IMG/VR virus record: IMGVR_UViG_3300047319_000798 | Span: 1-64,000 of that record | DNA: 64,000 nt | Reading direction: 5' to 3' (one strand) | Origin: a virus | Part shown: piece by piece, positions 1 through 64,000 of the stretch | Position numbering within the stretch: position 1 is the first letter of the stretch | Layout of the letters: each line of letters begins with the position of its first letter | Position numbers and translations under genes: made by a program | The notes under the pieces: model-generated | What the model saw: the letters and a program-made list of their open reading frames with translations, nothing else | What the model was told of the DNA's origin: nothing | The model's database searches: none

Positions 1-213
1 TTGACGGTTGTGGCGGCGGTTATGGGCCGTGCGCTCTATTACGCGATGCCTGATGAACTGGTCAATGAGGCGATTGACCGGGCGGCAGCCATGGCTAAGG
101 AACTGGTCAAGGTTAACGCGGGTACGCTGGATGACAAGGACAAGGCAGTAGCCAGCGCGGATTTTGCTGACCTGGTTGAAATGATCCGGTCTATTGGAGC
201 AACGAAACACTAA
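1..213 (+). CDS. hypothetical protein, 5'-truncated by window edge
   Basis: Open from base 1; TAA overlaps next ATG (TAATG). Confidence 0.6.
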   Translation: MTVVAAVMGRALYYAMPDELVNEAIDRAAAMAKELVKVNAGTLDDKDKAVASADFADLVEMIRSIGATKH

Positions 214-734
214 TGGTATGGCCTTTGGAAAGTGTTTGGCAGCAGCACCCGGATGCTGGAGAGTATCTACAGGAGCTGGTCAAGCAGGGTCTGAGCGCCG
301 GGGAGGCGACGGATAAGCTGACCGCGCGGTTCATGGTGACGTTTACCCGCAGCCAGGTCATGGGCAAGCTCAAGCGCATGCGGCTATCGTTGCGCCGGGC
401 AGAGATCAGGGCCGAAAAGCCGCCTGAGCCGCCCCCTCCGCCTAAGCTGCCGCCGCCGCGTAAGGTGTCGAGTTTCAATAGTGTGATCCGGCGCGAGTTT
501 CAGCAGCCCAGTTTCCCACCAATCCCAGCGCCGCTAAGCACGCACCCGGGCTATCGGTTCGCGGATGTACCGCGCAATGGGTGTATGTTTGAAATATCCC
601 CCAATGATACTCTAGCCAGGGATTTTCGCTTTTGTGGGATGCCTCGTTTTGACACTGAGCCTTACTGTGAGCAGCACTTTGAGTTAACACTAGCGCCAGC
701 GAATTATAGGCTTAAGCTTAAGGCGCACCGATGA
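213..734 (+). CDS. gcrA: GcrA-family cell-cycle regulator homologue
   Basis: N-terminal GLSAGE...TRSQVMGKLKRM HTH-like segment, Pro-rich linker, C-terminal C-x-F...FRFCG...PYCEQH typical of GcrA. Confidence 0.85.
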   Translation: MVWPLESVWQQHPDAGEYLQELVKQGLSAGEATDKLTARFMVTFTRSQVMGKLKRMRLSLRRAEIRAEKPPEPPPPPKLPPPRKVSSFNSVIRREFQQPSFPPIPAPLSTHPGYRFADVPRNGCMFEISPNDTLARDFRFCGMPRFDTEPYCEQHFELTLAPANYRLKLKAHR

Positions 735-1030
735 AACCGTGGTGGGCGGAGACAGCTCAGATGCCAAGACCCGTTTGTGTGTTATGTAATCGTTTCTTTA
801 AGACAGCATCGACCGGGCGCTATGTGCTAGAGCAGGTGCCCGGTGGGCCTAATGCCTGGGTGCCTTATAAGCTTTGGAGCGCGGATGTCTTGCGTTGTAG
901 TGGCTGCGGTAAGCAGATTGTTACTGGTTTTGGGCGCGAACCAATAGCAGAGCATTTTGATCCAGACTTTCAGAATACATTAGCTCGGATTAAAGCATCA
1001 TCAGAAGTAATTATCGTAAACGATTGTTAA
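731..1030 (+). CDS. zinc-ribbon hypothetical protein
   Basis: CVLC and CSGC pairs; ATGA overlap with gcrA (ATG at 761 is an alternative start). Confidence 0.65.
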   Translation: MKPWWAETAQMPRPVCVLCNRFFKTASTGRYVLEQVPGGPNAWVPYKLWSADVLRCSGCGKQIVTGFGREPIAEHFDPDFQNTLARIKASSEVIIVNDC

Positions 1031-1039
1031 AATAACCCC

Positions 1040-1096
1040 TTGACTATTTGTAACTGAGCGTCTATGTAGGGAAAGAACGCAGCCGAATTGGCGGCT
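1040..1096 (+). promoter_or_regulatory. sigma70-type promoter plus AATTGG-loop hairpin
   Basis: TTGACT(1040)-N17-TATGTA(1063); AGCCG-AATTGG-CGGCT at 1081-1096. Confidence 0.8.
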
Positions 1097-1121
1097 TGCG
1101 CCTTTTCTAAAGGCGGTCTAA

Positions 1122-1796
1122 ATGAGATACAGGTACATCGTTCACGCCAGTGATCTGGACGGCGCCAAGCTGTTGATTGATCGCGGATATGAGGTGGCGA
1201 TATCTATGCTACCTGATGAGGAGCTAGAGCCAGAGCCTGAGTCTGAACTCAAGCCAGAGCCTACATATGCGCCCTCGTTCTTACCTGATCCCCCTAAGCC
1301 CAGGATCAAGCGCGATCTTCCTGCCCTAGAAAAGATGATGAACTGGGGCACGATCAAAGCGGCGCTTAGCGTTCTTCAGGATGGTAAGCCCCATCGGGCT
1401 AGTGAGCTGGGGCAGGAGTTTGAAATCCCAGGCCAGCCGGGAACTTACTTTGCGCCCGGTTCCGTTGCTTCAGCCGCTGGGAAATTGGCTGCCGTTGGAG
1501 GAATTATCAGACCTAAAGCGGGGTATTGGCAGTTGGCCAACGGGGTATCGGCCTTTGAGTCTGTACCCCCGCGCGTTCGCCATACTCGCGTTGTGTTACC
1601 AGATGGGTTAACCTCTCCTGGCGTGATTATGGCGTTTGTGAAGAGCATGTCTGGCGATGTTTCGCGCAGGAATATTGTGAAGCACTGTGAGGGCATGGGG
1701 CTCAAGTTTGTGACTGTAAAGCGCGCCCTTAGCTCGCTAGTGTCAACCCGCAAACTGGAGAGGATGCCTGATGGAACATTTCGGTTGGTACAGTAA
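1122..1796 (+). CDS. hypothetical protein with probable winged-HTH domains
   Basis: 224 aa directly after promoter; two wHTH-like ends (GGIIRPKAGYWQL; RKLERMPDGTFRL). Confidence 0.6.
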   Translation: MRYRYIVHASDLDGAKLLIDRGYEVAISMLPDEELEPEPESELKPEPTYAPSFLPDPPKPRIKRDLPALEKMMNWGTIKAALSVLQDGKPHRASELGQEFEIPGQPGTYFAPGSVASAAGKLAAVGGIIRPKAGYWQLANGVSAFESVPPRVRHTRVVLPDGLTSPGVIMAFVKSMSGDVSRRNIVKHCEGMGLKFVTVKRALSSLVSTRKLERMPDGTFRLVQ

Positions 1797-1812
1797 CTGG
1801 AAAGGAGGAAGA

Positions 1813-2505
1813 ATGAAAGCCACAGGACAACACGCTAAGCTGTTGGTTGAGTCAGCAGCGGCGCAGTATGGTATTCGCAGCCAAGTTGACGGCCATGGTA
1901 AATCCCACTGGATTGTTAAGTGTACTGAGTGCGGTACAGAAAAGAGCGTTTTTAACGCCTCAGTAAACGACTCCAATTGGTTGGTCAACCACTTCACCAA
2001 ACACGGCTGGGTCTTCGACCGTAAGGTGGCGCAGTACTGCTCCACTACGCATGCCCGTGAAGCCAAAGAACGTCAACGCCAACTTAGAAAGGAGGAAGAG
2101 ATGAAACACGAACCAACCCCGCCACCAGCACCAGTTCAAGGAGTAGAGTCAGTGAGTGTAGTACCCCCAATTGGGCCGGACCCCAAGATCGTGCGCCAGG
2201 TAATCACCTTGCTCAACGATCACTTCAATAGCACCAAGCGGCTCTATGAGCCGGGATGGGATGACGCCCGGGTGGCTAAGGAGTCACAAGCTTCGCTGGA
2301 GTTCGTTACCAAGTATCGGCGCGAGGGCTATGGTGAACTGGCGGAAGACCCGCAGATTGCTCAGTTTCGCGCTGATCTCAAGGCTATGGGTGAACTTTAC
2401 CATCAGTCACTAAAGAGCCTAGAACAGTCTTTTGCCCAACAGCTGGGCGAGATGAACTCGCGGCTAGAGCGGTTAATGTCGTTGCGACCCAAGGCAGGAG
2501 GGTGA
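1813..2505 (+). CDS. hypothetical protein (Cys motifs, C-terminal coiled coil)
   Basis: AGGAGG SD before ATG 1813; CTEC motif. Confidence 0.7.
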   Translation: MKATGQHAKLLVESAAAQYGIRSQVDGHGKSHWIVKCTECGTEKSVFNASVNDSNWLVNHFTKHGWVFDRKVAQYCSTTHAREAKERQRQLRKEEEMKHEPTPPPAPVQGVESVSVVPPIGPDPKIVRQVITLLNDHFNSTKRLYEPGWDDARVAKESQASLEFVTKYRREGYGELAEDPQIAQFRADLKAMGELYHQSLKSLEQSFAQQLGEMNSRLERLMSLRPKAGG

Positions 2506-2732
2506 AATGTCCGACGAGCGGCAAGGTGCGGCATACCAGCCGCAGAACTGCCGCGAAGCATATTCAGAGCCTACAGGGCGCGGGGAAGACGGCCCCGCGC
2601 GTTTACGCCTATCGCTGTCGGTATTGCGGCGGCTGGCATATCGGGTATCGTCATCTCACCGATGGCGACCGGATTAGTGAGCTGTTGCGTCGTGCAACAG
2701 AGCGCGCAAACAGGAGGAAAAGTGATGACTGA
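2502..2732 (+). CDS. small zinc-finger-like protein
   Basis: C..SGK...YRCRYCGGWHIG; GTGA overlap and GGAGG SD. Confidence 0.7.
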   Translation: MKCPTSGKVRHTSRRTAAKHIQSLQGAGKTAPRVYAYRCRYCGGWHIGYRHLTDGDRISELLRRATERANRRKSDD

Positions 2733-2937
2733 TCCCAATGTAATCTTGGAGTGCATTCACGCCGATATAAGCGAAACGCTCCATGAGGAGATATCCAAGC
2801 TAGTGGTCGAAGAGGCGGAGAAGGTGTTCAAGGAGTACGAGAGTGAGGTCAGGGCTTTGATTCACGACATCATCCATCTTGTGATGGATGATTTGAGAGG
2901 GGAGCCCAAGCCCGAGATTGATGTTGCCGCTGAGTAG
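2725..2937 (+). CDS. small acidic hypothetical protein
   Basis: AGGAGG SD before ATG 2725. Confidence 0.6.
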   Translation: MTDPNVILECIHADISETLHEEISKLVVEEAEKVFKEYESEVRALIHDIIHLVMDDLRGEPKPEIDVAAE

Positions 2938-2967
2938 AATTATCTTGGGGTGACTGTAACTTGGGGG

Positions 2968-3026
2968 TTGACTTGTATTGGGTCAGCCCCCTATGTTACT
3001 CCTACCGGCCCAATCGGGGACCGGTT
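2968..3026 (+). promoter_or_regulatory. sigma70-type promoter plus AATCGG-loop hairpin
   Basis: TTGACT(2968)-N18-TATGTT(2992); ACCGGCCC-AATCGG-GGACCGGT, loop 3012-3017. Confidence 0.75.
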
Positions 3027-3038
3027 TGGAGAACAGTC

Positions 3039-4106
3039 ATGAAAAAGGGTAAGTCACTTGTTGACCTGGCGGCTGAGATTGAGCGCCAGCATCGAGTCAA
3101 GCGGGACTTTCAAGTCCCCACACAGCTTATGGAGTTGGACCCAGAATTGCAGCTGGTGTTCGGTGAGCATCACTTTCCGGTTCAAGACCTGGCTCACAGC
3201 CAGATTGCGGAGCGGCTCAAAATTCCGGGTGCGTATTACCGGCGGATGCGCACCGACAATCCGGAGCTGCTGCGCTCCAACGTGAACACGTGGTGGAAGG
3301 AGGAACCCGCCAAGTGCATTGTGCGCACGCTCGACGGCGGCGCGCGGGCCTATCTCTCCGACAGCTATCGGCGGTTCGACAATGTCGATCTGGCTGAAGT
3401 GGTTCTGCCGGTCTTGACCGAGCTCAACCTCAACATCATATCGGCGGAGATCACTGAGCGTCGCCTTTACATCAAGGCGGTGGATCAGAACATTGAGGCG
3501 AAAGTGCCCACGGGTAAGGCGCTGGGCGACGGCACCCACGAGTTCTTCGATTGTCTTTCGCCCGCGCTGCAGATCAGCAACAGCGAAGTGGGCCTGGGCG
3601 CGCTATCGATTGAAATTGGCACACTGACTAAGATGTGTACCAACCTGGCCTGGATGTCGGGCAAGGGTATGCGCAAGTGGCACATCGGCAAATCGGACGC
3701 CGGTGAGGACATCGAGCGGCTGCTCACCGACGAAACGCGCAAGGCCAGCGACAAGGCGGTCTATATGACCATGGTCGATGTGGTCAGGAACGCCTTCAAT
3801 GAGGAACGGTTCGGCGCTATGGCCGCTGAGATCGCGGGCAGCTCCAAGCGCAAAATCGAAGCGGACCCGGCGGCGGTTATTGAGCTGGTGGCTGAGCGGT
3901 TCTCCATGAACAAGGACAGCCGCGCCTCTGTGTTGCGCCATCTGATCGAGGGCGGCTCACTGACCCAGTATGGTCTGGCCAACGCGATCACGCGGACGGC
4001 GGAGGATGAAGCCTCCTACGATACCGCCACTGACTACGAGAAGGCCGGTGGAACGATCATGATGCTGTCGGAGGACGACTGGAAGGAATACGCCAAAGCG
4101 GCGTAA
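3039..4106 (+). CDS. DUF932-like protein
   Basis: RAYLSDSYRRFDN, ISNSEVGLG, CTN and H motifs; GGAGA SD before ATG 3039 (ORF-track start 2961 lies in the promoter). Confidence 0.75.
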   Translation: MKKGKSLVDLAAEIERQHRVKRDFQVPTQLMELDPELQLVFGEHHFPVQDLAHSQIAERLKIPGAYYRRMRTDNPELLRSNVNTWWKEEPAKCIVRTLDGGARAYLSDSYRRFDNVDLAEVVLPVLTELNLNIISAEITERRLYIKAVDQNIEAKVPTGKALGDGTHEFFDCLSPALQISNSEVGLGALSIEIGTLTKMCTNLAWMSGKGMRKWHIGKSDAGEDIERLLTDETRKASDKAVYMTMVDVVRNAFNEERFGAMAAEIAGSSKRKIEADPAAVIELVAERFSMNKDSRASVLRHLIEGGSLTQYGLANAITRTAEDEASYDTATDYEKAGGTIMMLSEDDWKEYAKAA

Positions 4107-4135
4107 GCCACCCTCCACTACTGAGGCCAAACAAG

Positions 4136-4172
4136 GGGCCAGAGCGATGAAACGCTCTGGCCCTTTACTTTT
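4136..4172 (+). terminator. intrinsic terminator
   Basis: GGGCCAGAGCG-ATGAAA-CGCTCTGGCCC then TTTACTTTT. Confidence 0.8.
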
Positions 4173-4254
4173 GGCTATGTTACGCTATATTTCAATAGAC
4201 CCTGGTACACCGTGGCCCCTGTACCGTACTGGGTTGAAACAGGAGTATGATAAA

Positions 4255-4542
4255 GTGAAAACCAACACCAAGCTAAAGGGGGCACCTAAAGCTGAGATCA
4301 AGCGTCGTGGCCCTGCTACACTCGATTCAGAGGAAGCACGGAGGCGCATCAACATCCGCTGGGACCGCCCGGGCGCGCGTGAAGCGCAGTCGGTGGCTGT
4401 GCGTGCGCGCCTAGCCGCGAAGGCGAAGGAAGAGGCCAAGGCTGAGCGCGCGGCTAAGCGCGCCGCTAAGGTTGAAGCCGCTAAAGCTGAAGCCGCTAAG
4501 GCTGAGCGCGCTGCCAAGCGAGCGGCGCGTAAGGCTGCCTAG
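4255..4542 (+). CDS. small basic Ala/Lys/Arg-rich protein (histone-like tail)
   Basis: AGGAG SD at 4241, GTG 4255; repeated AKAERAAKRAA. Confidence 0.65.
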   Translation: MKTNTKLKGAPKAEIKRRGPATLDSEEARRRINIRWDRPGAREAQSVAVRARLAAKAKEEAKAERAAKRAAKVEAAKAEAAKAERAAKRAARKAA

Positions 4543-4701
4543 AAGCAGCCGCCTGTAGGGCTGTACAGCCCTGATACAGAAAGTCAGCGGAGGGGGTTCC
4601 CTCGCTGATCTCCCGCGCTGTCGGAAGGGAGGCTGGCAGCGCGGGAACCTTGCCGCCATCACACAATCACGCTATACCCCCAGGCTTGGGAGGCAACCGG
4701 T

Positions 4702-5154
4702 GTGCGTGATGGCGGTTTAAGGGCTGAGTTCCGCAAACGGTTTCCAGGGTGGCAGTGGACATCCATCGAGACGTTCACGGTCCCCGGTGTTCCAGATTCA
4801 GAGTTCATCACCCCTGACGGGGTTCAAGGCTGGATAGAGTTCAAGCGGGTCACTGAGTGGAAGGTGACGTTTGAGCCGTTTCAACCCGCGTGGATAGACC
4901 GGCGTGCACGCTATGGCGGGCGGGTCTGGGTGGCTGTGCGCCGTAAGCCCAGTGCCAAGAAGTTTGCGGGCGAGGATCAGCTCTGGATGATCCCGGGCCG
5001 ACATGTCTTGCAGCTGTCTCATGAAGGCTTGCGACCATTCGGCTTCGCATACCAGACTGAGACGCAAGGCCCCGCTAGCTGGGATTGGGAATGGGTGGAA
5101 GGGCTGCTCAGGTCATCGCCATCGACTAGACTGGACTTGGCGAGGGCAAGCTGA
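4702..5154 (+). CDS. PD-(D/E)xK nuclease (VRR-NUC/Holliday junction resolvase-like)
   Basis: GVPD...WIEFK...Q..W...R...GG motif pattern. Confidence 0.75.
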   Translation: MRDGGLRAEFRKRFPGWQWTSIETFTVPGVPDSEFITPDGVQGWIEFKRVTEWKVTFEPFQPAWIDRRARYGGRVWVAVRRKPSAKKFAGEDQLWMIPGRHVLQLSHEGLRPFGFAYQTETQGPASWDWEWVEGLLRSSPSTRLDLARAS

Positions 5155-5660
5155 TGGCGTGGTTACTTGCGCGGACGCTAGCCCAACAAGAGTACCAGAT
5201 ACGTGATCGGCTGATCAGCAGTTCATTGGGTGCCTATGTACCATCGCGCCGTCTTTTGGTCTATCCGCGCCATACTCGAAAACCCCGCGCCGTTCGTTAT
5301 CCATTGTTTTCTAGGTACTTATTTATTTGGATTGATGATGTTTGGGCCGATTATTCAATAATGTGCTCTGTGTCAAGGAATATATGGACTGTCCGAAATC
5401 AAGAAAATGAGTTTGTCTACGTAAGTGATAAGGATATTGACCGATTGGCAGCACGCGAAGCGGGCGGGGAGTTTGATCAGAGGCATGAGGGCGACGACAT
5501 TAGATTTATGGTTGGCGATTGCGTACTGGTTAAGAGCGGGCCTTTTGCTGATCTGCGCGGCGTGGTTCAACAGTTTATTCATCCAAAGCGTAAGTGTCGA
5601 GTGGACCTACCTAATTGCTCATTGGAAGTGGGGATTGACCTTCTGGAGCTGGCCAGCTAA
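5154..5660 (+). CDS. NusG/RfaH-family transcription antitermination factor
   Basis: NGN domain (W....T...QE...PLFSRYLF) and KOW domain (FMVGDCVLVKSGPFADLRGVV). Confidence 0.88.
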   Translation: MAWLLARTLAQQEYQIRDRLISSSLGAYVPSRRLLVYPRHTRKPRAVRYPLFSRYLFIWIDDVWADYSIMCSVSRNIWTVRNQENEFVYVSDKDIDRLAAREAGGEFDQRHEGDDIRFMVGDCVLVKSGPFADLRGVVQQFIHPKRKCRVDLPNCSLEVGIDLLELAS

Positions 5661-5663
5661 CTT
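5635..5663 (+). promoter_or_regulatory. candidate late promoter overlapping the NusG stop codon
   Basis: TTGACC(5635)-N17-TAACTT(5658), followed by a structured leader before terminase. Confidence 0.55.
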
Positions 5664-5790
5664 CGCCGTTGGGTAAGAGCCGAGGTGCGGATTCGTTCCG
5701 GCACCCGTTGCCTGGCGGAGCCTGGAAATGATTATCCAGGACGGTGGGCTATTGCGTCAATACTGTCGCGCCCGAACCACTGGGTCGATT

Positions 5791-6153
5791 ATGGCCGACG
5801 GCGACAGTGGTCCTCCACTGGTCATCGATCTCCGGCTGAAGCCGGATGCATCACCCCTAGACTTTCTCACGGCCATGTATCGCCATCCCGGCGTTCCGTT
5901 AGGGATGCGTTTGACAGCGGCGCAGAACGCGGCGCAGTATGTTCACCCAAGGCTTGTAGCTATCGCGGCGGTTAGCCCGGGCGGCGAGCGGTTTGAGATC
6001 AAGGGCGGCTTACCCGCGCTACCCGGCGCGCCAACCATAATGCCGGGCAGAGAGGGTCCGATCATTGATGCTAAAGCAACAGTGATTGAACCAACACCAA
6101 TGAAGAAGCCGATCAAGCCAAAGACCCCGGCGGATGAGCCGGTTGATCCGTGA
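5791..6153 (+). CDS. putative terminase small subunit
   Basis: Immediately upstream of TerL; SPLDFL..MY....R..AA..AAQYVHPRL motif. Confidence 0.65.
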   Translation: MADGDSGPPLVIDLRLKPDASPLDFLTAMYRHPGVPLGMRLTAAQNAAQYVHPRLVAIAAVSPGGERFEIKGGLPALPGAPTIMPGREGPIIDAKATVIEPTPMKKPIKPKTPADEPVDP

Positions 6154-7493
6154 CGGTAATCCAGTTTCCAAGGGACAAGGGTAGAGGGCCACCCCCACCG
6201 GAGGGGCCGGATTATACCCGCACTCAGACCATCGAAATTCCCACCTTCCACGAGGATCAGGTCAGGGCTTTCTTTCAGCCCGGGCGCTTTCGCGCGGGCC
6301 GCTGCGGACGACGCTGGGGCAAGACCACGTTTGACGAAGCCATTGCTGCCGATTACGTGGTCAAGGGCGCGAGTGTCGGCTGGTTCGCCCCCAACTACAA
6401 GTACCTCACGGAGCCTATGCGCGACCTTGAGGAAATACTTGCCCCAATCACCATCGACTCAAACAAGTCGATAGGTTACATACACGCCCGCACCAAGGGC
6501 AAGATTGACTTCTGGACGATGGAGGATAGCCGCGCCGGTCGCGGACGTCACTACCATCTAGTGGTAATCGATGAGGCGGCATTCGCGAAGGGGAATGCCA
6601 TGGAAGTTTGGGAGCGGTCTATCCGCCCCACCCTGGTCGATCATCGCGGCGCGGCCCTGGTTACGTCGAACACGAATGGCGTGGACCCCAGTCAGTTCTT
6701 CTGGCGTATATGTAATGAGCCTAAATTCCAGTTCACAGAGTTCCACGCCCCTAGCCGCAACAACCCATTCCTGCCCCCGGAGGAACTGGAGGAGCTTCAA
6801 GCTAAAAGCCACCCTCTAGTCTGGCTACAGGAATATGAGGCAGAGTTTGTCGATTGGCGCGGCGTTGCGTTCTTCAGCCTCGACAAGATGCTGGTCAATG
6901 GCGAGCCGGTCGATTGGCCAAAAATCTGCGACAGCGTCTTTGCCACTGTAGACACCGCGATTAAGTCCGGTAGCGAACACGATGGTACAGCGATCATCTA
7001 CTGGGCGCTGATGAACGTGCCCGAGCCGCAGCTAATCATTCTCGACTGGGATATCGTTCAGATTGACGGCGCGTTCTTAGTTGAGTGGCTGCCCCAAGCG
7101 TTCCGTAAGCTAGAGCAATACACCCATCTGTTTCGCGTGCGCTTCGGCTATGGGTCCATCTTCATAGAGGATAAAGGCTCAGGCACCATTCTCTTACAGG
7201 CCGGAGAAGCACGAGGATGGCCCGTCGTGCCAATCGACGGCGAGATGGTGGCTAAGGGCAAGGACGAGCGGGCGATGGCGGTCTCAGGCTTCCATTACAA
7301 CGGGTGGTGTAAGGTATCGCGCACAGCCTACGACAAGACCATGTTGTTCAAGGAACAAGAGCTGAATCACCTAATCACCCAGATCACTACCTTTCGGGTT
7401 GGTGACAAGGAAGGGTACAAGCGGGCCGATGATCTCTTGGACACTTACTGCTATGGGCTATCGATTGGGCTAGGCGGAAATCAGGGCTTCTGA
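6150..7493 (+). CDS. terL: terminase large subunit
   Basis: Walker A CGRRWGKT, Walker B LVVIDEAA, nuclease domain VDTA..D and DDLLD. Confidence 0.93.
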   Translation: MTVIQFPRDKGRGPPPPEGPDYTRTQTIEIPTFHEDQVRAFFQPGRFRAGRCGRRWGKTTFDEAIAADYVVKGASVGWFAPNYKYLTEPMRDLEEILAPITIDSNKSIGYIHARTKGKIDFWTMEDSRAGRGRHYHLVVIDEAAFAKGNAMEVWERSIRPTLVDHRGAALVTSNTNGVDPSQFFWRICNEPKFQFTEFHAPSRNNPFLPPEELEELQAKSHPLVWLQEYEAEFVDWRGVAFFSLDKMLVNGEPVDWPKICDSVFATVDTAIKSGSEHDGTAIIYWALMNVPEPQLIILDWDIVQIDGAFLVEWLPQAFRKLEQYTHLFRVRFGYGSIFIEDKGSGTILLQAGEARGWPVVPIDGEMVAKGKDERAMAVSGFHYNGWCKVSRTAYDKTMLFKEQELNHLITQITTFRVGDKEGYKRADDLLDTYCYGLSIGLGGNQGF

Positions 7494-7792
7494 TGACGAT
7501 CAACAAAAGGGCAATCGAATTTCATCGCCTTGCGGCGGCGGCGCTTTACGCTGCTGGGGATGCGCATGCCGCAGTGATTGATGCGAAGGATATCAAACAG
7601 GCTAGAGCGCTGGCAATTACAGCCCATCAATTGGGGTTGGAGGCAGCGCTGAAATCTGATACAGCCGCTGCGGCTACAGCAGGTGCGCCAGCCGCCAAGG
7701 AATGGGTCAATCCGCCGCTGCCCCAGCGAGCGCCCGACCCACCGCCAAAGAAGCAAGAGCCGGTAGAGGGGCCGGATAACCCGCGTGCCTGA
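7493..7792 (+). CDS. Ala/Pro-rich hypothetical protein
   Basis: Translationally coupled on both sides. Confidence 0.55.
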   Translation: MTINKRAIEFHRLAAAALYAAGDAHAAVIDAKDIKQARALAITAHQLGLEAALKSDTAAAATAGAPAAKEWVNPPLPQRAPDPPPKKQEPVEGPDNPRA

Positions 7793-9416
7793 CAAGAACT
7801 CATACCTGGAGAGCACCGCGCTCGGAAACAGCCTTGAGGAAATCTTCCTCAGTGGCGACATTATCCCGGGCGACACGGTTAGCTACAGCGTCTGCAAGTC
7901 CATATTCCTTTACCATCCGCTGGGCTTCAAGATGGTCTGCGGCCCGCTCCAGCTGGCTATGTCTGAGGGGCGCGCGGTCACGGTTCCCAATTCCCCGGGC
8001 GAGCGGGTGGCGCAGGTCTTTCAGCAGCAGTGGGAAGAGATTAACGCCGACGCCTACATCTTCCAGACCATGGCCATGTCGCGGGTCTACGGGATTAGCT
8101 CCCTAGCCTTGTTGATCGATGGGGTCGCGCCAACTGAGCCGCTGGACCCCTGGTCATTGCCGGACGCCAATATCGCCTTCAACATTTATGATCCGCTTAA
8201 TACCAGCGGCAGCCTAGTGTTGAACCAGCAGCCGATGTCTATGGATTTTATGAAGGTCCAGGAGATATCGGTTCAGGGCAATGCTTTTCACCGGTCGCGG
8301 GCGATCACGGTTCAGAACGAGTTCCCGGTGTACATTGCCTGGAACCCATCGGCATTCGGCTTCGTGGGCCGGTCTGTTTATCAGCGGGCGTTCTTTCCGC
8401 TGAAGTCCTACTTGAAGTCTATGATCACTGACGACATGATCGAGACTAAGGTTGGCGTGATCGTTGCTAAGATCAAACAGGCTGGGTCGATTGCCAATGC
8501 GGTTATGAAGGCTAGCGCGGCCTTTAAGCGCAACGTGGTCAAGGAGGCGGAGACCGGTAATACAATCAACATCACGCCGGAAGAGGACGTGGTGTCGCTT
8601 AACCTCCAGAATATGGATGGGCCCCATGCGTTGGCACGGCGCAACATCCTTGAGAACATTGCGACGGCGGCGGACATGCCGATCAAGATACTGGCACAAG
8701 AAGCGTTTGTGGAAGGCTTTGGAGAAGGTACAGAGGACGCGCGGGCGGTGGCTCGTTATGTTGATCGGGTTAGGATCACCACCGATCCTTTGTACAGGTT
8801 TTTCGATAAGATTTGTCAATATAGAGCCTGGAGTCCGGCTTTCTTTGAGAGCATGCAACAGGATTTCCCGCAGACCTATGGCGGGATGACCTATCGCGAG
8901 GCTTTCTATAAGTGGTCCAATTCATTTACTACAGAGTGGCCGAGCGTACTTGAAGAGCCTGAGAGTGAGCTGGCACAGCTAGAGGATGTAAAGCTCAAAG
9001 CAGTGATCGCGTTGATCCAGGTGTTTGAGCCTATCCTTGACAGCTCCAACAAGCTTGTACTGTACGAATGGGCGGCGGATAACATCGCTACCAACAAGGT
9101 GATCTTTAGCTCGCCGCTGGAGTTTGATTTTGAACAGCTGTCAGAGCACCTAGCTGATAAGGAAGAGCAAGAACAGGACATCCAAGACGCCCAAACGGAG
9201 GGGTTCCAGAACATGGGCGACCCCGATCAAGCGGGCGGCGGCGCTGGCGCTGGTGGCAGCGTCGAAGTCCCAGTCAAGATGGGCAAGGCAGACGCGCTGG
9301 CGTCACGCTTCGACAAGGCGGCGGCGGCGCTGGCTAAGATATCGCCGGATGCTCAAGACGTGATCCCGATTGGCAAGCTGCGTGACGCGTTGCTCAACAA
9401 AAAGAGGCGACGATAA
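7785..9416 (+). CDS. portal protein (DUF1073-like)
   Basis: 543 aa after TerL; SRVYG, GFVGRSV, IATAADMP..IL, GFGEGTED motifs. Confidence 0.85.
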   Translation: MPDKNSYLESTALGNSLEEIFLSGDIIPGDTVSYSVCKSIFLYHPLGFKMVCGPLQLAMSEGRAVTVPNSPGERVAQVFQQQWEEINADAYIFQTMAMSRVYGISSLALLIDGVAPTEPLDPWSLPDANIAFNIYDPLNTSGSLVLNQQPMSMDFMKVQEISVQGNAFHRSRAITVQNEFPVYIAWNPSAFGFVGRSVYQRAFFPLKSYLKSMITDDMIETKVGVIVAKIKQAGSIANAVMKASAAFKRNVVKEAETGNTINITPEEDVVSLNLQNMDGPHALARRNILENIATAADMPIKILAQEAFVEGFGEGTEDARAVARYVDRVRITTDPLYRFFDKICQYRAWSPAFFESMQQDFPQTYGGMTYREAFYKWSNSFTTEWPSVLEEPESELAQLEDVKLKAVIALIQVFEPILDSSNKLVLYEWAADNIATNKVIFSSPLEFDFEQLSEHLADKEEQEQDIQDAQTEGFQNMGDPDQAGGGAGAGGSVEVPVKMGKADALASRFDKAAAALAKISPDAQDVIPIGKLRDALLNKKRRR

Positions 9417-9925
9417 TGGCCGTTCACCAGCCAGTTGAATACAAGATTGTCCAAGTTACATTGCCGGCAGACGATGACGAGCTGACTGTTTTGTTGAACG
9501 ACATGGGTGCAGACGGGTGGGTGTTGATCTTCCCCACCACCTTCAACACCAGCCGCCTCTGGTTCATGCGCGACACGGACCCGCCACCGACGCGACCGCC
9601 AGAGATTGTCGATATTCCCTACGCAATGGGGCCGACCGGCCAGCCGACCGCCTTTGTCGGCGAGAAGATTACCGTCACCGATGGCAATTGGGAAGGCGAG
9701 CCGCACACCAAAGAATATCTGTGGAAGCGGCGGGCGGCGGGCGGCAACGTCAATGCGTTGCCCGGCGCGACCACCAATGAATATATCGCGACCAATCAGG
9801 ACGATAACTGCGGGTTGTTCTGCGTTGTCAAGGCGATCAATGCGCTTGGCCCCGGCTATACCGAGAGTAACGAGGTCGCGGTGACCAAGACCATAGTGGC
9901 GAAGGGGGTGCGTGATGGCCGCTAA
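9416..9925 (+). CDS. Ig-like domain virion protein
   Basis: VGEKITVTDGNW...YLWKR...GAT..EY...D..CGLFCVVKAIN pattern. Confidence 0.6.
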   Translation: MAVHQPVEYKIVQVTLPADDDELTVLLNDMGADGWVLIFPTTFNTSRLWFMRDTDPPPTRPPEIVDIPYAMGPTGQPTAFVGEKITVTDGNWEGEPHTKEYLWKRRAAGGNVNALPGATTNEYIATNQDDNCGLFCVVKAINALGPGYTESNEVAVTKTIVAKGVRDGR

Positions 9926-10262
9926 CAGCATCACTTCAGCGCAGGTTGGCACCGCTGTTGTGGCGGTGGCGGGCAGCCTGAAAGGGCTGGCGGTTACGCT
10001 GCCGATTGCGGCCAATGCTGATACCAAGACCCCGTTGATCCTGCTCGACTCAACAACTGGGTCTGGAGTGATCCTGTTTTCGGCTTTTCTTTCGGACCTT
10101 CAGTCGTTCATGTATGCGCTTAAACCGGCTAGCGTTCCACAGCCACCGGCTAGCCCCACGGCGCCAGTGGCGGGAACCGTGTTCACGGGGGTGTTACCCT
10201 TTACCCAAGGGCTGTATGTTAAGAGCTGTCCAGCCAATATGACGGTTACGGCCACCACATGA
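9912..10262 (+). CDS. hypothetical beta-rich virion protein
   Basis: Coupled ORF in head module, Thr/Ala/Val-rich. Confidence 0.6.
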   Translation: MMAANSITSAQVGTAVVAVAGSLKGLAVTLPIAANADTKTPLILLDSTTGSGVILFSAFLSDLQSFMYALKPASVPQPPASPTAPVAGTVFTGVLPFTQGLYVKSCPANMTVTATT

Positions 10263-11128
10263 GTCTGCGTGACTTCCAGGCGGTGATCCGCGAGGCGGTC
10301 AAATATTTTAGCCAACACGGCTATACGTCTGAGCGGGCGCTGGACATTTGGTCAGAACGGATTGCTCAGGCGGCTAAGGAGACCCTGGTCAGCACCGAAG
10401 AAGCTAGTGCCCAGATAGCCCGACATCTAGCGGCGGTCTATGCCCGAATGACTCGTAAGGTGCCCAAGCACCTACAGGCGCTACAGAAGACACGATATGG
10501 GGCACGAATGGGGCCGGAGATGTACTTTCGCCGGGTGTCCACGTTTCCCGAGCTGGTGTACAAGATGCGTAATGAATTAGACCGGCGGATTGCTGCCAGT
10601 GCCGATCTGATCAAAATCCGGCGTGAGGAGAGCCTGGCAGCGACCATGCGTCGGTGGAGGGGTTGGGCGAGCAGCGTTCCTCCCGGCGGCACGCCCACCC
10701 CTCCTAGTAACGAAACCAATTTGCTATTGAAGGATTTCAGGAAAGTTCGATTTGAAACTAATCGACTCAACATTGATCAAGGACATAAGCTCAATTCATC
10801 CCTCAACGCCACTCTCGCTGAGAGCACCGGCGCAATTGCCGGCTTATGGCATTCGAACTGGAAGCAGCTCAATTACAACTATCGCCCAGATCACAAGGAC
10901 CGTGATCTTAAGCTGTACACGATACGCGGCAACTGGGCGATGGTGCAGGGCCTCATGAAAGCGGGGCCGGACGGCTACGCCGATGAGATAACCCAGCCGG
11001 CAGAGGAAGTCTACTGCCGCTGTTGGTATCAGTACATCTACAACCTGGACCGGCTGCCTGAGGCCATGTTGACTGAGAAGGGTAAGAAGGCACTCCAAGC
11101 ATTGAGCGATATTGAATCAGCGGCCTAA
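10259..11128 (+). CDS. Mu gpF/SPP1 gp7-like minor head protein
   Basis: DQGHKL, W-H, RPDH, PAEEVYCRC motifs. Confidence 0.82.
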   Translation: MSLRDFQAVIREAVKYFSQHGYTSERALDIWSERIAQAAKETLVSTEEASAQIARHLAAVYARMTRKVPKHLQALQKTRYGARMGPEMYFRRVSTFPELVYKMRNELDRRIAASADLIKIRREESLAATMRRWRGWASSVPPGGTPTPPSNETNLLLKDFRKVRFETNRLNIDQGHKLNSSLNATLAESTGAIAGLWHSNWKQLNYNYRPDHKDRDLKLYTIRGNWAMVQGLMKAGPDGYADEITQPAEEVYCRCWYQYIYNLDRLPEAMLTEKGKKALQALSDIESAA

Positions 11129-11139
11129 AGGAGACACTC

Positions 11140-11541
11140 ATGGCTGAAGACAAGCAACCCGATAAGCCCGAGCGCCAGAAGATGGAGATGGGCGGCTCCG
11201 GCGTCGCCGAGGTTTCGTTCGCAGACGCTTTTGGCGGTGACGTCAAGATCAAGTCCGTGGTCTGGACCGCGACTGGTGCTGTGGCAGTGACCCCGGATGC
11301 GGACGACCCCACCACAGCCAACATATTCGCGTCGGGACCAGGCCCCGTGACGCTCACAGCAGTGGGCACGACCGAGACTGGCGCCTCAGCGACCGCGATC
11401 ACTGAGATCATGGTCATCGAGAAGGACGCGCCGGTTACGGGTGAAATTGAAGTCACGGTCAAGGCTGCCCCGGCTAAACCCAAGGCACCGGAGCCCAAGG
11501 CACCGGAACCGCCAGTACGGGGGCAGCCCGCGCATCGGTAA
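11140..11541 (+). CDS. Ig-like hypothetical protein
   Basis: GGAG SD; beta-strand pattern VVWTATG...GPVTLTAVG. Confidence 0.6.
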   Translation: MAEDKQPDKPERQKMEMGGSGVAEVSFADAFGGDVKIKSVVWTATGAVAVTPDADDPTTANIFASGPGPVTLTAVGTTETGASATAITEIMVIEKDAPVTGEIEVTVKAAPAKPKAPEPKAPEPPVRGQPAHR

Positions 11542-11993
11542 TGGCTACTCAGCTCACACCGAACTTCACCTTAGAAGAGTTCACCGACAGCCAGACGGCG
11601 GCGCGGCGCGGTATCCATAACGTGCCACGTCCGGCCAGTCAGGAGCACAAGAACCTTCAACGGATGGCCGAGGTTATGGAGCTGGTGCGTACCATCCTCG
11701 ACGGCCATCCTATTTTGATCAGCTCCGGCTATCGTAGCCCAAAGGTTAACACGGCGGTCAAGGGCAGTAAGAGCAGCGCCCATATCCATGGGTTGGCGGT
11801 TGACTTCAGCTGCCCGGGGTTTGGTACGCCAATTGATATCTGCAAGGCGCTAGAGCCGCACATGCGTGAGCTGGGTATCGACCAGCTGATTCATGAATTC
11901 AATACCTGGGTGCATTTGGGCCTGAGCGCGGGTGAACCGCGCCATATGGCGCTGACCATCGATAATCGGGGCACGCATCATGGGTTTGTCTGA
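11541..11993 (+). CDS. peptidase M15 family endolysin
   Basis: LTPNFTLEEF, ISSGYRS, SAHIHGLAVDF, WVHLG zinc-peptidase motifs. Confidence 0.88.
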   Translation: MATQLTPNFTLEEFTDSQTAARRGIHNVPRPASQEHKNLQRMAEVMELVRTILDGHPILISSGYRSPKVNTAVKGSKSSAHIHGLAVDFSCPGFGTPIDICKALEPHMRELGIDQLIHEFNTWVHLGLSAGEPRHMALTIDNRGTHHGFV

Positions 11994-12343
11994 TGCCCGA
12001 CAGCACCCAAGTCTCGTCGCCCCAGCTTCCCGGCGGTGTCATCGTTCCGCCGCCGCCGTTCAAGTTCGTCGATTATCCGGCAGCGTGGGCCGTCACCTTC
12101 GCGGTGGTTGGGTCGATCATCTTGTTGCTGGTCACAGCGCGGTTCGACAACACCAAGGGCGCGTTGACTATCAGCCTTCTGATCATCTTGGCGTTCATTG
12201 GCGTACTCTTCTACAGTGTGACCGTGACGGTGCCTCGCGACGAGACGACGGCGGCGGTGATTGGCGCTCTTACGGCGGCGTTCGGCGGCGTGATTACGTT
12301 CTGGCTTAAGAACCGGGGCGGAGGCGGTAATGCCCCTGACTGA
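11993..12343 (+). CDS. putative holin (3 TM)
   Basis: Three hydrophobic segments; directly after endolysin. Confidence 0.7.
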   Translation: MPDSTQVSSPQLPGGVIVPPPPFKFVDYPAAWAVTFAVVGSIILLLVTARFDNTKGALTISLLIILAFIGVLFYSVTVTVPRDETTAAVIGALTAAFGGVITFWLKNRGGGGNAPD

Positions 12344-12923
12344 AAAGGGCAAAGAGATCAAGAGTTCCATGACGGAACAGTACGGTCCCGAGAAGGGCGA
12401 GGAGGTCTTTTACGCCTCCAAGAACGCAGGAAGGATCAGTGGCGTGGACACGAAAGCCGATCAGCAAGCCCAACCCCAGGCTGCTCAGCCGAAGCCCCAG
12501 CCGCAAGCGGCCCAGCCTCAAGCACAGGGACAGGGGCAGCAGCAAGCCCAGCAGCCGCCGGTTAAGGAGACCAAGACCACGGTTAAGGAACCGGCGGGCG
12601 GCGCAGAGGGTGAGCAGAAGCAAGACCCCAAGGCCACGCTCAAGGCGGCTGAGGATGAACTGGACGCACTGGAGCGCGAGCAGGAGCAATCGGAAGAGGG
12701 CCTGGGTCGCCAGAACGCGATTGAGGACCAGAAGAAGATCATCCGCACGCTGCGCAATGAGATGCGTGAGACTGAGCACAAGGAGCGTATGGGCGTTGCT
12801 GATGCCGTAGAGAAGTTGGAGTATCTTCAAGACAGCACACTGCTCATGAAGCACATCGGCGACGCCTGTGACAAGCTGGCTGACCGGATGGATGCATTTC
12901 AGGCGAAATCAGCGCGGGCCTAA
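12330..12923 (+). CDS. head-associated hypothetical protein
   Basis: MPLTEKGKEI...VFYASKNAG N-terminus, Gln/Pro linker, coiled-coil C-terminus. Confidence 0.65.
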   Translation: MPLTEKGKEIKSSMTEQYGPEKGEEVFYASKNAGRISGVDTKADQQAQPQAAQPKPQPQAAQPQAQGQGQQQAQQPPVKETKTTVKEPAGGAEGEQKQDPKATLKAAEDELDALEREQEQSEEGLGRQNAIEDQKKIIRTLRNEMRETEHKERMGVADAVEKLEYLQDSTLLMKHIGDACDKLADRMDAFQAKSARA

Positions 12924-14134
12924 TGCTCAACGCTGCTGGGATCATCTTTCGCTCACCCCAGGGCCGCGTTCTATTGATGCGGCGCAAGGATGGGAAGTGG
13001 GACTACCCGGGCGGCGGCGCGGAGGGCGATGAGACGGCGGTTCAAACCGCCTTGCGTGAGGCGGTTGAGGAGACCAAATACTATCCCGGGCACGCGGGCC
13101 GGTTTCACGCGCGCCGGGTGCGCAATGGGGTCGATTACACGACCTTCCTTCGCGATTGTGAGGAAGAGTTCGTACCCAAGCTCAGCAATGAGCATACGGA
13201 TTACATTTGGATTGATCCTAAGCGGGTACTGACCCAAAGCATTAACGCCCGGGCCGACGATGCTGCGTGGGAGGAAAGCGATCACCCGCGCGATGAGGAC
13301 GGGAAGTTTGCGGGTGGTGGCGGTCATGTCTCCGCGACCCGGGGCGAGGGCGGCAAGCTAGAGGGCGCACCTGAGCATATCGCCAGCCTAAAGGTGCCGC
13401 CCGCATGGACCGATGTAACCTATGCTCAAGACCCGGGGGCTGCGCTCCTAGTCACCGGACGTGATTCTAAGGGGCGGCGGGTGTTCATCTATTCGGAGAT
13501 GCACGCCCAGAAGCAAGCGGCGCTCAAGTTCGCACGGATCAATGAGCTGGATCAACAGTTCAAAACGGTGGCGAAGCAGAACGCGGCGCTAGCCAAGACC
13601 GCCGGAAAGCGGGACGTGGCCGACTGTCTGGGGCTGATCATGGCGATGGGCATTCGGCCCGGCAGTGATCGCGATACCAAGGCGGCTAAGAAGGCTTACG
13701 GCGCGACAACGCTAGAGGGCCAACACGTAGTCACCGAGGGTGATACAACCTATCTGCGCTACACAGGTAAAAAGGGCGTGGACCTAAACCTGCCAGTACC
13801 CAAAGCGTGGGTTAAGGCACTACAGGAGCGGGCGGATAAGGCGGGGCCAAGCGGGCGATTGTTTGGTGGGGTGACCGATGCGATGTTGCGTGAGCACGTC
13901 CATAGTCTCGATGGTGGCGGGTTCACAACCAAAGATTTCCGCACCCATCTGGGTACGTCAACAGCCACCGAGCTGGTGGAGAGGATGGACGTACCCAAGA
14001 CCCAGGCGGAATATCGCAAGGCGGTTATGGAAGTGGCTAAGAAGGTGTCTTCTGTGCTAGGCAATACACCGGTGATTGCCCTCCAGAGCTACATCAATCC
14101 TAGTGTATTCGGGGCCTGGAAAGCTGCCGCATGA
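12923..14134 (+). CDS. NUDIX hydrolase - DNA topoisomerase IB fusion
   Basis: Nudix box GGGAEGDETAVQTALREAVEET; TopIB VPPAWTDV, GRDSKGR, catalytic R(GIRPG), K(GKKG), R(KDFRT), N(LGNT), Y(SYINP). Confidence 0.9.
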   Translation: MLNAAGIIFRSPQGRVLLMRRKDGKWDYPGGGAEGDETAVQTALREAVEETKYYPGHAGRFHARRVRNGVDYTTFLRDCEEEFVPKLSNEHTDYIWIDPKRVLTQSINARADDAAWEESDHPRDEDGKFAGGGGHVSATRGEGGKLEGAPEHIASLKVPPAWTDVTYAQDPGAALLVTGRDSKGRRVFIYSEMHAQKQAALKFARINELDQQFKTVAKQNAALAKTAGKRDVADCLGLIMAMGIRPGSDRDTKAAKKAYGATTLEGQHVVTEGDTTYLRYTGKKGVDLNLPVPKAWVKALQERADKAGPSGRLFGGVTDAMLREHVHSLDGGGFTTKDFRTHLGTSTATELVERMDVPKTQAEYRKAVMEVAKKVSSVLGNTPVIALQSYINPSVFGAWKAAA

Positions 14135-15462
14135 ACCAGGTCTTCTTTGGCGATGCTGAAAAGCCTCTGCCCGATTGGCGCAAGGAGCCGGATGAGCCGG
14201 ACCCGGACGATGAGGAGCTAGGGGCCACTCCACCGGATGTGGTGGCGATGCTAGGCTTCGATCCATTGGACGTGGCCCGGGCCGATGCGACATGGGAAGA
14301 GGGCGAACACCCGCGCGACGAGGGCGGCAAGTTTACCGCTGGGGGCGCGAGTCAGGCCCCGGGTGTATCTAAGCCCAAACCGGGCAGCTTTCTCTACACA
14401 GCCAAGCCGCTGCCTGAGCATGTAGAGCATAAATACAGGGAAGAGGTTCGACAGGTTAAGGCGCTGCAGCCTGAGTTCGTGGCTAAGATGCGCCAATATC
14501 ACGAATCACTCCAGGCGTTCAAGGGGCTAAAGGCGCGGGCCAATTCCCCAGAGGGTACGTGGGAGGATTGGGAAGCGGTTCAGGCTCATAAAGACCGCCA
14601 CGGACAGATTACCCGCGATATGTACAATATGGAGCCGCCCGGTTACTTCAAGAAAGTGGCGGCGCTAAGGAAGCACGACACCGATCTGCGGGTGATCGAG
14701 AGGACAGTCAAGCCGGTCAAGGCGGAGACCTTGAAGATAGCCAAGCAGTTGGGCTTTCCGCCGGAGCAGGTCAAGGTCCAGTATGAGGATCGTTTTTTCA
14801 CTCTTGCTGGGAAACAGCGCAATTACGCCGGTTCGGCGGATGTTTCGCAGGGCGGCAAGGGCAACATTACAATGTACGCCCGACAGCTGATCCCGGGCAA
14901 GACGGTGGCAGCGGTTGCGGCCCATGAGATACAACACATCCGCTATGCCAACTTCCAGCAGAAACGGCTAGAGCAATACAAAGAGGTTGTGCGCGAAGCC
15001 AGTCAACATGGGCCGATGGGTGATACCAACCCGATAATGGATTGGACCGGGGTGCTCAAGCCGCCCTATGATACAAAATACCCGGAATGGGCTGCCTGGG
15101 CCGCACAGAAGCAAGAATGGAAGAACGCCAAGGTGCCCGATGCGTTTAAGGGTGACAAGTTGTTGGCCGCGTCAGACGGGGTAACACCATACAGCGAGGA
15201 ATGGTGGGACAATTACCATAAGAACCCATCGTCCTCCACGTTTGAGTCAGCGGTCCATGAGACTTTAGCCGAGATGATGGCGCAGGAGTACAAGACCGGG
15301 TTTTTACCCAGCCACTATTGGTCGGGGCCGTTACCACGCCATAACCAGTCGCCTGAGTATCCAGAGGGCTTCGCCACCCACGAGGGGATTGAGGCGGTGG
15401 AAGAAGAGGGTACAAAAGCGTGGCGTAAGCTGTATGCAACCGTGAATGCGGCAGCCAAATGA
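14131..15462 (+). CDS. head-associated zincin-like metallopeptidase
   Basis: AAHEIQH (HExxH), VTPYS, HETLAE; N-terminal WEEGEHPRDEGGKF motif. Confidence 0.7.
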   Translation: MNQVFFGDAEKPLPDWRKEPDEPDPDDEELGATPPDVVAMLGFDPLDVARADATWEEGEHPRDEGGKFTAGGASQAPGVSKPKPGSFLYTAKPLPEHVEHKYREEVRQVKALQPEFVAKMRQYHESLQAFKGLKARANSPEGTWEDWEAVQAHKDRHGQITRDMYNMEPPGYFKKVAALRKHDTDLRVIERTVKPVKAETLKIAKQLGFPPEQVKVQYEDRFFTLAGKQRNYAGSADVSQGGKGNITMYARQLIPGKTVAAVAAHEIQHIRYANFQQKRLEQYKEVVREASQHGPMGDTNPIMDWTGVLKPPYDTKYPEWAAWAAQKQEWKNAKVPDAFKGDKLLAASDGVTPYSEEWWDNYHKNPSSSTFESAVHETLAEMMAQEYKTGFLPSHYWSGPLPRHNQSPEYPEGFATHEGIEAVEEEGTKAWRKLYATVNAAAK

Positions 15463-15668
15463 TAGAGCGCACGATCATTGATGGGCGCGTGGCCAGTGTA
15501 GCCTATCTGACCGATGACTTTCAACCGGCGGGTATTGAGACCGCTACCTTGCTTAAGATCATCTTTGATGATGGAATGGTTGCCTTTGCGCGGAACAGTG
15601 ATGCCGATCTGTCTGAGGCTGAGATGGATGAGCTCCTGGAAAGCCTGGGGCTGACGGATGAAGATTGA
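15459..15668 (+). CDS. small acidic hypothetical protein
   Basis: ATGA-coupled to the zincin gene. Confidence 0.6.
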   Translation: MIERTIIDGRVASVAYLTDDFQPAGIETATLLKIIFDDGMVAFARNSDADLSEAEMDELLESLGLTDED

Positions 15669-16374
15669 CCTGCTTCCCGGGGTGGAGGTTGCGTTACGCC
15701 GTCTGTCGATGACCGAGATGGACGTGGCGGAGGCGATACGGGATGGCGAGCTTGCCTCTCCGCAGCAGTTTGAGAACGCGACACTCGTAGACATGCGGAT
15801 CAGCGGGACTGGCATCTCGTATCGCCCTAAGCTCAAGGAGTGGGTGTACAGGCGACCGGAGATTTATCTGACTGATACATTCTTGAGACGGTGTCAGGGC
15901 ATTCCAGTCATCTATGAGCACCCTGATAACACGGTGCTGGATTCAAAGTCCTTTACCAAGCGCATCGTGGGCGTGATGCAGCTGCCCTACATAAAGGGCG
16001 AGGATGTCTGGGGCATTGCCCGGGTTTACGACAAGGAAACTGTTAACGAACTGACTAGCGAACCGCTATCCACGTCACCCAGTGTTGTATTCCGCGACCC
16101 GACAGTTAACTATGAGGTCGAATTGGATAGTGGGGAGACGCTGTTAGTGGAGGGTAATCCCAGCTACCTTGATCATCTGGCGATCTGTGCTAATGGGGTC
16201 TGGGATAAGGGCGGCGACCCCACAGGGGTTCGTGTAGACAGCGTTGATCCGCGCATGCTAGCGATTGCGGACAGCATCGACAATTTGGAGCGACGGTTAA
16301 CCCGTCATCTGATAACCCGGGCCGTTGGGCGTCTGGAACGGCGTATCGAGCAAGTGGAGGCCAACTATGGCTGA
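15658..16374 (+). CDS. DUF2213-like putative prohead protease
   Basis: YRRPE, GIPVIYEHP, STSPSV, DHLAIC..GVWDKGG; position before scaffold and capsid. Confidence 0.8.
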   Translation: MKIDLLPGVEVALRRLSMTEMDVAEAIRDGELASPQQFENATLVDMRISGTGISYRPKLKEWVYRRPEIYLTDTFLRRCQGIPVIYEHPDNTVLDSKSFTKRIVGVMQLPYIKGEDVWGIARVYDKETVNELTSEPLSTSPSVVFRDPTVNYEVELDSGETLLVEGNPSYLDHLAICANGVWDKGGDPTGVRVDSVDPRMLAIADSIDNLERRLTRHLITRAVGRLERRIEQVEANYG

Positions 16375-17257
16375 TCGTAAGGATGAAGGCGGTGGTGGCG
16401 AGCCCATCGATAAGGTGCTGTCGAAGCTCGACGCGCTAGGCACGCGCATGGATGCCTTGGAAACGGGTACAGGCCACAAGAACCCGCTCAAGGGTGACGC
16501 GGCTGAGGAAGACAAGGACAAGGAAGAGAAGGGCGACGAATTTCCGCCCAAGGACAAGGAAGAGAAGGACGACAAGAAGGGCGACGCCAAGAAGGACGAG
16601 GGCGAGCAGGAAGAGGGCAAGAAGCCCCCACCGGTTGCGGCCGACAAGAAGGGCGACGCGGGGTCCGCGCCTCCGGCGGCAGCCACCGTCGCGCCCGACA
16701 AGAAGGGCGATGCTGAAGAGGACAAGAAGGAGGACGAGCGGCGTGACGCCGCTATCGCGGACGCCGCCAGCCGCAACACCAAGCTGGAGCGTCAGCTGGA
16801 GGCCCAGGCCAAGGAAATTGTGCGCCTCACGGCTATGATGAAGCCGCGCAGCGATGATGAGCACGCCGCGTTCGCTGAGGCTCAGGCCAAGGCGGATAGC
16901 GTGTTTATGGGCTTCGGCAAGGCTGCGCCGCGCCCGCTGGAGGGGGAGGCGCTGATCAATTATCGTAAGCGCTTGGCCACTCTCCTCAAGCCCCATTCAG
17001 CAATCTGGAAGTCGGTCAAGTTCAGCCAGCTTCCGGAGGAGGCGTTCTCCATTGCTGAAGCTCAGGTCTATTCGGATGCGGCGGTAGCAGCCGCGTCCCC
17101 GACCGATCTGGGCGACGGGGAGCTGCGCGAGGTTAGCCGCACCGACCCGCGTACCGGCCAGAAAACCAATGTGTTCTATGGTCGTGACAGCTTCGTCAAG
17201 AGCATGGGACGCCCTGCGCGCCGGGTGGCCAGCTTCCGCACCCAGTTCCCCAACTAA
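16367..17257 (+). CDS. capsid scaffolding protein
   Basis: GGAGG SD; highly charged low-complexity N-half with repeated KGDA; APRPLEGE...YRKRL. Confidence 0.75.
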   Translation: MADRKDEGGGGEPIDKVLSKLDALGTRMDALETGTGHKNPLKGDAAEEDKDKEEKGDEFPPKDKEEKDDKKGDAKKDEGEQEEGKKPPPVAADKKGDAGSAPPAAATVAPDKKGDAEEDKKEDERRDAAIADAASRNTKLERQLEAQAKEIVRLTAMMKPRSDDEHAAFAEAQAKADSVFMGFGKAAPRPLEGEALINYRKRLATLLKPHSAIWKSVKFSQLPEEAFSIAEAQVYSDAAVAAASPTDLGDGELREVSRTDPRTGQKTNVFYGRDSFVKSMGRPARRVASFRTQFPN

Positions 17258-17293
17258 AGGGGGAACTGGCCCTCTAATACAGGAACCAATCTC

Positions 17294-17923
17294 ATGGCAT
17301 TTCAGTTCAACCCCTATGTCCAGACCAGTGCGGCTGGAATGTTCAACATTGAATCCGATGGATTCGTTGTTGGCACCGCTATGCCTGACCCGTCTTCCCG
17401 CAACTGGTTGGCGGGCGGCTGGTTGGCGGCCACTGAGACGCTACCGATGTTTGGCGGTATCGCGATCAGTGAAAACGTTCCGCAGGAGCGTCCTCCGGTC
17501 AGCCGGATGGATACGGCTCTCGGCGGGGCCATCATCCGCGCTACCGTCAACACGGCCACTAACGCTGCGGGTAGCATCACAGGCTTTAGCGTGTTCGACC
17601 AGAATTATGCCATGGTCAATACGCCCCAAAGCCCGTGCCCCAGTGTCCAAGCCGGGGGCCTGGTCAACTTCTACCGTCTGGGCTCACAGGCCCGGGTGGC
17701 GCTGGCAATCGACCCGACGTTGATCTCTTTGGAGGGCGGTATCATTACGGCTCAGGTGAGCTGGGATGTTACTAACCAGAAGATCATCGCCTTCGCCACC
17801 AATGCTCTGCCGGTCAAAATCCTTGCGATCAAGGCCAGTAACTGCATGGTCCCGGTCTACACGTCTGGTACTGGACAAGTGACCTGGAATTACAACGGAG
17901 CAGCGGCGCTCTGCTTGCTGTGA
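17294..17923 (+). CDS. head decoration/cement protein
   Basis: Between scaffold and MCP; PMFGGIAISE, NFYRLGSQAR. Confidence 0.7.
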   Translation: MAFQFNPYVQTSAAGMFNIESDGFVVGTAMPDPSSRNWLAGGWLAATETLPMFGGIAISENVPQERPPVSRMDTALGGAIIRATVNTATNAAGSITGFSVFDQNYAMVNTPQSPCPSVQAGGLVNFYRLGSQARVALAIDPTLISLEGGIITAQVSWDVTNQKIIAFATNALPVKILAIKASNCMVPVYTSGTGQVTWNYNGAAALCLL

Positions 17924-17972
17924 TTTGAAACTAGGCCGGGGCCAACTCTGGCCTGAGTCAGGAGTGTGATAG

Positions 17973-18995
17973 ATGGCTACGATTTCCCCGTCCTTTGCTC
18001 AGGTGCATCCGTCATACACGATGCCTGAGACACTGATGCCTTATACACAGGCGTCAGGCGCGTTCGAGTTGCTGGCAGACGGTGGACCTATGGTCCGGCT
18101 GGCTGATGGCGATTTGTATGCTTACATCAAGCGCATCGACGTTCGCACCCGTATGGCTGCGGGCCAGAGCGCCTATAACCAATTGCCCGGGGTGTCGTTC
18201 GCCCTTGGCCAGATCAGTGCGCCGTCTTATCTCTTGCGGGTGCGCGCCGAGTATGACCACCACGACACGGCGGCCATGGCTCGTTGGGGTATCTCGATTG
18301 TTGAGGCCCACCGCCTTGGTATGCGTCAGGCTGCGTTCCAGATCATGCGTAACGGGTTGTTGTATGGCTTCAACCCAACCAATGGTGAAGGCTTGCTCAA
18401 CGCAGCCGGGGCGACGTCCATCCCGCTGCCCCCTGACAGCGCCAGCAACGCGACCGTGGTCACTTACGACAATGGTCAAATGGCGTTCTTCATCATCGCC
18501 CAGATCAGTGCGATCAAGACCCGGACTAACCAGCTGGGGATTGGCCACAAGTTCGTGATCGTGGGGCCGCAGCGTACACTGGGCGCGTTCGAGTACCAAA
18601 ACATCGTCCAGCTGACCAGCTATCAGCGCCCGGGCGCGGGTTCGACTAGCACCGCCGGTCTCATCAAGGATGTTCTGGAAATGAACGATGATGAGATTTA
18701 CTGGGGCTATGACGACACGCTCATTGGTAAGGGCGCGGGCGGTAACGATGCGGTGATCATCGTCATGCCCGAGGTGGAACAGCCCAAGGGCCAGAGGATC
18801 AACACCAACGAGTTCGCCAAGTTGACGCCCTCGATGGAGGCTTGCACGCTGATGCTCTGCGATATGGCGGCACCCAAGGAAATCCCGGTTCCGCTGGCGG
18901 GCGGCGCCATCGACGTTCTTGCTGAGATGCGTACGACTTCCGGCTGGGGTGTTCGCCCGGAGGCCATTACCGTCATCAGCATGCAGTACTCTTAA
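17973..18995 (+). CDS. major capsid protein
   Basis: 340 aa, AGGAG SD, LLYG...GLLN, C-terminal RTTSGWGVRPEAI (DUF2184-like), followed by terminator. Confidence 0.85.
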   Translation: MATISPSFAQVHPSYTMPETLMPYTQASGAFELLADGGPMVRLADGDLYAYIKRIDVRTRMAAGQSAYNQLPGVSFALGQISAPSYLLRVRAEYDHHDTAAMARWGISIVEAHRLGMRQAAFQIMRNGLLYGFNPTNGEGLLNAAGATSIPLPPDSASNATVVTYDNGQMAFFIIAQISAIKTRTNQLGIGHKFVIVGPQRTLGAFEYQNIVQLTSYQRPGAGSTSTAGLIKDVLEMNDDEIYWGYDDTLIGKGAGGNDAVIIVMPEVEQPKGQRINTNEFAKLTPSMEACTLMLCDMAAPKEIPVPLAGGAIDVLAEMRTTSGWGVRPEAITVISMQYS

Positions 18996-19034
18996 GGGGC
19001 CGCGATCCCCACCATTGTGGTGCCTTTGAGAGGC

Positions 19035-19074
19035 ACCCGCTGCCCTGTCGCGGAGGGCGGCGGGTTCGCTTTTT
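19035..19074 (+). terminator. intrinsic terminator after MCP
   Basis: ACCCGCTGCCCT-N7-AGGGCGGCGGGT then TCGCTTTTT. Confidence 0.7.
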
Positions 19075-19092
19075 ATCCCCGGGAGGGAGAGT

Positions 19093-19650
19093 GTGACTCA
19101 TCTGTATGTAGCTAATGTAACTAAGCAGATTGTTCAATTTGCCTATCGCGTGCCAGAGCGACAGGGCGTGGTTATCCAGCCGATACCGATTGGGGGCCAG
19201 GTTAGAATTACCCCGTTGGGCGGCAAGGATGATCTGTCGACCCCTGAAATTGACGCAATCATCGACCAGCACCGCAAATACGGTCTGGTTCCTGTGGAGG
19301 AGGTTGACAACAGCAAGAACCCGTTCCACGGCATGTTCTACTCAGTGGGCAAGCCAATCTCAGTTGAGCGCCTTCATAAGGCGATGAAGCGCACTGAAGA
19401 GGCGCTGGAGGAACAGGGCAAGCAAATGCGTCAGGAGGCCGCAATCGCGGTCAACAACCAGATCGAGAATACCATTGGGGAGAACCTCAAGCGGCTGGAG
19501 ATGAGTATCACGGAGGAAGAGCCGCGAGGCGGCTATCCCGAGGATCATGAGCCGTTAGGGGAGGGCGTGCGTGTAATGCGCGCGGAGGACACCGGAGGCA
19601 CAACGCTGCCGTTTATCGGGCGCAGCGGGCGCGGGAGGCGCAATGGCTGA
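19093..19650 (+). CDS. phage structural-region hypothetical protein
   Basis: GGAGGGAG SD, GTG start, position after MCP. Confidence 0.7.
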   Translation: MTHLYVANVTKQIVQFAYRVPERQGVVIQPIPIGGQVRITPLGGKDDLSTPEIDAIIDQHRKYGLVPVEEVDNSKNPFHGMFYSVGKPISVERLHKAMKRTEEALEEQGKQMRQEAAIAVNNQIENTIGENLKRLEMSITEEEPRGGYPEDHEPLGEGVRVMRAEDTGGTTLPFIGRSGRGRRNG

Positions 19651-20152
19651 GGTTCTAATCCGCCCGCGCACTGGCCGCACCGCCTACGCGTGGGCCGCTG
19701 AATACCCCAACTTCCCGGACTTTCAGGCGTGGGTCCAGTACATGATGGGTGTGCCCGCGTCGGACATGCCCGACGTGCCTACGCTGGAAATGGCCTACGA
19801 TGAGTCGTTGAATCTGGCTCTCGATGATCTGGCTACCATCCCCAATCAGCCGGGTTCGCCATCCCTGTATGCTCTGGCGGTCTATAACCTGGCCGGAGCC
19901 ATTCTGGTCGATATCGTTCAGGATACACCGCCATCAACATTCTGGTCTGATCTACGAAACAAGTTCAATGTGGCGATGTTTTCGTTCAGCATCGTTACCG
20001 GCGCGGGCGATCAGGGTACATCGAAGAGTGCTATGGTGCCCCTCTTTGTTCAGGGCATGGGTCCGTTGGATATGTGGATGTACCAGACGCCGTGGGGCCG
20101 GCAGTACATGATGATTGCCGGGGCCTGGGGCGCGATCTGGGGCATCTCATGA
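19643..20152 (+). CDS. head-tail adaptor (DUF4054-like)
   Basis: LAVYNLAG..L and QTPWGRQY motifs. Confidence 0.7.
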   Translation: MAEVLIRPRTGRTAYAWAAEYPNFPDFQAWVQYMMGVPASDMPDVPTLEMAYDESLNLALDDLATIPNQPGSPSLYALAVYNLAGAILVDIVQDTPPSTFWSDLRNKFNVAMFSFSIVTGAGDQGTSKSAMVPLFVQGMGPLDMWMYQTPWGRQYMMIAGAWGAIWGIS

Positions 20153-20625
20153 TTCTGGTTCTGGGCGTTCACGATATGGCCTATGCAGCCCAGTTTCATA
20201 CCAGTGCTGGTAAGCCTAAGCGTGGCGTGTCGAAAGCCCAAGCCGCTTATGGTAAGGGCCAGACCACGGGTGATGTTGCCCAGATACTAGAGGCGCGCTA
20301 TCATATTATGCGCACGTTTGTGGATATGAATAAGGACGATATCGTCCAGGCTGTTGAGTCCTCGATGCTGGGGGCCGTGGTCAATATCGTCAACGGACAG
20401 CCCGGGCCAATTAACCCGGGCGCACAGGCCCTGTCGGATATCGAGAACAAGTTCAAGGAAAGCCTGTCTCAGCGGGCCTACGATGGTTTGAAGGGGGTAC
20501 CAACCCAGGCGGCGGAGCGCGGGGTGTCGCATCGGTTTAAGAAGCCTTACGCGCGGCGCGCGGCGCGGCCCAGCTTTATCGACACTGGTTTGTACCAGTC
20601 GTCATTTACCACGTGGATGGAATGA
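20149..20625 (+). CDS. neck/tail completion protein
   Basis: GDVAQILE, RPSFIDTGLYQSS; ATGA-coupled start 20149. Confidence 0.7.
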   Translation: MILVLGVHDMAYAAQFHTSAGKPKRGVSKAQAAYGKGQTTGDVAQILEARYHIMRTFVDMNKDDIVQAVESSMLGAVVNIVNGQPGPINPGAQALSDIENKFKESLSQRAYDGLKGVPTQAAERGVSHRFKKPYARRAARPSFIDTGLYQSSFTTWME

Positions 20626-20798
20626 TCTGGTTTCTTGTCGTCATCGTTCACGCCACCAACTGTCCGGGTAAGTGCGGCGATGTTCCGGCTGTAGTCATCC
20701 AGATGCCATCCCAGGATGTCTGCGTGGCCGTTAAACAGGCCAACCCCGATGTTCCGCTTGATTGTTGGGGTAAGCCCGGACCTGGAGCACCAAAATGA
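20622..20798 (+). CDS. small Cys-containing protein with hydrophobic N-terminus
   Basis: ATGA overlaps at both ends. Confidence 0.55.
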   Translation: MIWFLVVIVHATNCPGKCGDVPAVVIQMPSQDVCVAVKQANPDVPLDCWGKPGPGAPK

Positions 20799-20968
20799 CC
20801 CTTGGTCTCGCCTTCTGGATCTTGATGCTAATCTGGCTCGTGTTCGGAGTGTTCGTCCGGGTGGGCTACGTTGGCGGTCCTTACGCACCCTGGGGCGATA
20901 TGGTGCTCTGGTTCATCTTGTTCGTCCTGCTTGGGTGGGAAGTGTTCGGAGCACCGTTACACAAATGA
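20795..20968 (+). CDS. 57 aa two-TM membrane protein (not in ORF track)
   Basis: Translated by hand: MTLGLAFWILMLIWLVFG...FILFVLLGWEVFGAPLHK; ATGA overlaps both sides. Confidence 0.7.
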   Translation: MTLGLAFWILMLIWLVFGVFVRVGYVGGPYAPWGDMVLWFILFVLLGWEVFGAPLHK

Positions 20969-21135
20969 GCATTGGCACCCTTCTTGTCATTATCCTGATC
21001 ATCATCCTGCTGGGTGGTCTAGGGGGGCCTTATATTGGCGCACCGTACGGGTATGGTTTTGGCCATGGCGGGATTGGTGTTGTGGGTATTATTCTTATCG
21101 TACTTGTTATTCTACTGTTAACAGGAAGGCTGTGA
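20965..21135 (+). CDS. DUF3309-like small membrane protein
   Basis: MSIGTLLVIILIIILLGG...GYG.G.GG..G.ILIVLVILLLTGRL. Confidence 0.75.
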   Translation: MSIGTLLVIILIIILLGGLGGPYIGAPYGYGFGHGGIGVVGIILIVLVILLLTGRL

Positions 21136-21138
21136 TAA

Positions 21139-21264
21139 ATGGCTAAGGAACCGTGTTCACCGGTTAACAAGCCGGGTGGTCCGCAGGGGAAGCCGTCTAA
21201 GCTGCCCCAGAAGCCGCTGCCCAAGTCACCGGGCGCGAAGTCCAATCCATCGTTAAAGAAGTAA
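21139..21264 (+). CDS. 41 aa Lys/Pro-rich peptide
   Basis: Fills the gap exactly; stop abuts next ATG. Confidence 0.45.
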   Translation: MAKEPCSPVNKPGGPQGKPSKLPQKPLPKSPGAKSNPSLKK

Positions 21265-22686
21265 ATGCCCTCTGTAGCTGATGTCCTTAAGGCCAAGCCG
21301 CCGCTTGCTGCTGATCTGGCGGCAGCGGTCAAAGACCTATCGTCCAATCAGGAAATTGCGTTCGCGCTCTATCAGCTCTATATCAATCCTCTTGATGGAA
21401 TGAACTACTGGATACGGGTGCCGTCCGATCAGGGCACCGTGACCACCGCCGGTCTAAGGCTGCGGGCGGGATTAGCCAGTCAGACTAAGGCGTCGGGCGA
21501 AGCTATCCAGATTGTACCGGGGAATCAGCGCACGTCTATCATTGGCGGGCGGATTACCAATCCGCTTAGTGTCGTGGATCAGGGCATTGACTTCCCGCAC
21601 GTGGACCCGTTGTTGCCCTTTGGCGACCCTCTGATGTTCCCGGACCCGAATGCGACACCAGCGGAAAGCCTGTTTGTAGACTTCACCGGGCCGGCATCAT
21701 CCAAGTCCACCGCCACAACAGTTGAGCTGTTGCCCGGGGAGGAAATTGAGGTTCCGGCTGGAACCCCGGCTTGGGCGAACGCCCTAACCGGCGGCCATAA
21801 GTTCACTGTGGTGCTGTACGAGACGGCGGCACAGGTGAGCTTGCCCACGGACGTAAAGGTCATGGGGTCGTTCCATTACGACAGTATGACCGAGCAGCGG
21901 GCTGATGCGACGATTGACTCTAACACGGTCGTGTTTACGTCGCTCAGTGAAATTCAGCCGTTCAATGAGGTGGGGCCGGATTTCCTCTACATCGCCAGCT
22001 ATCGCAATATCCGGTTTGCCTTTGTCTCGCGCGGCTATCTCTATGAACAGGCAGACCTGTACCATTACGTGGGCAAGGCGATCTACAGCATTACAGCAAC
22101 GCAAGTTGTCGATGACATAAATACATTCGACCCGGAAGTGTTTAATAGCAACTCAATTCCGATCTGGATGTACATGAACTACTACGTACCGCCGTATCCT
22201 GGCGGTCTGGTTTGCCCGTTTGAACTCTTTCCGGCGTTCCTGGTCGATGACAATAAGCCCACCCCATTTGGTTCAGTTCATGTAGAGCGGACAGAGGCAC
22301 TTCAACCGGTTCCTCTATTGGGGCGACGCATGGAGGCGGATCAGCTGTGCCGCGACCGCGTGATCATTCACATATACGGCGCTAGCAATCGGCTGGCTTC
22401 GGATTTCCGGGAGTTTGTCGAGCAATACTCACGGGACTGGAGTAAAATCGGGATTGCGACCGCCGGGGCGCTCACAGATTTGAACCAAGTTCAATCTGAG
22501 CTTCAGGTCATCGCCCAGCGCAAGTCGATCACCTTCGAAGTCAACTATCTCCAGTCAGTTAGCCGCGATCTGGCGAGGCAGTATATCATCAAGGCTAAGT
22601 GCCAATTTTACCCGGCGCTACCCGCGCTGGGCTATGGAGTGGACCCCTATGCCTCAAACGACATATATGCCGCTGTTTCTGGCTAG
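21265..22686 (+). CDS. head-closure/tail-terminator-like protein with inserted beta domain
   Basis: PLDGMNYW, GSFHY, YEQADLYHY, LQVIAQRKSITFEVNY; location before sheath. Confidence 0.6.
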   Translation: MPSVADVLKAKPPLAADLAAAVKDLSSNQEIAFALYQLYINPLDGMNYWIRVPSDQGTVTTAGLRLRAGLASQTKASGEAIQIVPGNQRTSIIGGRITNPLSVVDQGIDFPHVDPLLPFGDPLMFPDPNATPAESLFVDFTGPASSKSTATTVELLPGEEIEVPAGTPAWANALTGGHKFTVVLYETAAQVSLPTDVKVMGSFHYDSMTEQRADATIDSNTVVFTSLSEIQPFNEVGPDFLYIASYRNIRFAFVSRGYLYEQADLYHYVGKAIYSITATQVVDDINTFDPEVFNSNSIPIWMYMNYYVPPYPGGLVCPFELFPAFLVDDNKPTPFGSVHVERTEALQPVPLLGRRMEADQLCRDRVIIHIYGASNRLASDFREFVEQYSRDWSKIGIATAGALTDLNQVQSELQVIAQRKSITFEVNYLQSVSRDLARQYIIKAKCQFYPALPALGYGVDPYASNDIYAAVSG

Positions 22687-22819
22687 CTATGGTATTCTAG
22701 CTAAGGCTCAGAAGCCGGGTGGGGTGGTGATTTCGACCACGCTTGTACCCGGAGCAACCCCCAATGTGCTAACCCCGGCGTCAGCGGAAAAGACCGCTCC
22801 CGCCAAGTCCAAGAAGTAA
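22649..22819 (+). CDS. small hypothetical protein
   Basis: GGAG SD; short ORF in operon. Confidence 0.4.
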   Translation: MPQTTYMPLFLASYGILAKAQKPGGVVISTTLVPGATPNVLTPASAEKTAPAKSKK

Positions 22820-22834
22820 AAGGAGAAAACCATA

Positions 22835-23254
22835 ATGGCAACCATTAGATTGAGGCCGGGTGAAACGGCCCTCGTAGTAGCAACTGATCCCAGCCTTGAG
22901 ATTGGTGGCGGACCGATGCCGGGCTACGGCGACAAGCCGGTTGATCCTGGCTACGGTATTGATCTCGGTCTTGGCATCTGGGGTCCGACCGACCCGCGAC
23001 CGACCAACCCCATCGTGCTGCCGATCCCGGTCCCGCCGCCGACGCAGCCGACTGAGCCGGTTGACCCCGGCTACGATATCGACATCGATACTGGCTATGT
23101 GCGCCCTGAGCACCCGATTGTGCTGCCGCCCACACCGCCGGGTAAGCCAGCGATCAATTGGGAGCTTAAAACGGGTTGGACGCCGGTGACTGGTTGGGTT
23201 GTCTTCGCCGTGCCAACTGGCCCGACCCCGACCCCGTCAGCGGCGCGTAAGTAA
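22835..23254 (+). CDS. Pro-rich repeat protein
   Basis: AGGAG SD; duplicated PVDPGY...P(T/E)(N/H)PIVLP. Confidence 0.65.
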   Translation: MATIRLRPGETALVVATDPSLEIGGGPMPGYGDKPVDPGYGIDLGLGIWGPTDPRPTNPIVLPIPVPPPTQPTEPVDPGYDIDIDTGYVRPEHPIVLPPTPPGKPAINWELKTGWTPVTGWVVFAVPTGPTPTPSAARK

Positions 23255-23317
23255 AGCCGCTTTCGCCTCTGACTCCATTGAGTCAGGGGCGACCTTCATT
23301 TGTTAAAGGAGGCTACC

Positions 23318-24949
23318 ATGCCCACCATCGGAATTGCGCCTGTTTCACACGGCGACCGCCGCGCCGCTAACCGGCGTATGTGGCGCCATCCGCGCGGCCC
23401 TAGCCTTCGTCCGCTGCCCGATGGCTTACAGACCAGGGCGAAAGGTTACGTGGACCCGGCGACAGCTCCGCCGTTTGCGGGGGTGCACGATATCCCGGTG
23501 ACGCAGTTCTCTCAAGACCCCAACTCCATCGTCACCGTTCAAGTCCAGACGATTCAAGCCCCCACGCCCAACACCTATCAGCAGACCGGGTGTCTGGTGT
23601 CGTTTGGGGCCACCAGCATCGCTAAGAGTGATGCGGCCGAGCTGACCCAGTGGAGTGATCTCAGTGACGTCATCATTGGTGCAGCTCCGGCAGCGTCTGT
23701 AGCGTGGGCGGCGGGTCTGGTCACACTGACCACGGCTGCGCCTCTGTCGGCGCATTACGCGCCCGGGGATACTCCGTTTATGACCGTGTCCGGGTTCGTG
23801 CCCGCTGCCTATAACTACAGCGGCCCGGTGACAATGGTCGACAGCGCCACATTCACTTATCCGTGCGTCACTGACCCGGGTCCGGCAACCACGGTTGGAA
23901 CCTATATGCCGCAGGGCGCGATTGAGCTGTCGCAGATGGCGACAACCTTTTTCGACCAGGGCAACATGGTTTCGGTCTGGGTATTGGAGTTGGGCTACGG
24001 TGCGACTTCCGCCGCCAACGCGACGGCGCTCCAGGGGTGGCTGAACGTCAACCCCAAGGTTTTCTGCGGCTATCTGTTGCCCCGGTCTTGCGGGTCTAAT
24101 CAGACATCCATCCAGGCTTTCGAGGCGCTGTTCAAGCAATATCAGAACCCAGAGGCGATGACGTACTTCTGGCTGACGGTTGGGGCTGGCGTGATTACAA
24201 CCCTCGACAAGACCTACAAGTGCGTTATCCAGCTAGCGGAGGCCCCGTCTGTCACTGATCTTGCCCAGTCGAACGCCACCAACCCGAATGGTGAGTTCAC
24301 GATGGCGGCCATGTTCTACAATGCCATGGCGTTTCGCCCTTCGCAGATCAATCGGGTCGCTCCGATGGCGTTCAAGTATTTGTACGGCGTCACGGCCTAT
24401 CCGACCAAGAACAATGGGCCTTTGCTCAAGTCCTTTAAGACCAACGCCACCAACTATGTGGCCACTGGCGCGGAGGGTGGAGTTTCCTACAACATCGTCT
24501 ACGAGGGCGTGACCAAGGACGGTCAGGATTACTTCAACTGGTGGTGGACTATCGACTGGGTGCAGATCAACATCAATTTGAACCTCAGCAACGCCATCAT
24601 CAACGGGAGCAACAACCCGTTCGCGCCGCTCTATTACAACCAGGACGGCATCAACTTCCTGGAGACCAATCTGTTTAACACTATGCTCTCGGCTTCGACC
24701 CTGGGCATGGTGCTGGGGCCGATCACCATGACCGGGTTGAACCAGCCGGATTTGCAGAACAACATCTTGCTGGGTGTGTTCGAGGGCATGTGCGACGTGA
24801 ATGCGGTGCAGTTTGTCGATTACGTCAACGCCAATCCGAGCCACTACAAGATTGGGGAATACGACGGGTTGTCAGTGCTGTTCATCCCGGCGCGCGGCTT
24901 CATCCATATCATGGTCAGCGTCACGGCAACCGATCTGGTCACCATCTGA
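23318..24949 (+). CDS. contractile tail sheath (DUF3383-like)
   Basis: AAGGAGG SD; NYVATG, DWVQINI, LYYNQDGI; precedes tube. Confidence 0.82.
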   Translation: MPTIGIAPVSHGDRRAANRRMWRHPRGPSLRPLPDGLQTRAKGYVDPATAPPFAGVHDIPVTQFSQDPNSIVTVQVQTIQAPTPNTYQQTGCLVSFGATSIAKSDAAELTQWSDLSDVIIGAAPAASVAWAAGLVTLTTAAPLSAHYAPGDTPFMTVSGFVPAAYNYSGPVTMVDSATFTYPCVTDPGPATTVGTYMPQGAIELSQMATTFFDQGNMVSVWVLELGYGATSAANATALQGWLNVNPKVFCGYLLPRSCGSNQTSIQAFEALFKQYQNPEAMTYFWLTVGAGVITTLDKTYKCVIQLAEAPSVTDLAQSNATNPNGEFTMAAMFYNAMAFRPSQINRVAPMAFKYLYGVTAYPTKNNGPLLKSFKTNATNYVATGAEGGVSYNIVYEGVTKDGQDYFNWWWTIDWVQININLNLSNAIINGSNNPFAPLYYNQDGINFLETNLFNTMLSASTLGMVLGPITMTGLNQPDLQNNILLGVFEGMCDVNAVQFVDYVNANPSHYKIGEYDGLSVLFIPARGFIHIMVSVTATDLVTI

Positions 24950-24975
24950 CGCGGGCCGTATGAGGAGACGGGAAA

Positions 24976-25440
24976 ATGACAGCGTTTGTCGACCAAGGCC
25001 AGCTCAACCGCCTCAGCGCCCAGGTGGTTTTTGCTACAGTCCAATCGAACGGGCAGCCCCTCACTATCCCGTCTGCTTACCTGGGCACGGAGGGTATTCG
25101 GCTGGCGCTGGATAGCAACGCCACCGATCTGTTGCCCACGATGACCGGGATGGTAAGTTCGCCCGCGCCTTATCAGAGCTGCACGCTGACGATGGCCATC
25201 GTCAAATCGGCGGCGGCGCTAGCGAACCAGCTCATGCAGATGATGCAGAAGGGGTCGACCATCATCGGCAACGTCACGGTCTACCCCGATGTGCCGCCCA
25301 ATATCCTGCAGCCATTCAATCTGATGAACATGGCGCTGGAGACGGTGCGTGAGATGAACTTCGCCGGCACGGAGCCAGTGATCGTATTTACGATGCGCGG
25401 GTACATGCAGGTCAACCAAGGGTTCTTTGGTGATCCGTAA
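24976..25440 (+). CDS. tail tube protein
   Basis: 154 aa after sheath; QGQLNRL, TMTGMVSSPAPY. Confidence 0.78.
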   Translation: MTAFVDQGQLNRLSAQVVFATVQSNGQPLTIPSAYLGTEGIRLALDSNATDLLPTMTGMVSSPAPYQSCTLTMAIVKSAAALANQLMQMMQKGSTIIGNVTVYPDVPPNILQPFNLMNMALETVREMNFAGTEPVIVFTMRGYMQVNQGFFGDP

Positions 25441-25462
25441 GCGTTGAATAAGGTGGTGGGAA

Positions 25463-26056
25463 ATGGCTGAGGTTGTCAAGCTGAATCGAAAGCTTAATGT
25501 TGTATTGCCGCCGTTCACGACTGAGAAAGGCCTGGTTTACGTCTATTCGACCCCGATTGCCCTGCCCGTGTTCCGCGAGCACTACCGCATGCTCGGACGC
25601 ACGTTCACAGAGATTCAGCGGTTAGGGTATGGGCCGATTACCGGGCCGTCCTTAGCCAGCTATGTGCTCCGGGATGAGGCCAAGGCTTTCGGCGACGAGG
25701 CCCACAGTGAGATGCTAATTCAAGAGGTCAAGCGGCTATCCTTTGTCGTTTACCCGGGCGACCGGGGCTGGGCTAACATGCCGCTGGGAGAGGCGGTCAA
25801 GCGGAGTATCCTGTCGGAAGAGCAAGGGGATGAAGCGGAGAACTTTCTTGTATATTTTACTTGCGCCTCCTGGATAAAACTGCCCAGCGAGGCGATAGCG
25901 ATGGAGAGCCTCCGCACACTCTGGCAAGCGCAAATTACATCCTCGACTGTTACGGAGTTTATGAGTTCCTTGCCGACATCGACAACGGAAGAGAATACTG
26001 GCGAGACAGCTGTGACCCCGTTACCGGAGAAGCCACGGTTGTCGGTTCCTGCCTAA
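25463..26056 (+). CDS. tail assembly chaperone
   Basis: Between tube and tape measure. Confidence 0.7.
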   Translation: MAEVVKLNRKLNVVLPPFTTEKGLVYVYSTPIALPVFREHYRMLGRTFTEIQRLGYGPITGPSLASYVLRDEAKAFGDEAHSEMLIQEVKRLSFVVYPGDRGWANMPLGEAVKRSILSEEQGDEAENFLVYFTCASWIKLPSEAIAMESLRTLWQAQITSSTVTEFMSSLPTSTTEENTGETAVTPLPEKPRLSVPA

Positions 26057-26182
26057 GCTGGATTGTTGAAATTGCTTTTAAGGAGTTCATGGGACAATTT
26101 CTGTCCAAGGACAGTAACATAGGATTCACAACCGCAACGGAATGGCGGAATAGGTATTTTCTGCAACTGTTGAAGGCGACCA

Positions 26183-28984
26183 ATGGCTGACACGGCTATT
26201 CTGAGGGTCGATGTCGCTTCCACCGACTTCGACAAGTTCAAAACCTCATTTGACCAATACGCCAAGACGCTCCAGAGCACTCTGGACACTTGGGCGAAGA
26301 TCACAACTGAAGTTAAGGCGGCTTCAGCGGTGATGACCAACATGGCAGCGCCGGTTGCGCGCTCCACCGCCAATCTCCAAAAATTCACGCAGCAGTTCCA
26401 AGAAACGGCGAAGCATTCCTCCGCCATCAAGACCAATGTTGAGTCAATCACCAAAGGTCTGGTGAGCTGGAAGACGGCTGTCGGTTCGACCTTGGCCCTG
26501 TTGGGGATTGGTGCTGGCGGTCTATTTGGTTTGACCTCGCTGGTCAATTCGACGGTGAGTGACCGTGCCCGGGCGTTGGCTACTGGCGTCGGCTACGGTC
26601 AATTCCGTGGGATGAATGCCGGGTCGTTCCCGGGCGCGGGCGCGGCTATGTCGGGCTGGGGCACGGCGAGTTGGGACCCAACCTCTGGCGCCTACCGGGG
26701 CGCGCAGACGCTGTTTGGCGCGGGAACTAACCAACAGCTGTCGCGTCGTGACCCGATGGCGATGATGGATGCGCTGGACAAGGCGACCAAGTATCTTGGC
26801 CAGTTCGATGAGAAGATGCGCGGCGCTATCGCGGCCACTTCCGGCCTCAATGACCTGTTGGGGCCGGAGGCGCTGCGCACCTGGATGGCGCTTAACAATG
26901 AGGAAAAGGAGGTCAGGCGCAGGGCAATCAAAGCGGCGGGTGACGCGGCGGAGGCGGCTGAACAGGCCAATATCAAGTGGGCAACATTCAACATCAAACT
27001 AAACTCGGCAGCCTCTATCATTCAGGACACCCTGATTAATAAACTCTCGCCGTTGGCCAAGCCGTTAGGAGATTTGAATGAAGCGCTTTTGAAGGCCTTC
27101 CAAGTTTTTATGGAAACGGAGGGCGTTCAGACAACTATCAAGAAGTTTGGTGATGAGCTTCAAAGGTGGGCCGATTGGCTTAAAACTACAGAGGGTCAAG
27201 AGAGCTTCAACCGGTTCATGGAGAATATGGGCAAGGCAGCGACGATCCTTGCTACTTTTGTCGACACTATCGCCCGTATCATCAGATTGGTAGCCCAAAG
27301 TCCGGTTGGCCAGTTTGCTGGAAAAGTATTGGGTGCTGTACCCGGTGCGGTCCAGGGGCTGGAGAAGGAAGGTATTGGCACCCCTCATTTCGGCCCGATG
27401 ACCCAGGACGATAAGGACCGCAATCTTCGATTGGGCTATGATAGATATGGGGCGAAGATTAATCCAGATGGATCCAGCGCCAATTTTCCCAATCCTGGCG
27501 ATGCGCTAAAGGCCACTACAGATCCCAAGGTTCAATCGACACCATGGTACAAACAAAAGAATTTCGGCTTTGGCTGGGGTAAGTCCAACAACGACCCATC
27601 GACCCCCGGCAACGCGGCAGCGACACCGGGGCCGTCTATGGCGGCGTTCTCGGTTGGCGGTCAGAACGCGGTGCTTGGCGAGCGGATGATGCAGTGGTTT
27701 GGTCAGGAGTCAATGGCCACCCAGCAAGCCGCTGATGCCGCTGAGCGCCGCGATACCAAGCTAGAGCGGCTGTTGGTGTCGATGGAGAATTGGTTCCGGT
27801 CGAATAGCGGGAAAGCCGCTGGCGGCGGCGCGGGTGGCACTGGCGTTTACGGTTCGAGTTTTGGCGGCGCTATCGGCCCGGGCGGGCAGTTGCTAGGCGG
27901 GGGCAGCGGAGCTGGCGGAGGAGGGGGTCCGGCTGGCGCGGGCGGGTCTGGTCCACATAGCGCGTCAGGATCAGCGGGCGGGCCGGGAGGCGGTGGCTCT
28001 GGATCATTTATCGACGCCGTGGCGAATATCGAAAGCAACAACCGCAATATCAAGCAAGGCGTAGTGGACGTCAACACCCGGAAAGGCACCCCGGCGGGCG
28101 GCTATTTCCAGATCATCGACCCAACATGGCGCCGATACGCGGCAGCGGCTGGAGTTGATGTTAACAAGTATCCCACGGCCATGAGCGCGCCGCGTGACGT
28201 GCAAGCACAGGTCGCGGCGCAAATCCCCGCCAACCAATTCGGGCCGCGTACCCAGCGAATGCTCCATGAGCAGTTTGGGGCCTTCGACACGCGCAAGACC
28301 ATTGGTCAGCTCAATGAGCAGTTTGGAGGTTCGGGCGGCGGAGGTCAGGCGGGAGCATCGGCCAACAGCACAAGCGAGATCAGAGGCCCGGGCGGCGGCA
28401 ACGCGGCGGACGCCAATGCGCTCTTGGCTCAGGTCAAGGCCACCCACCCGCACCTGAGCAATGAGCAGTGCGTGACCCTTGTGCGCGAATACACGGGTAT
28501 GGGGGGCACGGTCAAGGATTGGCGCAAGGGCCAGAACGTGCTGGGCGGCAACATGAAGGTGGGTACGCCTATCGCCACGTTCATGAGCGCCAGCGGCAAG
28601 CAGAGCGACCGCTACGATGCTGGCGGTATCGGTACCCCGGGCGCGGGCACGAGCCACGCGGCGCTATTCGGCGGCTATACACGTGATAAGGACGGCCAGA
28701 TTACCGGCATCAACGTGATCGAGCAGTACGCCTACAGCGGCAGACCCGGGCAGCAGAAAGGGCCGCACATTCAGCATTATGGCGTGGGCGGGTACGGTGA
28801 GCACGGGGCGGAGAACTATTTCGGTATCCAAGGCCCAGGCGGCGGTAAAGGGCAAAGGACGGCTTCGCTTAACGGGATGGACAACGATAATTGGCAACAG
28901 AAGCCTATTCACAATGTTCAGATCCACAACAGGACCGGTAGCGATGTGAACATTGCTGCCTCGACTGTAATGGCAAGTTCATGA
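26183..28984 (+). CDS. tape measure protein with lysozyme-like and CHAP/BPSL0067-like domains
   Basis: Helical N-half; IESNN...GYFQI..TW; QCVTLVR...GTPIATF...HAALF. Confidence 0.82.
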   Translation: MADTAILRVDVASTDFDKFKTSFDQYAKTLQSTLDTWAKITTEVKAASAVMTNMAAPVARSTANLQKFTQQFQETAKHSSAIKTNVESITKGLVSWKTAVGSTLALLGIGAGGLFGLTSLVNSTVSDRARALATGVGYGQFRGMNAGSFPGAGAAMSGWGTASWDPTSGAYRGAQTLFGAGTNQQLSRRDPMAMMDALDKATKYLGQFDEKMRGAIAATSGLNDLLGPEALRTWMALNNEEKEVRRRAIKAAGDAAEAAEQANIKWATFNIKLNSAASIIQDTLINKLSPLAKPLGDLNEALLKAFQVFMETEGVQTTIKKFGDELQRWADWLKTTEGQESFNRFMENMGKAATILATFVDTIARIIRLVAQSPVGQFAGKVLGAVPGAVQGLEKEGIGTPHFGPMTQDDKDRNLRLGYDRYGAKINPDGSSANFPNPGDALKATTDPKVQSTPWYKQKNFGFGWGKSNNDPSTPGNAAATPGPSMAAFSVGGQNAVLGERMMQWFGQESMATQQAADAAERRDTKLERLLVSMENWFRSNSGKAAGGGAGGTGVYGSSFGGAIGPGGQLLGGGSGAGGGGGPAGAGGSGPHSASGSAGGPGGGGSGSFIDAVANIESNNRNIKQGVVDVNTRKGTPAGGYFQIIDPTWRRYAAAAGVDVNKYPTAMSAPRDVQAQVAAQIPANQFGPRTQRMLHEQFGAFDTRKTIGQLNEQFGGSGGGGQAGASANSTSEIRGPGGGNAADANALLAQVKATHPHLSNEQCVTLVREYTGMGGTVKDWRKGQNVLGGNMKVGTPIATFMSASGKQSDRYDAGGIGTPGAGTSHAALFGGYTRDKDGQITGINVIEQYAYSGRPGQQKGPHIQHYGVGGYGEHGAENYFGIQGPGGGKGQRTASLNGMDNDNWQQKPIHNVQIHNRTGSDVNIAASTVMASS

Positions 28985-30507
28985 GATATTACGCCATCAA
29001 GATTGATGGAGCGCCAGCGGTGTTCAAGCCGGTGGATGGCGCGCCTGTGGCAGGAGCCCAGTTCAGCAGTGTTGCGGATGTCGGCTACGGGCAACAGAAT
29101 GATCCCGGGGCGCTGCGCTGTTTGCTACGTATCGAGATGGTTGATATTTCAACAGTTACCGCCAATTCATTCGTGCGTCTGTACGGTGTAGACATAGAGA
29201 TGTTGAAACAGGCCTCCAACCTGACCGGCAAGAACATTCAGATTTATGCCGGGTTCTGGCCGGGTCTGCCCCTGGCCACGGAGGAAGCCCCTTATGCGGG
29301 CGCGATTTATTGCGGTACAATCTGGCAGGCATTCGGCAACTGGCAAGACGATGACATGACCCTCGACATGTTGCTCAGCGCCGGCAACACCGCCAGCGGG
29401 GCGGGGGACGCTCCTGCGGATAGCGGCGGCGGGTTTCAACCATCACCGCTGACCCCGCCAGTAGCGCCGTCACGTTTGAGGAGCCGACAGCGGGGAGTGG
29501 GGAACCTACGTTCCCCTTCCCCGCATCGCGGGCGGGTATCGGCTCAGCCGCGTGACGATGGCGGTGGAGGCCTGAGCGGCATAGCCGACAGCATCGGTCA
29601 AGCTGTCTCGGCGGTGGCCTCGTCGTTCGCAGCGGGTGCGGGGTGGGGGTCTACACCGGCCAATATTATCCATAATTGGAACCCGGGGGACTTGCTTAGC
29701 AACGCTATGCGGCAGACCTTAACCAAGGCTTTCCCTTGGTGCACTATCGATATCGGGATTGCCGACGTGCTCAAGAACCCGGGCGCAAAAGACGGCGGCT
29801 TCTACAACTCACTAGAGCAATTTGCTGCGTTTGCTAAGCAAACCAGCTTATCGCTGATGAGCGGTAGTCAGGGCGCGGCGGGTACAATGTCTTCGCTGGT
29901 TGGGGCGATGGCCAAGGGGTCGAGTAACGCAGGGCTGCAAACGCTATCTGATGCGCTGGGTGCTGCGGGAAAGAACGCACCTGGGTCTGACGATTACAAA
30001 GGCATACGCACCTTTCTTCGATGTCAGCGGATCATCGCCACCGATAACAACCCGATTAACGGAGTTCATCAGGGTCCAACGCTCAAGTTTGAAGAGCTAA
30101 TTGGCCAGCCGACATGGCTTCAAGTCAACACCGTTACATTTCGCACGCCGATGCGCTCTGACATCTATCCGCCGCTAACGGTTACACTACCGCCTGATAC
30201 ACTAGAGTTTGTGAACCCCTCGCTAGAAACTAGCCAGGTGGGGATAAAATCGCTAAACATCAACTTCGCTAATCAGCCGGTTACTCTACAGCAGGTGACT
30301 ATAATCGGGGATAGCCGCCATCCGGACGGGTCATCGTGGTCATTACAGTGTACCGGGTTGGTATCCAGCTCAGCTATGATGGCGAATAGCGTTGTTGCCC
30401 CGCTTCTTGACAGTACCTCTCAAGTGCTGATGGGTCATTTTTCATTAGGGCCAAATCCACCTATCGGGCCTCAGCGCCGTCGCGCCGTGCGGAGGTATGG
30501 TGGATGA
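28981..30507 (+). CDS. baseplate hub protein
   Basis: MRYYAIKI, GLPLA, FGNWQ, LIGQPTW, MRSDI; follows TMP. Confidence 0.72.
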   Translation: MRYYAIKIDGAPAVFKPVDGAPVAGAQFSSVADVGYGQQNDPGALRCLLRIEMVDISTVTANSFVRLYGVDIEMLKQASNLTGKNIQIYAGFWPGLPLATEEAPYAGAIYCGTIWQAFGNWQDDDMTLDMLLSAGNTASGAGDAPADSGGGFQPSPLTPPVAPSRLRSRQRGVGNLRSPSPHRGRVSAQPRDDGGGGLSGIADSIGQAVSAVASSFAAGAGWGSTPANIIHNWNPGDLLSNAMRQTLTKAFPWCTIDIGIADVLKNPGAKDGGFYNSLEQFAAFAKQTSLSLMSGSQGAAGTMSSLVGAMAKGSSNAGLQTLSDALGAAGKNAPGSDDYKGIRTFLRCQRIIATDNNPINGVHQGPTLKFEELIGQPTWLQVNTVTFRTPMRSDIYPPLTVTLPPDTLEFVNPSLETSQVGIKSLNINFANQPVTLQQVTIIGDSRHPDGSSWSLQCTGLVSSSAMMANSVVAPLLDSTSQVLMGHFSLGPNPPIGPQRRRAVRRYGG

Positions 30508-31343
30508 GTTCAATTGAACAATGGAAGCTAAGCTATCAGGTCTCACCGATCTTCCTGACCGGGCCACCGGTGGCCAACGTGCCCAACGGTATGTTGCCGT
30601 TTTTGTCCATCACCAATCCAGAACTCTTCCCAGCCACCTCCAACACGCCGGGCATGCCGTCGCAATCTTTCGACCTTGCGACAGTGAACCTCACCGCCAC
30701 GTCCTTTGTTGAGTTGGGTAAGTCATTGGACAATGCTTTCGGGGCCTTTAACGTGCTAGCGGGCGGTTCGCTGATCCAGCAGACGGTGGCCAAGTACCCG
30801 TTCGCCAACCAGAGCTACGCCGCCAACGCTATCCTGCGCGACCCTCTACACGTCTCCCTGATCTGGGACACACCGATGCGCGGGGCCAATGCTTGGGGCA
30901 CGAAGCTGACAACTATGCAGAGCCTGAAGCAGCGGCTAGACACCCACAATAACGGCGGCGGCACCTACATCGTGGTCACCCCGGCATACGTGTATGATAA
31001 CCTGGTCATGTTGTCGTTGACTGATGCCTCGCGCGGTTCGAGCAACCTGCCCCAGAATGCCTGGCGGTTTGACTTTGAGCGCCCGCTCATTGTGCTCCAG
31101 GAGCTGCGCAAAGCTCAGGGCGCGCTTATGTCTAAGCTGACCAACGGCGTAATTACCAACGGAGCCTGGTCTGGGCCCGCCGCTGGTCTGGGGTCAATCA
31201 CCGCCGTACCGAACATGAGCAGCGGCCCTAACGCCCCGATACCGTCTATGACTGCCTCGGGGGTGCCCGCTGGCACGCCGAGCGGCCCGGGTGTGGCGGG
31301 TGGCGGTGGTATTGGCTCCGTGGGCTATAGTGGACCGGTATGA
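30504..31343 (+). CDS. baseplate/tail tube initiator protein
   Basis: YQVSPIFL, YPFANQ, HNNGGG.Y.V.TP, DFERPL. Confidence 0.68.
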   Translation: MSSIEQWKLSYQVSPIFLTGPPVANVPNGMLPFLSITNPELFPATSNTPGMPSQSFDLATVNLTATSFVELGKSLDNAFGAFNVLAGGSLIQQTVAKYPFANQSYAANAILRDPLHVSLIWDTPMRGANAWGTKLTTMQSLKQRLDTHNNGGGTYIVVTPAYVYDNLVMLSLTDASRGSSNLPQNAWRFDFERPLIVLQELRKAQGALMSKLTNGVITNGAWSGPAAGLGSITAVPNMSSGPNAPIPSMTASGVPAGTPSGPGVAGGGGIGSVGYSGPV

Positions 31344-31444
31344 CTGATCCTGACGCAGAGCTGCATATCCATTTGGATCTGATGGGCATATTGCTCGTGA
31401 TCCTGGTGATCTGGGGCGTCTGGAAACTTATGAACTGGCTATGA
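31340..31444 (+). CDS. 34 aa single-TM peptide (not in ORF track)
   Basis: MTDPDAELHIHLDLMGILLVILVIWGVWKLMNWL; ATGA overlaps both sides. Confidence 0.55.
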   Translation: MTDPDAELHIHLDLMGILLVILVIWGVWKLMNWL

Positions 31445-31929
31445 CCACCTACGTTCCATTTCGCCGCTCTAATACCAGCGCGCCGCGCCTTACGGTGGTG
31501 CTCGACTATCAAGACACCACAATGATCGTCACGTGGAACGTGGCGTCGCAGCGTTACTTTCTCAACCTGTACACTCTCGACGGCGTATGGATTTGCACGG
31601 TACCGCTGATTGAAACGTCGCGCGGCCAGCGGGTGGTGTCGATGGTCTATGACCCGAACCAGGGCGTATTGATCGGCCAGATGGAGAAGCCGATGTACCG
31701 GTCCCCGGGCCAGGTTGTTAACTACACGCTAGAGGATTTCTCACCGCCATCAATCAACGGCCCGCGCGAATGCCTGACCCTATACGATCAGCGGTTCACA
31801 TTCCCCAGCGTTGACCCCGGGGTGATCACTGTGATGGGGCACGCCTCCCGCTATCAGAACATGGTGGCTGGCTATTTCCAGTATTCAACTCTGATCTTTC
31901 GCAATGGGCAATTCGAGACTAACCCGTGA
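31441..31929 (+). CDS. baseplate plug-like protein
   Basis: WN..SQRYFLNLY...G...PL; NMVAGYF..STLIFR. Confidence 0.65.
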   Translation: MTTYVPFRRSNTSAPRLTVVLDYQDTTMIVTWNVASQRYFLNLYTLDGVWICTVPLIETSRGQRVVSMVYDPNQGVLIGQMEKPMYRSPGQVVNYTLEDFSPPSINGPRECLTLYDQRFTFPSVDPGVITVMGHASRYQNMVAGYFQYSTLIFRNGQFETNP

Positions 31930-32726
31930 CTGACAACGCCCTCAAGACCCCGTTCAACCTTTCGCTGATCAGCGCCGCTGACCGGCGCGCTGACAATTTC
32001 CGCCAGACCCAGGCCAAGTCTATCCCGGTCAAAGTCACCAAGGTCACCAAGGATTTTGTCACTGTCAGCTTTGAGCCGCAGAACGGTATCCAGACCCTGC
32101 CCCAGATGCAGCTCACCCAGTCGTTCTCGCGCTATGGGCGTGAGCCGACGCAAGTGGGTGATATGGGCTACGCGGTGCCCAGCGAATACAACACCCAGAC
32201 CCTGTCGGGGATGGGCGGCAGCTATACCAACTTCTATCCCAAAGGCAATCTAACCCCGCTCTCGTTCCAGCCGTTCAGCAAGTCTCAGGACGAGACCCGG
32301 GATTATGACCAATACACGATGACCGGGGGGCCGAACGGGGTCAAGATTATCCAGAGCACCCAGTCCGCCAAGGAGCAGCCACCGGGGAACACAGGGCAGC
32401 CTCAGCCCACAGCTTTCCAGCGGCGGATATTAGGCATGGGCTCCCGGGCACGCTCGCGATGGCTCCGACAGGCCCCTAGACCGGTGCTACGGGCTACACA
32501 GCAGACGCCTAAAGCCTTTATGCAGATCGACAAGAAGGGCGTAATCCTGCATCAAAGCCCCGACGCCAAGCACCAAATCCTAGTCGATCAGGACAGCCAG
32601 AAGATTGCCATGAACGTGCCGATCAGCGATACCGTATTTCTGGGTGGCGACGGCAAAGAGGGGAAATATGCCCTGGTGGCAACGATAGATGGGCCGAGCA
32701 AGAACGTCAAAGCAAGGATTGGATGA
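31926..32726 (+). CDS. baseplate central spike (OB-fold) protein
   Basis: PVKVTKV, REPTQVGDMG, GNLTPL.F.P. Confidence 0.7.
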   Translation: MTDNALKTPFNLSLISAADRRADNFRQTQAKSIPVKVTKVTKDFVTVSFEPQNGIQTLPQMQLTQSFSRYGREPTQVGDMGYAVPSEYNTQTLSGMGGSYTNFYPKGNLTPLSFQPFSKSQDETRDYDQYTMTGGPNGVKIIQSTQSAKEQPPGNTGQPQPTAFQRRILGMGSRARSRWLRQAPRPVLRATQQTPKAFMQIDKKGVILHQSPDAKHQILVDQDSQKIAMNVPISDTVFLGGDGKEGKYALVATIDGPSKNVKARIG

Positions 32727-32871
32727 ATGCGTGTACCCAGCCCGCTTAACAGCCTCGGCGCACAAGCCTCCCAGCGCGCCACGACCCACCCGCCATTTGT
32801 GCGCTCTATTCGCGCCTTTGGACAGGCGCGGATATCCCGGGTGACGGAGACAGTGAAGGGACAACCCACCT

Positions 32872-33240
32872 ATGCGCACATACGGAAGGACCCAGGACGT
32901 CCTTACGGGACAAAAGACCTGGGTAGTGGTGGAAACGGACCCAAACGGGTTCAACGACATGGTCATGCTGACCACGCTGGTCCAGTGCATAAAGTTGAAC
33001 CTGGGTGAGTCTCCCTTCTGGGCTGACTGGGGCATTCCGGCTTACACGTCGATCATCACCCAGATCCACCCTGATCTGTATATGGCGATAATGCAGCAGC
33101 GGTTCGCGCCTTACTTTATGACCCTGATGCTGCAGAAGATGAATGACGTCACGGATGAGGCCGGTCGGCCCGCGCCTTACTACGCGATCACCGTGATCAC
33201 TAACTACGGTTCGACCCTAGAAACAGTGGTTCCTGTCTGA
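32872..33240 (+). CDS. baseplate wedge/sheath initiator (gp25-like)
   Basis: LNLGESPFWADWGIP motif. Confidence 0.72.
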   Translation: MRTYGRTQDVLTGQKTWVVVETDPNGFNDMVMLTTLVQCIKLNLGESPFWADWGIPAYTSIITQIHPDLYMAIMQQRFAPYFMTLMLQKMNDVTDEAGRPAPYYAITVITNYGSTLETVVPV

Positions 33241-34706
33241 TGGCTGTAATCCCACTTATCATGACCGCACAGGGTCTGCAGCCACAGGCCCCGGCGACCT
33301 TGCGTCAGCAGCTGGTGGCATCTGTCGCGGCCACCAACCAGGGCTACACAGACAACCTGCCCGGCTCGCTGGTCGAGGACGTAGCCTCCACTGACGTGGC
33401 GGCGTGCGTCCAGAGTGATTCCTACCTGGTCGATCTGGTCAATTCGGTATCGCCTAACGGCGCCAACGCCTTCATCCTGCAGCAGTTTGGCAATCTTTAT
33501 GGGCTCCGGCAGCAGGTCGCTACAAATGTAACCGTGTATGTAGTCTTCTATGGTCCGCCCGGTCTGGTCATCGTAGAGGGCTTCCTCGTTGGCGACGGCA
33601 GCTATCAGTACGTTGTCCAGGACGGCGGCATCATCGGCCAGAATGGCCAGTCATTACCCCTATACTGTGTGGCGGTGGTTCCTGGCACGTGGGCCGTTCC
33701 GGCGGGGTCCGTCACGCTCCTGGCATCCTCCCTGCCCGCGAGTGTGATCGATCTGGTCACCTGTACTAACCCCACCGACGGCATTCCTTCGACAGCCGGG
33801 GAGGCTATGAGTGATTTCCGCGACCGGTGCTTTACGGCGGGGCTGGCGGCGTCCACTGGGATGTCGCGCTATATGAAAACCCTACTGGCGAACGTGCCTG
33901 GGGTTCAGGCGCGGCTGGTCAGCGCCCGCCAGGATTTAGTGACTGGGAAGTACGTCGCTATCTGCGGCGGCGGTGACCCCTATCAGGTTGCCTACGCGAT
34001 CTGGAAAGCGTTATTCTGGACCGGGGGCCTACTCCAGGCCCCGATCAACATCACAAGTATCTCCGCGTCCAACCCAGCGGTTATCACTACAGCGCAGAAC
34101 CATAACTTTGTAACAGGCATGGTCGAGTCATTCGAGGGCATAGTAGGCACCGGGGTGTTCCCAACGATTAACGGTAGATCATTCCCCGTTACCGTGCCTA
34201 CTATTGGTGGCCAGCCCTCCCTCAACACGTTTACCATCCCCTATAACACCGCCATCACAGGTTCGATCTACACTTCAGGTGGGCTGGTGACCCCGAACCC
34301 AATCGTGGAAGAGGTTTCGGTTGTCGACTGGCCGGACACCTACATCATCCCTTATGTAATCCCGCCGATGGAGACGGTATTCATTGAGGTGATCTGGCAG
34401 ACTGACTCGCCCAACTACGTATCGCCCAGCGCCGTTGCTTCGCTAGCCGGACCTGCACTTCAGGATTACATCAACGGTTTGCCGGTGGGCGTGGCCCCAA
34501 TCAACATTTACGACATGACTTCGATCTTCCTCCAGGCCGTGACCAACGCCGTGGCGGCGGAGGCGATCACAGTGCTGGACTTCCAGGTCAGCATCGACGG
34601 GATAGGGGCCGCACCCGCGCCGGGCACAGGCGTCATCTATGGCGACCCCAACAGCTACTTCCTGACCGATCTGTCGAAGATCGTGTTTAGCGAGGGCGGT
34701 TTCTAA
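33240..34706 (+). CDS. baseplate J-like protein
   Basis: LPGSLVED, VTCTNP, GE..SDFRDR, L..VPGV, GGGDPYQVAYAI. Confidence 0.85.
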   Translation: MAVIPLIMTAQGLQPQAPATLRQQLVASVAATNQGYTDNLPGSLVEDVASTDVAACVQSDSYLVDLVNSVSPNGANAFILQQFGNLYGLRQQVATNVTVYVVFYGPPGLVIVEGFLVGDGSYQYVVQDGGIIGQNGQSLPLYCVAVVPGTWAVPAGSVTLLASSLPASVIDLVTCTNPTDGIPSTAGEAMSDFRDRCFTAGLAASTGMSRYMKTLLANVPGVQARLVSARQDLVTGKYVAICGGGDPYQVAYAIWKALFWTGGLLQAPINITSISASNPAVITTAQNHNFVTGMVESFEGIVGTGVFPTINGRSFPVTVPTIGGQPSLNTFTIPYNTAITGSIYTSGGLVTPNPIVEEVSVVDWPDTYIIPYVIPPMETVFIEVIWQTDSPNYVSPSAVASLAGPALQDYINGLPVGVAPINIYDMTSIFLQAVTNAVAAEAITVLDFQVSIDGIGAAPAPGTGVIYGDPNSYFLTDLSKIVFSEGGF

Positions 34707-35845
34707 TGCCGCTCTATCCCAACTATCAAGTTGTAGGTGGGCTGACCGATACCATCGTCCACCCCGGGTTCGCTACTCAGCTGATGCCCGTGGGCCTACC
34801 CAACTTTGGCGGTCTAGTTGTCAATCCATTCGAGGCGGTAGATCAGGGATTACCTGAGCCAGAAGAACTCTATGTCAGTATCGTTAGACCGCCATCACAG
34901 TTTGAGGATGAGCACACCACCAAGCTGGAGCCGGGTCAGCGGTTCATAGTTCCGGCTGGGGTCCACGTCTGGGTGGATGCGGTCAGCAAAGGCCATCAAT
35001 TTTCTGCTTATTTCTATTCATCCTCTATCGCGGTCAAGGGCAGCGCGGAGCCGGTGCCGGGGGATTTTCCGCCATCCGGCCCCACCGGGATGACCAAGGT
35101 CATTCCGTCCTACCTTTATCAGGAATACAGCGATGACGATGATCTGCAGGCGTTTGTCGATGGCCAGAACGCCCTGCAGCAGAACTATGTCGACACATTC
35201 AACGCCCTTAACCTGCCGATATACACCAACCCGCTGATCGCGGGGCCGATGCTCGACTGGGTGGCGGAAGGGGTCTATGGCTACAAAAGACCATGGGTTT
35301 ATGCCGAGCGCGGGTTTACGTTTGGGCCGCTCAATACATGGGGGCCTAACCAGCTGGTGCCCATCGACGCGATGGTCAAGACCCAGCCCCGGGGCGTGGT
35401 CATCGCTGACGATGATTTCTACAAGCGTTGTCTGACCTGGCACTACATGAAGGGGGACGGTAAATATTTCAACGTTCGATGGTTGAAGCGGCGGATTAAG
35501 CGGTTCCTAATCGGGGTCAATGGGTCGTGTCCGCCTGTCGATATTACAGACGATATCTCGATCACGTTTGGGCCTAAACAGAGTTGTACAATCCGATTCC
35601 CGCTGATTAACCGCACGGTTGTCGCGGGTGCGCTGCCCAACCGGTTTGGGCCTAATGGAACCCGGGGCGGTACCCCGGATGGGGCGTCGCGATGGGCAGA
35701 GGATCAGAAGCCCGCACTCAATAAGGTTTACACTGTTGCCGTGACTTTCTCGCGGCCCGACTACATCAACCAGTTCGCTGAGGCGATTAACGCTGGGGTG
35801 TTGGAGTTGCCGTTCCAGTTCAGCTTCAACGTCGTCATAGGATAA
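34706..35845 (+). CDS. baseplate wedge protein (DUF2612-like) with N-terminal beta domain
   Basis: [22 protein letters not shown]. Confidence 0.72.
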
Positions 35846-35850
35846 CCACC

Positions 35851-37113
35851 ATGGCCGTCTTATTCGCCAATAACGCATCGACCACAGTCGTTGGCTCCAT
35901 CAACCCTACGGACACCCAAGTCAACGTGGCGGCGGGCACCGGGATAGAGTTTCCGGACCCTGGTACAGTGGGGGATTACTTCTGCGCCACGTTCTATGAC
36001 GCCGCGACGGGAACCATTCAAGAAATTGTTCACGTCACCGATGTCAATAACGACACCTTTAACATCGTGCGCGGACAGGAGGGTACGCAGCCGAAATCCT
36101 GGGCTCCCGGCGACACCATCAGCAATCTCGTCACCGCCGCCACGCTAGCGTCATTCGTCCAGACTGGCGTGGGCGTTAACACCGCCATCATCTATGATGG
36201 ATTTGATGTCGGCTCGCCCAATCACATAGTCGTCACTAACCTGTCGCCAGCCCCCAACGGCAATCCGGTCAACGGACAGGCGATGTTGATCACGGTCAAC
36301 TACGCCAACACTGGGCCGGTGGACGTGATCATTATGGGCGTAGCCCCTATCCCGCTGACCAGCATGGGCAACCGGCCCCTGCAGGGCGGCGAGCTTAGCC
36401 CGGGCGACCGCATCCTAATCACCAACTGCGCCACCGCCTATTATGAGCTGATCAATTATCCGACGCTGGTCGGATCACGGGTTATCCATACCGGTGTCGA
36501 CACCGGCGTGGTCAACGCTATCTCTGCCGCGTGCTCACCGGCCCCCACCGCTTATCTGGAGGGCATGCAGTTCAATGTTCGGATCAAGAATACCAACACA
36601 GGGGCCGTGACAGCAAACTTCAACGGCCTGGGCGCGCTGACCTGCTACAAGCCGAATGGCGTGGCGATGGTCGCGGGCGATGTTGTCGCCAACGCTGAGT
36701 TGATCTTCGTTTACAATGCGTCGGGGCCTTACTGGACTGTGGTCGGCCCGGGCACGGTTGGCGCGCAGGGTCCAGTCGGCGCTCAAGGTTCGACCGGGGC
36801 TGGCGGTCCTCAAGGCTCAGCCGGTCCCGTTGGGCCTCCGGGTCCAGCTGGTCCTATCGGCCCGCAAGGCGCGGTTGGGCCTCCGGGGGCTGGATCGCAA
36901 GGCCCCGCCGGTCCACCCGGTCCCGCTGGAGCGTGGCAAGGCTATGGTGGCCTGGGTAGCGTGTGGATGACCATCGGATTTACCTTTGGCCCGCATGACC
37001 CCAACGGCAACGGCTATCCGGGCAACTGGCTCCAGATTGGCACGGTCAGCCAGGACGCTACGGCGGTCAACTACGGGGTGATCACCAACTACTTCTACCA
37101 GAGGATTGGTTAA
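35851..37113 (+). CDS. tail fibre with collagen-like repeat
   Basis: FANNA..., EIVHVT, RGQEGT anchor; G-X-Y run near C-terminus. Confidence 0.8.
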
Positions 37114-37650
37114 ATGCAGCCCGCCCCCTTTTCCTCAGAAGACCTGACCTCTACCCTGCACAATCCGCGCTGGGCGCTAGCGGGCACGCCCACCGATCTA
37201 TCCCCGATTGCGCTCGATTGTATGCAGTATGGGCAGCCTGGGGTGTTCGTCGCCAGCCCCCAAGACCCCGAACCGCACGGGGTCGCGATCTGGAATGACG
37301 CCAAAGCGGGGGTGTACGGGACAATTGGCCCTTATGTAGCTCCACCGGAAATGGTTCAAGATGCTATGAGCCGGCAGACTCACGAGGTTCAGACTTATCT
37401 GGGCGACCAGATGATGCCCCGGTCCCCGGGTCCAGACCGCCAGATCATCTACACCGAACTGCAGGCGGCGGCGACCACCCAGGGCTATCACCTTTATCAA
37501 ATCCCCAAGCCTTGGAACCGTCCAATAGCAGCAGAGGATCAGGCCTTTTTCGATGCTGGCTTGGCGGCTTACCAGGAAACAATTGACTATCTCAACGCCC
37601 AGATGGCGGGCCGCATCGTCCTGCCTGCGCTCAAGGTAAAGGAGAAGTGA
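37114..37650 (+). CDS. tail fibre assembly-like protein
   Basis: NPRW, ASPQDPEPHG..IW....GVYG.I.PY. Confidence 0.6.
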   Translation: MQPAPFSSEDLTSTLHNPRWALAGTPTDLSPIALDCMQYGQPGVFVASPQDPEPHGVAIWNDAKAGVYGTIGPYVAPPEMVQDAMSRQTHEVQTYLGDQMMPRSPGPDRQIIYTELQAAATTQGYHLYQIPKPWNRPIAAEDQAFFDAGLAAYQETIDYLNAQMAGRIVLPALKVKEK

Positions 37651-37651
37651 C

Positions 37652-37963
37652 ATGGCGGCTCCAGTTGCGGGCGCAAACACCCAGACCCCATCCACCCCGA
37701 AAACAGCAATCACAGCTATCCCCGCCAATCAGGCGGGCGGCTACATCGTCAACCCTTTGAGTGCCACCGATCAGGGGCTAGGGGCGAATGAGGTGCTGTA
37801 TGTCGACCAGGTTGGTCCGGCCAAGACAGCAGCTAATGGCACCACGCTGGCCCTGCAGCCGGGGCAATCCTACACCGTGATCCCGAATACCCTCACCCCG
37901 GTGACCGCCGCGAGCAACTCACCCTCGCACAAGTTCACCGCAGTCTGCTGGCCAAACGCATGA
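37652..37963 (+). CDS. small beta-rich virion protein
   Basis: GGYIVNPLSATDQG...LQPGQ...HKFT, paralogous to domains in 21265 and 34706 proteins. Confidence 0.68.
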   Translation: MAAPVAGANTQTPSTPKTAITAIPANQAGGYIVNPLSATDQGLGANEVLYVDQVGPAKTAANGTTLALQPGQSYTVIPNTLTPVTAASNSPSHKFTAVCWPNA

Positions 37964-38487
37964 AGAATATCTCCACACCTACTGGCCCTGTCGCTCAGCC
38001 CACCGCGTCGCAGACTCAGCAGTCCACCTTTGTTCAGGCGGGGCCGCAAGCTCAACCCGACCCCTGGACAATACAGGGGCCAGCCGTCTATTACGCGCAC
38101 GCGATGGTGATTGGCAGCCCGACTGGTGGGCCGAAAGGCGACGGCACGCTCAACGCTCAGGCGTTCTACGTCAACGGCTCGCTTTATGATCCAACCGTGT
38201 TCGCGCCGCTGGCGGGCGCGATCTTTACCGGGCCAGTGACACTCCACGCCAATCCCGCCCAGCCGCTAGAGGCGGCCACTAAACAGTACGTGGACAGCCA
38301 CATCTCTGCGATACCGCCAACACTTGTTGCCAGCGATACTCCACCGGCGTCACCCTATCCCGGGCAACTGTGGTGGGCTTCCCTTGTCGGCCAGCTATTC
38401 GTTTGGTACTCGGACCCGAATAGCAGCCAGTGGGTGGTCTGCAACAACGCGCTCAACTCGATCAGTCTCGACATGGGCACATACTAA
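37960..38487 (+). CDS. fibre adaptor protein
   Basis: PLEAATKQYVD and DTPP...LWW...QWV modules. Confidence 0.65.
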   Translation: MKNISTPTGPVAQPTASQTQQSTFVQAGPQAQPDPWTIQGPAVYYAHAMVIGSPTGGPKGDGTLNAQAFYVNGSLYDPTVFAPLAGAIFTGPVTLHANPAQPLEAATKQYVDSHISAIPPTLVASDTPPASPYPGQLWWASLVGQLFVWYSDPNSSQWVVCNNALNSISLDMGTY

Positions 38488-39515
38488 TGGCCATCGATTT
38501 CCCTGGTTCGCCCAACGTCGGCGACGCCTTTACATCGGGCACTACCACGTGGACGTGGGACGGGACCAAGTGGGAACCGGCCCCAGCGGGTAATTGGGTC
38601 GAAGCCCCTAGCGACGGGCGAACCTACGCGCGGCGCAATCAGGCCTGGACCCCTAATTCAATTCAAAGCGACGCACCATCAGACGGTCAGAACTATCGCC
38701 GGACTGTATCTGGCGGTATTATGGTGTGGTCTCCTGATCCTATTCCGTATGATGCCCCAGCAGCCATAGGAACGTATTATGGGCGCGTTAACGGGTCGTG
38801 GGGTCCACTGTCGCCCACCTTCGCCCTTCAGTCTTATGTCGACAATCAGGATGCTGCAAATCTTGCCAATGCCAACGCGCTGATTAACGCCATCGCGGTC
38901 CCGATTGGCGGGGTTATTATGTACGGCAGCCCGACCCCACCGGCCCGCTTCCTCAACTGTGATGGCGGCCAATACAGCTATGCCTCAGTTCCGCAGCTCG
39001 CAGCCGTTATCGGCGGCTATTATGGCGGGGATTGGTCAACCTATCTTTTGGTGCCCAATATGGGCGGGCGTTTCCCGTGCTCCACCACTGTCGGCGCGGT
39101 GGGCGGCGCGGGACAGGTCTCACTCGGCGTGGGCAATCTACCGCCACACCAACATTTGGTTCCCTCTCATACCCACGGGTTTTATGACCCCGGCCACAAC
39201 CACGGGCAATCGCCGCATGGCCACGGTATCAGTGACCCCGGTCACGCGCACGGCAACGTCATGCAGGCAAACACCGGCATGTATGCTTTGGGTTCGCCAG
39301 GAGGGGGGTACCATACAGCGGGCAACACTGACTCTCGGGGAACCGGCATCGGTATCGCGGCCCAGTACGCTAACATCAACGCGGCGGGCACCAGCTGCTC
39401 TGTCGCTGCTAATGGCCCTTGGGGCACTGATCCCAGCTGGGGCCAGGGCAGTGCAGCGGCGTTCAACATCTATCCGCCCTATCTTGGCTTCAACTTCATC
39501 ATCAGGTATTACTGA
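38487..39515 (+). CDS. tail collar-domain fibre protein
   Basis: PIGGVIMY...FLNCDG...LAAVIG...VPNM.GRF collar; H-x-H repeats; FNFIIRY. Confidence 0.8.
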   Translation: MAIDFPGSPNVGDAFTSGTTTWTWDGTKWEPAPAGNWVEAPSDGRTYARRNQAWTPNSIQSDAPSDGQNYRRTVSGGIMVWSPDPIPYDAPAAIGTYYGRVNGSWGPLSPTFALQSYVDNQDAANLANANALINAIAVPIGGVIMYGSPTPPARFLNCDGGQYSYASVPQLAAVIGGYYGGDWSTYLLVPNMGGRFPCSTTVGAVGGAGQVSLGVGNLPPHQHLVPSHTHGFYDPGHNHGQSPHGHGISDPGHAHGNVMQANTGMYALGSPGGGYHTAGNTDSRGTGIGIAAQYANINAAGTSCSVAANGPWGTDPSWGQGSAAAFNIYPPYLGFNFIIRYY

Positions 39516-39802
39516 TGGCTATCAACCCAATCCGCTTCCTGCGTAGCATCATCTCGGGTGTCCGTCCGTCATCGGCAAAGCTCGACGGTGAGCCTTATGT
39601 GAACTTCGCAGATAACCAGCTCGGCGTCATGCTCGGTGGCACTCCGGTGGACATGCTAGGGGTCACGATCTTTTCCACCACCGCCTCTTATCCGGCGCGC
39701 GTGACCGTGGTCTATCAGGGCACACTCTATCAATCACTAGGCGCGGTGCCTCCGGGCGCGTGGAACGCGACGCAATGGACTAAGTACACGACAGCCGCAT
39801 GA
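39515..39802 (+). CDS. small virion protein, possible CBM5/12-like C-terminus
   Basis: GEP.VN.AD; Y....VVYQGTLYQ...W. Confidence 0.55.
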   Translation: MAINPIRFLRSIISGVRPSSAKLDGEPYVNFADNQLGVMLGGTPVDMLGVTIFSTTASYPARVTVVYQGTLYQSLGAVPPGAWNATQWTKYTTAA

Positions 39803-41538
39803 GCGTCATTCCATACGAATGTGCCGTTGGCGATGCGGTGCCGGTTACACTTCCGGTCGCATCAACAACTGCGATTGCGCCGACCGATGACTCGGTCGAC
39901 ACCAATGATGTTGTCATCAGCGGCACCGGAACTATCAACTCGCTCGGCGTCGGCCCAGCAGGTGTGCCGCTCACCAAGCGGGTGTGGTTTCAGCCGTTTG
40001 GCGGCTCGATCACCCTGGTTAACAGCGCCAGTCTGAACCTTCTGGGCAACGCCAATCATATAACAAGTAATCCAATCATTGCGGAATATTACTGGGACGG
40101 GATATCGCGGTGGATTGAGCGTAATTTTACGGACTCCACTGTTGGCCCGGGTCAGGGCGGCGGACCCGTGGGACCACAAGGGCCGCAAGGAATACCGGGA
40201 ACACCCGGAGCCACCGGCCCGCAAGGGGCAAAGGGCGATACCGGGGCGACGGGCCTAACCGGGCCGCAGGGGTCACAGGGAGTGCCCGGCTCAATTGGCC
40301 CTGTAGGCGCGACAGGCCCCGGCTATCAAGTCATCGGCTTTCCTGCCTCGCACGCTATCGGCATTGGGCCGACCACATTTGCTATCGGGACTGGCTTCGC
40401 CTACAGCTTAGGGTGTCGCGCCCGCGCCAGCGCAACAACGACCACGTGGATGGAGGGCGAGGTCACTTCGTATGTTGGCGGTGTATTGACCATCGCCATG
40501 GATAATATTAGCGGCAGCGGTACGTACAGCAGCTGGAATATTAACCTGGCGGGCGAGATAGGCGTTATCGGGCCAACGGGTCCGCAAGGCGTGGTTGGAC
40601 CCATTGGCCCGCAAGGCACTCAAGGTATCCAAGGCATTCAAGGTAATGTGGGGCCGGTGGGGCCGGTGGGGCCGGTGGGGCCGATTGGCCCCGGTATCGT
40701 GTTTAAGGGTTCAGTACCAACTTATGCCAGTCTGCCAACCACTGGTAACAATACCGGGGATATGTGGATTACTGCCGACACCGGCAGAGGCTACGTGTGG
40801 GAGAATGGGGCATGGGTTGACGCGGGGGAGATCCAAGGGCCGCAGGGTGTGCAGGGGCCGCAGGGTGTGCAGGGGGCGCAGGGTCTAACTGGGGCGACAG
40901 GGGCGCAGGGCTTGACCGGGCCATCGGGTCTGATAGCCGAAGCGCCGACAGACGGCCAGCTTTACACGCGGCGCGGCGTCGATGCGTCGTGGCAACCGGC
41001 ACCGGGCGTCTCGATTAGAGACACGCCTCCGACATCGGCCAAATCTGGTGACCTATGGTGGGATAGTGTTGGCGGTCAGCTCTACATTTATTTCATTGAT
41101 CCGAATACCTCGCAGTGGGTCACCGCCATAAACAACACCGGCGGGCAGGGTCCGCAAGGCACGCAGGGTATTCAGGGCATACAGGGCATACAGGGGCCGA
41201 CCGGCGCAACCGGGCCACAGGGTATTCAAGGCCCGCAAGGCATCATGGCCGAAGCGCCCACCGATGGTAATGCTTATTTTCGGGCCTCAAGCGGGTGGAC
41301 AAGCGGCGGCAAGATCAGCGGCCCTCTGACGCCGTCCGCGAATGGCACAATCAATCTCGGCTCAGCCGCGCTGCGCTGGGGTACGGTGTACACGTCTGAC
41401 TTGAGCCTCAACAATGGCATCGGCGACTGGACTATCGTGGAGGGTGAGGATGACCTGTTCCTCTACAACAATAAGAAGGGCAAGACCTACAAGTTCGCGC
41501 TGATTGAGGTCGATAACGCACCGCCAAAGAAGGTCTGA
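39799..41538 (+). CDS. collagen-like tail fibre protein
   Basis: Four G-X-Y blocks; C-terminal GDWTIVEGEDDLFLYNNKKGKTYKF. Confidence 0.82.
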   Translation: MSVIPYECAVGDAVPVTLPVASTTAIAPTDDSVDTNDVVISGTGTINSLGVGPAGVPLTKRVWFQPFGGSITLVNSASLNLLGNANHITSNPIIAEYYWDGISRWIERNFTDSTVGPGQGGGPVGPQGPQGIPGTPGATGPQGAKGDTGATGLTGPQGSQGVPGSIGPVGATGPGYQVIGFPASHAIGIGPTTFAIGTGFAYSLGCRARASATTTTWMEGEVTSYVGGVLTIAMDNISGSGTYSSWNINLAGEIGVIGPTGPQGVVGPIGPQGTQGIQGIQGNVGPVGPVGPVGPIGPGIVFKGSVPTYASLPTTGNNTGDMWITADTGRGYVWENGAWVDAGEIQGPQGVQGPQGVQGAQGLTGATGAQGLTGPSGLIAEAPTDGQLYTRRGVDASWQPAPGVSIRDTPPTSAKSGDLWWDSVGGQLYIYFIDPNTSQWVTAINNTGGQGPQGTQGIQGIQGIQGPTGATGPQGIQGPQGIMAEAPTDGNAYFRASSGWTSGGKISGPLTPSANGTINLGSAALRWGTVYTSDLSLNNGIGDWTIVEGEDDLFLYNNKKGKTYKFALIEVDNAPPKKV

Positions 41539-41540
41539 CC

Positions 41541-42086
41541 ATGGGCATCGACATCGGCGGTGCAACCATCATCCAATCGGGCGGCGGCGCTGTGCTCAAT
41601 ACCGCGCTGGCCTTCAACTCGCTCGGCCAGGGGGCCGCGAACCCTTACTGCGGCTACTCAGGTTGGAAGACCGGCGGCTCGACTTACTACTCGGGTGGTT
41701 CGGGTTGGGAGATCAACGCCGTCACCTGGAACTCGGGTCTGACTCTTGGGAATGGTGTCTTCACCTGTCCGGTCGCGGGCCTCTACGCTATGGGCTACAA
41801 CGGCATCCACCGGGGCGGCTCCGGCATCCCGGCGGGCTACAATACCTATGGCTATTGCGGCTTCGCCAAGAACGGCGCGCTGTCCTACTTCGCGCATTGG
41901 AATCAAGGCACCAATACCTACTGGAACACGGGAGGCGTCTCGGCGCTATTTCAATGTGCGGCCGGAGACTGGCTGGCGCTGTTCATCAATCAGTCTCCCG
42001 TTAGTAATGGGCCAGATGTCTATTCGCAGAATTATGGGCTGTACCCGGATCAGCACCATTGCGTCTGGTGTAAGCTGGTGGGTTGA
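41541..42086 (+). CDS. C1q-like domain protein A
   Basis: NGVFTCPVAGLY signature. Confidence 0.78.
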   Translation: MGIDIGGATIIQSGGGAVLNTALAFNSLGQGAANPYCGYSGWKTGGSTYYSGGSGWEINAVTWNSGLTLGNGVFTCPVAGLYAMGYNGIHRGGSGIPAGYNTYGYCGFAKNGALSYFAHWNQGTNTYWNTGGVSALFQCAAGDWLALFINQSPVSNGPDVYSQNYGLYPDQHHCVWCKLVG

Positions 42087-42089
42087 CCG

Positions 42090-42596
42090 ATGGGCTTCGA
42101 TGTCGGCGGCATAGCGTTTACCGCATCCGGCGGTGTTCTGGCGGTGGATGGCGCGTCCACCTTTATGCGGGTGACGGCTAGCGGTATCCTGACGCGACCA
42201 CAGACGCCTTGGATGCGCGGCCAGTTCAACGGTCAGGGCAATCCCTACAACGGCAACGGCGGGCCATTGCTAATCCCCGCTGACGACAATGTTGGCGGTT
42301 GCTGGAACAGCGCCACTGGTTATTGGACCTGTCCGGTGGCGGGATATTACATGGTGACCGGCGCGGGCATCGCTGCCACGCAAGCCGGTTATCTCTACAT
42401 CAACAAGAACGGGGCCACCGTGCATTACACGCACTGGAATCACACAGCCGCCTGGCACTATACGTCGATTTCCGATATCGTATTATGCGCGGCGGGAGAC
42501 AATATCAGCTACACCATAGGAGGGCTCACGCCAGCCACCACCGGCTTTTATGGCGGCGGCGGCCATGGCATGTACTCGATAGCGTTGATGGCCTGA
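42090..42596 (+). CDS. C1q-like domain protein B
   Basis: NVGGCWNSATGYWTCPVAGYY...KNG...AGD. Confidence 0.78.
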   Translation: MGFDVGGIAFTASGGVLAVDGASTFMRVTASGILTRPQTPWMRGQFNGQGNPYNGNGGPLLIPADDNVGGCWNSATGYWTCPVAGYYMVTGAGIAATQAGYLYINKNGATVHYTHWNHTAAWHYTSISDIVLCAAGDNISYTIGGLTPATTGFYGGGGHGMYSIALMA

Positions 42597-42597
42597 C

Positions 42598-43107
42598 ATG
42601 CCGATAGACATTAACGGCTACGCGCTGGCGAACTCTTCCGGCCTCAAGTTCGGCGCGTCCAATACCAAGATCGTTGCCGCGAACTACGGCATCAGCGACC
42701 CAATGCTGCCCGGGATGTTGGGCTCGGTAACGGACGGCAGTGGCGCTTACAAGTGCTATCCGTTTCCGCTCAACGACGTGAACCTTAATAACGGGTCGCC
42801 ATGGTCATCCTACAGGTTCACCTGTCCGGTCGCTGGCATCTACTACATCTCGTATGCCGGCATCGTCGGCACCGGGGTTTCGATGGGTGGCTATTTCGGC
42901 ATCATCGTTAACGGCGCTCTTTGGTATTTCTCGTATCGCGACAGCAACGCTCCGTGGGAGCTTCATCATATCGAGATGCAGCTCAAGCTGTCCGCCGGGG
43001 ATTACATCGAGTGGGCGATGAACATCGCGCCCGGGCCGGACTCCAGCACGGCGGGCGGCGCGTATCGGGCCAACCACAATCACTGTACCATCTGGCTGAT
43101 CGGGTAG
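42598..43107 (+). CDS. C1q-like domain protein C
   Basis: RFTCPVAGIYYIS...VNG...LSAGD. Confidence 0.78.
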   Translation: MPIDINGYALANSSGLKFGASNTKIVAANYGISDPMLPGMLGSVTDGSGAYKCYPFPLNDVNLNNGSPWSSYRFTCPVAGIYYISYAGIVGTGVSMGGYFGIIVNGALWYFSYRDSNAPWELHHIEMQLKLSAGDYIEWAMNIAPGPDSSTAGGAYRANHNHCTIWLIG

Positions 43108-43116
43108 GAAAAACAC

Positions 43117-43380
43117 ATGGCGGTCTATACGATCACGTTGACAGACGTTGAACAGAGGGCGATGGAATATGTCGCTACCGATGTCAACTTTTGGATCCAG
43201 AACGCGGTGCATGAGCGGGCGCGGCTAGCTATGGAGGAGCTTGTAGCCAACCACATCGCTGCGAAGCTTGCTGCTGGCGCGACGATTTCCGGCACCAAGG
43301 AAGAGATTGTGATGAAGTCTGATCTGCCCAATGCCCAAGCGAGAAGCGATGCTGTTGCTAGGATGGCTGTGCTTCCGTGA
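43117..43380 (+). CDS. small helical protein, possible fibre chaperone
   Basis: YTITLTD.E..A.EY...WIQNA..RAR.A; follows C1q genes. Confidence 0.6.
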
Positions 43381-44762
43381 TTGACTTTCCGGCCAATCCC
43401 ACACCGGGTCAGATATTCGTTAGCCAAGGCATCACGTGGCGCTGGGACGGCACCAAATGGGCAATGGCGGGTTCCACCCCAATCAACTTTGGGGATACAC
43501 CGCCACCTAATCCCGTCGCTGGGACGCTCTGGTGGGACACGGTCAGCGCCAACCTGTTCATCTGGTATAATGACGGTAACACCGCCCAATGGGTGACCAG
43601 TAACAATGTCGGCGGGGCCGGACCGCAGGGGATACAGGGCATACAGGGGATACAGGGCGTCACCGGGCCGATAGGACCGCAAGGTGTAATCGGGCCGCAG
43701 GGGCCGATAGGGCTGACCGGGCCGCAGGGTAATCAGGGTGACCCGGGGCCGACAGGAGCTACAGGGCCGGTTGCCCCGAGCGCGATTGGCGACAACAGAA
43801 TTATCAACGGAGACATGCGGGTCGATCAACGCAATGGCACAGGAAGGAACTATCAGGCCTCGTGCTATGTCGTTGACCGATGGTGGTTTCAGGCCTCAAC
43901 AGCCGCGTTGATGCAGTTCAACGGAGTGGTTGCCGGGCCAGCCGGGTTTCCCAATGCCCTTCAGTTTCAATCGCTGTCGGCGCATACGATTGTTGCTGCC
44001 GATCAGTTTAGCGTCTCCACTTATCTGGAAGGCGACTCGATCAGCGATTTCAATTTTGGCGTAGCGGCGGCGGCGACGGTCACGTTGTCGTTCTGGGCGC
44101 GGTCAAGCAAGACCGGCAGCTTTAGCGGCGCGCTTGTTAATAATGGCTCGACCCGATCCTACCCGTTCTCGTTCTCCCTGCCGACAGCGAACACCTGGAC
44201 GGCAATCTCAGTCACCATCGTCGGCGACAAGGCTGGCACTTGGACGATGAGTGGTAATAGTTGGCAGCTTGCCGTTGTCTTCGATCTTGGATGCGGCACC
44301 ACCTATCGCGCGGCGGCTGCCGCATGGCGCGCGGGTAATTACGCTGGCGTCACCGGCGCGCAGACCCTCACCAATACGCTCAACGCGACCTTCAGCGTCA
44401 CTGGGGTCAAGCTGGAGATGGGTTCAACCGCCACCACGTTCAACCGCTATTCGATGGCGAAGTGCCTGGCCGACTGTCAACGGTATTACACGAAGATGGG
44501 CGGCGACGCCAGTTGGGCCATTCTTATTCAAGGGTACGTTGACGCAAACAACCAACATTCAAGCACAGTCACGTTGCCGGTCACAATGCGCGCGCCGCCG
44601 GTTTTGACCCAATACGGATGTAACATCGGCAGCAACACCGTGGGGTTTTATCTCGGTACGACATCGTTCGGGGTGCAGCTGATCGCCAGCCCATCGAGCT
44701 TTGCCGGAACTGGAACCTTCGGCACCAGCGGCGGCTTCATCACGCTCGACGCGGAATATTGA
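43377..44762 (+). CDS. collagen-like fibre with carbohydrate-binding-like domain
   Basis: G-X-Y run; [40 protein letters not shown]. Confidence 0.8.
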
Positions 44763-45649
44763 TGATCGACTTCCCGGCCAACCCAACCCTCAGCCAGGTG
44801 TTCACCGTCGCGGGTAACTCGTGGATGTGGGACGGCGTCAAGTGGGTGGCGATTGGCCCGGGGCCTTTCCTGCCGCTAGCGGGCGGCACTATGGCTCCGG
44901 GGTCGCACCTGATCCTGGCCGCTGATCCGGTTCAGCCGCTAGAGGCGACAACCAAGCAATACACCGACACACAGGCCCTGCGGGATAGCCTGCCGGTTGG
45001 TGGCGTCATTATCTGGGTCGCAGACAGTACTTTTGGCGGCTCGGCTAGTGCGCCGCCGTGGAACTACGTTGTGTGCAACGGGGCCTATTACGCCGCCACC
45101 GACATGCCGTTGTTGTTCAACGTGCTACAAGGCGCGTATGGATGGGACGGCACTAACTTCGCCGTGCCCAATCTGCTCGACCAAGCCGTGGTCGGCGCTG
45201 GCGGTTCCTGGGGCATTAACGCGAAGCTCGGCGAGTACAATCACACCACGACCGCGAATGAGATGCCGGCGCACGCCCATAGCATCGCGGACCCGACGCA
45301 CGCTCACAGCCTCTATGATCCTGCCCACACGCACGGCATTGGCGACCCGGGTCACAACCATGGGTTCCCCGACCCCGGCCACATTCATGGCAACGTCATG
45401 CAGGCGGCCACCGGCTATTATTCGCTGGCCGCCACGGGCGCTCTGCATACGGCGGGTCAGACTGACTTGCGCGGCACCGGGCGAACCATTCAAGCCGCTG
45501 GCGTCGGTGTCTGGACTGGCGCTGCTGGCACCAGCATGGGGGTCTATGGCGCGGGGACAGGGATTGGGATTTATAACGCGGGCGGCGGGGCGGCGCATAA
45601 CAATATACAACCCTCCACAGCTATGTACTACATCATAAGGTACGCATGA
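44759..45649 (+). CDS. second tail collar-domain fibre protein
   Basis: PVGGVIIW...CNG...LF.VL..YG...FAVPNL; DPxHxH repeats; AHNNIQP...YYIIR. Confidence 0.8.
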
Positions 45650-45650
45650 C

Positions 45651-46016
45651 ATGGCTCTTGACAAAGACGGGCGTCCAATTCCAGCCTATATTCCACCGCC
45701 ACCCAACCGCGACCCGCCACCCGACGCGATGCTGGAACAGTTTCGGATCATGGCGGAAAAGACCGACTCCGCCATACGCCAGTGCGCCGATCTGTCGCTG
45801 CGCATTGTCGAGCTGGAGAAGAATGGCGGTGATCGATTGAACGCTGGCTTGATCGATATTGGCAAACGGTTCGATACCATGATGGTGGAGCGAATCAGGG
45901 AGTTTGAGCGACGCTATGAGACGCTGACGGCTACTGTTGCCGCCTTCACTGAAGCCCCAGCCCCTCATTTCGGACCTGAGCCGCACCATCATCCGCCCGC
46001 GCCGGTGAAGCGATAG
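45651..46016 (+). CDS. coiled-coil hypothetical protein, last gene of late operon
   Basis: Follows fibre gene by 1 nt. Confidence 0.55.
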   Translation: MALDKDGRPIPAYIPPPPNRDPPPDAMLEQFRIMAEKTDSAIRQCADLSLRIVELEKNGGDRLNAGLIDIGKRFDTMMVERIREFERRYETLTATVAAFTEAPAPHFGPEPHHHPPAPVKR

Positions 46017-46394
46017 GAATGGCGAGGAGCACCGAGGAGCATGGGGATGGGTCGGTCCTGTAGGGCTATGCAGCTGAGGTGTATCTCGACAGTCTCCGGT
46101 GCGGAGCGGGAAGGCGGACGGCGGGGGTTTGCTATCCGCCTCCCCTACGCTAGCTGAATCCGGCGGCGGGGAACCGCCTTAATACGCCCAGCCAGCGATT
46201 CAGCACCCTACTGCGGACTGGCGGCTGATTTAAGGCGATGGACCCCTACAGCCGCCCGCTCAGGACATCCTTGATCATCTTGTACAGCCCCACCCCGACA
46301 AAAATTGTGCCGGGCCATGACAAGATGGCATACCCGGCATCCAAGTGGAGAACATGGCGGGAGAACACCGCCATGATCAGAGCGGCTAGGCCGA

Positions 46395-47219
46395 TTACGA
46401 TGTAGTCAATCGTGCCCCACGACCGGAACGGCCCCGATAGAGCGCGCCAAGCGCCATCAAGCCAAAGCCGGAAAGGAGCATGACCCACGTTGAAGCCTCC
46501 GGCACTGGCGGTCCCGATAGTGTGTTGATAATGCCGGCGTTAGTCCACGAGGTATCAAACGCCGTGATATTGAGGTTGCCCTGGTGGTCGAACGACAGGT
46601 CCACCGCAACCGGGGCGATGATGGTTCCCAGTGCGAACGAGCCATTCACAGTGAGGAAGTCGGCGTCACTGTTGAAGCCACCTCCCGGCACGTTGAACGA
46701 CGCCTCCTCAATCTGGAACGCATTGGGTAAGGCAAATCCTTCCTTCGTGTATTCAGCGAGGAAGTTGGTGAAGCTCAAGCTGCCGCCGCCGATACCCAGC
46801 TGCTTGCCAAAGTCCTGACCGGCGATGAGCGTGCCGAGCAGCGCGCCGTCGAATAGACCATTGTTCAGATCAAGCACACGCGGCGCAATGTCCACCGATG
46901 TCGGACCGATGGTGAACGCCCCAAGCGGACCAACGCCAGTCGCTCCGCTGATGGTTGGTAAGGCCGTGCCCAGCGCCGAGATGAAGTAAACCCGGATAGG
47001 GTCATTGATGCTCTTGTTGCCAACCTCTGTGATGGTGAAGGTGTTGGCGTCGTTGAGCAGCACTGGATCGGAGCCGGTCGCGCCGGGTGACGTGACGTGG
47101 AGTGACGTTGGATCGCAGAACGTACCACCGCCCGGAAGCGGGGTGCAGTCTGTAGCCTGGGCGTAAGCCGGTGCGGCGAAGGCGAAAGCCATCACCGTAG
47201 AGAGTAAGAACTTTTTCAT
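46395..47219 (-). CDS. PEP-CTERM (PEPxxWA-type) protein
   Basis: Signal peptide MKKFLL...AYA; C-terminal VPEASTWVMLLSGFGLM + TM + Arg cluster. Confidence 0.88.
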   Translation of the reverse strand: MKKFLLSTVMAFAFAAPAYAQATDCTPLPGGGTFCDPTSLHVTSPGATGSDPVLLNDANTFTITEVGNKSINDPIRVYFISALGTALPTISGATGVGPLGAFTIGPTSVDIAPRVLDLNNGLFDGALLGTLIAGQDFGKQLGIGGGSLSFTNFLAEYTKEGFALPNAFQIEEASFNVPGGGFNSDADFLTVNGSFALGTIIAPVAVDLSFDHQGNLNITAFDTSWTNAGIINTLSGPPVPEASTWVMLLSGFGLMALGALYRGRSGRGARLTTS

Positions 47220-47324
47220 GTTGGGTATGATCCCCGGTTAGAGAGTGGGGGGCTATTCTCCCCCCTTGGGCCAGATGCTTGCCTTTCGCGCCATGCTCGC
47301 CCGCTTGCGCGGGTCCGCATTCCT

Positions 47325-48041
47325 TTACGCACCCAGGACCGACAGGCGGTCCTTACGCGAACGCTTCCAGCCCATCACGCCCATGAGCGCGAAGCCGCTG
47401 AGCAACATCGCCCAGGTCTTGGGCTCCGGCACCGCCGACGCCTCCATCGAGACGCCCTGGACAAAGATGCTGGCACCCGGCTGAAGGGTAAGGGTGAGGC
47501 TCTCCGCCAGCCCGTAGGGGCTGTTGAGAAGGTCGCTGCCGAACCCGTTGAACGCGAACGACTGCGGCCCGGTCAGCCCACCAGAGTTGAAATCTCCGAT
47601 GTCGAGGCCGGTGATGGCGAAGCCGGTCCCGTTAAGCGAATTGCTCGCGTCGGCGAAGAACGAGCCGGACAAGTCAGACCCGAACAGCGTGGCGCCCACA
47701 GCCGCCGTAAGGTTGAACCCAAACGAAGGCCCAAGGAAGCCGTTAGCCCCGGCGATGATGCGCAGCGTCTGCACCGTGCCAGTGGTGTTGTCGATGTTGA
47801 TGTTGCCCTCAGTCAAACCATTGGGGCTGGTCCCCCGGTTGACGAAGGACAGGGACACCGTCACGCCGTCGAAGTTCTGCGACGCGAGAGCCGATGTGCC
47901 GGTTCCACTGGCGGTTTCAAACCCGCCGGGGTCCGCCGCGTTCCACATGATGAGGGCCGTGTTGGCCGCCATCGCGGGGCTGGCCACCGCCAACGCCGCA
48001 AGTCCTACGGCACCAAGCGCCGCCGCCTTAAAAATCCCCAT
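47325..48041 (-). CDS. PEP-CTERM (PEPxxWA-type) protein
   Basis: GGAG SD, signal peptide ...ASPAMA; VPEPKTWAMLLSGFALMG + KRSRK. Confidence 0.88.
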   Translation of the reverse strand: MGIFKAAALGAVGLAALAVASPAMAANTALIMWNAADPGGFETASGTGTSALASQNFDGVTVSLSFVNRGTSPNGLTEGNINIDNTTGTVQTLRIIAGANGFLGPSFGFNLTAAVGATLFGSDLSGSFFADASNSLNGTGFAITGLDIGDFNSGGLTGPQSFAFNGFGSDLLNSPYGLAESLTLTLQPGASIFVQGVSMEASAVPEPKTWAMLLSGFALMGVMGWKRSRKDRLSVLGA

Positions 48042-48151
48042 GTGTTTATCTCCATATGCCGGAAAAGGGTCCGGTCCCTGTAACAACTTCGCATGTTAAC
48101 GGAATTTAATCTTCGCGTCTAGGTAAATTATGAGGATACTGTAGAGGTTTT

Positions 48152-48280
48152 TCAAAACAGTTTTGATACCATCCAGATAACGAAGCCCGCCAAGGCTCCG
48201 AAACAGAGCACCATGGTGAATGCCTCACGGCCCGGGTATTTCACCGGTGCCCAGTAGGGCTCATAGTCGTTATCATCCAT
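48152..48280 (-). CDS. 42 aa single-TM peptide (not in ORF track)
   Basis: MDDNDYEPYWAPVKYPGREAFTMVLCFGALAGFVIWMVSKLF; overlaps upstream stop. Confidence 0.5.
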   Translation of the reverse strand: MDDNDYEPYWAPVKYPGREAFTMVLCFGALAGFVIWMVSKLF

Positions 48281-48545
48281 CTTCCCTCTCCCCTAGTGTG
48301 ATCAGCTGATCCGCGATAGCGTAAGCTGTATCCGTGTCTCGGGTGGACCAGTCAGTCACGGGATTGCCGCCGCGCCGCTTAATCGCCAGCGCCACCGCCA
48401 GTACAGCGTCCCGCCGCGCCTCAGATCGCTTGAGCGCCGCTCTATGAGCCGCGTCCGCGATACCGTGATCCGCATCCCCTACAATCTCCTTGTCGCTGGG
48501 CGGTATCGCGCCCAGTATGCGCTTGAACGCGGGTTCGTCATCCAT
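48273..48545 (-). CDS. hypothetical protein
   Basis: GAGGA SD before ATG. Confidence 0.6.
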   Translation of the reverse strand: MDDEPAFKRILGAIPPSDKEIVGDADHGIADAAHRAALKRSEARRDAVLAVALAIKRRGGNPVTDWSTRDTDTAYAIADQLITLGEREDG

Positions 48546-48560
48546 TAGCTATCCTCAAAC

Positions 48561-48592
48561 GAAAAAGGGCGGAGGCCCGATGCCTCCGCCCT
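48561..48592 (-). terminator. intrinsic terminator
   Basis: Minus strand AGGGCGGAGGC-ATCGG-GCCTCCGCCCT then T-run. Confidence 0.8.
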
Positions 48593-48618
48593 GTAACTAA
48601 CCCGGCGTGTAATTAAAG

Positions 48619-49248
48619 TCAAGTGCCGAAAAGGCCGTCAAGGCTGTCGTCCTTGATGGCGAAGCCCGCAGCCGGGGCCTTGGCCCGGGGAAGCGGCTTG
48701 GCGCTCCAGCCAGTGGCCGTGGCGTGACCGGCCAGAGGCCGCTCGCTGTGCTTGGGCGGGGCTTCGACCGCGAACCGGCCCGCGCACTCCGGGCCTAGAC
48801 CCGATGCGATGCTGCCCGGCACCGTGAGCTTGCGGCCGCAGCGGGCGCAGGTGCCCTCGTGCCAGTACTCAACCTGGTTGAGGGCGCTGGCGGTGGCCGT
48901 GCGCTGGGCGATAGGGGCCAGAGCGGCGCTGAGGAACCAGTTGATAGCCTTGTAGGACGGGGCCATATCGCTGATTTTGGACTTGGCCGTGCGGCGGAAC
49001 GAATACATGCCGCTATTCGCCCGGGTGATGATGCCCGTGTAGGCGAAATTGGAGTTGTTGTCGGGGCCGGTCATGGTCGACACGAACCAGAGTTCCTTGC
49101 GCGCGCCGTTTTCTTCCTCGTCAACCTGGCTGACGCGATAGGTAAACCGGGTGCCGGTCTTCTTGGAGACTAGGGTGAAGGTGGCGTTGCCGGCCAACAC
49201 TAGAACAGGGATGCGGTCGGCGTCGTTGATTTGGGCCTTGGTGATCAT
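48619..49248 (-). CDS. DUF6011-like zinc-ribbon protein
   Basis: AGNATFTL.S..TG.RFTY; CARCGRKLT.P.SI..GLGPECA. Confidence 0.78.
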   Translation of the reverse strand: MITKAQINDADRIPVLVLAGNATFTLVSKKTGTRFTYRVSQVDEEENGARKELWFVSTMTGPDNNSNFAYTGIITRANSGMYSFRRTAKSKISDMAPSYKAINWFLSAALAPIAQRTATASALNQVEYWHEGTCARCGRKLTVPGSIASGLGPECAGRFAVEAPPKHSERPLAGHATATGWSAKPLPRAKAPAAGFAIKDDSLDGLFGT

Positions 49249-49268
49249 CTGAGAGGTTCCTGGCGGGG

Positions 49269-49326
49269 GGAGCCCAATTGCTCCACCCCACAACAGTTAC
49301 ATAAGCGCTTCAGTTACAGAAGTCAA
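49269..49326 (-). promoter_or_regulatory. sigma70-type promoter plus AATTGG-loop hairpin
   Basis: TTGACT(49326)-N17-TATGTA; GGAGC-AATTGG-GCTCC, loop 49274-49279. Confidence 0.8.
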
Positions 49327-49332
49327 GCCCAG

Positions 49333-49497
49333 TTAGAGATTATTTTTGCGGGCGTATTCCTTGGCCGCTTTAACGTCTGGGAATTGGCGGTCTATCCCTT
49401 CAATTTCTGCCCAGCTGCCGATTGCGGCTGACCGATATTCGATGATCGCCCGCTTGGCGGGGGTAAAGGCTACGACTTCGCAAACGCCGTAATTCAT
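49333..49497 (-). CDS. 54 aa hypothetical protein (not in ORF track)
   Basis: MNYGVCEVVAFTPAKR...AAKEYARKNNL; sits exactly between two promoters. Confidence 0.6.
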   Translation of the reverse strand: MNYGVCEVVAFTPAKRAIIEYRSAAIGSWAEIEGIDRQFPDVKAAKEYARKNNL

Positions 49498-49509
49498 ATT
49501 GGTTGGTTT

Positions 49510-49578
49510 CCCGTCTAGAGCGGCCCAATTGCGGCTCTAGACGGGGATTCATATAGTGGGTCTGGATACAGAAGTCAA
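49510..49578 (-). promoter_or_regulatory. sigma70-type promoter plus long AATTGG-loop hairpin
   Basis: TTGACT(49578)-N17-TATATG; CCCGTCTAGAGC..GC-AATTGG-GC..GCTCTAGACGGG. Confidence 0.8.
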
Positions 49579-49584
49579 GACCCA

Positions 49585-49842
49585 TCAATCGTTGAAGATG
49601 GTGAGCATTTCGTGCTTGTGCATGAAATACCACATCTGGATATCGCCCTCCAGATCGCGCTGGGTCACAGTGTGGCGGAACGGGGCCAGCTGGCCGACTA
49701 GCCGCCGAACCCAGACCCCATTGGCCGCGCCATTACCCCAATACAGCGGGTAATAGCCGTTGAAGCCGCAGGTGGAGGCCTCCTCACAGAGGCCCCCCAT
49801 ATGGCGCTCATCCAGCGCCCTATCCTGGTTGATGGGGATCAT
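49585..49842 (-). CDS. hypothetical protein
   Basis: ATGA-coupled, GAGG SD. Confidence 0.6.
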   Translation of the reverse strand: MIPINQDRALDERHMGGLCEEASTCGFNGYYPLYWGNGAANGVWVRRLVGQLAPFRHTVTQRDLEGDIQMWYFMHKHEMLTIFND

Positions 49843-50303
49843 GACCGGTCCTCAAACAGGTTGAAGAGCCGCCCGCTGAATCCCTTCTGGCTGAATTCAT
49901 CGGAATCAAGCACTAGGTCCGCAACCACGCCCTGGTTATCTCGCTTGATTTCATAACACCGCATCTTGCCGTCGCCATGGCGGTTGAAGGCGTTGCAGAT
50001 CACAACCTCCCGCCGCTTGTCGGAGAGGCGCGGCTGGATGTAGGGTTCACCCTTTTGTTGCGTGGACAACCAGGCTTCAGAGATGAAGCTATAGCTGACC
50101 GCCCGCTCTTTTTTGAGCAGCGCGCGGATGGCCGTTATGGCGTACTCTTTCTCCGCATCGCCAGACCACGGCGTTCCCACAAACGTGGTTTTGTCCTTGC
50201 CCTGGATCACGAACGTGGGCATAATCTCAGCGCCCGCGTTACCGATCAGCTCGGCGCGGGCCAAACCAATGGCCATGTCGAGCAGTTCATCAACAGACAA
50301 CAT
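49839..50303 (-). CDS. hypothetical protein
   Basis: 154 aa coupled ORF; ISEAW motif. Confidence 0.7.
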   Translation of the reverse strand: MLSVDELLDMAIGLARAELIGNAGAEIMPTFVIQGKDKTTFVGTPWSGDAEKEYAITAIRALLKKERAVSYSFISEAWLSTQQKGEPYIQPRLSDKRREVVICNAFNRHGDGKMRCYEIKRDNQGVVADLVLDSDEFSQKGFSGRLFNLFEDRS

Positions 50304-50533
50304 TAGAGTATCCTCGCTGCTGCTGTCTTCACGGCCTTCCAGCCGTGGGCCTTGATCAGCGCGTCCACTTCCGTGTCCGCCGCCGGATAGCCGTTGGTCC
50401 TCATCCGGCCCGCGTCAAGGACCAGTTCAGCCAACCCCGCCTTCGAGGTTACGCCTATCTCCGCCGCGTCACCCGCGACGTAATCCGCAGTGGCGCAGAT
50501 CGCGCGCTGCGTCTCCAGTGTGAATTTTACCAT
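50303..50533 (-). CDS. hypothetical protein
   Basis: TAATG-coupled to next gene. Confidence 0.6.
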   Translation of the reverse strand: MVKFTLETQRAICATADYVAGDAAEIGVTSKAGLAELVLDAGRMRTNGYPAADTEVDALIKAHGWKAVKTAAARIL

Positions 50534-50534
50534 T

Positions 50535-50660
50535 TCAGTTTCCTAACCAGGTCATGATGAGGGCAAGAACAGGGATAGCGATGATGATCATCGCGATGAA
50601 GCGCAGGGCAGGGACCGAGAGGACCACGCCAAGCGCGATGATTGCGACGAGCCAGATCAT
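50535..50660 (-). CDS. 41 aa hydrophobic membrane peptide (not in ORF track)
   Basis: MIWLVAIIALGVVLSVPALRFIAMIIIAIPVLALIMTWLGN; ATGA overlap. Confidence 0.55.
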   Translation of the reverse strand: MIWLVAIIALGVVLSVPALRFIAMIIIAIPVLALIMTWLGN

Positions 50661-50962
50661 TCGTCCACACTCAACATGTAAGCCTTGGCGACCTTGTATT
50701 CATCCAGGCAGGATATGCCAGGGGTTTGACCCTGGTCGAGCAATGTGAAGTTGTGCGAACCCCGATCCATGAGGGCCTGCATAGCAGGGCCAAACTTCAT
50801 CGCCAACTGCTGGCGTTGATAGGGGGTGGTGCGGGCGTCCATCGCGTGTTGGTAGGCACTGGACAACATCGTCTTTTCAAGTGTGCAGAGAGTAACGCTG
50901 GCGGGCTCAGCTAGCGCCGGGGATGCAGCCAAGAGGACTGCAGTGAAAAGAAGGGCTTTCAT
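50657..50962 (-). CDS. secreted hypothetical protein
   Basis: AAGGA SD; signal peptide MKALLFTAVLLAASPALA. Confidence 0.65.
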   Translation of the reverse strand: MKALLFTAVLLAASPALAEPASVTLCTLEKTMLSSAYQHAMDARTTPYQRQQLAMKFGPAMQALMDRGSHNFTLLDQGQTPGISCLDEYKVAKAYMLSVDE

Positions 50963-51023
50963 TGGAGTGGTTCCTTGAGAGAGTGGGGGAACCGCCCACC
51001 GGTGAGGGTGGGCGGTCTGGGCC

Positions 51024-51812
51024 TTAGCCGATGGTGACGCGCGTGGAGCGCTTTGCGTCGGCGGCCAGCCAGTCACGGACCTTCCAGTTGAGGCCGTTCG
51101 GACCGCCATCGGGGCGACCGGCGAACTCAGGCTGGGTGCGCAGCCACGCCTTGGCGTCCGCCAGGAACTCCGCAACGGTCATGCCGTCGCGGTAAAGGTG
51201 CCAGCGCGGCTCGCGGTCCACGTGCCCTGCCTTCTCGGCGATGTTGGAGATCACCATGTCGTCCGTGAACGACCGCTGACCCACCACATAGGTGGACCCG
51301 TCCTTCTTGGAGGCCACGCAGGTGACCAGCGCGCCTAAAGCCTTTGGCCCCTTAACCTCGACAATCTCCGCGTCCTCGGTCTTGGCCTTGGCCTTCTTGC
51401 CCTTGGGCGCAACGACCGTGGCTGGCTTCGTGGGCTTGTCCGCGATTACGTCCGACTTGACGGCGTTGAGGTCGACTTCGCCTTCCTCGGTAACAACCGT
51501 GATCTTGGTCACTTCCGGTTGCGCCGCCCCGTTAGCCTTGATCGCCTCTTGCGCCCGGTCGCCCATTTCGGTGAACCGGCGAAGAGCCGTGAGCTTGTCC
51601 GCGAACTTCTTGACTGGGGACGGAATAGTGCGGTCCTGATCGGTCTGGTCCTGGAGGAACTTGACGATGTCGTTAAACATCACCACCATTTCCGCCGGGG
51701 TGTAGTTGCCGATGCACCCGCGATAGGTGTGGTGCTCCTCGTCGTTGGCCGATACGATGTGCGTGATATCCTTAGCCTTAAGGACCAGCTTGTTGTTATG
51801 GAACTCATACAT
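51024..51812 (-). CDS. hypothetical protein, possibly DNA-binding
   Basis: 262 aa after promoter; Lys-rich linker; YRDGMTVAEFL segment. Confidence 0.65.
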   Translation of the reverse strand: MYEFHNNKLVLKAKDITHIVSANDEEHHTYRGCIGNYTPAEMVVMFNDIVKFLQDQTDQDRTIPSPVKKFADKLTALRRFTEMGDRAQEAIKANGAAQPEVTKITVVTEEGEVDLNAVKSDVIADKPTKPATVVAPKGKKAKAKTEDAEIVEVKGPKALGALVTCVASKKDGSTYVVGQRSFTDDMVISNIAEKAGHVDREPRWHLYRDGMTVAEFLADAKAWLRTQPEFAGRPDGGPNGLNWKVRDWLAADAKRSTRVTIG

Positions 51813-51836
51813 TGGGGTAGGTTCTTTCGATTCAAG

Positions 51837-51893
51837 AGCGGCCCGATTGCCGCTGGTGAAACGCTACTTAGGCTGTTACAGAGACAAAGTCAA
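51837..51893 (-). promoter_or_regulatory. sigma70-type promoter plus AATCGG-loop hairpin
   Basis: TTGACT(51893)-N17-TAAGTA; AGCGGC-AATCGG-GCCGCT at 51837-51854. Confidence 0.78.
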
Positions 51894-51908
51894 GGGGGGT
51901 TTCAATAA

Positions 51909-54059
51909 TTATTTTTCACCCAGCTTCTCCTTGGCCTCTCCCCAGGAAGCCCCAAATTCAACATCGACCTTCATCGGGATCACCAGTGGGATGGCATCGA
52001 TCATCAGCTTGGCGCACTTGCGCGCTGATTCCGGGTTGTCGAAGGAGAAGCCCAGTTCATCGTGCATCTGGATCATGGGCAGGTAGCCAGCGCGCCCGAT
52101 ATCCCGCATAGCCCGCTTCATCTGGCGGGCGGCGCTACCCTGGATCAGGTGGTTGAATGCCTTGTAGGTAAACGAATGGCGCACTGGCTTCTGCCAGGGG
52201 TGATGGGGATCATCAATCCGCGCCTGGGCCTCCTCCCGGCTAGCTGCTGGCTTGAACGCATCCTCAAGATTGCCATACAGGCGCACGCCCTCTGCCTGGA
52301 ATGCGCGCTTGTATTCATCCTTGTCCTTCTTGTACCAGAATGAGCCTTCAAACCCCGGGTAGTGGGACCGCGCGCCGTCGATCAGCCGAATAGAGCCGCG
52401 CTCAGACGCCATCCAGATGATGATATTGGCTATCCCGGCGACAAAGGGCAGCCGCTCATCATAGGTGTTCATAGTGGCCTTGGCTTCCTCGTAATCCATC
52501 CCGGTCATTGCGGAGAACTGGCCGATACCCGCGCCGAATGCCTTGGCGAAGTTCACGTCCTTAGCGCGGCGGCGCTGGAGGCGGGTAATCTCCGCCACCC
52601 AACTGTGAAAGTCCACGTCCGGGTTGCGCCGGTATTCATCCCCGGTGGTGATGGCGGTCTTAACCAGCTCACGCAGTGAGACGTGCCGCCGCCCGGGCGG
52701 GATATGGGCGATGATTTCGGTGCGCAGCTTATCCAGCGCCGCGTCGGACAGAGTAGCCATGGTCTCCGCCACGTGGACGATGAGGCGAAATTCCTGCTGG
52801 CTATAATCCACCGCATACCATCGCGTACCCTCTTCCGGCAGGAAGATCGAACGGATACGCGGGGCCAGCTCATCGTCGCGGGACGGCATCTGCTGGAGCG
52901 GCGGGTGATCATAAGAGAACCGGTGGGACCGTGTACCGCCATCCTCATTGCGGAACTGGTTGATGGAGGCGTGGACCCGGCCATTGTATTCGGTGTTGAA
53001 GATATATTCGCCCACGAATTTGTCGCCGGCAGCGTCCAGTGTTCTAATGCGCTGGATCAGGCGCGGCAGCTCATGGCGATGGTTCTTCATCCATGGGCCT
53101 TCGAACTGGGGCTGGGCCTGACCGCGCGTCTCCCCTCCCGCCGTCCAGCCGTATTTGATCCCTACGCCGTCAAAGACCTTGGCCAGTGCCCAGGGTGAGC
53201 GGATGACCTTAATGTCCAGATGCATACCGGCGGAGCGGGCGGCAGCGTTGATTAATTCATCCCGCTGCGTGTTTAGATCGTGCTGGAGCCGCTCGGCAGC
53301 ATCCAGATCGACCCGAATGCCCCGGCGACGCATCCGCTGGGTCATCGGCATTAGCTCCATCTCCGTGGTGTAGGCGTCCCAGGAGCCTTCCGCCTCAACG
53401 AGGGGTCTAAGTATGTCGTAGAGTTCGAGTGTGGCTCCTGCGTCACGCTCCGCATACGGACCCACGTACTTCCCGGGCAGCCGCCAGAGGTTCTCCCCGG
53501 TTGACCCCTTCAAGCCCAGAACCTTGCAGGCTTCCACCAGCATTGATTCGTCCTTGCCCGGAATGCCCCGCCATTTACACAGGTCATCGAGCTTGTAGCT
53601 GGGAAGGCTTTCGATCAGGAACGCGGCCAGCGCGCCGGTGTCGTTAATCCGTGCCGGTGGGGGTATCTCCCATTGGGCGAATATCCAGCCCAGATCGTAG
53701 CCGATGTTGTGGCCGACAAACTCTGTGTGGTCCTGGCGGAATAGGGCGCGCAACCACGTGCCTACGGTTTCATAGGGCCAGTTCGCGGTCTCCCTCAGAT
53801 GCCACAATGGTATGTAGATCGAACCGCCGTGCCAGGCCACCGACACCCCTAGCACATAGTTGGTGGTGGAGGTTCCCATGAACCAGCCGGGGCCGCGCTT
53901 CTTGGTCTTGTCCAACAGACCATCGTCGCGCGTCTCGGTGTCTATCGCCACCACCTTAGCCTGGCTAAGGTCCGGCAGGTCGCTCGGCTCTAGCCAGTTT
54001 GATTCAGGCATAAATAGGTCTGACTGCTCGAAGCTGCGCTTGAGCTTCTTGTACTTCAT
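51909..54059 (-). CDS. phage DNA polymerase, family A, with 3'-5' exonuclease
   Basis: Exo IDTET, HNIGYD, YAERDA; motif A DYSQQEFR, motif B RRRAKDVNFAKAFG, IQGSAA, motif C MHDELGF. Confidence 0.93.
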   Translation of the reverse strand: MKYKKLKRSFEQSDLFMPESNWLEPSDLPDLSQAKVVAIDTETRDDGLLDKTKKRGPGWFMGTSTTNYVLGVSVAWHGGSIYIPLWHLRETANWPYETVGTWLRALFRQDHTEFVGHNIGYDLGWIFAQWEIPPPARINDTGALAAFLIESLPSYKLDDLCKWRGIPGKDESMLVEACKVLGLKGSTGENLWRLPGKYVGPYAERDAGATLELYDILRPLVEAEGSWDAYTTEMELMPMTQRMRRRGIRVDLDAAERLQHDLNTQRDELINAAARSAGMHLDIKVIRSPWALAKVFDGVGIKYGWTAGGETRGQAQPQFEGPWMKNHRHELPRLIQRIRTLDAAGDKFVGEYIFNTEYNGRVHASINQFRNEDGGTRSHRFSYDHPPLQQMPSRDDELAPRIRSIFLPEEGTRWYAVDYSQQEFRLIVHVAETMATLSDAALDKLRTEIIAHIPPGRRHVSLRELVKTAITTGDEYRRNPDVDFHSWVAEITRLQRRRAKDVNFAKAFGAGIGQFSAMTGMDYEEAKATMNTYDERLPFVAGIANIIIWMASERGSIRLIDGARSHYPGFEGSFWYKKDKDEYKRAFQAEGVRLYGNLEDAFKPAASREEAQARIDDPHHPWQKPVRHSFTYKAFNHLIQGSAARQMKRAMRDIGRAGYLPMIQMHDELGFSFDNPESARKCAKLMIDAIPLVIPMKVDVEFGASWGEAKEKLGEK

Positions 54060-54075
54060 CCTGATTCGTTCGGAT

Positions 54076-54387
54076 TCAGGCGGAAGGCGGTAGAACATCG
54101 TCCTCGTCCTCGTCACCATCCTCTTTCATCACTGCATCTTCGCCTTTTATCGCGGTCATATACCCCGTTGTCCAGCCGGCAGCATATATTATGGCGGTTT
54201 CCTGATCACCAAAATTAGCCAAACTGTAGTAAAGGCCCCTTTTGGTAGCCAAAAGCACTTCCCAATTGTAAGGCCCGGTTACGTGCGGACCGTTGTCCTG
54301 GTAAACAAATACGCGGGGCCGTGGCGCGGATAGCTCCGGATCATGTTTACATACAGCCGCCGTGTCTGCCACCATCCATAAACTCAT
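54076..54387 (-). CDS. hypothetical protein
   Basis: ATGA-coupled within operon. Confidence 0.55.
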   Translation of the reverse strand: MSLWMVADTAAVCKHDPELSAPRPRVFVYQDNGPHVTGPYNWEVLLATKRGLYYSLANFGDQETAIIYAAGWTTGYMTAIKGEDAVMKEDGDEDEDDVLPPSA

Positions 54388-54794
54388 TGTTCCATCCTCG
54401 CGTGGTGGCCCCCATCAGCTGGCGTGCCCGGGCCAACCTCGTCCTCTTCGATGATAGGTTTCATCTGCGGGCGCGGCGGAACCACTGTCACGTCATGTCC
54501 TCCGGTTATCGTCGCCCCGGTCACGTGGTGCGGGGCCTTGAGCTTAGCCTTTTCGTCAGCGATTAAAAACTCCAGGTAATGCAGGGCTTTCTCTAGGTCA
54601 ACTAGACCTTTGGCGCGGCCATCTACACTACCATGCACGCGCCAGCGCGACACGTACTTGATGATGTTCCCATCAACATAAGGGATATTGTTGACGTGGC
54701 AGTATTCCATGGGCTGAATAACGAAGCCCTTGTAATGCTGGCCACCAACCTGCCTCTTCAGCTGCTCGTCGCGGTCGCTCAAAATTCCCTCCAC
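54384..54794 (-). CDS. DUF3310 protein (T7 gp1.7-like putative nucleotide kinase)
   Basis: QVGGQHYK..IQP...GNIIKYVSRW...DLEKALHYL. Confidence 0.82.
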   Translation of the reverse strand: MEGILSDRDEQLKRQVGGQHYKGFVIQPMEYCHVNNIPYVDGNIIKYVSRWRVHGSVDGRAKGLVDLEKALHYLEFLIADEKAKLKAPHHVTGATITGGHDVTVVPPRPQMKPIIEEDEVGPGTPADGGHHARMEQ

Positions 54795-55378
54795 ATGGCC
54801 AAGAGTGTCTTGGCGGTTTCATCTGGAAATTGCTGCTGCATAAAGAAATTGAGGCGGCGCAGCACATAGGCGCGGATTGCCCGCGCTTCCTCTGGGGTAA
54901 ACGCGCCCAGCATAGCGTAAGCCGCGTCAAGCGTTCTCACCGCCACAGTCCAGCCGAACCGCGAACCTAGCGTGGTTTCCACCATACCCTCTTCCGCCAT
55001 CTCGATCAGCTCAGCTATCTTGGCGTGCTTGGCCATCTTGCATTCCAGCGGGATATTGAACCCCCAGAACGCGCTCTGGCTGGTCTTGGCCTTGTCCTCA
55101 ACCTCCTGGAACCGACGGCGCAGCTCCGGGTTGTTGCGCTTCACCGGGTAAGGCGGATCACCCGTGATGATCTCGCCGCTATCGTGGAACATAATGTATA
55201 GAAACGTCTCCTGGTCTGGTGGCCCGAATAGACAAGTGTAGACGCGTAGCAACTGCCAGGTATGCTCAGCCACCGTCTGCCGCCGGATAGTGGGCCACGT
55301 GTGGTAACGTTCCACTGTACCTGCGAGGCGCAGGTCCATTACAATCATACGCGCCGCGCCGTTCTGATGATCGGTCAT
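54779..55378 (-). CDS. HD-domain nucleotidase (YfbR/DatZ-like)
   Basis: RYH, VAEHT, FHDSGE..TGD.PYPVK. Confidence 0.82.
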   Translation of the reverse strand: MTDHQNGAARMIVMDLRLAGTVERYHTWPTIRRQTVAEHTWQLLRVYTCLFGPPDQETFLYIMFHDSGEIITGDPPYPVKRNNPELRRRFQEVEDKAKTSQSAFWGFNIPLECKMAKHAKIAELIEMAEEGMVETTLGSRFGWTVAVRTLDAAYAMLGAFTPEEARAIRAYVLRRLNFFMQQQFPDETAKTLLAMWREF

Positions 55379-56484
55379 ACGGCGGTCTTAATTGTATTAG
55401 AGTGCGCGGTCAAGTCTTTTTTCGCGTGACGATGTAACCATTCTATACCGGCTTGTTTCCAATCTGGGGCGTTTACAAAGGTCATAAGGTGGTGGGCACT
55501 GGGCTGATTCTTGTGTTTGTAGAAATAATAGGCGCTGGCCATGTAGTATACATCTTCAAGGAATGGGTTGTTGACGCTGCTGAATGGTATATCATTCCCC
55601 GGGCCAATGGTATGAACCTTGTCAAGGGCATTCCATAACCGTTTGAGGTCTTGATCAAACCTGCCGGCATCACCCATAAGCGGGGTCACCGGCCCATAAT
55701 CCTCTAGCCCCGTGGCTAGGGCGAGGTAAACCTGGTCAACGGTACACTTACTGGACAGTTTAGCGCCTTTGTAAAGGCGTTCCCATACGTCCACGTACAT
55801 ATGGAAATCATTGGTGAACTGCGTGTACTGGCCGACACCTACGCCCACCTTGCTGGCGACGTACTCCTGAAGGAAGGAGAGATGGACGGCGTTGGCCCCG
55901 TATGCGCCCCACAGAATGTCGTTCGACCGGTTGCTCACGGTCATGTCCAGACAGCCGTAACGGATGCGGAACATCACCTGTAGGTTACAGGGCTTGGCCA
56001 GGGTGGTGGTTAGGTCTTCTGGGTCCCACATAGTGAGCACGGCGCGGCGGGTGGTGGGGTCCGCCTTGATTAGCTTGATTACCTCATCGAGCTGGTCGAA
56101 GCCCCAGTGGTGGCGCCAGCGATAGCCGTAGCCATCGGTGATCACCCCTTTATAGCCGAACCGGGTGCCAAAGTCCTTGATGTAGAAGTCCAGAGGCGCA
56201 GCGTCCTCCCGCCCCGCCAGCATCCACATAGCCTCGACCAGGTGGAAGAATGGATTGGCGTTCCGCACAGGACTCAGCAACACCCTCTGGGCGGGTGAGC
56301 GATAAATGGTGGCCACCGGCCCCTCGGGATAGGCGATAACCGGGCCGTTTCGGCTATCCTGCACTTCTCCGTGGCGGAGGAGCAGCATAATGCCACGGGG
56401 CAAAGCCTCGCGAACATTCTCCACAGTGAATCTAAACATGCCTTCCCTCGCCAAATCTCCCAGCTCAATCGCCATACGACACAT
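55375..56484 (-). CDS. thymidylate synthase-fold dUMP hydroxymethylase
   Basis: ANPFFH..E, YGYRW, DQL, TRRAVL.MWDP, KPCN, RSNDILWGAYGAN (Asn = dUMP-type), FHMY. Confidence 0.87.
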   Translation of the reverse strand: MCRMAIELGDLAREGMFRFTVENVREALPRGIMLLLRHGEVQDSRNGPVIAYPEGPVATIYRSPAQRVLLSPVRNANPFFHLVEAMWMLAGREDAAPLDFYIKDFGTRFGYKGVITDGYGYRWRHHWGFDQLDEVIKLIKADPTTRRAVLTMWDPEDLTTTLAKPCNLQVMFRIRYGCLDMTVSNRSNDILWGAYGANAVHLSFLQEYVASKVGVGVGQYTQFTNDFHMYVDVWERLYKGAKLSSKCTVDQVYLALATGLEDYGPVTPLMGDAGRFDQDLKRLWNALDKVHTIGPGNDIPFSSVNNPFLEDVYYMASAYYFYKHKNQPSAHHLMTFVNAPDWKQAGIEWLHRHAKKDLTAHSNTIKTAV

Positions 56485-57034
56485 CCACCAGTTCGAGCAC
56501 CCGCTGAAAGGCTGATTCTCTATCTAGCCGTTCGACCGGCACCCCGATAGCCTTCAATTTCTTGGTATTGGAGCTGATCGAAACAACCTTGTCAGCCACC
56601 AGTCCCGGCTTGAGCGGCTTGTAGTTGCGCATGGATACTACGCGCCGCTCGTTGATATCGGCCTCACACTGCTCGATTGGCGTGGTTAGCTCGATTATAT
56701 GTAAACCAGACGTGGCCCGGTGGAGGCGCGCTAGCCGGTCGATACCATACATGGAGATGATCACGCCCTCGAAGATCACGTGGTTCTGATGGCGGTCAAG
56801 CTCGGCTATCGTGGACATGACCCAGTCCGCGATACCCTTGGCGCTGAAATTGTCGCAACCGCCAGTCGGCGTCTCGTACGGACCCACCACCGCTATGTTG
56901 CTCTTGGTGCTCTGGTAGCCGATGGGCTTCTTCTTGTCGCCCAGGATACCAAGCCACGGCCCGCGCGCCTCCATGACCCGGCGTACCAGGGTGGACTTGC
57001 CCGCGCCGTTAGTTCCCCGGATATTGATGAGCAT
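56465..57034 (-). CDS. P-loop kinase (5-hmdU kinase-like)
   Basis: IRGTNGAGKST, GPYE..TGGCD, VIFEG. Confidence 0.82.
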   Translation of the reverse strand: MLINIRGTNGAGKSTLVRRVMEARGPWLGILGDKKKPIGYQSTKSNIAVVGPYETPTGGCDNFSAKGIADWVMSTIAELDRHQNHVIFEGVIISMYGIDRLARLHRATSGLHIIELTTPIEQCEADINERRVVSMRNYKPLKPGLVADKVVSISSNTKKLKAIGVPVERLDRESAFQRVLELVDVSYGD

Positions 57035-57230
57035 ATATCCACTCCTGGACCGCGTGCGCGGCGGCAAGATACTCTGCGCTGGGCGTCTTGGTGATCTCTT
57101 GCCCGGGCTGATATGTTGCCCAGATGCGTTTGCGTAGGTGGGCGGGCAAGCGGAACCAGTGTTCGCGGCACCCCCACAGCTTGGGTGGCACCGCCTTGGG
57201 GCAACCGGGCCAGTGACAATGGTGGGTCAT
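57009..57230 (-). CDS. small zinc-finger protein
   Basis: HCHWPGC...CREHWFRLP. Confidence 0.7.
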   Translation of the reverse strand: MTHHCHWPGCPKAVPPKLWGCREHWFRLPAHLRKRIWATYQPGQEITKTPSAEYLAAAHAVQEWIYAHQYPGN

Positions 57231-57547
57231 CGGTGCCCCTTAATGTCCATGGCGTGCTTAACGATCAGCGAGGCAAACGCTAGCGCCTCTTCCGGCGGCA
57301 AGGCGAACCAGGCAGTGGGCTTGAAGAAATCCACACGCACCGTTTTGCGATACGTGGTGATGGCGATGTTGAGACCGCCTTCATCCGTGGCATCTAGCTT
57401 ACCCTTGGGAAAGTCGCCAGTGGGGCCGAGTTTGTGCTCACTCATCATTGCCATCCGCAGAAAGTGGTTTGTTGCGCCGATGTTGTATTGGGTGGCTAGC
57501 CGCTCTAGGTGCGGTAGCATGCTGGTGATAAATTCCTCGTCAGTCAC
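57227..57547 (-). CDS. hypothetical protein
   Basis: Coupled ORF; TGDFP.GKL..DEG...DF..P..W. Confidence 0.65.
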   Translation of the reverse strand: MTDEEFITSMLPHLERLATQYNIGATNHFLRMAMMSEHKLGPTGDFPKGKLDATDEGGLNIAITTYRKTVRVDFFKPTAWFALPPEEALAFASLIVKHAMDIKGHR

Positions 57548-57894
57548 ACGCTTATCCTCAACGTCCCTGCTGGGCCGTTATTGTCTGATTCGGCGTTGAT
57601 CAGATAACGCATGGGGGCGACCGGCCAAGGTGCCCGATCAGTAACTGGCCAGGATATCGGCCCTATGTCTGGCAAGCAGAACCGACCACCGGTGCCGCTG
57701 CCATAGGTGTAGCCTATCGCGGCAAACAGTTCCGGGTAATCCTTGACCCGAACCAGTGCGCCGTTGCAAATCAAGTGTTGGGGGCGGATTATCGGCGGCC
57801 ACGGAGCGCGCGGCATTAGCATGAGCGAGGGCAGCCGCACGATAGCGGGCGCAGCGATTAGACCGGCGAAGAAAGAACGTCTGTCGAGGGTCAT
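57544..57894 (-). CDS. Tat-like leader fused to tail-collar domain
   Basis: DRRSFF leader; LICNGA.V....YPELFAAIG.TYG....FCLPD. Confidence 0.65.
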   Translation of the reverse strand: MTLDRRSFFAGLIAAPAIVRLPSLMLMPRAPWPPIIRPQHLICNGALVRVKDYPELFAAIGYTYGSGTGGRFCLPDIGPISWPVTDRAPWPVAPMRYLINAESDNNGPAGTLRISV

Positions 57895-58442
57895 AGGAAC
57901 CACGTGATCATCGAATAGCGTATGCCGGTGTTGACCGGTAGGATTTGATGGGGATACATGAACTGGGGCGGGAACATGAGCGCGCAGCCGCCGCGCAGCC
58001 GGAACGGTTCGTCATCCCAGAACTTGAATTCACCACCAGTGTATTCGTTGTTGAGAGCTATCGACATTGACAGCACCCGGGGCACCATATCGTCGCGGTG
58101 CTGGCCGATGAACTGGCCCGGTTCGTAGCGCAGAATATCGAAGCCGGAATCAGAGCGTGAGGTCAGCGGGAACTTGCCCCTGTAGATGTTGAGAGCACGC
58201 AGGGAGGCGTCGAGCAGGATATCGTCGGCCCGCTTGGCTATCCCGAGCTTAGCGGGCGTCAGAGGGTAGTTGCCCATTACTGCCGCTGAGAGAGGGAACG
58301 TGGTGCAGGTGCGCTCGGGGTAATCCGGCGACGCATTGGGCACGCGCCACTGCTCGCCCTCTGTGACGCTTAAAATTTCCTTACACGTCAGTGGGTCCAG
58401 AAGGGGCTCAGTGACCATGATGAATTCTTTGAGGTCCGCCAT
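57891..58442 (-). CDS. 2OG-Fe(II) oxygenase (prolyl-hydroxylase-like)
   Basis: GGAG SD; RY..G....HRD, LNNEYTGGEF, FP....PH...V..G.RYS...W. Confidence 0.85.
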   Translation of the reverse strand: MADLKEFIMVTEPLLDPLTCKEILSVTEGEQWRVPNASPDYPERTCTTFPLSAAVMGNYPLTPAKLGIAKRADDILLDASLRALNIYRGKFPLTSRSDSGFDILRYEPGQFIGQHRDDMVPRVLSMSIALNNEYTGGEFKFWDDEPFRLRGGCALMFPPQFMYPHQILPVNTGIRYSMITWFL

Positions 58443-58519
58443 CGCTGGTCTCCTATAGCAACACCCACAGCACTTTCTATCCGATTTGCAACACGGGAAG
58501 CGACAGGTGGCGAACGGAT

Positions 58520-58771
58520 TCACCGCTTGTTCCAATACGCTGCCAGGTCAGCAAGCTGGACTGGGGTGGGCCGCGCGATGGTGGTCTTGTCGCCCGCCCG
58601 CTCACTCTTGCGAATTTCTTCGCCAGCGCATTGCCAACACCAGATAGCGTCAGCGTGAGGGGAGCTAACCGCCACCCACACGTCCGCGCCGCATAGGTCG
58701 CAGAACCCGGGTTGCGACTGGACTGGCGGGCTGAGCACATCCTCGCAACGTAGACAGACTAGGGGGTTCAT
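58520..58771 (-). CDS. small Cys-rich protein
   Basis: Three CxxC pairs. Confidence 0.6.
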   Translation of the reverse strand: MNPLVCLRCEDVLSPPVQSQPGFCDLCGADVWVAVSSPHADAIWCWQCAGEEIRKSERAGDKTTIARPTPVQLADLAAYWNKR

Positions 58772-58773
58772 GG

Positions 58774-59433
58774 TTATGCCGCCGGTAGAAGCAACAGCGC
58801 TTCGTTGTGCATATGCGCCAGAGCGCGAAGGCCCTCAATCCCGTCCCTCTTGGCCTCAGCCACCAGTATCGGAAGGCCGGAATCAATGGACTGCTCGATT
58901 TCACCCCGCGTGGCTACCCGGCCCTCAGCGTACCAGTCCACCCGGATAGGCTTACCCAGCCGGAATAACACGCCCTGGCCCGCTTGGAAAGGCTTGGCCT
59001 TGGCGCACTGATAGAGCGCCACCGCGCCGGGGTTGCGCGGGATCATGATGCCCGCCACCACCGGATCATCGGGCATGTTCTTGGCGTTGCGCTTCTCACG
59101 CGGGTTGGTGAGGAACGGACACGCCTTGGCGGCAAACTCGGCACACTCCCGATGGCACGGCGGTTCGGACGTGACCCGGTTGATCACGCACATCGGCCCA
59201 ATCACGTAGATGTTAGACTGGCCCTCCATAGACCCACCGCAAATCCAGCACTTACGGCGGTTATGCGCCATCCACAGCTTACCCGGGCCGATGATGCGAA
59301 AGTCAGGCTCGCCTGTACCGGCGGGCACGGCTCTGCCGTCCTGCATCCAACAGATGAACCACGGCACCGGATAGCCCCGGCCATCACGGGGCAGCCGGGC
59401 AATGCGCTCGGGCATTGGGGGCAGGGCGATCAT
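58774..59433 (-). CDS. Cys/His-rich phage hypothetical protein
   Basis: RGYPVPWF, CWICG, GPMC, EPPCHRECA..A..ACPFL. Confidence 0.7.
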   Translation of the reverse strand: MIALPPMPERIARLPRDGRGYPVPWFICWMQDGRAVPAGTGEPDFRIIGPGKLWMAHNRRKCWICGGSMEGQSNIYVIGPMCVINRVTSEPPCHRECAEFAAKACPFLTNPREKRNAKNMPDDPVVAGIMIPRNPGAVALYQCAKAKPFQAGQGVLFRLGKPIRVDWYAEGRVATRGEIEQSIDSGLPILVAEAKRDGIEGLRALAHMHNEALLLLPAA

Positions 59434-60134
59434 ATGTTGCGTCCTCTTTGACCAAGTGCGCGTTGATCCGCTAGGAACTCATTGAGTGGCTGTGTGCCTT
59501 TTTTGGAATTACAAGGGTGGCATAGGGCAACGCAATTGCTCTGTATGGTTCTGCCCCCCTCAGCCCAAGGAACCATGTGATCACCAACTGGTAACAAGAA
59601 CGCATCGAATACCCCATTACACCCAAGACACTTACCATGTTGGCCAACCGCTGACTGCGCAACTTCAGTATCATAAAACATGCGGCGGGTATCGCGCTCA
59701 ACTGTGCTTTTTACCACCACGAAGAACGATTCAACCTTAGAGTATGGAATTGGCTCGCGGTCCTGGATGTAGGTTCTAACCATCCTCCATACGCGGTCAC
59801 GCTCCGGGCTTCTATCCCCGTTCTTCTTGAACTCATCTTTGTTAGATGTGCTTAACAGCTCCAGCATATCTTTATCACGTCCGATGGGATGGGTTAATCC
59901 ACCCTGTCGACCTTTCCCGCCGCCATCCGCCTCCAAGCCTTTGATATATTGGTCAAGGTACGGATCAATCCAAGGCATTAGGGAATGGGCAAGGTCAATG
60001 GCGGTTGCCCCCGTCAATTCAACAGGGCTATCCATCCACTTTGCTGTTCTCATCACATACATGAATAACTTGACTTCTGGGGGTCGTGGCCGGTTACGGC
60101 TTGGTGTGTATCGAGTTGCTCCGCCTCCGCCCAT
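59430..60134 (-). CDS. HNH endonuclease
   Basis: CLGC...DHMVPWAEGGRT..SNCVALCHPCNSKKG. Confidence 0.82.
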   Translation of the reverse strand: MGGGGATRYTPSRNRPRPPEVKLFMYVMRTAKWMDSPVELTGATAIDLAHSLMPWIDPYLDQYIKGLEADGGGKGRQGGLTHPIGRDKDMLELLSTSNKDEFKKNGDRSPERDRVWRMVRTYIQDREPIPYSKVESFFVVVKSTVERDTRRMFYDTEVAQSAVGQHGKCLGCNGVFDAFLLPVGDHMVPWAEGGRTIQSNCVALCHPCNSKKGTQPLNEFLADQRALGQRGRNI

Positions 60135-60913
60135 CACGCTGCCTCCCTGAATGCCGGAGCGTGGCGCAGGAGTGCCTCGGCGGTATCGCCCCACCCCGAT
60201 AGGTGATGGCGGATTTCATTGGTGTCCTTGCCCACCGGATAGTGCCCGTTCATGTGACTCTTCCACTTACAGAGTACCGTCTCCGCCTCCTGGACCCCGC
60301 ACTGGCGTCGCCCCGCCGCTGGCTCCAGATACTGACCCACGCGCCGGATTAGATCGCCATAGGCCCCGGTGCCCCGGTCGGGGTCCGGTCCCGCTAGCAT
60401 GGTTAGCGCCGCCGCCGGTTCCTTGTACAGCAGGGGAATGCTGGGGGCAAACTCTATCGGCTGGCCCGCGCAAACCTCAAGCATATCCGCCACCTTGAAG
60501 CCTATCCAGGGGCCAAACAGCGGCCACCGGCTGGTCACGTGCTTGATGATCTCGTCGGCGGTCTCAAACGGGTACAATGAGTTGACCCAAGTCTCCGCTG
60601 GGCGGGTGGCGAACATCTCCATCGCATAAACGCACTTGTCGCCCCGGAAATGACGCCGCTCTGTGCCCCGGGGCCAGCGGGTTCCAAGTGGCGATAAACT
60701 ATCGTTTCTTGCCGCTTTTAACATCTGATCCCAATACCGCCCATCGGTGAACTCGGACATGTACGAGGCCGCACCCATATGGTAAAAACACCAGTAGGCG
60801 AATAGCCACCGCCTGAACTGGTCATGGGTCAGGTTTACGCGACAGAGCGCAACATACACCGGGTCAAGATCACCAGTAGTGATCAGGGCGTCGGCGAAAT
60901 CTTCGATAAGCAT
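60134..60913 (-). CDS. amino acid:DNA transferase (aGPT-Pplase2/ADDT, HhH glycosylase-like)
   Basis: GDLDPVY, YWCFYH, RGTERRHFRG, FGPWIGFKVADMLE, ETVLCKWKS..GHY..GKD. Confidence 0.85.
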   Translation of the reverse strand: MLIEDFADALITTGDLDPVYVALCRVNLTHDQFRRWLFAYWCFYHMGAASYMSEFTDGRYWDQMLKAARNDSLSPLGTRWPRGTERRHFRGDKCVYAMEMFATRPAETWVNSLYPFETADEIIKHVTSRWPLFGPWIGFKVADMLEVCAGQPIEFAPSIPLLYKEPAAALTMLAGPDPDRGTGAYGDLIRRVGQYLEPAAGRRQCGVQEAETVLCKWKSHMNGHYPVGKDTNEIRHHLSGWGDTAEALLRHAPAFREAA

Positions 60914-61446
60914 TCCAGTATAACCTCTGCGGCGTTGTCCCGATTGACAACGATCTTGCGCACCCCTAGTGCCTGTAACTTACCTACGTAATTACGGGCA
61001 CGTACATTGGTGCCGTAAATGTTGGATATCGCTAGCTGGTCGCGGGTCTTGCCCGACCGGGCCAGTATCGCGCTGATACAAGTCTCTACTGGTGTATCGA
61101 GCAAAACTAATGTAACGTTCTGATAGCCTAGCGCGCGGAAAAAGTCAATTCCCCGCGTATGACTCATCATACGGATACCTTCAAACAACACGTTGTACCC
61201 GGCCTGGTGCGCGCAGCGCACTGTCTCCAGGTTGTAATCCCTATCCTTGATCGCGTCGCAACCTCTGGCGGTGATCGCGTGATACTTGCCCACGACCACG
61301 AGTGGACCGCCAAGGGTCATCTCGTAGCCGCGCACCTTCTTCGTGGCGTCATCCAGTATCGCCTCCACGTCCGGAGCGGCGGCCATCACCTTGTCGATGA
61401 TGGTCGATTTACCGGACCCGTTGGTGCCGCACACCTGTATGATCAC
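60883..61446 (-). CDS. second P-loop kinase (5-hmdU DNA kinase-like)
   Basis: GTNGSGKST, GKY....GCD, VLFEG; paralogue of 56465-57034. Confidence 0.82.
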   Translation of the reverse strand: MIIQVCGTNGSGKSTIIDKVMAAAPDVEAILDDATKKVRGYEMTLGGPLVVVGKYHAITARGCDAIKDRDYNLETVRCAHQAGYNVLFEGIRMMSHTRGIDFFRALGYQNVTLVLLDTPVETCISAILARSGKTRDQLAISNIYGTNVRARNYVGKLQALGVRKIVVNRDNAAEVILECLSKISPTP

Positions 61447-62780
61447 GCTGCCACCTCCTGACGCATATCCTTGAGATCGAAGGCCTTGCCGCTAGCTAAC
61501 AGGTCTGAGCCACAGGGAGCCTTGCCTGTGGTCTCCGCGCACCGGAGGCAGCCGGAGGGTGGACAGACTTCTAGCGGGGCGAACCCGCCGCCCCTCTTAA
61601 CGTATGTCGGCACACGATGGCCGTGGCATTGGTCTGCGGTTAGGAACTCCGGCCCCATTGAAGTCCACGCCCCGGTCTTGATGGTATATTCGTAGCACAG
61701 GGAGTAGGTCATACCGTGCCGCGTGGCAGCGGCCTGATATCGCGTGTGGCCTTCGCGCCGATATGTCTCGGTGACAGTCCGCTGGCTCCCGGCCTGGTTC
61801 TCAGTGAACAGGTCGATAAAGCCTTGAGCGCGGTTCGCGCCAAAAGCTTTGCTGATCCTTTCCTCCATAGAGGCGCGCCAAGGGTGATTGGCCTCGACAA
61901 ACTTGACGATGACGTGGTTTGCTCCGTTGGCGGCTAACAGCCCAATTAGCTCCTCGATATCCTCATGGGTGGTGATCCCGGGCACAACCGGGTTACACTG
62001 GATGGAAACATAGATGTCGCGCATGCGCGCCTCGCGTATCTCGCTAAAGTGCTGCGCTAGCGTGATCGCCCCGGGCGATAACTTTGCCCAGTCATCCTCA
62101 TGCGGCGTGTTGATCGATTTCTGCATGTAGGAATGGGGGTTCTGGCTCATAAGATCGTAGGCCCAGCCGGGATAGCTCAGGCGGGAAAGGAAGAAGATGG
62201 GGAGGCCCGCGTTAACGAAAGCCTCCGCGCCGCGCTGGGTATTATGGTAATAATCCTCCAGCGACAGGAAGGGGTCTGTAAAGCTGGAGAAATACCCGGC
62301 CTGGGCGTGCTTCATGGTGCCCAGTTGCTTAGCCACCATATCGCCATATCCAATCGGCACAGTGGCCAGTCCGGACCCACGATAGCCGCGATGGCCGGAA
62401 TTGATGTAACAGAACCGACACCCAACAGCGCAATAGCCGCCATAAGGCTGAGTAAGGACAGCGTTCGTTTCACAGGGGCGCTCCCGCTTGCCCTTGATCG
62501 CGCCGTCTCCCTTATTGGAGTACCAGCCGCGAAGGTCTTGGCCCTTGTCGAGCCGAATGTGGGGGATTGGATCCAGATAGATGGTTTGCTCCACCATCTT
62601 ATCGGAGCCGCGCATCATCGATATCTTGCCGTCGCGCGCCCGAATAGAGCGGCCTGTGACCGGGTCATCAATGTGGTTGATGGGACCCAGGATGTCACGC
62701 ATATCGGGGTCCACGCGCATGAAGTAGCGATAAGCCTCTTCCGCCGCTTCGTCCTGAAACATGCCATCCTGGGTTTCCAT
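61443..62780 (-). CDS. radical SAM enzyme
   Basis: CAVGCRFCY (CX3CX2C), SSFTDPF, Cys-rich C-terminus (CHG...CPPSGCLRC...C). Confidence 0.87.
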   Translation of the reverse strand: METQDGMFQDEAAEEAYRYFMRVDPDMRDILGPINHIDDPVTGRSIRARDGKISMMRGSDKMVEQTIYLDPIPHIRLDKGQDLRGWYSNKGDGAIKGKRERPCETNAVLTQPYGGYCAVGCRFCYINSGHRGYRGSGLATVPIGYGDMVAKQLGTMKHAQAGYFSSFTDPFLSLEDYYHNTQRGAEAFVNAGLPIFFLSRLSYPGWAYDLMSQNPHSYMQKSINTPHEDDWAKLSPGAITLAQHFSEIREARMRDIYVSIQCNPVVPGITTHEDIEELIGLLAANGANHVIVKFVEANHPWRASMEERISKAFGANRAQGFIDLFTENQAGSQRTVTETYRREGHTRYQAAATRHGMTYSLCYEYTIKTGAWTSMGPEFLTADQCHGHRVPTYVKRGGGFAPLEVCPPSGCLRCAETTGKAPCGSDLLASGKAFDLKDMRQEVAA

Positions 62781-62794
62781 GTGCGTTCCTCTGG

Positions 62795-63082
62795 TTACGG
62801 CTTCACGAGGGTGTCGATCATGTCTTGCGGGAACCCCTCGTTCTTGTAATATTCGCGAACCTCATCCTTTGTCCAAAGGTCATTGACCCATGGCAGGTTC
62901 ATGTCCTGCATCATGTTATTGAACGCGCGAGCGTAAGGCAAGCCGACAGTGTTGCCCAGCCCGCGCCACATGGTATCGCTAGCGCGCCAGCCCACCCGGG
63001 CCTTCTCTTCCGGGGTCTTGGCGTTCGCCGCCACGCAGAGGATATCGAACAACGCTTCCGGTGTCACGTAATTATCAGCCAT
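62795..63082 (-). CDS. hypothetical protein, first gene of replication/modification operon
   Basis: Directly after promoter-hairpin at 63106-63162. Confidence 0.65.
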   Translation of the reverse strand: MADNYVTPEALFDILCVAANAKTPEEKARVGWRASDTMWRGLGNTVGLPYARAFNNMMQDMNLPWVNDLWTKDEVREYYKNEGFPQDMIDTLVKP

Positions 63083-63105
63083 TGTGTAACTATTCCCTTA
63101 CTACT

Positions 63106-63162
63106 GGTGAACCAATTATCACCTAAGATCGTCAGCATATCTGCGGGTTTCATTTAAGTCAA
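63106..63162 (-). promoter_or_regulatory. sigma70-type promoter plus AATTGG-loop hairpin
   Basis: TTGACT(63162)-N17-TATGCT; GGTGA-T-AATTGG-T-TCACC, loop core 63112-63117. Confidence 0.78.
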
Positions 63163-63184
63163 GCGATATTTTTATGTAACCCCC

Positions 63185-63213
63185 TTGACCTTGCTGGATG
63201 CGCCCGCTATGTT
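63185..63213 (+). promoter_or_regulatory. divergent sigma70-type promoter (no AATYGG hairpin)
   Basis: TTGACC(63185)-N17-TATGTT(63208). Confidence 0.7.
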
Positions 63214-63239
63214 ATATTCCTTGACAAAGGAGCAATACT

Positions 63240-63917
63240 ATGACTGTACCAATCATAACTGTGAATGGAGAAGTTCCAGACCGCCATGCTGCGCGTATTG
63301 TAGTGCAGATGACGCGATGGCTCGACAATGAATCGGCTAAGATGGGTGAGCGGGTCCAGGCGCACCGCCGTATGTTTGAGTGTGGGTCACCCGTGGCCCA
63401 GGGGCGGTTCGCGCGGCGGATGAAGGATTCCTTTGGGCACATGGTGCTCGACCAGTGGCTAAAGACGGGGAAGCGCGGGCGGTATCGTCTGGACACCCAC
63501 ATCTGGATACCCGCCCCGATATCGCTAGGGCGACATTGTGTTGGCGGTATCCTGCTCACTATCGAAAGCGAGGGTGGTTGTCGGCGGGAGCTAGTCGATG
63601 GAACCTGGCACCGCCGCCAGAACCGGGACCACCGTGAGACCCCGACGTTCATGGTCTCAGCCCACGCCCTGCAGCGCATCGCCCAGCGCACCGGGGTTAA
63701 GACCCCAATGGACTTGCTGCGCATCATGCGGGCTATGGGTAAGGCTGTACTGGACGCCGAGCTCATGCTGGTGGGCGGCAAGATGTCGGACCTTCGTGAT
63801 AGCCGCGACCGGCTGCTAGCCGGGACGTGGAAGCTGGCCTTCGATGGCGGTGTCGCCGTCTGCAAGCGGGACTTTGACGAGGATGTGCCGATAGTGGTTA
63901 CAGTGTTGCCCCTGTAG
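63240..63917 (+). CDS. hypothetical protein
   Basis: AAGGAG SD; SAHALQRIAQR...VVTVL pattern. Confidence 0.7.
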   Translation: MTVPIITVNGEVPDRHAARIVVQMTRWLDNESAKMGERVQAHRRMFECGSPVAQGRFARRMKDSFGHMVLDQWLKTGKRGRYRLDTHIWIPAPISLGRHCVGGILLTIESEGGCRRELVDGTWHRRQNRDHRETPTFMVSAHALQRIAQRTGVKTPMDLLRIMRAMGKAVLDAELMLVGGKMSDLRDSRDRLLAGTWKLAFDGGVAVCKRDFDEDVPIVVTVLPL

Positions 63918-63960
63918 GGCTATCCAGGTGGGGCGCATCGCGGCAGTCCTCGCCCACTAG

Positions 63961-63988
63961 AAAAGGCCCGGGTGTGACCCCGGGCCTT
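63961..63988. terminator. hairpin terminator, T-tract on minus strand
   Basis: AAGGCCCGGG-TGTGAC-CCCGGGCCTT preceded by an A-run. Confidence 0.6.
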
Positions 63989-64000
63989 GGTATCAGAGTA

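Follow-up and report, generated by a model that had tools for sequence, protein, structure and literature searches.

The window analyzed here is the first 64 kb of the complete ~78-kb genome (a 77,970-bp virus record) of an uncultured soil phage. Over the whole genome we identified nine sites at which a predicted promoter, TTGACT-N17/18-TAnnnn, is followed by an inverted repeat around an AATYGG loop. The six that an earlier note on this DNA had reported were all recovered, in position and in sequence (Table 1). Six is correct for the window but not as the genome total, because three further sites lie past it on the minus strand (TTGACT starts at 65520, 66585, and 67405). The hairpin occurs at a fixed offset from 9 of 9 leader-bearing TTGACT-N17/18 promoters. 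The loop begins 43-48 nt from the first T of TTGACT, equivalent to 14-19 nt past the -10 hexamer, and AATYGG is on the sense strand at 9/9 sites, so the spacing and orientation claimed previously held. The TTGACC promoters at 5635 and 63185 indeed lack the hairpin.

Table 1. Promoter-hairpin sites and associated features in the window (bit scores for sites are from model R1).
Feature	Coordinates	Strand	Score or relative	Following gene and context
P1040: TTGACT-N17-TATGTA, hairpin AGCCG-AATTGG-CGGCT (1081-1096)	1040..1096	+	19.5 bits	ATG 1122
P2968: TTGACT-N18-TATGTT, hairpin ACCGGCCC-AATCGG-GGACCGGT (3004-3025, one C.A mismatch)	2968..3025	+	L132 orthologue	ATG 3039
Intrinsic terminator, 14-bp stem and T-run	4133..4166	+		After first gene of P2968 operon; next gene begins ~4177
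Specialized NusG paralogue	5154..5660	+	PF02357, 26.9 bits (cut-off 22.2)	Last gene of P2968 operon
Variant cassette: TTGACT-N17-TAGTTA, 10-bp G/C hairpin, 5-nt loop ATCGG, U-run	48566..48622	-	13.8 bits	Hairpin is the terminator after gene 48619-49248; next gene starts 48545
P49326: TTGACT-N17-TATGTA, hairpin GGAGC-AATTGG-GCTCC, outer G/C extension	49265..49326	-	23.3 bits	ATG 49248
P49578: TTGACT-N17-TATATG, 12-bp hairpin, loop AATTGG, one C.C mismatch	49513..49578	-	23.6 bits	ATG 49497, 54-aa ORF
P51893: TTGACT-N17-TAAGTA, hairpin AGCGGC-AATCGG-GCCGCT	51837..51893	-	27.2 bits	ATG 51812; promoter directly 3' of polA stop
Promoter-less internal copy: CGTTGTC-AATCGG-GACAACG, perfect 7-bp stem	60933..60952	-	18.8 bits	Gene start 60913, 20 nt downstream
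P63162: TTGACT-N17-TATGCT, hairpin GGTGA(T)-AATTGG-(T)TCACC	63106..63162	-	22.3 bits	ATG 63082; head of ~11-kb thymidine-modification/polA operon

The copy that has no promoter lies on the sense strand within the P63162 operon, ahead of a gene for an amino acid:DNA transferase (AADT; Pfam ADDT). Its score exceeds the noise ceiling of model R1 at control loci (13.7 bits). Also confirmed was the terminator with an ATCGG loop at 48566-48592, which is part of the variant cassette.

Sites of this composite build are expected by chance about 0.003 times. The composite pattern matched seven times over the genome and a reversed control pattern not at all; for a stricter pattern, 0.06 matches are expected in shuffles of the window. 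AATYGG alone is not over-represented (73 observed versus 69 expected). However, 15 of the 94 genomic copies have at least five of six flanking positions paired (~2 in shuffles, maximum 6), and nine of these 15 sit downstream of TTGACT promoters.

Across ten aligned hairpins, 88% of cells are paired, versus 53% when shuffled, and pairing drops to 28-52% in slid registers. Both sides change in six of six inner stem pairs, and the covariation score was matched by none of 500 shuffles. Identity is 0.91 in the loop, 0.39 and 0.44 in the two arms, and 0.34 in the promoter spacer. Five of the six loop positions are invariant across the ten sites and the relative L132 while the stem positions next to them turn over; C-G closes the loop at 8/10 sites. 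Selection acts on the structure of the stem and on the sequence of the loop, and the element keeps one orientation relative to one promoter class. Covariation and low arm identity thus bear out the structural selection on pairing that had been proposed, but the description of the stems as freely varying and completely different is overstated: the 3' arm GGGCCGCT or GGGCCGGT recurs at four sites, and 18-20 nt around the loop are common to three to four, indicating that some sites are paralogous. An internal mismatch or bulge is present in 5/9 hairpins. The promoters have in common TTGACTTCTGTA and A/T-rich upstream boxes.

The comparison genome was the single retrievable relative, L132, in which the NusG paralogue is 67% and TerL 83% identical to that of the phage. 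L132 encodes an orthologue of the P2968 site (3402-3459) with compensatory stem changes, those in the outer stem being of the C-G to U-A type. The -35 box, loop, and inner stem are kept though the intergenic region has diverged. Searches of Rfam, 50,697 GenBank phages, IMG/VR, and GTDB genomes placed the element nowhere else than in this phage and L132. Rfam gave no match over the window at the gathering score and, over the promoter regions at E values up to 5, only three chance-level matches away from the sites. The Rfam and related-genome searches suggested earlier therefore returned no known family, and L132 as the sole other occurrence found. The element has the look of an RNA tag, so far undescribed, that a single shared factor would read.

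The distance from the -10 box to the stem is 3-12 nt, so the hairpin would be the first thing transcribed; with start sites as predicted, it begins some 0-6 nt from the 5' end of the transcript. The gap from hairpin end to start codon is 13-25 nt, and the hairpin overlaps neither the Shine-Dalgarno sequence nor the start codon. The tag is confined to non-late transcripts, and the "early regulon" of the earlier note is a reasonable description of a set defined by predicted promoters only. On the sense strand the stems have three A.C mismatches, and G.U pairs are absent. Because of this the antisense strand folds equally or slightly better, and the predicted folds lend no positive support to sense RNA.

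In three of the tagged operons, gene 1 is immediately followed by an intrinsic terminator (4133-4166, 67058-67040, and 48592-48566). In each case gene 2 begins 10-20 nt further on, leaving no room for a promoter between. The first of these, in the P2968 operon, is kept in L132 (4572-4606) with compensatory stem changes. No recognizable intrinsic terminator was identified in six tagged operons, which counts against a read-through function. Internal terminators are present in the late operon (19035-19065 and 23263-23292), which has no tag.

The NusG paralogue is a candidate reader of the tag. It matches phrog_6386 (transcription antiterminator), and its best NCBIfam matches, UpxY, RfaH, and LoaP, are all under cut-off; the highest is to the UpxY model (54 bits, cut-off 100), and assignment to the LoaP family was rejected (NF033641, 31 bits versus a cut-off of 125). 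Counting against a role in reading the tag, its gene is itself 3' of a terminator within a tagged operon. The late operon sits right behind this gene and has its own conserved leader; being untagged yet containing terminators, it suggests that the probable NusG target is the late leader rather than the tag. Among the early ORFs, most of which are family-less, no N-like or other RNA-binding protein was found using Pfam, PHROG, and NCBIfam. Several small putative DNA binders are encoded, for example a conserved basic protein at 4177-4542.

The explanation that we rank first, although we hold it at slightly less than an even chance, is that a common factor binds the hairpin as a tag on nascent RNA, most probably so that terminators are read through. 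The hairpin would act in cis as an RNA element at the 5' end of all leader-bearing transcripts from TTGACT-type promoters, which are probably served by host RNA polymerase. The stem would need only to pair, and the hexaloop AAUYGG, usually closed by C-G, would be the part that is read. A single trans-acting factor, either phage-encoded (the NusG paralogue or a small early protein) or host-derived, may bind the loop on nascent RNA and so label every early and middle transcription unit as part of a single regulon. The likeliest output would be loading of this factor onto elongating polymerase, in a nut- or LoaP-like manner, enabling read-through of the terminators after the first gene in several tagged operons. 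Protection from 5'-end-dependent RNases could be a built-in second effect. A more specific proposal, which we consider improbable, is that the phage's NusG paralogue, or a new small antiterminator working with it, is loaded at the AAUYGG hairpin of the RNA, making early and middle units of host polymerase terminator-resistant.

The lambdoid N/nut system involves boxA and a boxB hairpin in early leaders, with tL1 and tR1 following N and cro. BoxB has a short stem and a 5-nt GNRA-like loop (GAAAA or GACAA type). Like nut, the phage element is a small hairpin with a sequence-specific loop and variable stem, predicted in nascent early RNA near host-polymerase promoters, and, like tL1 and tR1, phage terminators come after a first gene. 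Identity with lambda boxB is ruled out by the hexaloop AAUYGG at 10/10 aligned sites. A shared boxA CGCUCUUA-like partner is absent; one-mismatch octamers occur at only 2/9 sites (51840 and 63131), and their positions relative to the hairpin differ. Moreover, lambda has two nut sites, whereas there are nine sites here, all at the predicted extreme 5' end, and no N-like arginine-rich protein was recognized in the phage. The nut-like antitermination put forward in the earlier note gains indirect support from the terminators after gene 1 (one kept in L132) and from the NusG-family protein; the hexaloop and the lack of a shared boxA argue against it. HK022 put RNAs are also promoter-proximal elements of early operons, which act in cis on polymerase to suppress termination. 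However, they are ~65-70 nt, with two stem-loops, and occur at two sites, whereas the phage element is a single 16-32 nt hairpin at nine.

LoaP is a precedent: this NusG paralogue, encoded next to its targets, requires a small hairpin in the dfn and mln leaders to read through intrinsic terminators that lie downstream; the UNCG tetraloop is needed, and the hairpin is not at the 5' end (PMC12691694). The parallels are a specialized NusG paralogue near its possible targets, a short leader hairpin with a defined loop, and terminators further down the operon. However, the phage hairpin is predicted to be at the 5' end, its hexaloop is not a UNCG tetraloop (so a LoaP-type hairpin was rejected), and the untagged late operon is the more obvious NusG target. 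In the RfaH/ops and Bacteroides UpxY/opsX systems a NusG paralogue is recruited in the leader via recognition of non-template DNA at a pause, and UpxY capture is aided by a nascent RNA pause hairpin (PMC11685472). The resemblance here is that, among NCBIfam models, the phage protein matches UpxY best. The 12-nt ops element (GGCGGTAGnnTG), allowing up to two mismatches, was not found within the tagged leaders, nor is there a conserved sequence 10-12 nt past the hairpin.

The main rival to a factor-bound tag, possible though rather unlikely, is a plain 5'-terminal stabilizer. The hairpin would shield early mRNAs from decay (RppH plus RNase E, or RNase J) and insulate the ribosome-binding site with no dedicated factor, and the loop would be constrained only as a favorable or nuclease-resistant hexaloop. 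The predicted extreme 5' position fits this as well as a nut-like role, and together with the short distance to the start codon it matches the geometry by which ompA-type stem-loops stabilize mRNAs. The internal copy (60933-60952) is placed where it could shield a 5' end left by processing, and the search for a binding protein among early ORFs gave none. In bacterial and phage mRNAs of the ompA type, a stem-loop a few nucleotides from the 5' end stabilizes the message through structure alone. The phage hairpin is predicted to be similarly placed, just upstream of the ribosome-binding site, but its loop sequence is under strong selection. That a class needing no set loop should have 5/6 loop positions invariant while stems turn over, together with the C-G closing pair, argues against simple stabilization.

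Alternatively, the hairpin could be a post-transcriptional operator, with logic of the RegB, RegA, or Com type. Binding of the loop by a phage protein would control whether gene 1 is translated, or else binding by an endoribonuclease would lead to processing or shut-off of early mRNAs as early expression gives way to late. The restriction of the tag to non-late transcripts, the short fixed distance to the start codon, and the promoter-less copy 20 nt before the AADT start within a long operon are consistent with this. We nevertheless consider it unlikely, as the hairpin is clear of the Shine-Dalgarno sequence and start codon, searches of the early proteins turned up neither a nuclease nor a member of a known translational repressor family, and the terminators after first genes are left unexplained.

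Less probable still is an element acting at the DNA level, either extrusion of the initially transcribed region, from the template or the non-template strand, as a hairpin or cruciform, or a duplex CAATYGG site for a regulator of promoter escape or a repressor of early promoters. In its favor, the antisense strand folds as well or better, the three sense A.C mismatches being G.T pairs there. In addition, AATTGG and AATCGG occur as duplex within the spacer and -10 box of a divergent TTGACC promoter (67447), AATCGG occurs in the spacer of promoter 76168, and small putative DNA binders are encoded. However, a duplex operator needs no flank pairing, yet the pairing covaries; stems of 5-13 bp plus the loop are larger than a transcription bubble; and strict sense orientation and the internal copy are more natural for RNA. 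Hairpin promoters of the N4 type are used by a virion RNA polymerase and have, upstream of the start site, a hairpin in the template strand whose loop is 3 nt. This candidate was rejected because the phage lacks a gene for an N4-type virion or phage RNA polymerase (its largest ORF, 933 aa, is in the tail module) and the 6-nt loop is downstream of a sigma-70-like promoter. Finally, the sequence around the loop shared by three to four sites, TTGACTTCTGTA, and the upstream boxes might suggest a by-product of promoter-cassette duplication in which the hairpin itself has no function, but this seems scarcely credible and is already disfavored by the covariation, given that five sites with unrelated stems still pair, loop identity far exceeds that of spacer and arms (~0.4), and the orthologous L132 site retains its loop amid a diverged intergenic region.

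The reach of the finding is limited because the element is known from one uncultured, host-less lineage. Because promoter, tag, gene 1, terminator, and gene 2 follow each other in a regular order, reporters could test the proposed nascent-RNA tag directly. If the loop is read by a factor, this would be a new and compact case of RNA-protein recognition in which any stem can carry the 6-nt loop, and would show how a phage dependent on host polymerase labels all of its early transcripts. The element would join the few leader-RNA tags that reprogram elongation or mRNA fate (boxB, put, and the LoaP hairpin) and provide a handle on many unannotated early genes of soil phages. Were the hairpin a NusG loading site, it would be the first phage case of RNA-directed recruitment of a NusG-family protein, using a regulon-wide 5' tag versus the one or two nut sites of lambdoid phages.

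Leader hairpins with an AATYGG loop (AAUYGG in RNA) follow nine promoters in the source virus record, a 77,970-bp genome that CheckV rates as complete and whose first 64 kb form the window. The sequence at position 74 is repeated at 77901, so the genome ends overlap by ~140 bp. On re-reading, the six in-window sites reported in the earlier note matched exactly in sequence and position, and a whole-genome scan added three on the minus strand. All nine promoters share an A/T-rich upstream box, (C)TTGACT, a spacer of 17 nt (18 at one site), and a TA(T/A)GTA-like hexamer. The stem starts 3 to 12 nt and the loop lies 14 to 19 nt past the -10 hexamer, and 13 to 25 nt separate the stem end from the ATG. 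The predicted RNA therefore opens essentially with the hairpin, and its leader consists of hairpin and ribosome-binding site and nothing more. Folded from the predicted start, seven sites present AAUYGG as a hexaloop; of the other two, 2968 shifts to a loop of 5 nt in its minimum-energy fold and 63162 favours another structure. A C precedes TTGAC in seven of nine, and the -10, mostly TA(T/A)GTA, lacks the usual final T, a form that we take to be nearer the alphaproteobacterial than the E. coli sigma-70 consensus. This promoter form and the origin of the runs, rhizosphere and soil, jointly hint at an alphaproteobacterial host.

Coordinates of the promoters, hairpin copies, terminators, and early genes discussed in the text (R1, covariance model of the hairpin; L125, a locus of the same genome)
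Feature	Position	Strand	Remarks
Tagged promoters, window	1040, 2968	+	
Tagged promoters, window	49326, 49578, 51893, 63162	-	
Tagged promoters, beyond window (TTGACT starts)	65520, 66585, 67405	-	
Hairpin-less TTGACC promoters (n=3)	5635, 63185, 67447		5635 is the late promoter
Hairpin-less TTGACT promoters	72466-72503, 76168-76205 (L125 9466-9503, 13168-13205)		TTGACT-N17
Next-best R1 match	60932-60953	-	18.8 bits; perfect 7-bp stem
Terminator after gene 1	4133-4166	+	14-bp stem; next gene ~4177
Terminator after gene 1	67058-67040 (L125 4040-4058)	-	next gene 67029
Terminator after gene 1, AUCGG loop	48592-48566	-	next gene 48545; R1 13.8 bits; TTGACT-N17-TAGTTA upstream at usual distance
121-aa basic protein	4177-4542	+	pI ~11; Lys/Ala-rich tails
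133-aa early protein	65536-65937 (L125 2536-2937)	-	resembles Phage_ProQ_C_like (PF24203)

The arrangement exceeds chance expectation. The hexamer itself is not enriched in the window (73 copies versus 69 expected). At least five of six flanking positions are paired at 15 of the 94 AATYGG copies in the genome, nine of the 15 being promoter sites, and shuffles give ~2 (maximum 6). The composite promoter-hairpin pattern matches seven times in the genome and never in the reversed control, and a rough product of separate frequencies gives ~0.003 sites expected by chance. When the nine sites and one orthologue (A7) are aligned without gaps, 88% of stem cells are paired versus 53% when shuffled, with none of 500 shuffles reaching the observed score. 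Both-sided changes occur at all six stem pairs, and slid registers are only 28 to 52% paired. Mean pairwise identity reaches 0.91 for the loop (Y alone varies), against 0.39 and 0.44 for the arms and 0.34 for the spacer between -35 and -10. Covariation and identity together indicate selection on sequence in the loop and on pairing in the stem. The nine sites are not fully independent, since 18 to 20 nt are common to 67405, 66585, and 51893, and their 3' arm recurs at 49578; the remaining five stems are unrelated to those four and to each other.

The claim that a hairpin follows every TTGACT promoter holds for the nine with a leader, but not for two beyond the window. These two have only 6 to 7 nt between -10 and ATG; judged from sequence, their mRNAs are probably leaderless, which would leave no space for a hairpin. 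The 72466 promoter drives a 5-hmdU DNA kinase helical-domain gene and the 76168 promoter, with AATCGG in its spacer, a helicase gene. Both TTGACC promoters first described as hairpin-less are indeed so, and a third was found at 67447. The ~40-kb late operon also lacks the tag. R1 scores its training sites at 19.5 to 27 bits, and its best score in 74 kb of distant relatives is 13.7 bits. The ATCGG loop that had been noticed in one terminator is present. At genome 67323-67500 (L125 4323-4500), a divergent control region opposes the leftward tagged promoter at 67405 to a rightward TTGACC-N18-TCTAAT promoter, whose spacer contains AATTGG and the 14-bp palindrome GGCGCCCGGGCGTC and whose -10 overlaps AATCGG; the loop hexamer is therefore also present as duplex DNA.

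Relatives were sought in viral, metagenome, and genome contig collections, in which this lineage is poorly sampled. A single close relative was recovered, a 10.5-kb IMG/VR contig (L132) with 67% identity in the NusG paralogue, 74% in a 355-aa protein, and 83% in TerL. Its sole intergenic promoter is the orthologue of that at 2968: the -35, loop, and inner stem (GGCCCAATCGGGG) are kept and the flanks have diverged, the stem being TGGCCC/GGGCCA versus ACCGGCCC/GGACCGGT in the window. Elsewhere, scans for the motif in IMG/VR and in 185,579 species genomes yielded single matches at chance level only. Among 117 viral loci, six had a hairpin and none had two sites (chance level), and among 35 GTDB loci seven had a hairpin, about as predicted by the fixed closing pairs of the pattern. 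PolA relatives at ~40% identity (L126-L131) showed neither the motif nor the NusG paralogue. GenBank phages included no close relative by DNA or protein, and protein searches added five or six relatives, 71 to 95% identical, on short contigs. The sequencing runs listed for the phage are rhizosphere and soil DNA, with no RNA runs among them. Contigs from these DNA runs over 48401-67600 have no variant letters at the hairpins and so supply no natural covariation data. Rfam, queried as had been suggested, returned no family for the hairpin regions, and literature searches agree with the earlier note in finding no published description of the motif. Nine promoters of phage YuA carry an upstream motif specific to that phage, which is placed at -50 to +1 rather than in the leader.

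The orientation, the covariation, and the position speak for a structure in one strand produced from these promoters, most simply an RNA. A loop that stays constant on a stem free to change is the mark of a site recognised by a protein or by a second RNA, boxB with N and coat-protein operators being known cases; the LoaP hairpin is a further fixed-loop leader hairpin read by a factor (PMC12691694). A complementary CCRAUU loop that could form a kissing contact with the tag was sought, and the matches were the antisense strands of the tag sites plus a handful of hairpins at chance frequency. The only strong intrinsic terminators of the early and middle regions stand directly 3' of gene 1 in three tagged operons. 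Gene 2 starts 10 to 20 nt beyond with no promoter between, so downstream genes must be reached via read-through. The 4133-4166 terminator has a conserved counterpart in L132 (4572-4606) whose stem differs by compensatory changes. The arrangement suggests regulated or partial read-through dividing immediate-early from delayed-early genes, and the order promoter, tag, gene 1, terminator, gene 2 matches that of early operons under antitermination control. Given this layout, we favour a tag that would load a factor onto the elongation complex and might protect the 5' end as a by-product.

One candidate reader is encoded by the final gene downstream of the 4133 terminator (5154-5660), a specialised NusG paralogue. 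It matches PF02357 above cut-off and phrog_6386 ("transcription antiterminator"); its nearest NCBIfam models are UpxY, RfaH, and LoaP, in that order and all below cut-off. AlphaFold2 models the N-terminal domain poorly (mean pLDDT 45) and predicts a beta-barrel for the C-terminal KOW domain. Directly 3' of the gene are a TTGACC-N17-TAACTT late promoter and a ~90-nt leader (window 5154-5760; L132 5689-6310), in which the blocks GGGTAAGAGCCG, GGCACCCGTT, CCTGG, and GGACGG are kept between phage and L132. Within the late operon, terminators lie at 19035-19065 and 23263-23292, and the late leader probably serves as a recruitment site of its own for this paralogue. The other candidates, like this one leads only, are the 133-aa and 121-aa proteins. 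The former matches PF24203 below the Pfam cut-off (E = 0.009), has a score of 0.93 in Atlas features, and shares the PF24203 family set with 29 of its 30 nearest Atlas clusters. The latter has no match in Pfam, PHROG, NCBIfam, or PDB. Seven relatives share its invariant core, SxEARRRIxIRWxRPGARxxQSxAVxARLA, which presumably resembles the beta-strand and helix start of an Arc-type ribbon-helix-helix DNA binder more than an RNA binder.

Weighing against a factor-loading tag are six tagged operons in which no intrinsic terminator was seen, the lack of a boxA-like or ops-like partner common to the tagged leaders, early proteins among which no RNA-binding protein was recognised, and the position of the NusG paralogue, which points to the untagged late leader as its main target. 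Two octamers that differ from lambda boxA at a single position occur on the minus strand at 51833-51840 (CGCUCUUG, overlapping the 3' arm at 51893) and 63124-63131 (CGAUCUUA, immediately 5' of the 63162 hairpin); such coincidences, checked post hoc, are expected ~0.13 times, and no such octamer accompanies the remaining seven sites.

A translational or processing operator agrees with the constant hairpin-to-ATG distance and with the internal copy at 60932-60953, which has no promoter and lies on the sense strand within the long 63162 operon, 20 nt upstream of the amino acid:DNA transferase start. A pure stabiliser hairpin would account for the position but leaves the loop unexplained. Less likely is a role at the DNA level, although the antisense strand folds slightly better overall (summed energy -142.9 versus -136.4 kcal/mol): the hairpins 3004-3025, 66522-66553, and 65463-65486 (promoters 2968, 66585, and 65520) each have one sense-strand A.C or C.A mismatch that would be G.U on the antisense, and the ten sense stems have no G.U pair. 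The numbers behind this advantage are small.

Genes for thymidine hypermodification occupy 55375-62780 in the window and 72501-75593 in the genome. The set comprises, among others, a thymidylate-synthase-like dUMP hydroxymethylase, three 5-hmdU DNA kinase-like genes, an amino acid:DNA transferase, a radical-SAM-like 445-aa protein, a 2OG-Fe(II) oxygenase, a PLP enzyme, and an HD phosphohydrolase; its minus-strand part is a single tagged operon from the 63162 promoter to polA.

The mechanism of the tag is what we infer; the leader element itself is real, has solid statistics and a covarying structure behind it, and is so far undescribed. Within the reach of the searches, it is restricted to a single uncultured phage lineage, where its distribution indicates that it marks the leader-bearing early and middle units of both strands.

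Follow-up and report, generated by a model that had tools for sequence, protein, structure and literature searches.

Two adjoining genes in the head operon of an uncultured soil myovirus (genome, 78 kb) each carry, ahead of an enzyme-like module, a copy of a short peptide, here called the tag, that recurs ahead of unrelated modules in thousands of protein clusters. Within the whole 64,000-nt stretch of DNA that was analysed (the window), the tag joins a NUDIX domain to a complete type IB topoisomerase (TopIB), and in the second gene it links a short acidic protein of the head-module kind with a zincin-like peptidase. We infer that the tag probably serves as a recognition or release signal in head assembly. 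Our preferred explanation, which is offered tentatively, is that the two tags are copies of a widespread disordered cargo header that is recognised during head assembly and that would hold enzymes on their carriers and then release them. As part of this explanation, the header marks the N-terminal border of enzyme modules that are fused to, or encoded beside, head-assembly proteins.

Genomic context of the tagged genes

The two tagged genes, ORF A and ORF B, overlap at their stop and start codons. Pfam and PHROG matches placed them, in agreement with the initial annotation, between the MuF gene (10259-11128) and the DUF2213 protease/scaffold region (15658-17257), which is followed by the capsid gene. 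The head genes flanking the pair are as follows.

7785..9416, + strand, portal protein (phrog_146, E 5e-44)
10259..11128, + strand, MuF-like head morphogenesis protein (phrog_324, E 1e-18)
15658-16374, + strand, DUF2213 prohead protease (with the scaffold: phrog_6216, phrog_530, weak PF09979)
16325-17257, + strand, scaffold (with the DUF2213 protease: phrog_6216, phrog_530, weak PF09979)
17973..18995, + strand, major capsid protein (phrog_6671, E 5e-147; weak PF09950 match)

The two tag copies and their proteins

A peptide preceding a TopIB domain at 13247-13309 and a zincin domain at 14275-14334, each time with a Gly linker behind it, had been described previously. The coordinates proved exact and the linkers read AGGGG and TAGGA, respectively; the zincin identity is less well backed than the rest. 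The features of the two genes are listed below.

12923..14134, + strand, ORF A, 403 aa, NUDIX, tag, Gly linker and TopIB (ORF list; Pfam NUDIX, Top1B_N_bact, Topoisom_I)
12932..13240, + strand, NUDIX domain, residues 4-106, upstream of tag 1 (Pfam PF00293, E 1e-15)
13247-13309, + strand, tag copy 1, ARADDAAWEESDHPRDEDGKF, in ORF A; with the AGGGG linker, to 13324 (profile 47 bits)
13325..14273, + strand, inter-tag segment containing the TopIB body, the ORF A stop/ORF B start overlap and the mini-module; absent from the relative L121 (blastn)
13373..14116, + strand, TopIB N-terminal and catalytic domains, residues 151-398 (Pfam; phmmer to 2f4q)
14131..15462, + strand, ORF B, 443 aa, mini-module, tag, linker, helical region and predicted zincin-like core (ORF list; homologue alignment; AF2 model m729de635cbfb)
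14131..14271, + strand, acidic mini-module, residues 1-47, ...PLPDWR...DDEELGATPPDVVAMLGFDPL, the second mobile element
14275-14334, + strand, tag copy 2, ARADATWEEGEHPRDEGGKF, in ORF B; with the TAGGA linker, to 14349 (profile 42 bits)
14713..15459, + strand, predicted zincin-like metallopeptidase core, residues ~195-443 (invariant motifs; pLDDT 80-94; structural match)
14923-14937, + strand, HEIQH, in the zincin-like core of ORF B
15256-15276, + strand, HETLAEM, in the zincin-like core of ORF B

Tag 1 occupies residues 109-129 of 403 in ORF A, and tag 2 begins at residue 49 of ORF B. That the proteins are otherwise unrelated was confirmed by BLASTP, which aligned the tag stretch (18/26 identical, E 3e-7) and nothing else under E 3. 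The DNA pattern W.E..HPR...G.F was found twice in the window against 0.00 expected (100 shuffles), and a tag profile built from 116 other examples scored 47 and 42 bits at these two sites and 4 bits at the next best. The remaining 14 kb of the genome contained no third tag, which leaves two copies in the whole 78 kb. The ARAD residues of both copies are encoded by an identical 11-nt stretch, a sign of shared ancestry or of gene conversion. AlphaFold predicted the tags to be disordered (pLDDT 29-38 in ORF A and ~52 in ORF B) and flanked by well-folded domains; the model of ORF A (AF2, m61787f443ba1) consists of two folded domains with a disordered segment, 101-147, between them.

The upstream domain of ORF A is a NUDIX hydrolase domain, since PF00293 scored above its cut-off and the box GX5EX7REUXEEXGU reads GGAEGDETAVQTALREAVEETKY, in which Lys replaces the final Gly. 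The downstream part comprises the N-terminal and catalytic-core domains of a TopIB (Pfam match over residues 151-383, E 2e-19; PF21338 and PF01028 both above their cut-offs). It was aligned by phmmer with the D. radiodurans TopIB 2f4q (E 1.1e-22) over IRPGSD, GKKGV, KDFRT, LGNTP and SYI. By our reading of this alignment, the active-site positions R/K/R/N/Y appear to be conserved, in keeping with the Arg-Lys-Arg-His/Asn-Tyr site of these enzymes. No relative of ORF A was found in metagenome contigs. The initial annotation had proposed a modular tag that loads NUDIX, topoisomerase and protease effectors. The tag is indeed real and modular and precedes many unrelated enzymes elsewhere, but the NUDIX domain lies upstream of it and hence is not tagged cargo. 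Instead, it behaves like a carrier; tagless NUDIX fusions occur with the portal in Bcep781 and with the prohead protease in BcepB1A.

The C-terminal part of ORF B appears to be zincin-like, an assignment that is supported more weakly than those of NUDIX and TopIB. H265, E266 and H269 (HEIQH) and E377-M382 (HETLAEM) were invariant in eight homologues; these homologues carry a tag or a variant tag directly ahead of the zincin core. The sole long structural match of the ORF B model was anthrax lethal factor (1yqy_A; Z 7.8, 217 residues aligned, rmsd 4.6), and the matches in a wide structural comparison were dominated by a helical hairpin. Weak Atlas leads (ATLF / Peptidase_Mx1 / SprT) also pointed to zincins. 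Foldseek returned no significant match, its lead being selecase (probability 0.82, below significance). The zincin had no match in Pfam, PHROG or PDB sequence searches and the ORF B family profile had 0 matches in the PDB; ORF B itself had no match among cultured phages and no relative among viral contigs.

The single-tag view of ORF B taken earlier was incomplete, having missed a second shared N-terminal module at residues 1-47. This mini-module shares 70% identity with the N-terminal part of P0012, a DUF2213 protease, and is also found in P0075, P0008, P0009 and P0010. It is common to portal C-termini and prohead-protease N-termini, and occurs at 15 IMG/VR loci and as a single copy in the window. 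The mini-module is a second mobile element, new in this analysis, and as a candidate targeting element it is at least as good as the tag.

Distribution and polarity of the tag

A profile of the tag matched 3,734 cluster representatives of 1.84e9 at E<=1e-3, with many unrelated domains attached and head genes in the surroundings. This tag family bore out the statement in the initial annotation that HPR..G.F motifs occur in other phage head-region proteins. The family consensus is D-A-E-W-[DEN]-E-x-x-H-P-R-x-x-x-G-[KQR]-F, followed by a Gly/Ser-rich linker and preceded by a variable, often hydrophobic lead-in. Cleavage had been proposed at RAD, but RAD is not conserved family-wide, the residues before W being D(-3), A(-2) and E/D(-1). 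A scan of IMG/VR with a pattern that fixed seven positions of the tag gave at least 129 matches; among the matches listed, nearly all were in frame with extra conserved positions. Tag positions that the pattern left free were also biased (-3 to -1, +1, +3, +4, +8 to +10, +12 and +14 to +19). Up to 18 copies were found per protein.

The tag has a fixed polarity. Fewer than 60 residues downstream were seen for 0 of 93 tags, which means that a domain-sized module follows each and that the tag is never C-terminal. The segments ahead of the first tag were portals in 26 of 66 proteins (Phage_portal_3 in 21 and Portal_Mu in 5), then NUDIX, InPase and others, with MuF in just 1 of 66. The segments after the tag included ADP-ribosyltransferases, LPD3, Zeta kinases/Zeta toxin, PBECR RNases, DUF2213, TopIB and others, and never a portal. 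In most portal fusions the tag lies approximately 0-50 residues past the end of the portal domain, and in 5-6 proteins the DUF2213 protease domain follows the tag directly. Stand-alone tagged proteins have leaders as short as 3-13 residues, and their 10-residue lead-ins are more hydrophobic than those of portal-fused tags (p 0.004). LPD3, LPD13, PBECR1-3, ART-PolyVal, InPase and DdrB-ParB are carried by the wider family; the modules of the window are NUDIX, TopIB and the Pfam-unmatched zincin.

The tag profile had 0 matches to PDB sequences at E<=10. A tblastn search of 72,556 plasmids with the consensus tag gave no match, but its power is limited, since the same query matched just 12 of 50,697 cultured phage records; an 'LHPR'-type variant tag had no match among cultured phages. 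The canonical tag is carried by the cultured phages Burkholderia phiE131 (gp004), Xanthomonas PhiXhv-5 (portal) and P. syringae phage Orimi01.

The Gly-linker form of the tag is associated with one head lineage, as DUF2213 co-occurs with it at an odds ratio of 11 (Fisher p 0.002, a statistic that ignores shared ancestry). Of 17 complete genomes with a tag, the same 11 contained both DUF2213 and MuF (phrog_324), and variant tags were found in complete phages that have neither DUF2213 nor the phrog_324 MuF (6/17). Other portal and protease families, PF05136, PF06074 and PF04586, are also adjoined by variant tags. MuF may not be a universal partner of the tag, given its 11/17 count, although divergent MuF proteins may have escaped this count.

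The tag as a recombination joint

A related phage contig, L121 (~74% identical), carries a single NUDIX-tag-zincin gene. By blastn, L121 323-1265 corresponds to window 12329-13324 and L121 1190-3152 to window 14274-16242. The 949 extra nucleotides of the window are bounded exactly by the two tags, and the tag is therefore a module-exchange joint, a property that is new in this analysis. The NUDIX domain of ORF A is 85% identical to that of the L121 fusion, and NUDIX-tag is joined to TopIB in the window and in P0051 and to zincin in P0002/L121. Synonymous differences were seen between the two window tags and the tag of L121. The DNA of the tag can be used as a joint because the peptide is conserved.

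Possible roles of the tag in head assembly

According to the explanation that we tentatively prefer, an upstream carrier (portal, prohead protease, NUDIX or mini-module) would take the polypeptide into the procapsid. The exposed header would then be recognised by a head-assembly component of the Phage_portal_3 / MuF / DUF2213-protease lineage, for which the maturation protease is the likeliest candidate. The enzyme module would be held, later cut from its carrier, and leave the capsid with the DNA, while the tag DNA would double as the joint where modules come, go and swap. Since the portal remains in the capsid, an effector fused to it would reach the host only if released at the tag junction. 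The explanation is also favoured by the spread, polarity and predicted disorder of the tag, by its use as an indel boundary, by the link of its Gly-linker form with DUF2213 and by its position directly ahead of the DUF2213 protease domain in some proteins. Several observations count against this explanation. The short leaders of stand-alone tagged proteins leave little to release, and ORF A has no obvious carrier apart from NUDIX. Variant tags are present in phages lacking DUF2213 and MuF, and beside the other portal and protease families. In addition, with W, H, P, R, G and F invariant over 14-20 residues, the motif greatly exceeds known prohead-protease sites in specificity, and this speaks for a binding epitope rather than a mere site of cutting. 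The literature on DUF2213 contained nothing on cleavage specificity.

The initial annotation suggested a capsid-targeting or ejection signal. It is possible, although we consider it doubtful, that the tag alone provides such a signal, either by docking cargo to a component of the head interior (portal, MuF, scaffold or capsid) or by guiding it down the tail. It would then act in the manner of the T4 capsid-targeting sequence or of an encapsulin cargo-loading peptide, and cleavage would not be needed. Known loading peptides are built in this way, as a short conserved peptide with a flexible Gly linker on unrelated cargo, and the predicted disorder, the location of tagged genes in head operons, the tracking of one head lineage by the Gly-linker form and the retention of the tag behind very short leaders are all consistent with such a signal. 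However, a signal of this kind would be needless where the cargo is already fused to a portal, yet the tag is equally conserved there, and polyproteins would not require one copy per module. Nor did a universal partner emerge: MuF and DUF2213 were each present in 11 of the 17 complete genomes, and the tag is associated with three portal families. The hydrophobic lead-ins of stand-alone tags and the mini-module of ORF B raise the possibility that another element does the targeting.

Action of the tag after injection seems unlikely. As a short linear motif, the tag would then bind some conserved component of the host (a chaperone, a protease, a polymerase or a site on the membrane) so that the delivered enzyme is refolded, activated or localised, or its destruction timed. 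This would account for a core that phages with very different hosts and head types have in common and for a tag on every module regardless of its carrier. A universal host partner, for which there is no known candidate, would not predict tag sub-types that track head lineage. The tag also stands ahead of the prohead protease, an enzyme active within the procapsid.

We regard it as quite improbable that the tag is a substrate site of the co-encoded zincin, with ORF B cutting itself and ORF A at the tags. ORF B retains an intact HExxH and a downstream Glu motif, adjoins the only other tagged protein, and has homologues in which a tag or variant tag lies just ahead of the core; furthermore, Iyer et al. 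(2017; PMC5512222) predict that such peptidases process polyvalent proteins. Against this, a single-sequence query detected an ORF B-type core in none of the 17 complete tag-bearing IMG/VR genomes and in 2 of all 35, and Pfam recognised one metallopeptidase among 129 post-tag modules, so that the mechanism would be local at best. An ORF B-type zincin was rejected as a general processing enzyme on the same 0/17 count, although a single-sequence query may miss divergent zincins.

Least probable is a tag without any biochemical role, a mere linker kept as a handle for module shuffling. This would fit the exact indel boundary against L121 and the differing partners of NUDIX-tag. However, what is conserved is the amino-acid sequence, and the window copies and L121 differ synonymously; the positions not fixed by the search pattern are biased as well; and W, H, P, R, G and F would not persist in a neutral linker throughout 3,734 clusters.

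Relation to known cargo and junction systems

Phage T4 uses a capsid-targeting sequence on its internal proteins and Alt, which is removed by the gp21 prohead protease. As with the tag, a short peptide stands ahead of unrelated cargo, including an ADP-ribosyltransferase. The T4 cargo enters the head and is injected, and the maturation protease separates it from its signal; these steps have a counterpart here only in our proposal. The T4 signal differs in being strictly N-terminal, about 10-20 residues long and lineage-specific, and it has no sequence similarity to the tag. Tag 1 is internal and tag 2 is preceded by 48 residues; the tag in general is often internal, repeated within proteins, located downstream of portals and present in thousands of clusters, with putative binding or cleavage.

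Encapsulin cargo-loading peptides consist of a conserved short peptide with a flexible Gly/Pro-rich linker on unrelated enzymes, and are mostly C-terminal. The Gly linker and predicted disorder of the tag are similar. Encapsulin peptides bind the inside of a shell with the HK97 fold, which phage capsids share; for the tag, a capsid partner is hypothetical. The orientation is opposite, the tag being N-terminal to its cargo (C-terminal in 0/93), and there is no sequence similarity. The pre-toxin junction motifs VENN of CdiA and DPxGL of Rhs, the latter also a cleavage site, are likewise short conserved motifs at the border of an invariant delivery portion and an exchangeable enzyme or toxin, and serve as recombination joints; they differ from the tag in sequence and in delivery route, which here is the phage head.

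Phage-type polyvalent proteins and portal- or MuF-anchored effectors were predicted to be packaged, injected and processed by a metallopeptidase by Iyer, Burroughs, Anand, de Souza and Aravind (2017; PMC5512222). They resemble the tagged proteins in that several unrelated domains with enzyme or effector functions are joined in one chain or spread over neighbouring late and head genes. ORF A combines NUDIX with TopIB and ORF B the mini-module with the zincin-like core, and both genes lie among head genes near MuF. The wider tag family shares ART-PolyVal, LPD3, LPD13, PBECR1-3, InPase, DdrB-ParB, NUDIX and zincin peptidases with them. Unlike polyvalent proteins, the window proteins are small, with two modules each, and the zincin family is unlikely to be the general processor. 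A text search of the same paper found neither 'HPR' nor 'linker', nor TopIB among the domains, nor a description of a common header before modules. The MuF toxins (Jamet et al. 2017; PMC5576092) differ from the tagged proteins in that MuF is seldom upstream of the tag (1/66), and the text of that paper has no mention of motif, linker or cleavage. No paper on the tag motif was found, and a search of the capsid-targeting and polyvalent-protein literature gave nothing relevant.

Implications

Capsid-borne enzymes that are injected along with the DNA are known or suspected in phages. To our knowledge, the choice, holding and release of capsid cargo are largely unknown outside T4. In at least 3,734 protein clusters, one conserved peptide precedes every cargo module; this provides a concrete and easily testable handle on the problem, and the tag supplies an annotation rule for splitting giant polyvalent proteins into functional units. 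The comparison with L121 shows that a phage gains or loses a whole enzyme (TopIB) by recombination between two header copies. More speculatively, and with considerable doubt on our part, the header may be a portable, near-universal address-and-release label of tailed phages, any protein placed behind it being loaded, freed and injected. If true, this label would constitute a peptide code common to thousands of phage lineages, and the division of giant polyvalent proteins into working enzymes would find its explanation in it.

Genome context and the two tagged proteins

The virus record is complete (77,970 bp, with the window as its first 64 kb) and carries a myovirus gene set comprising sheath, baseplate and tape-measure genes and its own DNA polymerase. 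The head operon is arranged as follows.

Features of the head operon
6150-7493, +, terminase
7785-9416, +, portal
10259-11128, +, head morphogenesis protein MuF
11541-11993, +, M15 peptidase (PF08291, E 1e-18)
11993-12343, +, small membrane protein
12330-12923, +, Gln/Pro-rich coiled-coil protein
12923-14134, +, ORF A
14131-15462, +, ORF B
15459-15668, +, 69-aa ORF
15658-16374, +, DUF2213 prohead protease
16325-17257, +, scaffold
17294-17923, +, 209-aa protein
17973-18995, +, major capsid protein

ORF A consists of a NUDIX domain (residues 4-106), the tag (109-129), GGGG and a TopIB domain (151-398) that aligns with D. radiodurans TopIB and retains the active-site positions. In ORF B, an acidic 47-residue leader is followed by the tag (49-68), a helical stretch and a core of approximately 250 residues. 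Since HExxH and HETLAEM motifs are invariant in this core and anthrax lethal factor was its sole long structural match (Z 7.8, 217 residues), the core is putatively zincin-like, with moderate support. The initial annotation placed the tag peptides at 13247-13309 and 14275-14334 in otherwise unrelated proteins; both were found at exactly these coordinates, and similarity between the two proteins was confined to them. The two matches to the tag pattern in the window (0.00 expected) are well beyond chance and are the only copies in the whole record. In AlphaFold models, each built on 7-8 sequences, the pLDDT of the tag was low between the folded domains (29-38 in ORF A and about 52 in ORF B), which fits a flexible recognition peptide outside any fold.

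The M15 peptidoglycan peptidase, membrane protein and coiled-coil protein genes (11541-12923) lie within the head operon, with MuF upstream and the tagged genes downstream; this is an unusual site for a lysis-type enzyme, and the peptidase may therefore be virion-associated. The 69-aa ORF between the zincin and protease genes ends in a strongly acidic C-terminal stretch (...SEAEMDELLESLGLTDED) and overlaps both neighbours at its start and stop; its DNA is kept in the related phage contig L121, where the blastn block runs through unbroken.

Consensus and distribution of the tag

The DNA pattern W.E..HPR...G.F gave at least 129 matches in at least 112 IMG/VR stretches, and our sample, a non-random draw, comprised 112 stretches among the matches listed. 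Nearly all matches listed were in-frame, with conserved positions that the pattern does not require: D-A-E/D upstream of W, D/E/N at +1, S/G/A at +3, K/D/E at +4, K/Q/R preceding F, and a G-x-G-G-G run after F. A 118-tag profile matched 3,734 representatives of 50%-identity clusters (E<=1e-3; 1.84 billion searched), 408 of them at E<=1e-10 or better because they carry several tag copies each. The largest count was 18 copies in one 7,334-residue protein (P0076), with 16 in P0077 (5,313 aa) and 5-6 in the 1,354 aa of L058 991-5016; in these giant proteins every module has its own header in front, and in L058 a short, strand-like hydrophobic motif, e.g. WVADAEW, comes before each header. The tag is rare in cultured phages (about 15 records, including Burkholderia phiE131, Xanthomonas PhiXhv-5, P. 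syringae phage Orimi01, a Helicobacter prophage and Faecalibacterium phage FP_Brigit), where it mostly lies under the portal gene or at its position. There was no match in PDB chains or, in a search of limited power, in plasmids.

The tag family shares its setting and domain repertoire with the phage polyvalent or head-anchored effector proteins (Iyer et al. 2017, PMC5512222), the text on which makes no mention of a common header before each module; nor was a paper naming the tag found in the literature on polyvalent proteins, MuF toxins or capsid targeting. It would work like the T4 capsid-targeting sequence, encapsulin loading peptides and the pre-toxin junction motifs of polymorphic toxins, but belongs to none of these classes because it is not N-terminal, has the opposite orientation, and differs in sequence and delivery route, respectively.

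Polarity of the tag and its putative carriers

Tag-bearing ORFs from the matches listed were cut at the tags, and the pieces were scanned against Pfam. Among the matches listed, the 66 pieces upstream of the first tag contained Phage_portal_3 (21), Portal_Mu (5), NUDIX (4-6), InPase (3) and one case each of DUF2213, MuF and S78. Post-tag pieces (n=129) contained ADP-ribosyltransferases (11+3+1), LPD3 (9), PBECR1/2/3 (8), Zeta toxin (6), DUF2213 (5), 2'-5' RNA ligase (2) and singletons such as TopIB, ParB, GNAT and kinases, with no portal. In portal fusions among these matches, the tag usually starts within about 50 residues of the portal domain end. For 93 distinct tags in listed ORFs with a real stop, none had fewer than 60 residues downstream (minimum 68, median 263), and the distance to the preceding stop was as short as 3 codons. 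Tag, linker and module therefore form the unit, attached upstream to anything or almost nothing.

One such attachment is an acidic mini-module of approximately 45-50 residues (...HFG....PLPDWR...DPDDEEL.TPPDVV.MLGFDP...). Residues 3-46 of ORF B share 70% identity with the N-terminus of P0012, a tagless DUF2213 protease-scaffold protein, and the mini-module also begins P0075 (a NUDIX-protease fusion), P0008 (another zincin type) and P0009 and P0010 (two ADP-ribosyltransferases). It was found at 15 IMG/VR loci (L122-L136), against about 0.01 expected by chance by our own estimate, at the following sites.

Sites of the mini-module
portal ORF C-terminus
free ORF of ~50-95 codons with the portal on one side and MuF on the other
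free ORF with a tag-cargo gene on one side and the protease gene on the other
N-terminus of the DUF2213 protease
N-terminus of tag-cargo proteins

In ORF B it occupies the usual slot ahead of the protease. From this distribution, ORF B looks like an in-frame fusion of the head-module mini-protein with a tag-zincin module, and the mini-module, a second mobile element, is a candidate for carrying or targeting. The free ORFs of L125, L127, L128, L131 and L134 overlap neighbouring ORFs in another frame, either where the portal or cargo ORF upstream ends or where the protease ORF starts; they may be genes in their own right, frameshifted parts of a fusion or artefacts of assembly. The 10 residues preceding stand-alone N-terminal tags had a higher mean hydrophobicity than those preceding portal-fused tags (Kyte-Doolittle mean -0.30 versus -0.98; Mann-Whitney p 0.004, kinship ignored), consistent with a separate carrier element.

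NUDIX is a recurrent head-associated domain. Tagless fusions place it at the portal C-terminus in Bcep781 gp17 (L118), whereas in BcepB1A gp26 (L119), phrog_6216 and P0075 it forms the N-terminal part of the protease-scaffold; in the window it is split off and linked to TopIB via the tag.

Possible function and partner of the tag

The tag is a candidate head-assembly recognition-and-release signal, a reading that we favour tentatively. A carrier would take the chain into the procapsid, the maturation protease would be the likeliest component to recognise the exposed header, and the released module could exit with the DNA. This reading is favoured because the tag sits exactly between the capsid-retained portal and effectors that must leave, polyproteins have one header per module, a flexible linker adjoins the tag, and the tag is associated with one lineage of proteases. 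The main objections are that the consensus is unusually long and strict and that the tag persists where the leader is all but absent. Both features keep alive the interpretation of the initial annotation, a pure docking signal comparable to the T4 signal or to the loading peptides of encapsulins, which we regard as rather unlikely.

Candidate partners for recognition and release were surveyed in 35 long tag-bearing IMG/VR records among the matches listed, 17 of which were at least 90% complete. The same 11 of these 17 genomes have both MuF (phrog_324) and DUF2213. The Gly-linker form, which is the one in the window, is associated with DUF2213 (odds ratio 11, Fisher p 0.002, kinship ignored), and genomes free of DUF2213 mostly have 'LHPR' or linker-less variants. 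The variant sub-family is W-x-E-x-L-H-P-R-G/D-x-x-G-R/Q/E-F, often without the Gly linker, and its loci (L011, L033, L040, L042, L052, L060 and L106) are in genomes without DUF2213 and phrog_324 MuF. ORF B homologues have yet another variant, F-D-P/E-x-x-P-R-D-x-x-G-K/R-W, and tags also adjoin Portal_Mu, Phage_portal_2 and S78 proteases. Tag sub-types thus track head lineages. This makes a partner within the head-assembly machinery more likely than a universal host factor and leaves a host-directed role as a lesser alternative. Processing by the zincin is also a lesser explanation, since ORF B-type zincins were detected, with a single-sequence query, in 0/17 complete tag-bearing genomes, which disfavours this enzyme as a general processor.

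The tag as a module joint

L121 (IMGVR_UViG_3300036832_000480) has approximately 74% nucleotide identity to the window and the same head-gene order; its NUDIX-tag-zincin protein (P0002, 500 residues) is encoded by a single gene. In blastn, window positions 12329-13324 correspond to L121 323-1265 and 14274-16242 to 1190-3152, so that both window tags align to the sole L121 tag. The intervening 13325-14273, which takes in the TopIB body, the junction of the two ORFs and the leader of ORF B, has no L121 counterpart; NUDIX-tag-TopIB is retained in a second relative, P0051. This pattern marks recombination between two direct repeats, with either loss of the segment or gain of a cassette. The A-R-A-D codons before both window tags (13247-13257 and 14275-14285) are an identical 11 nt, GCCCGGGCCGA, and L121 differs there, which suggests a recent duplication or gene conversion within the genome.

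The tag repeats differ at synonymous sites, so selection acts on the peptide, with recombination as a by-product; this counts against a neutral recombination linker, another lesser explanation. What is new from the window is that the tag acts as a module joint.
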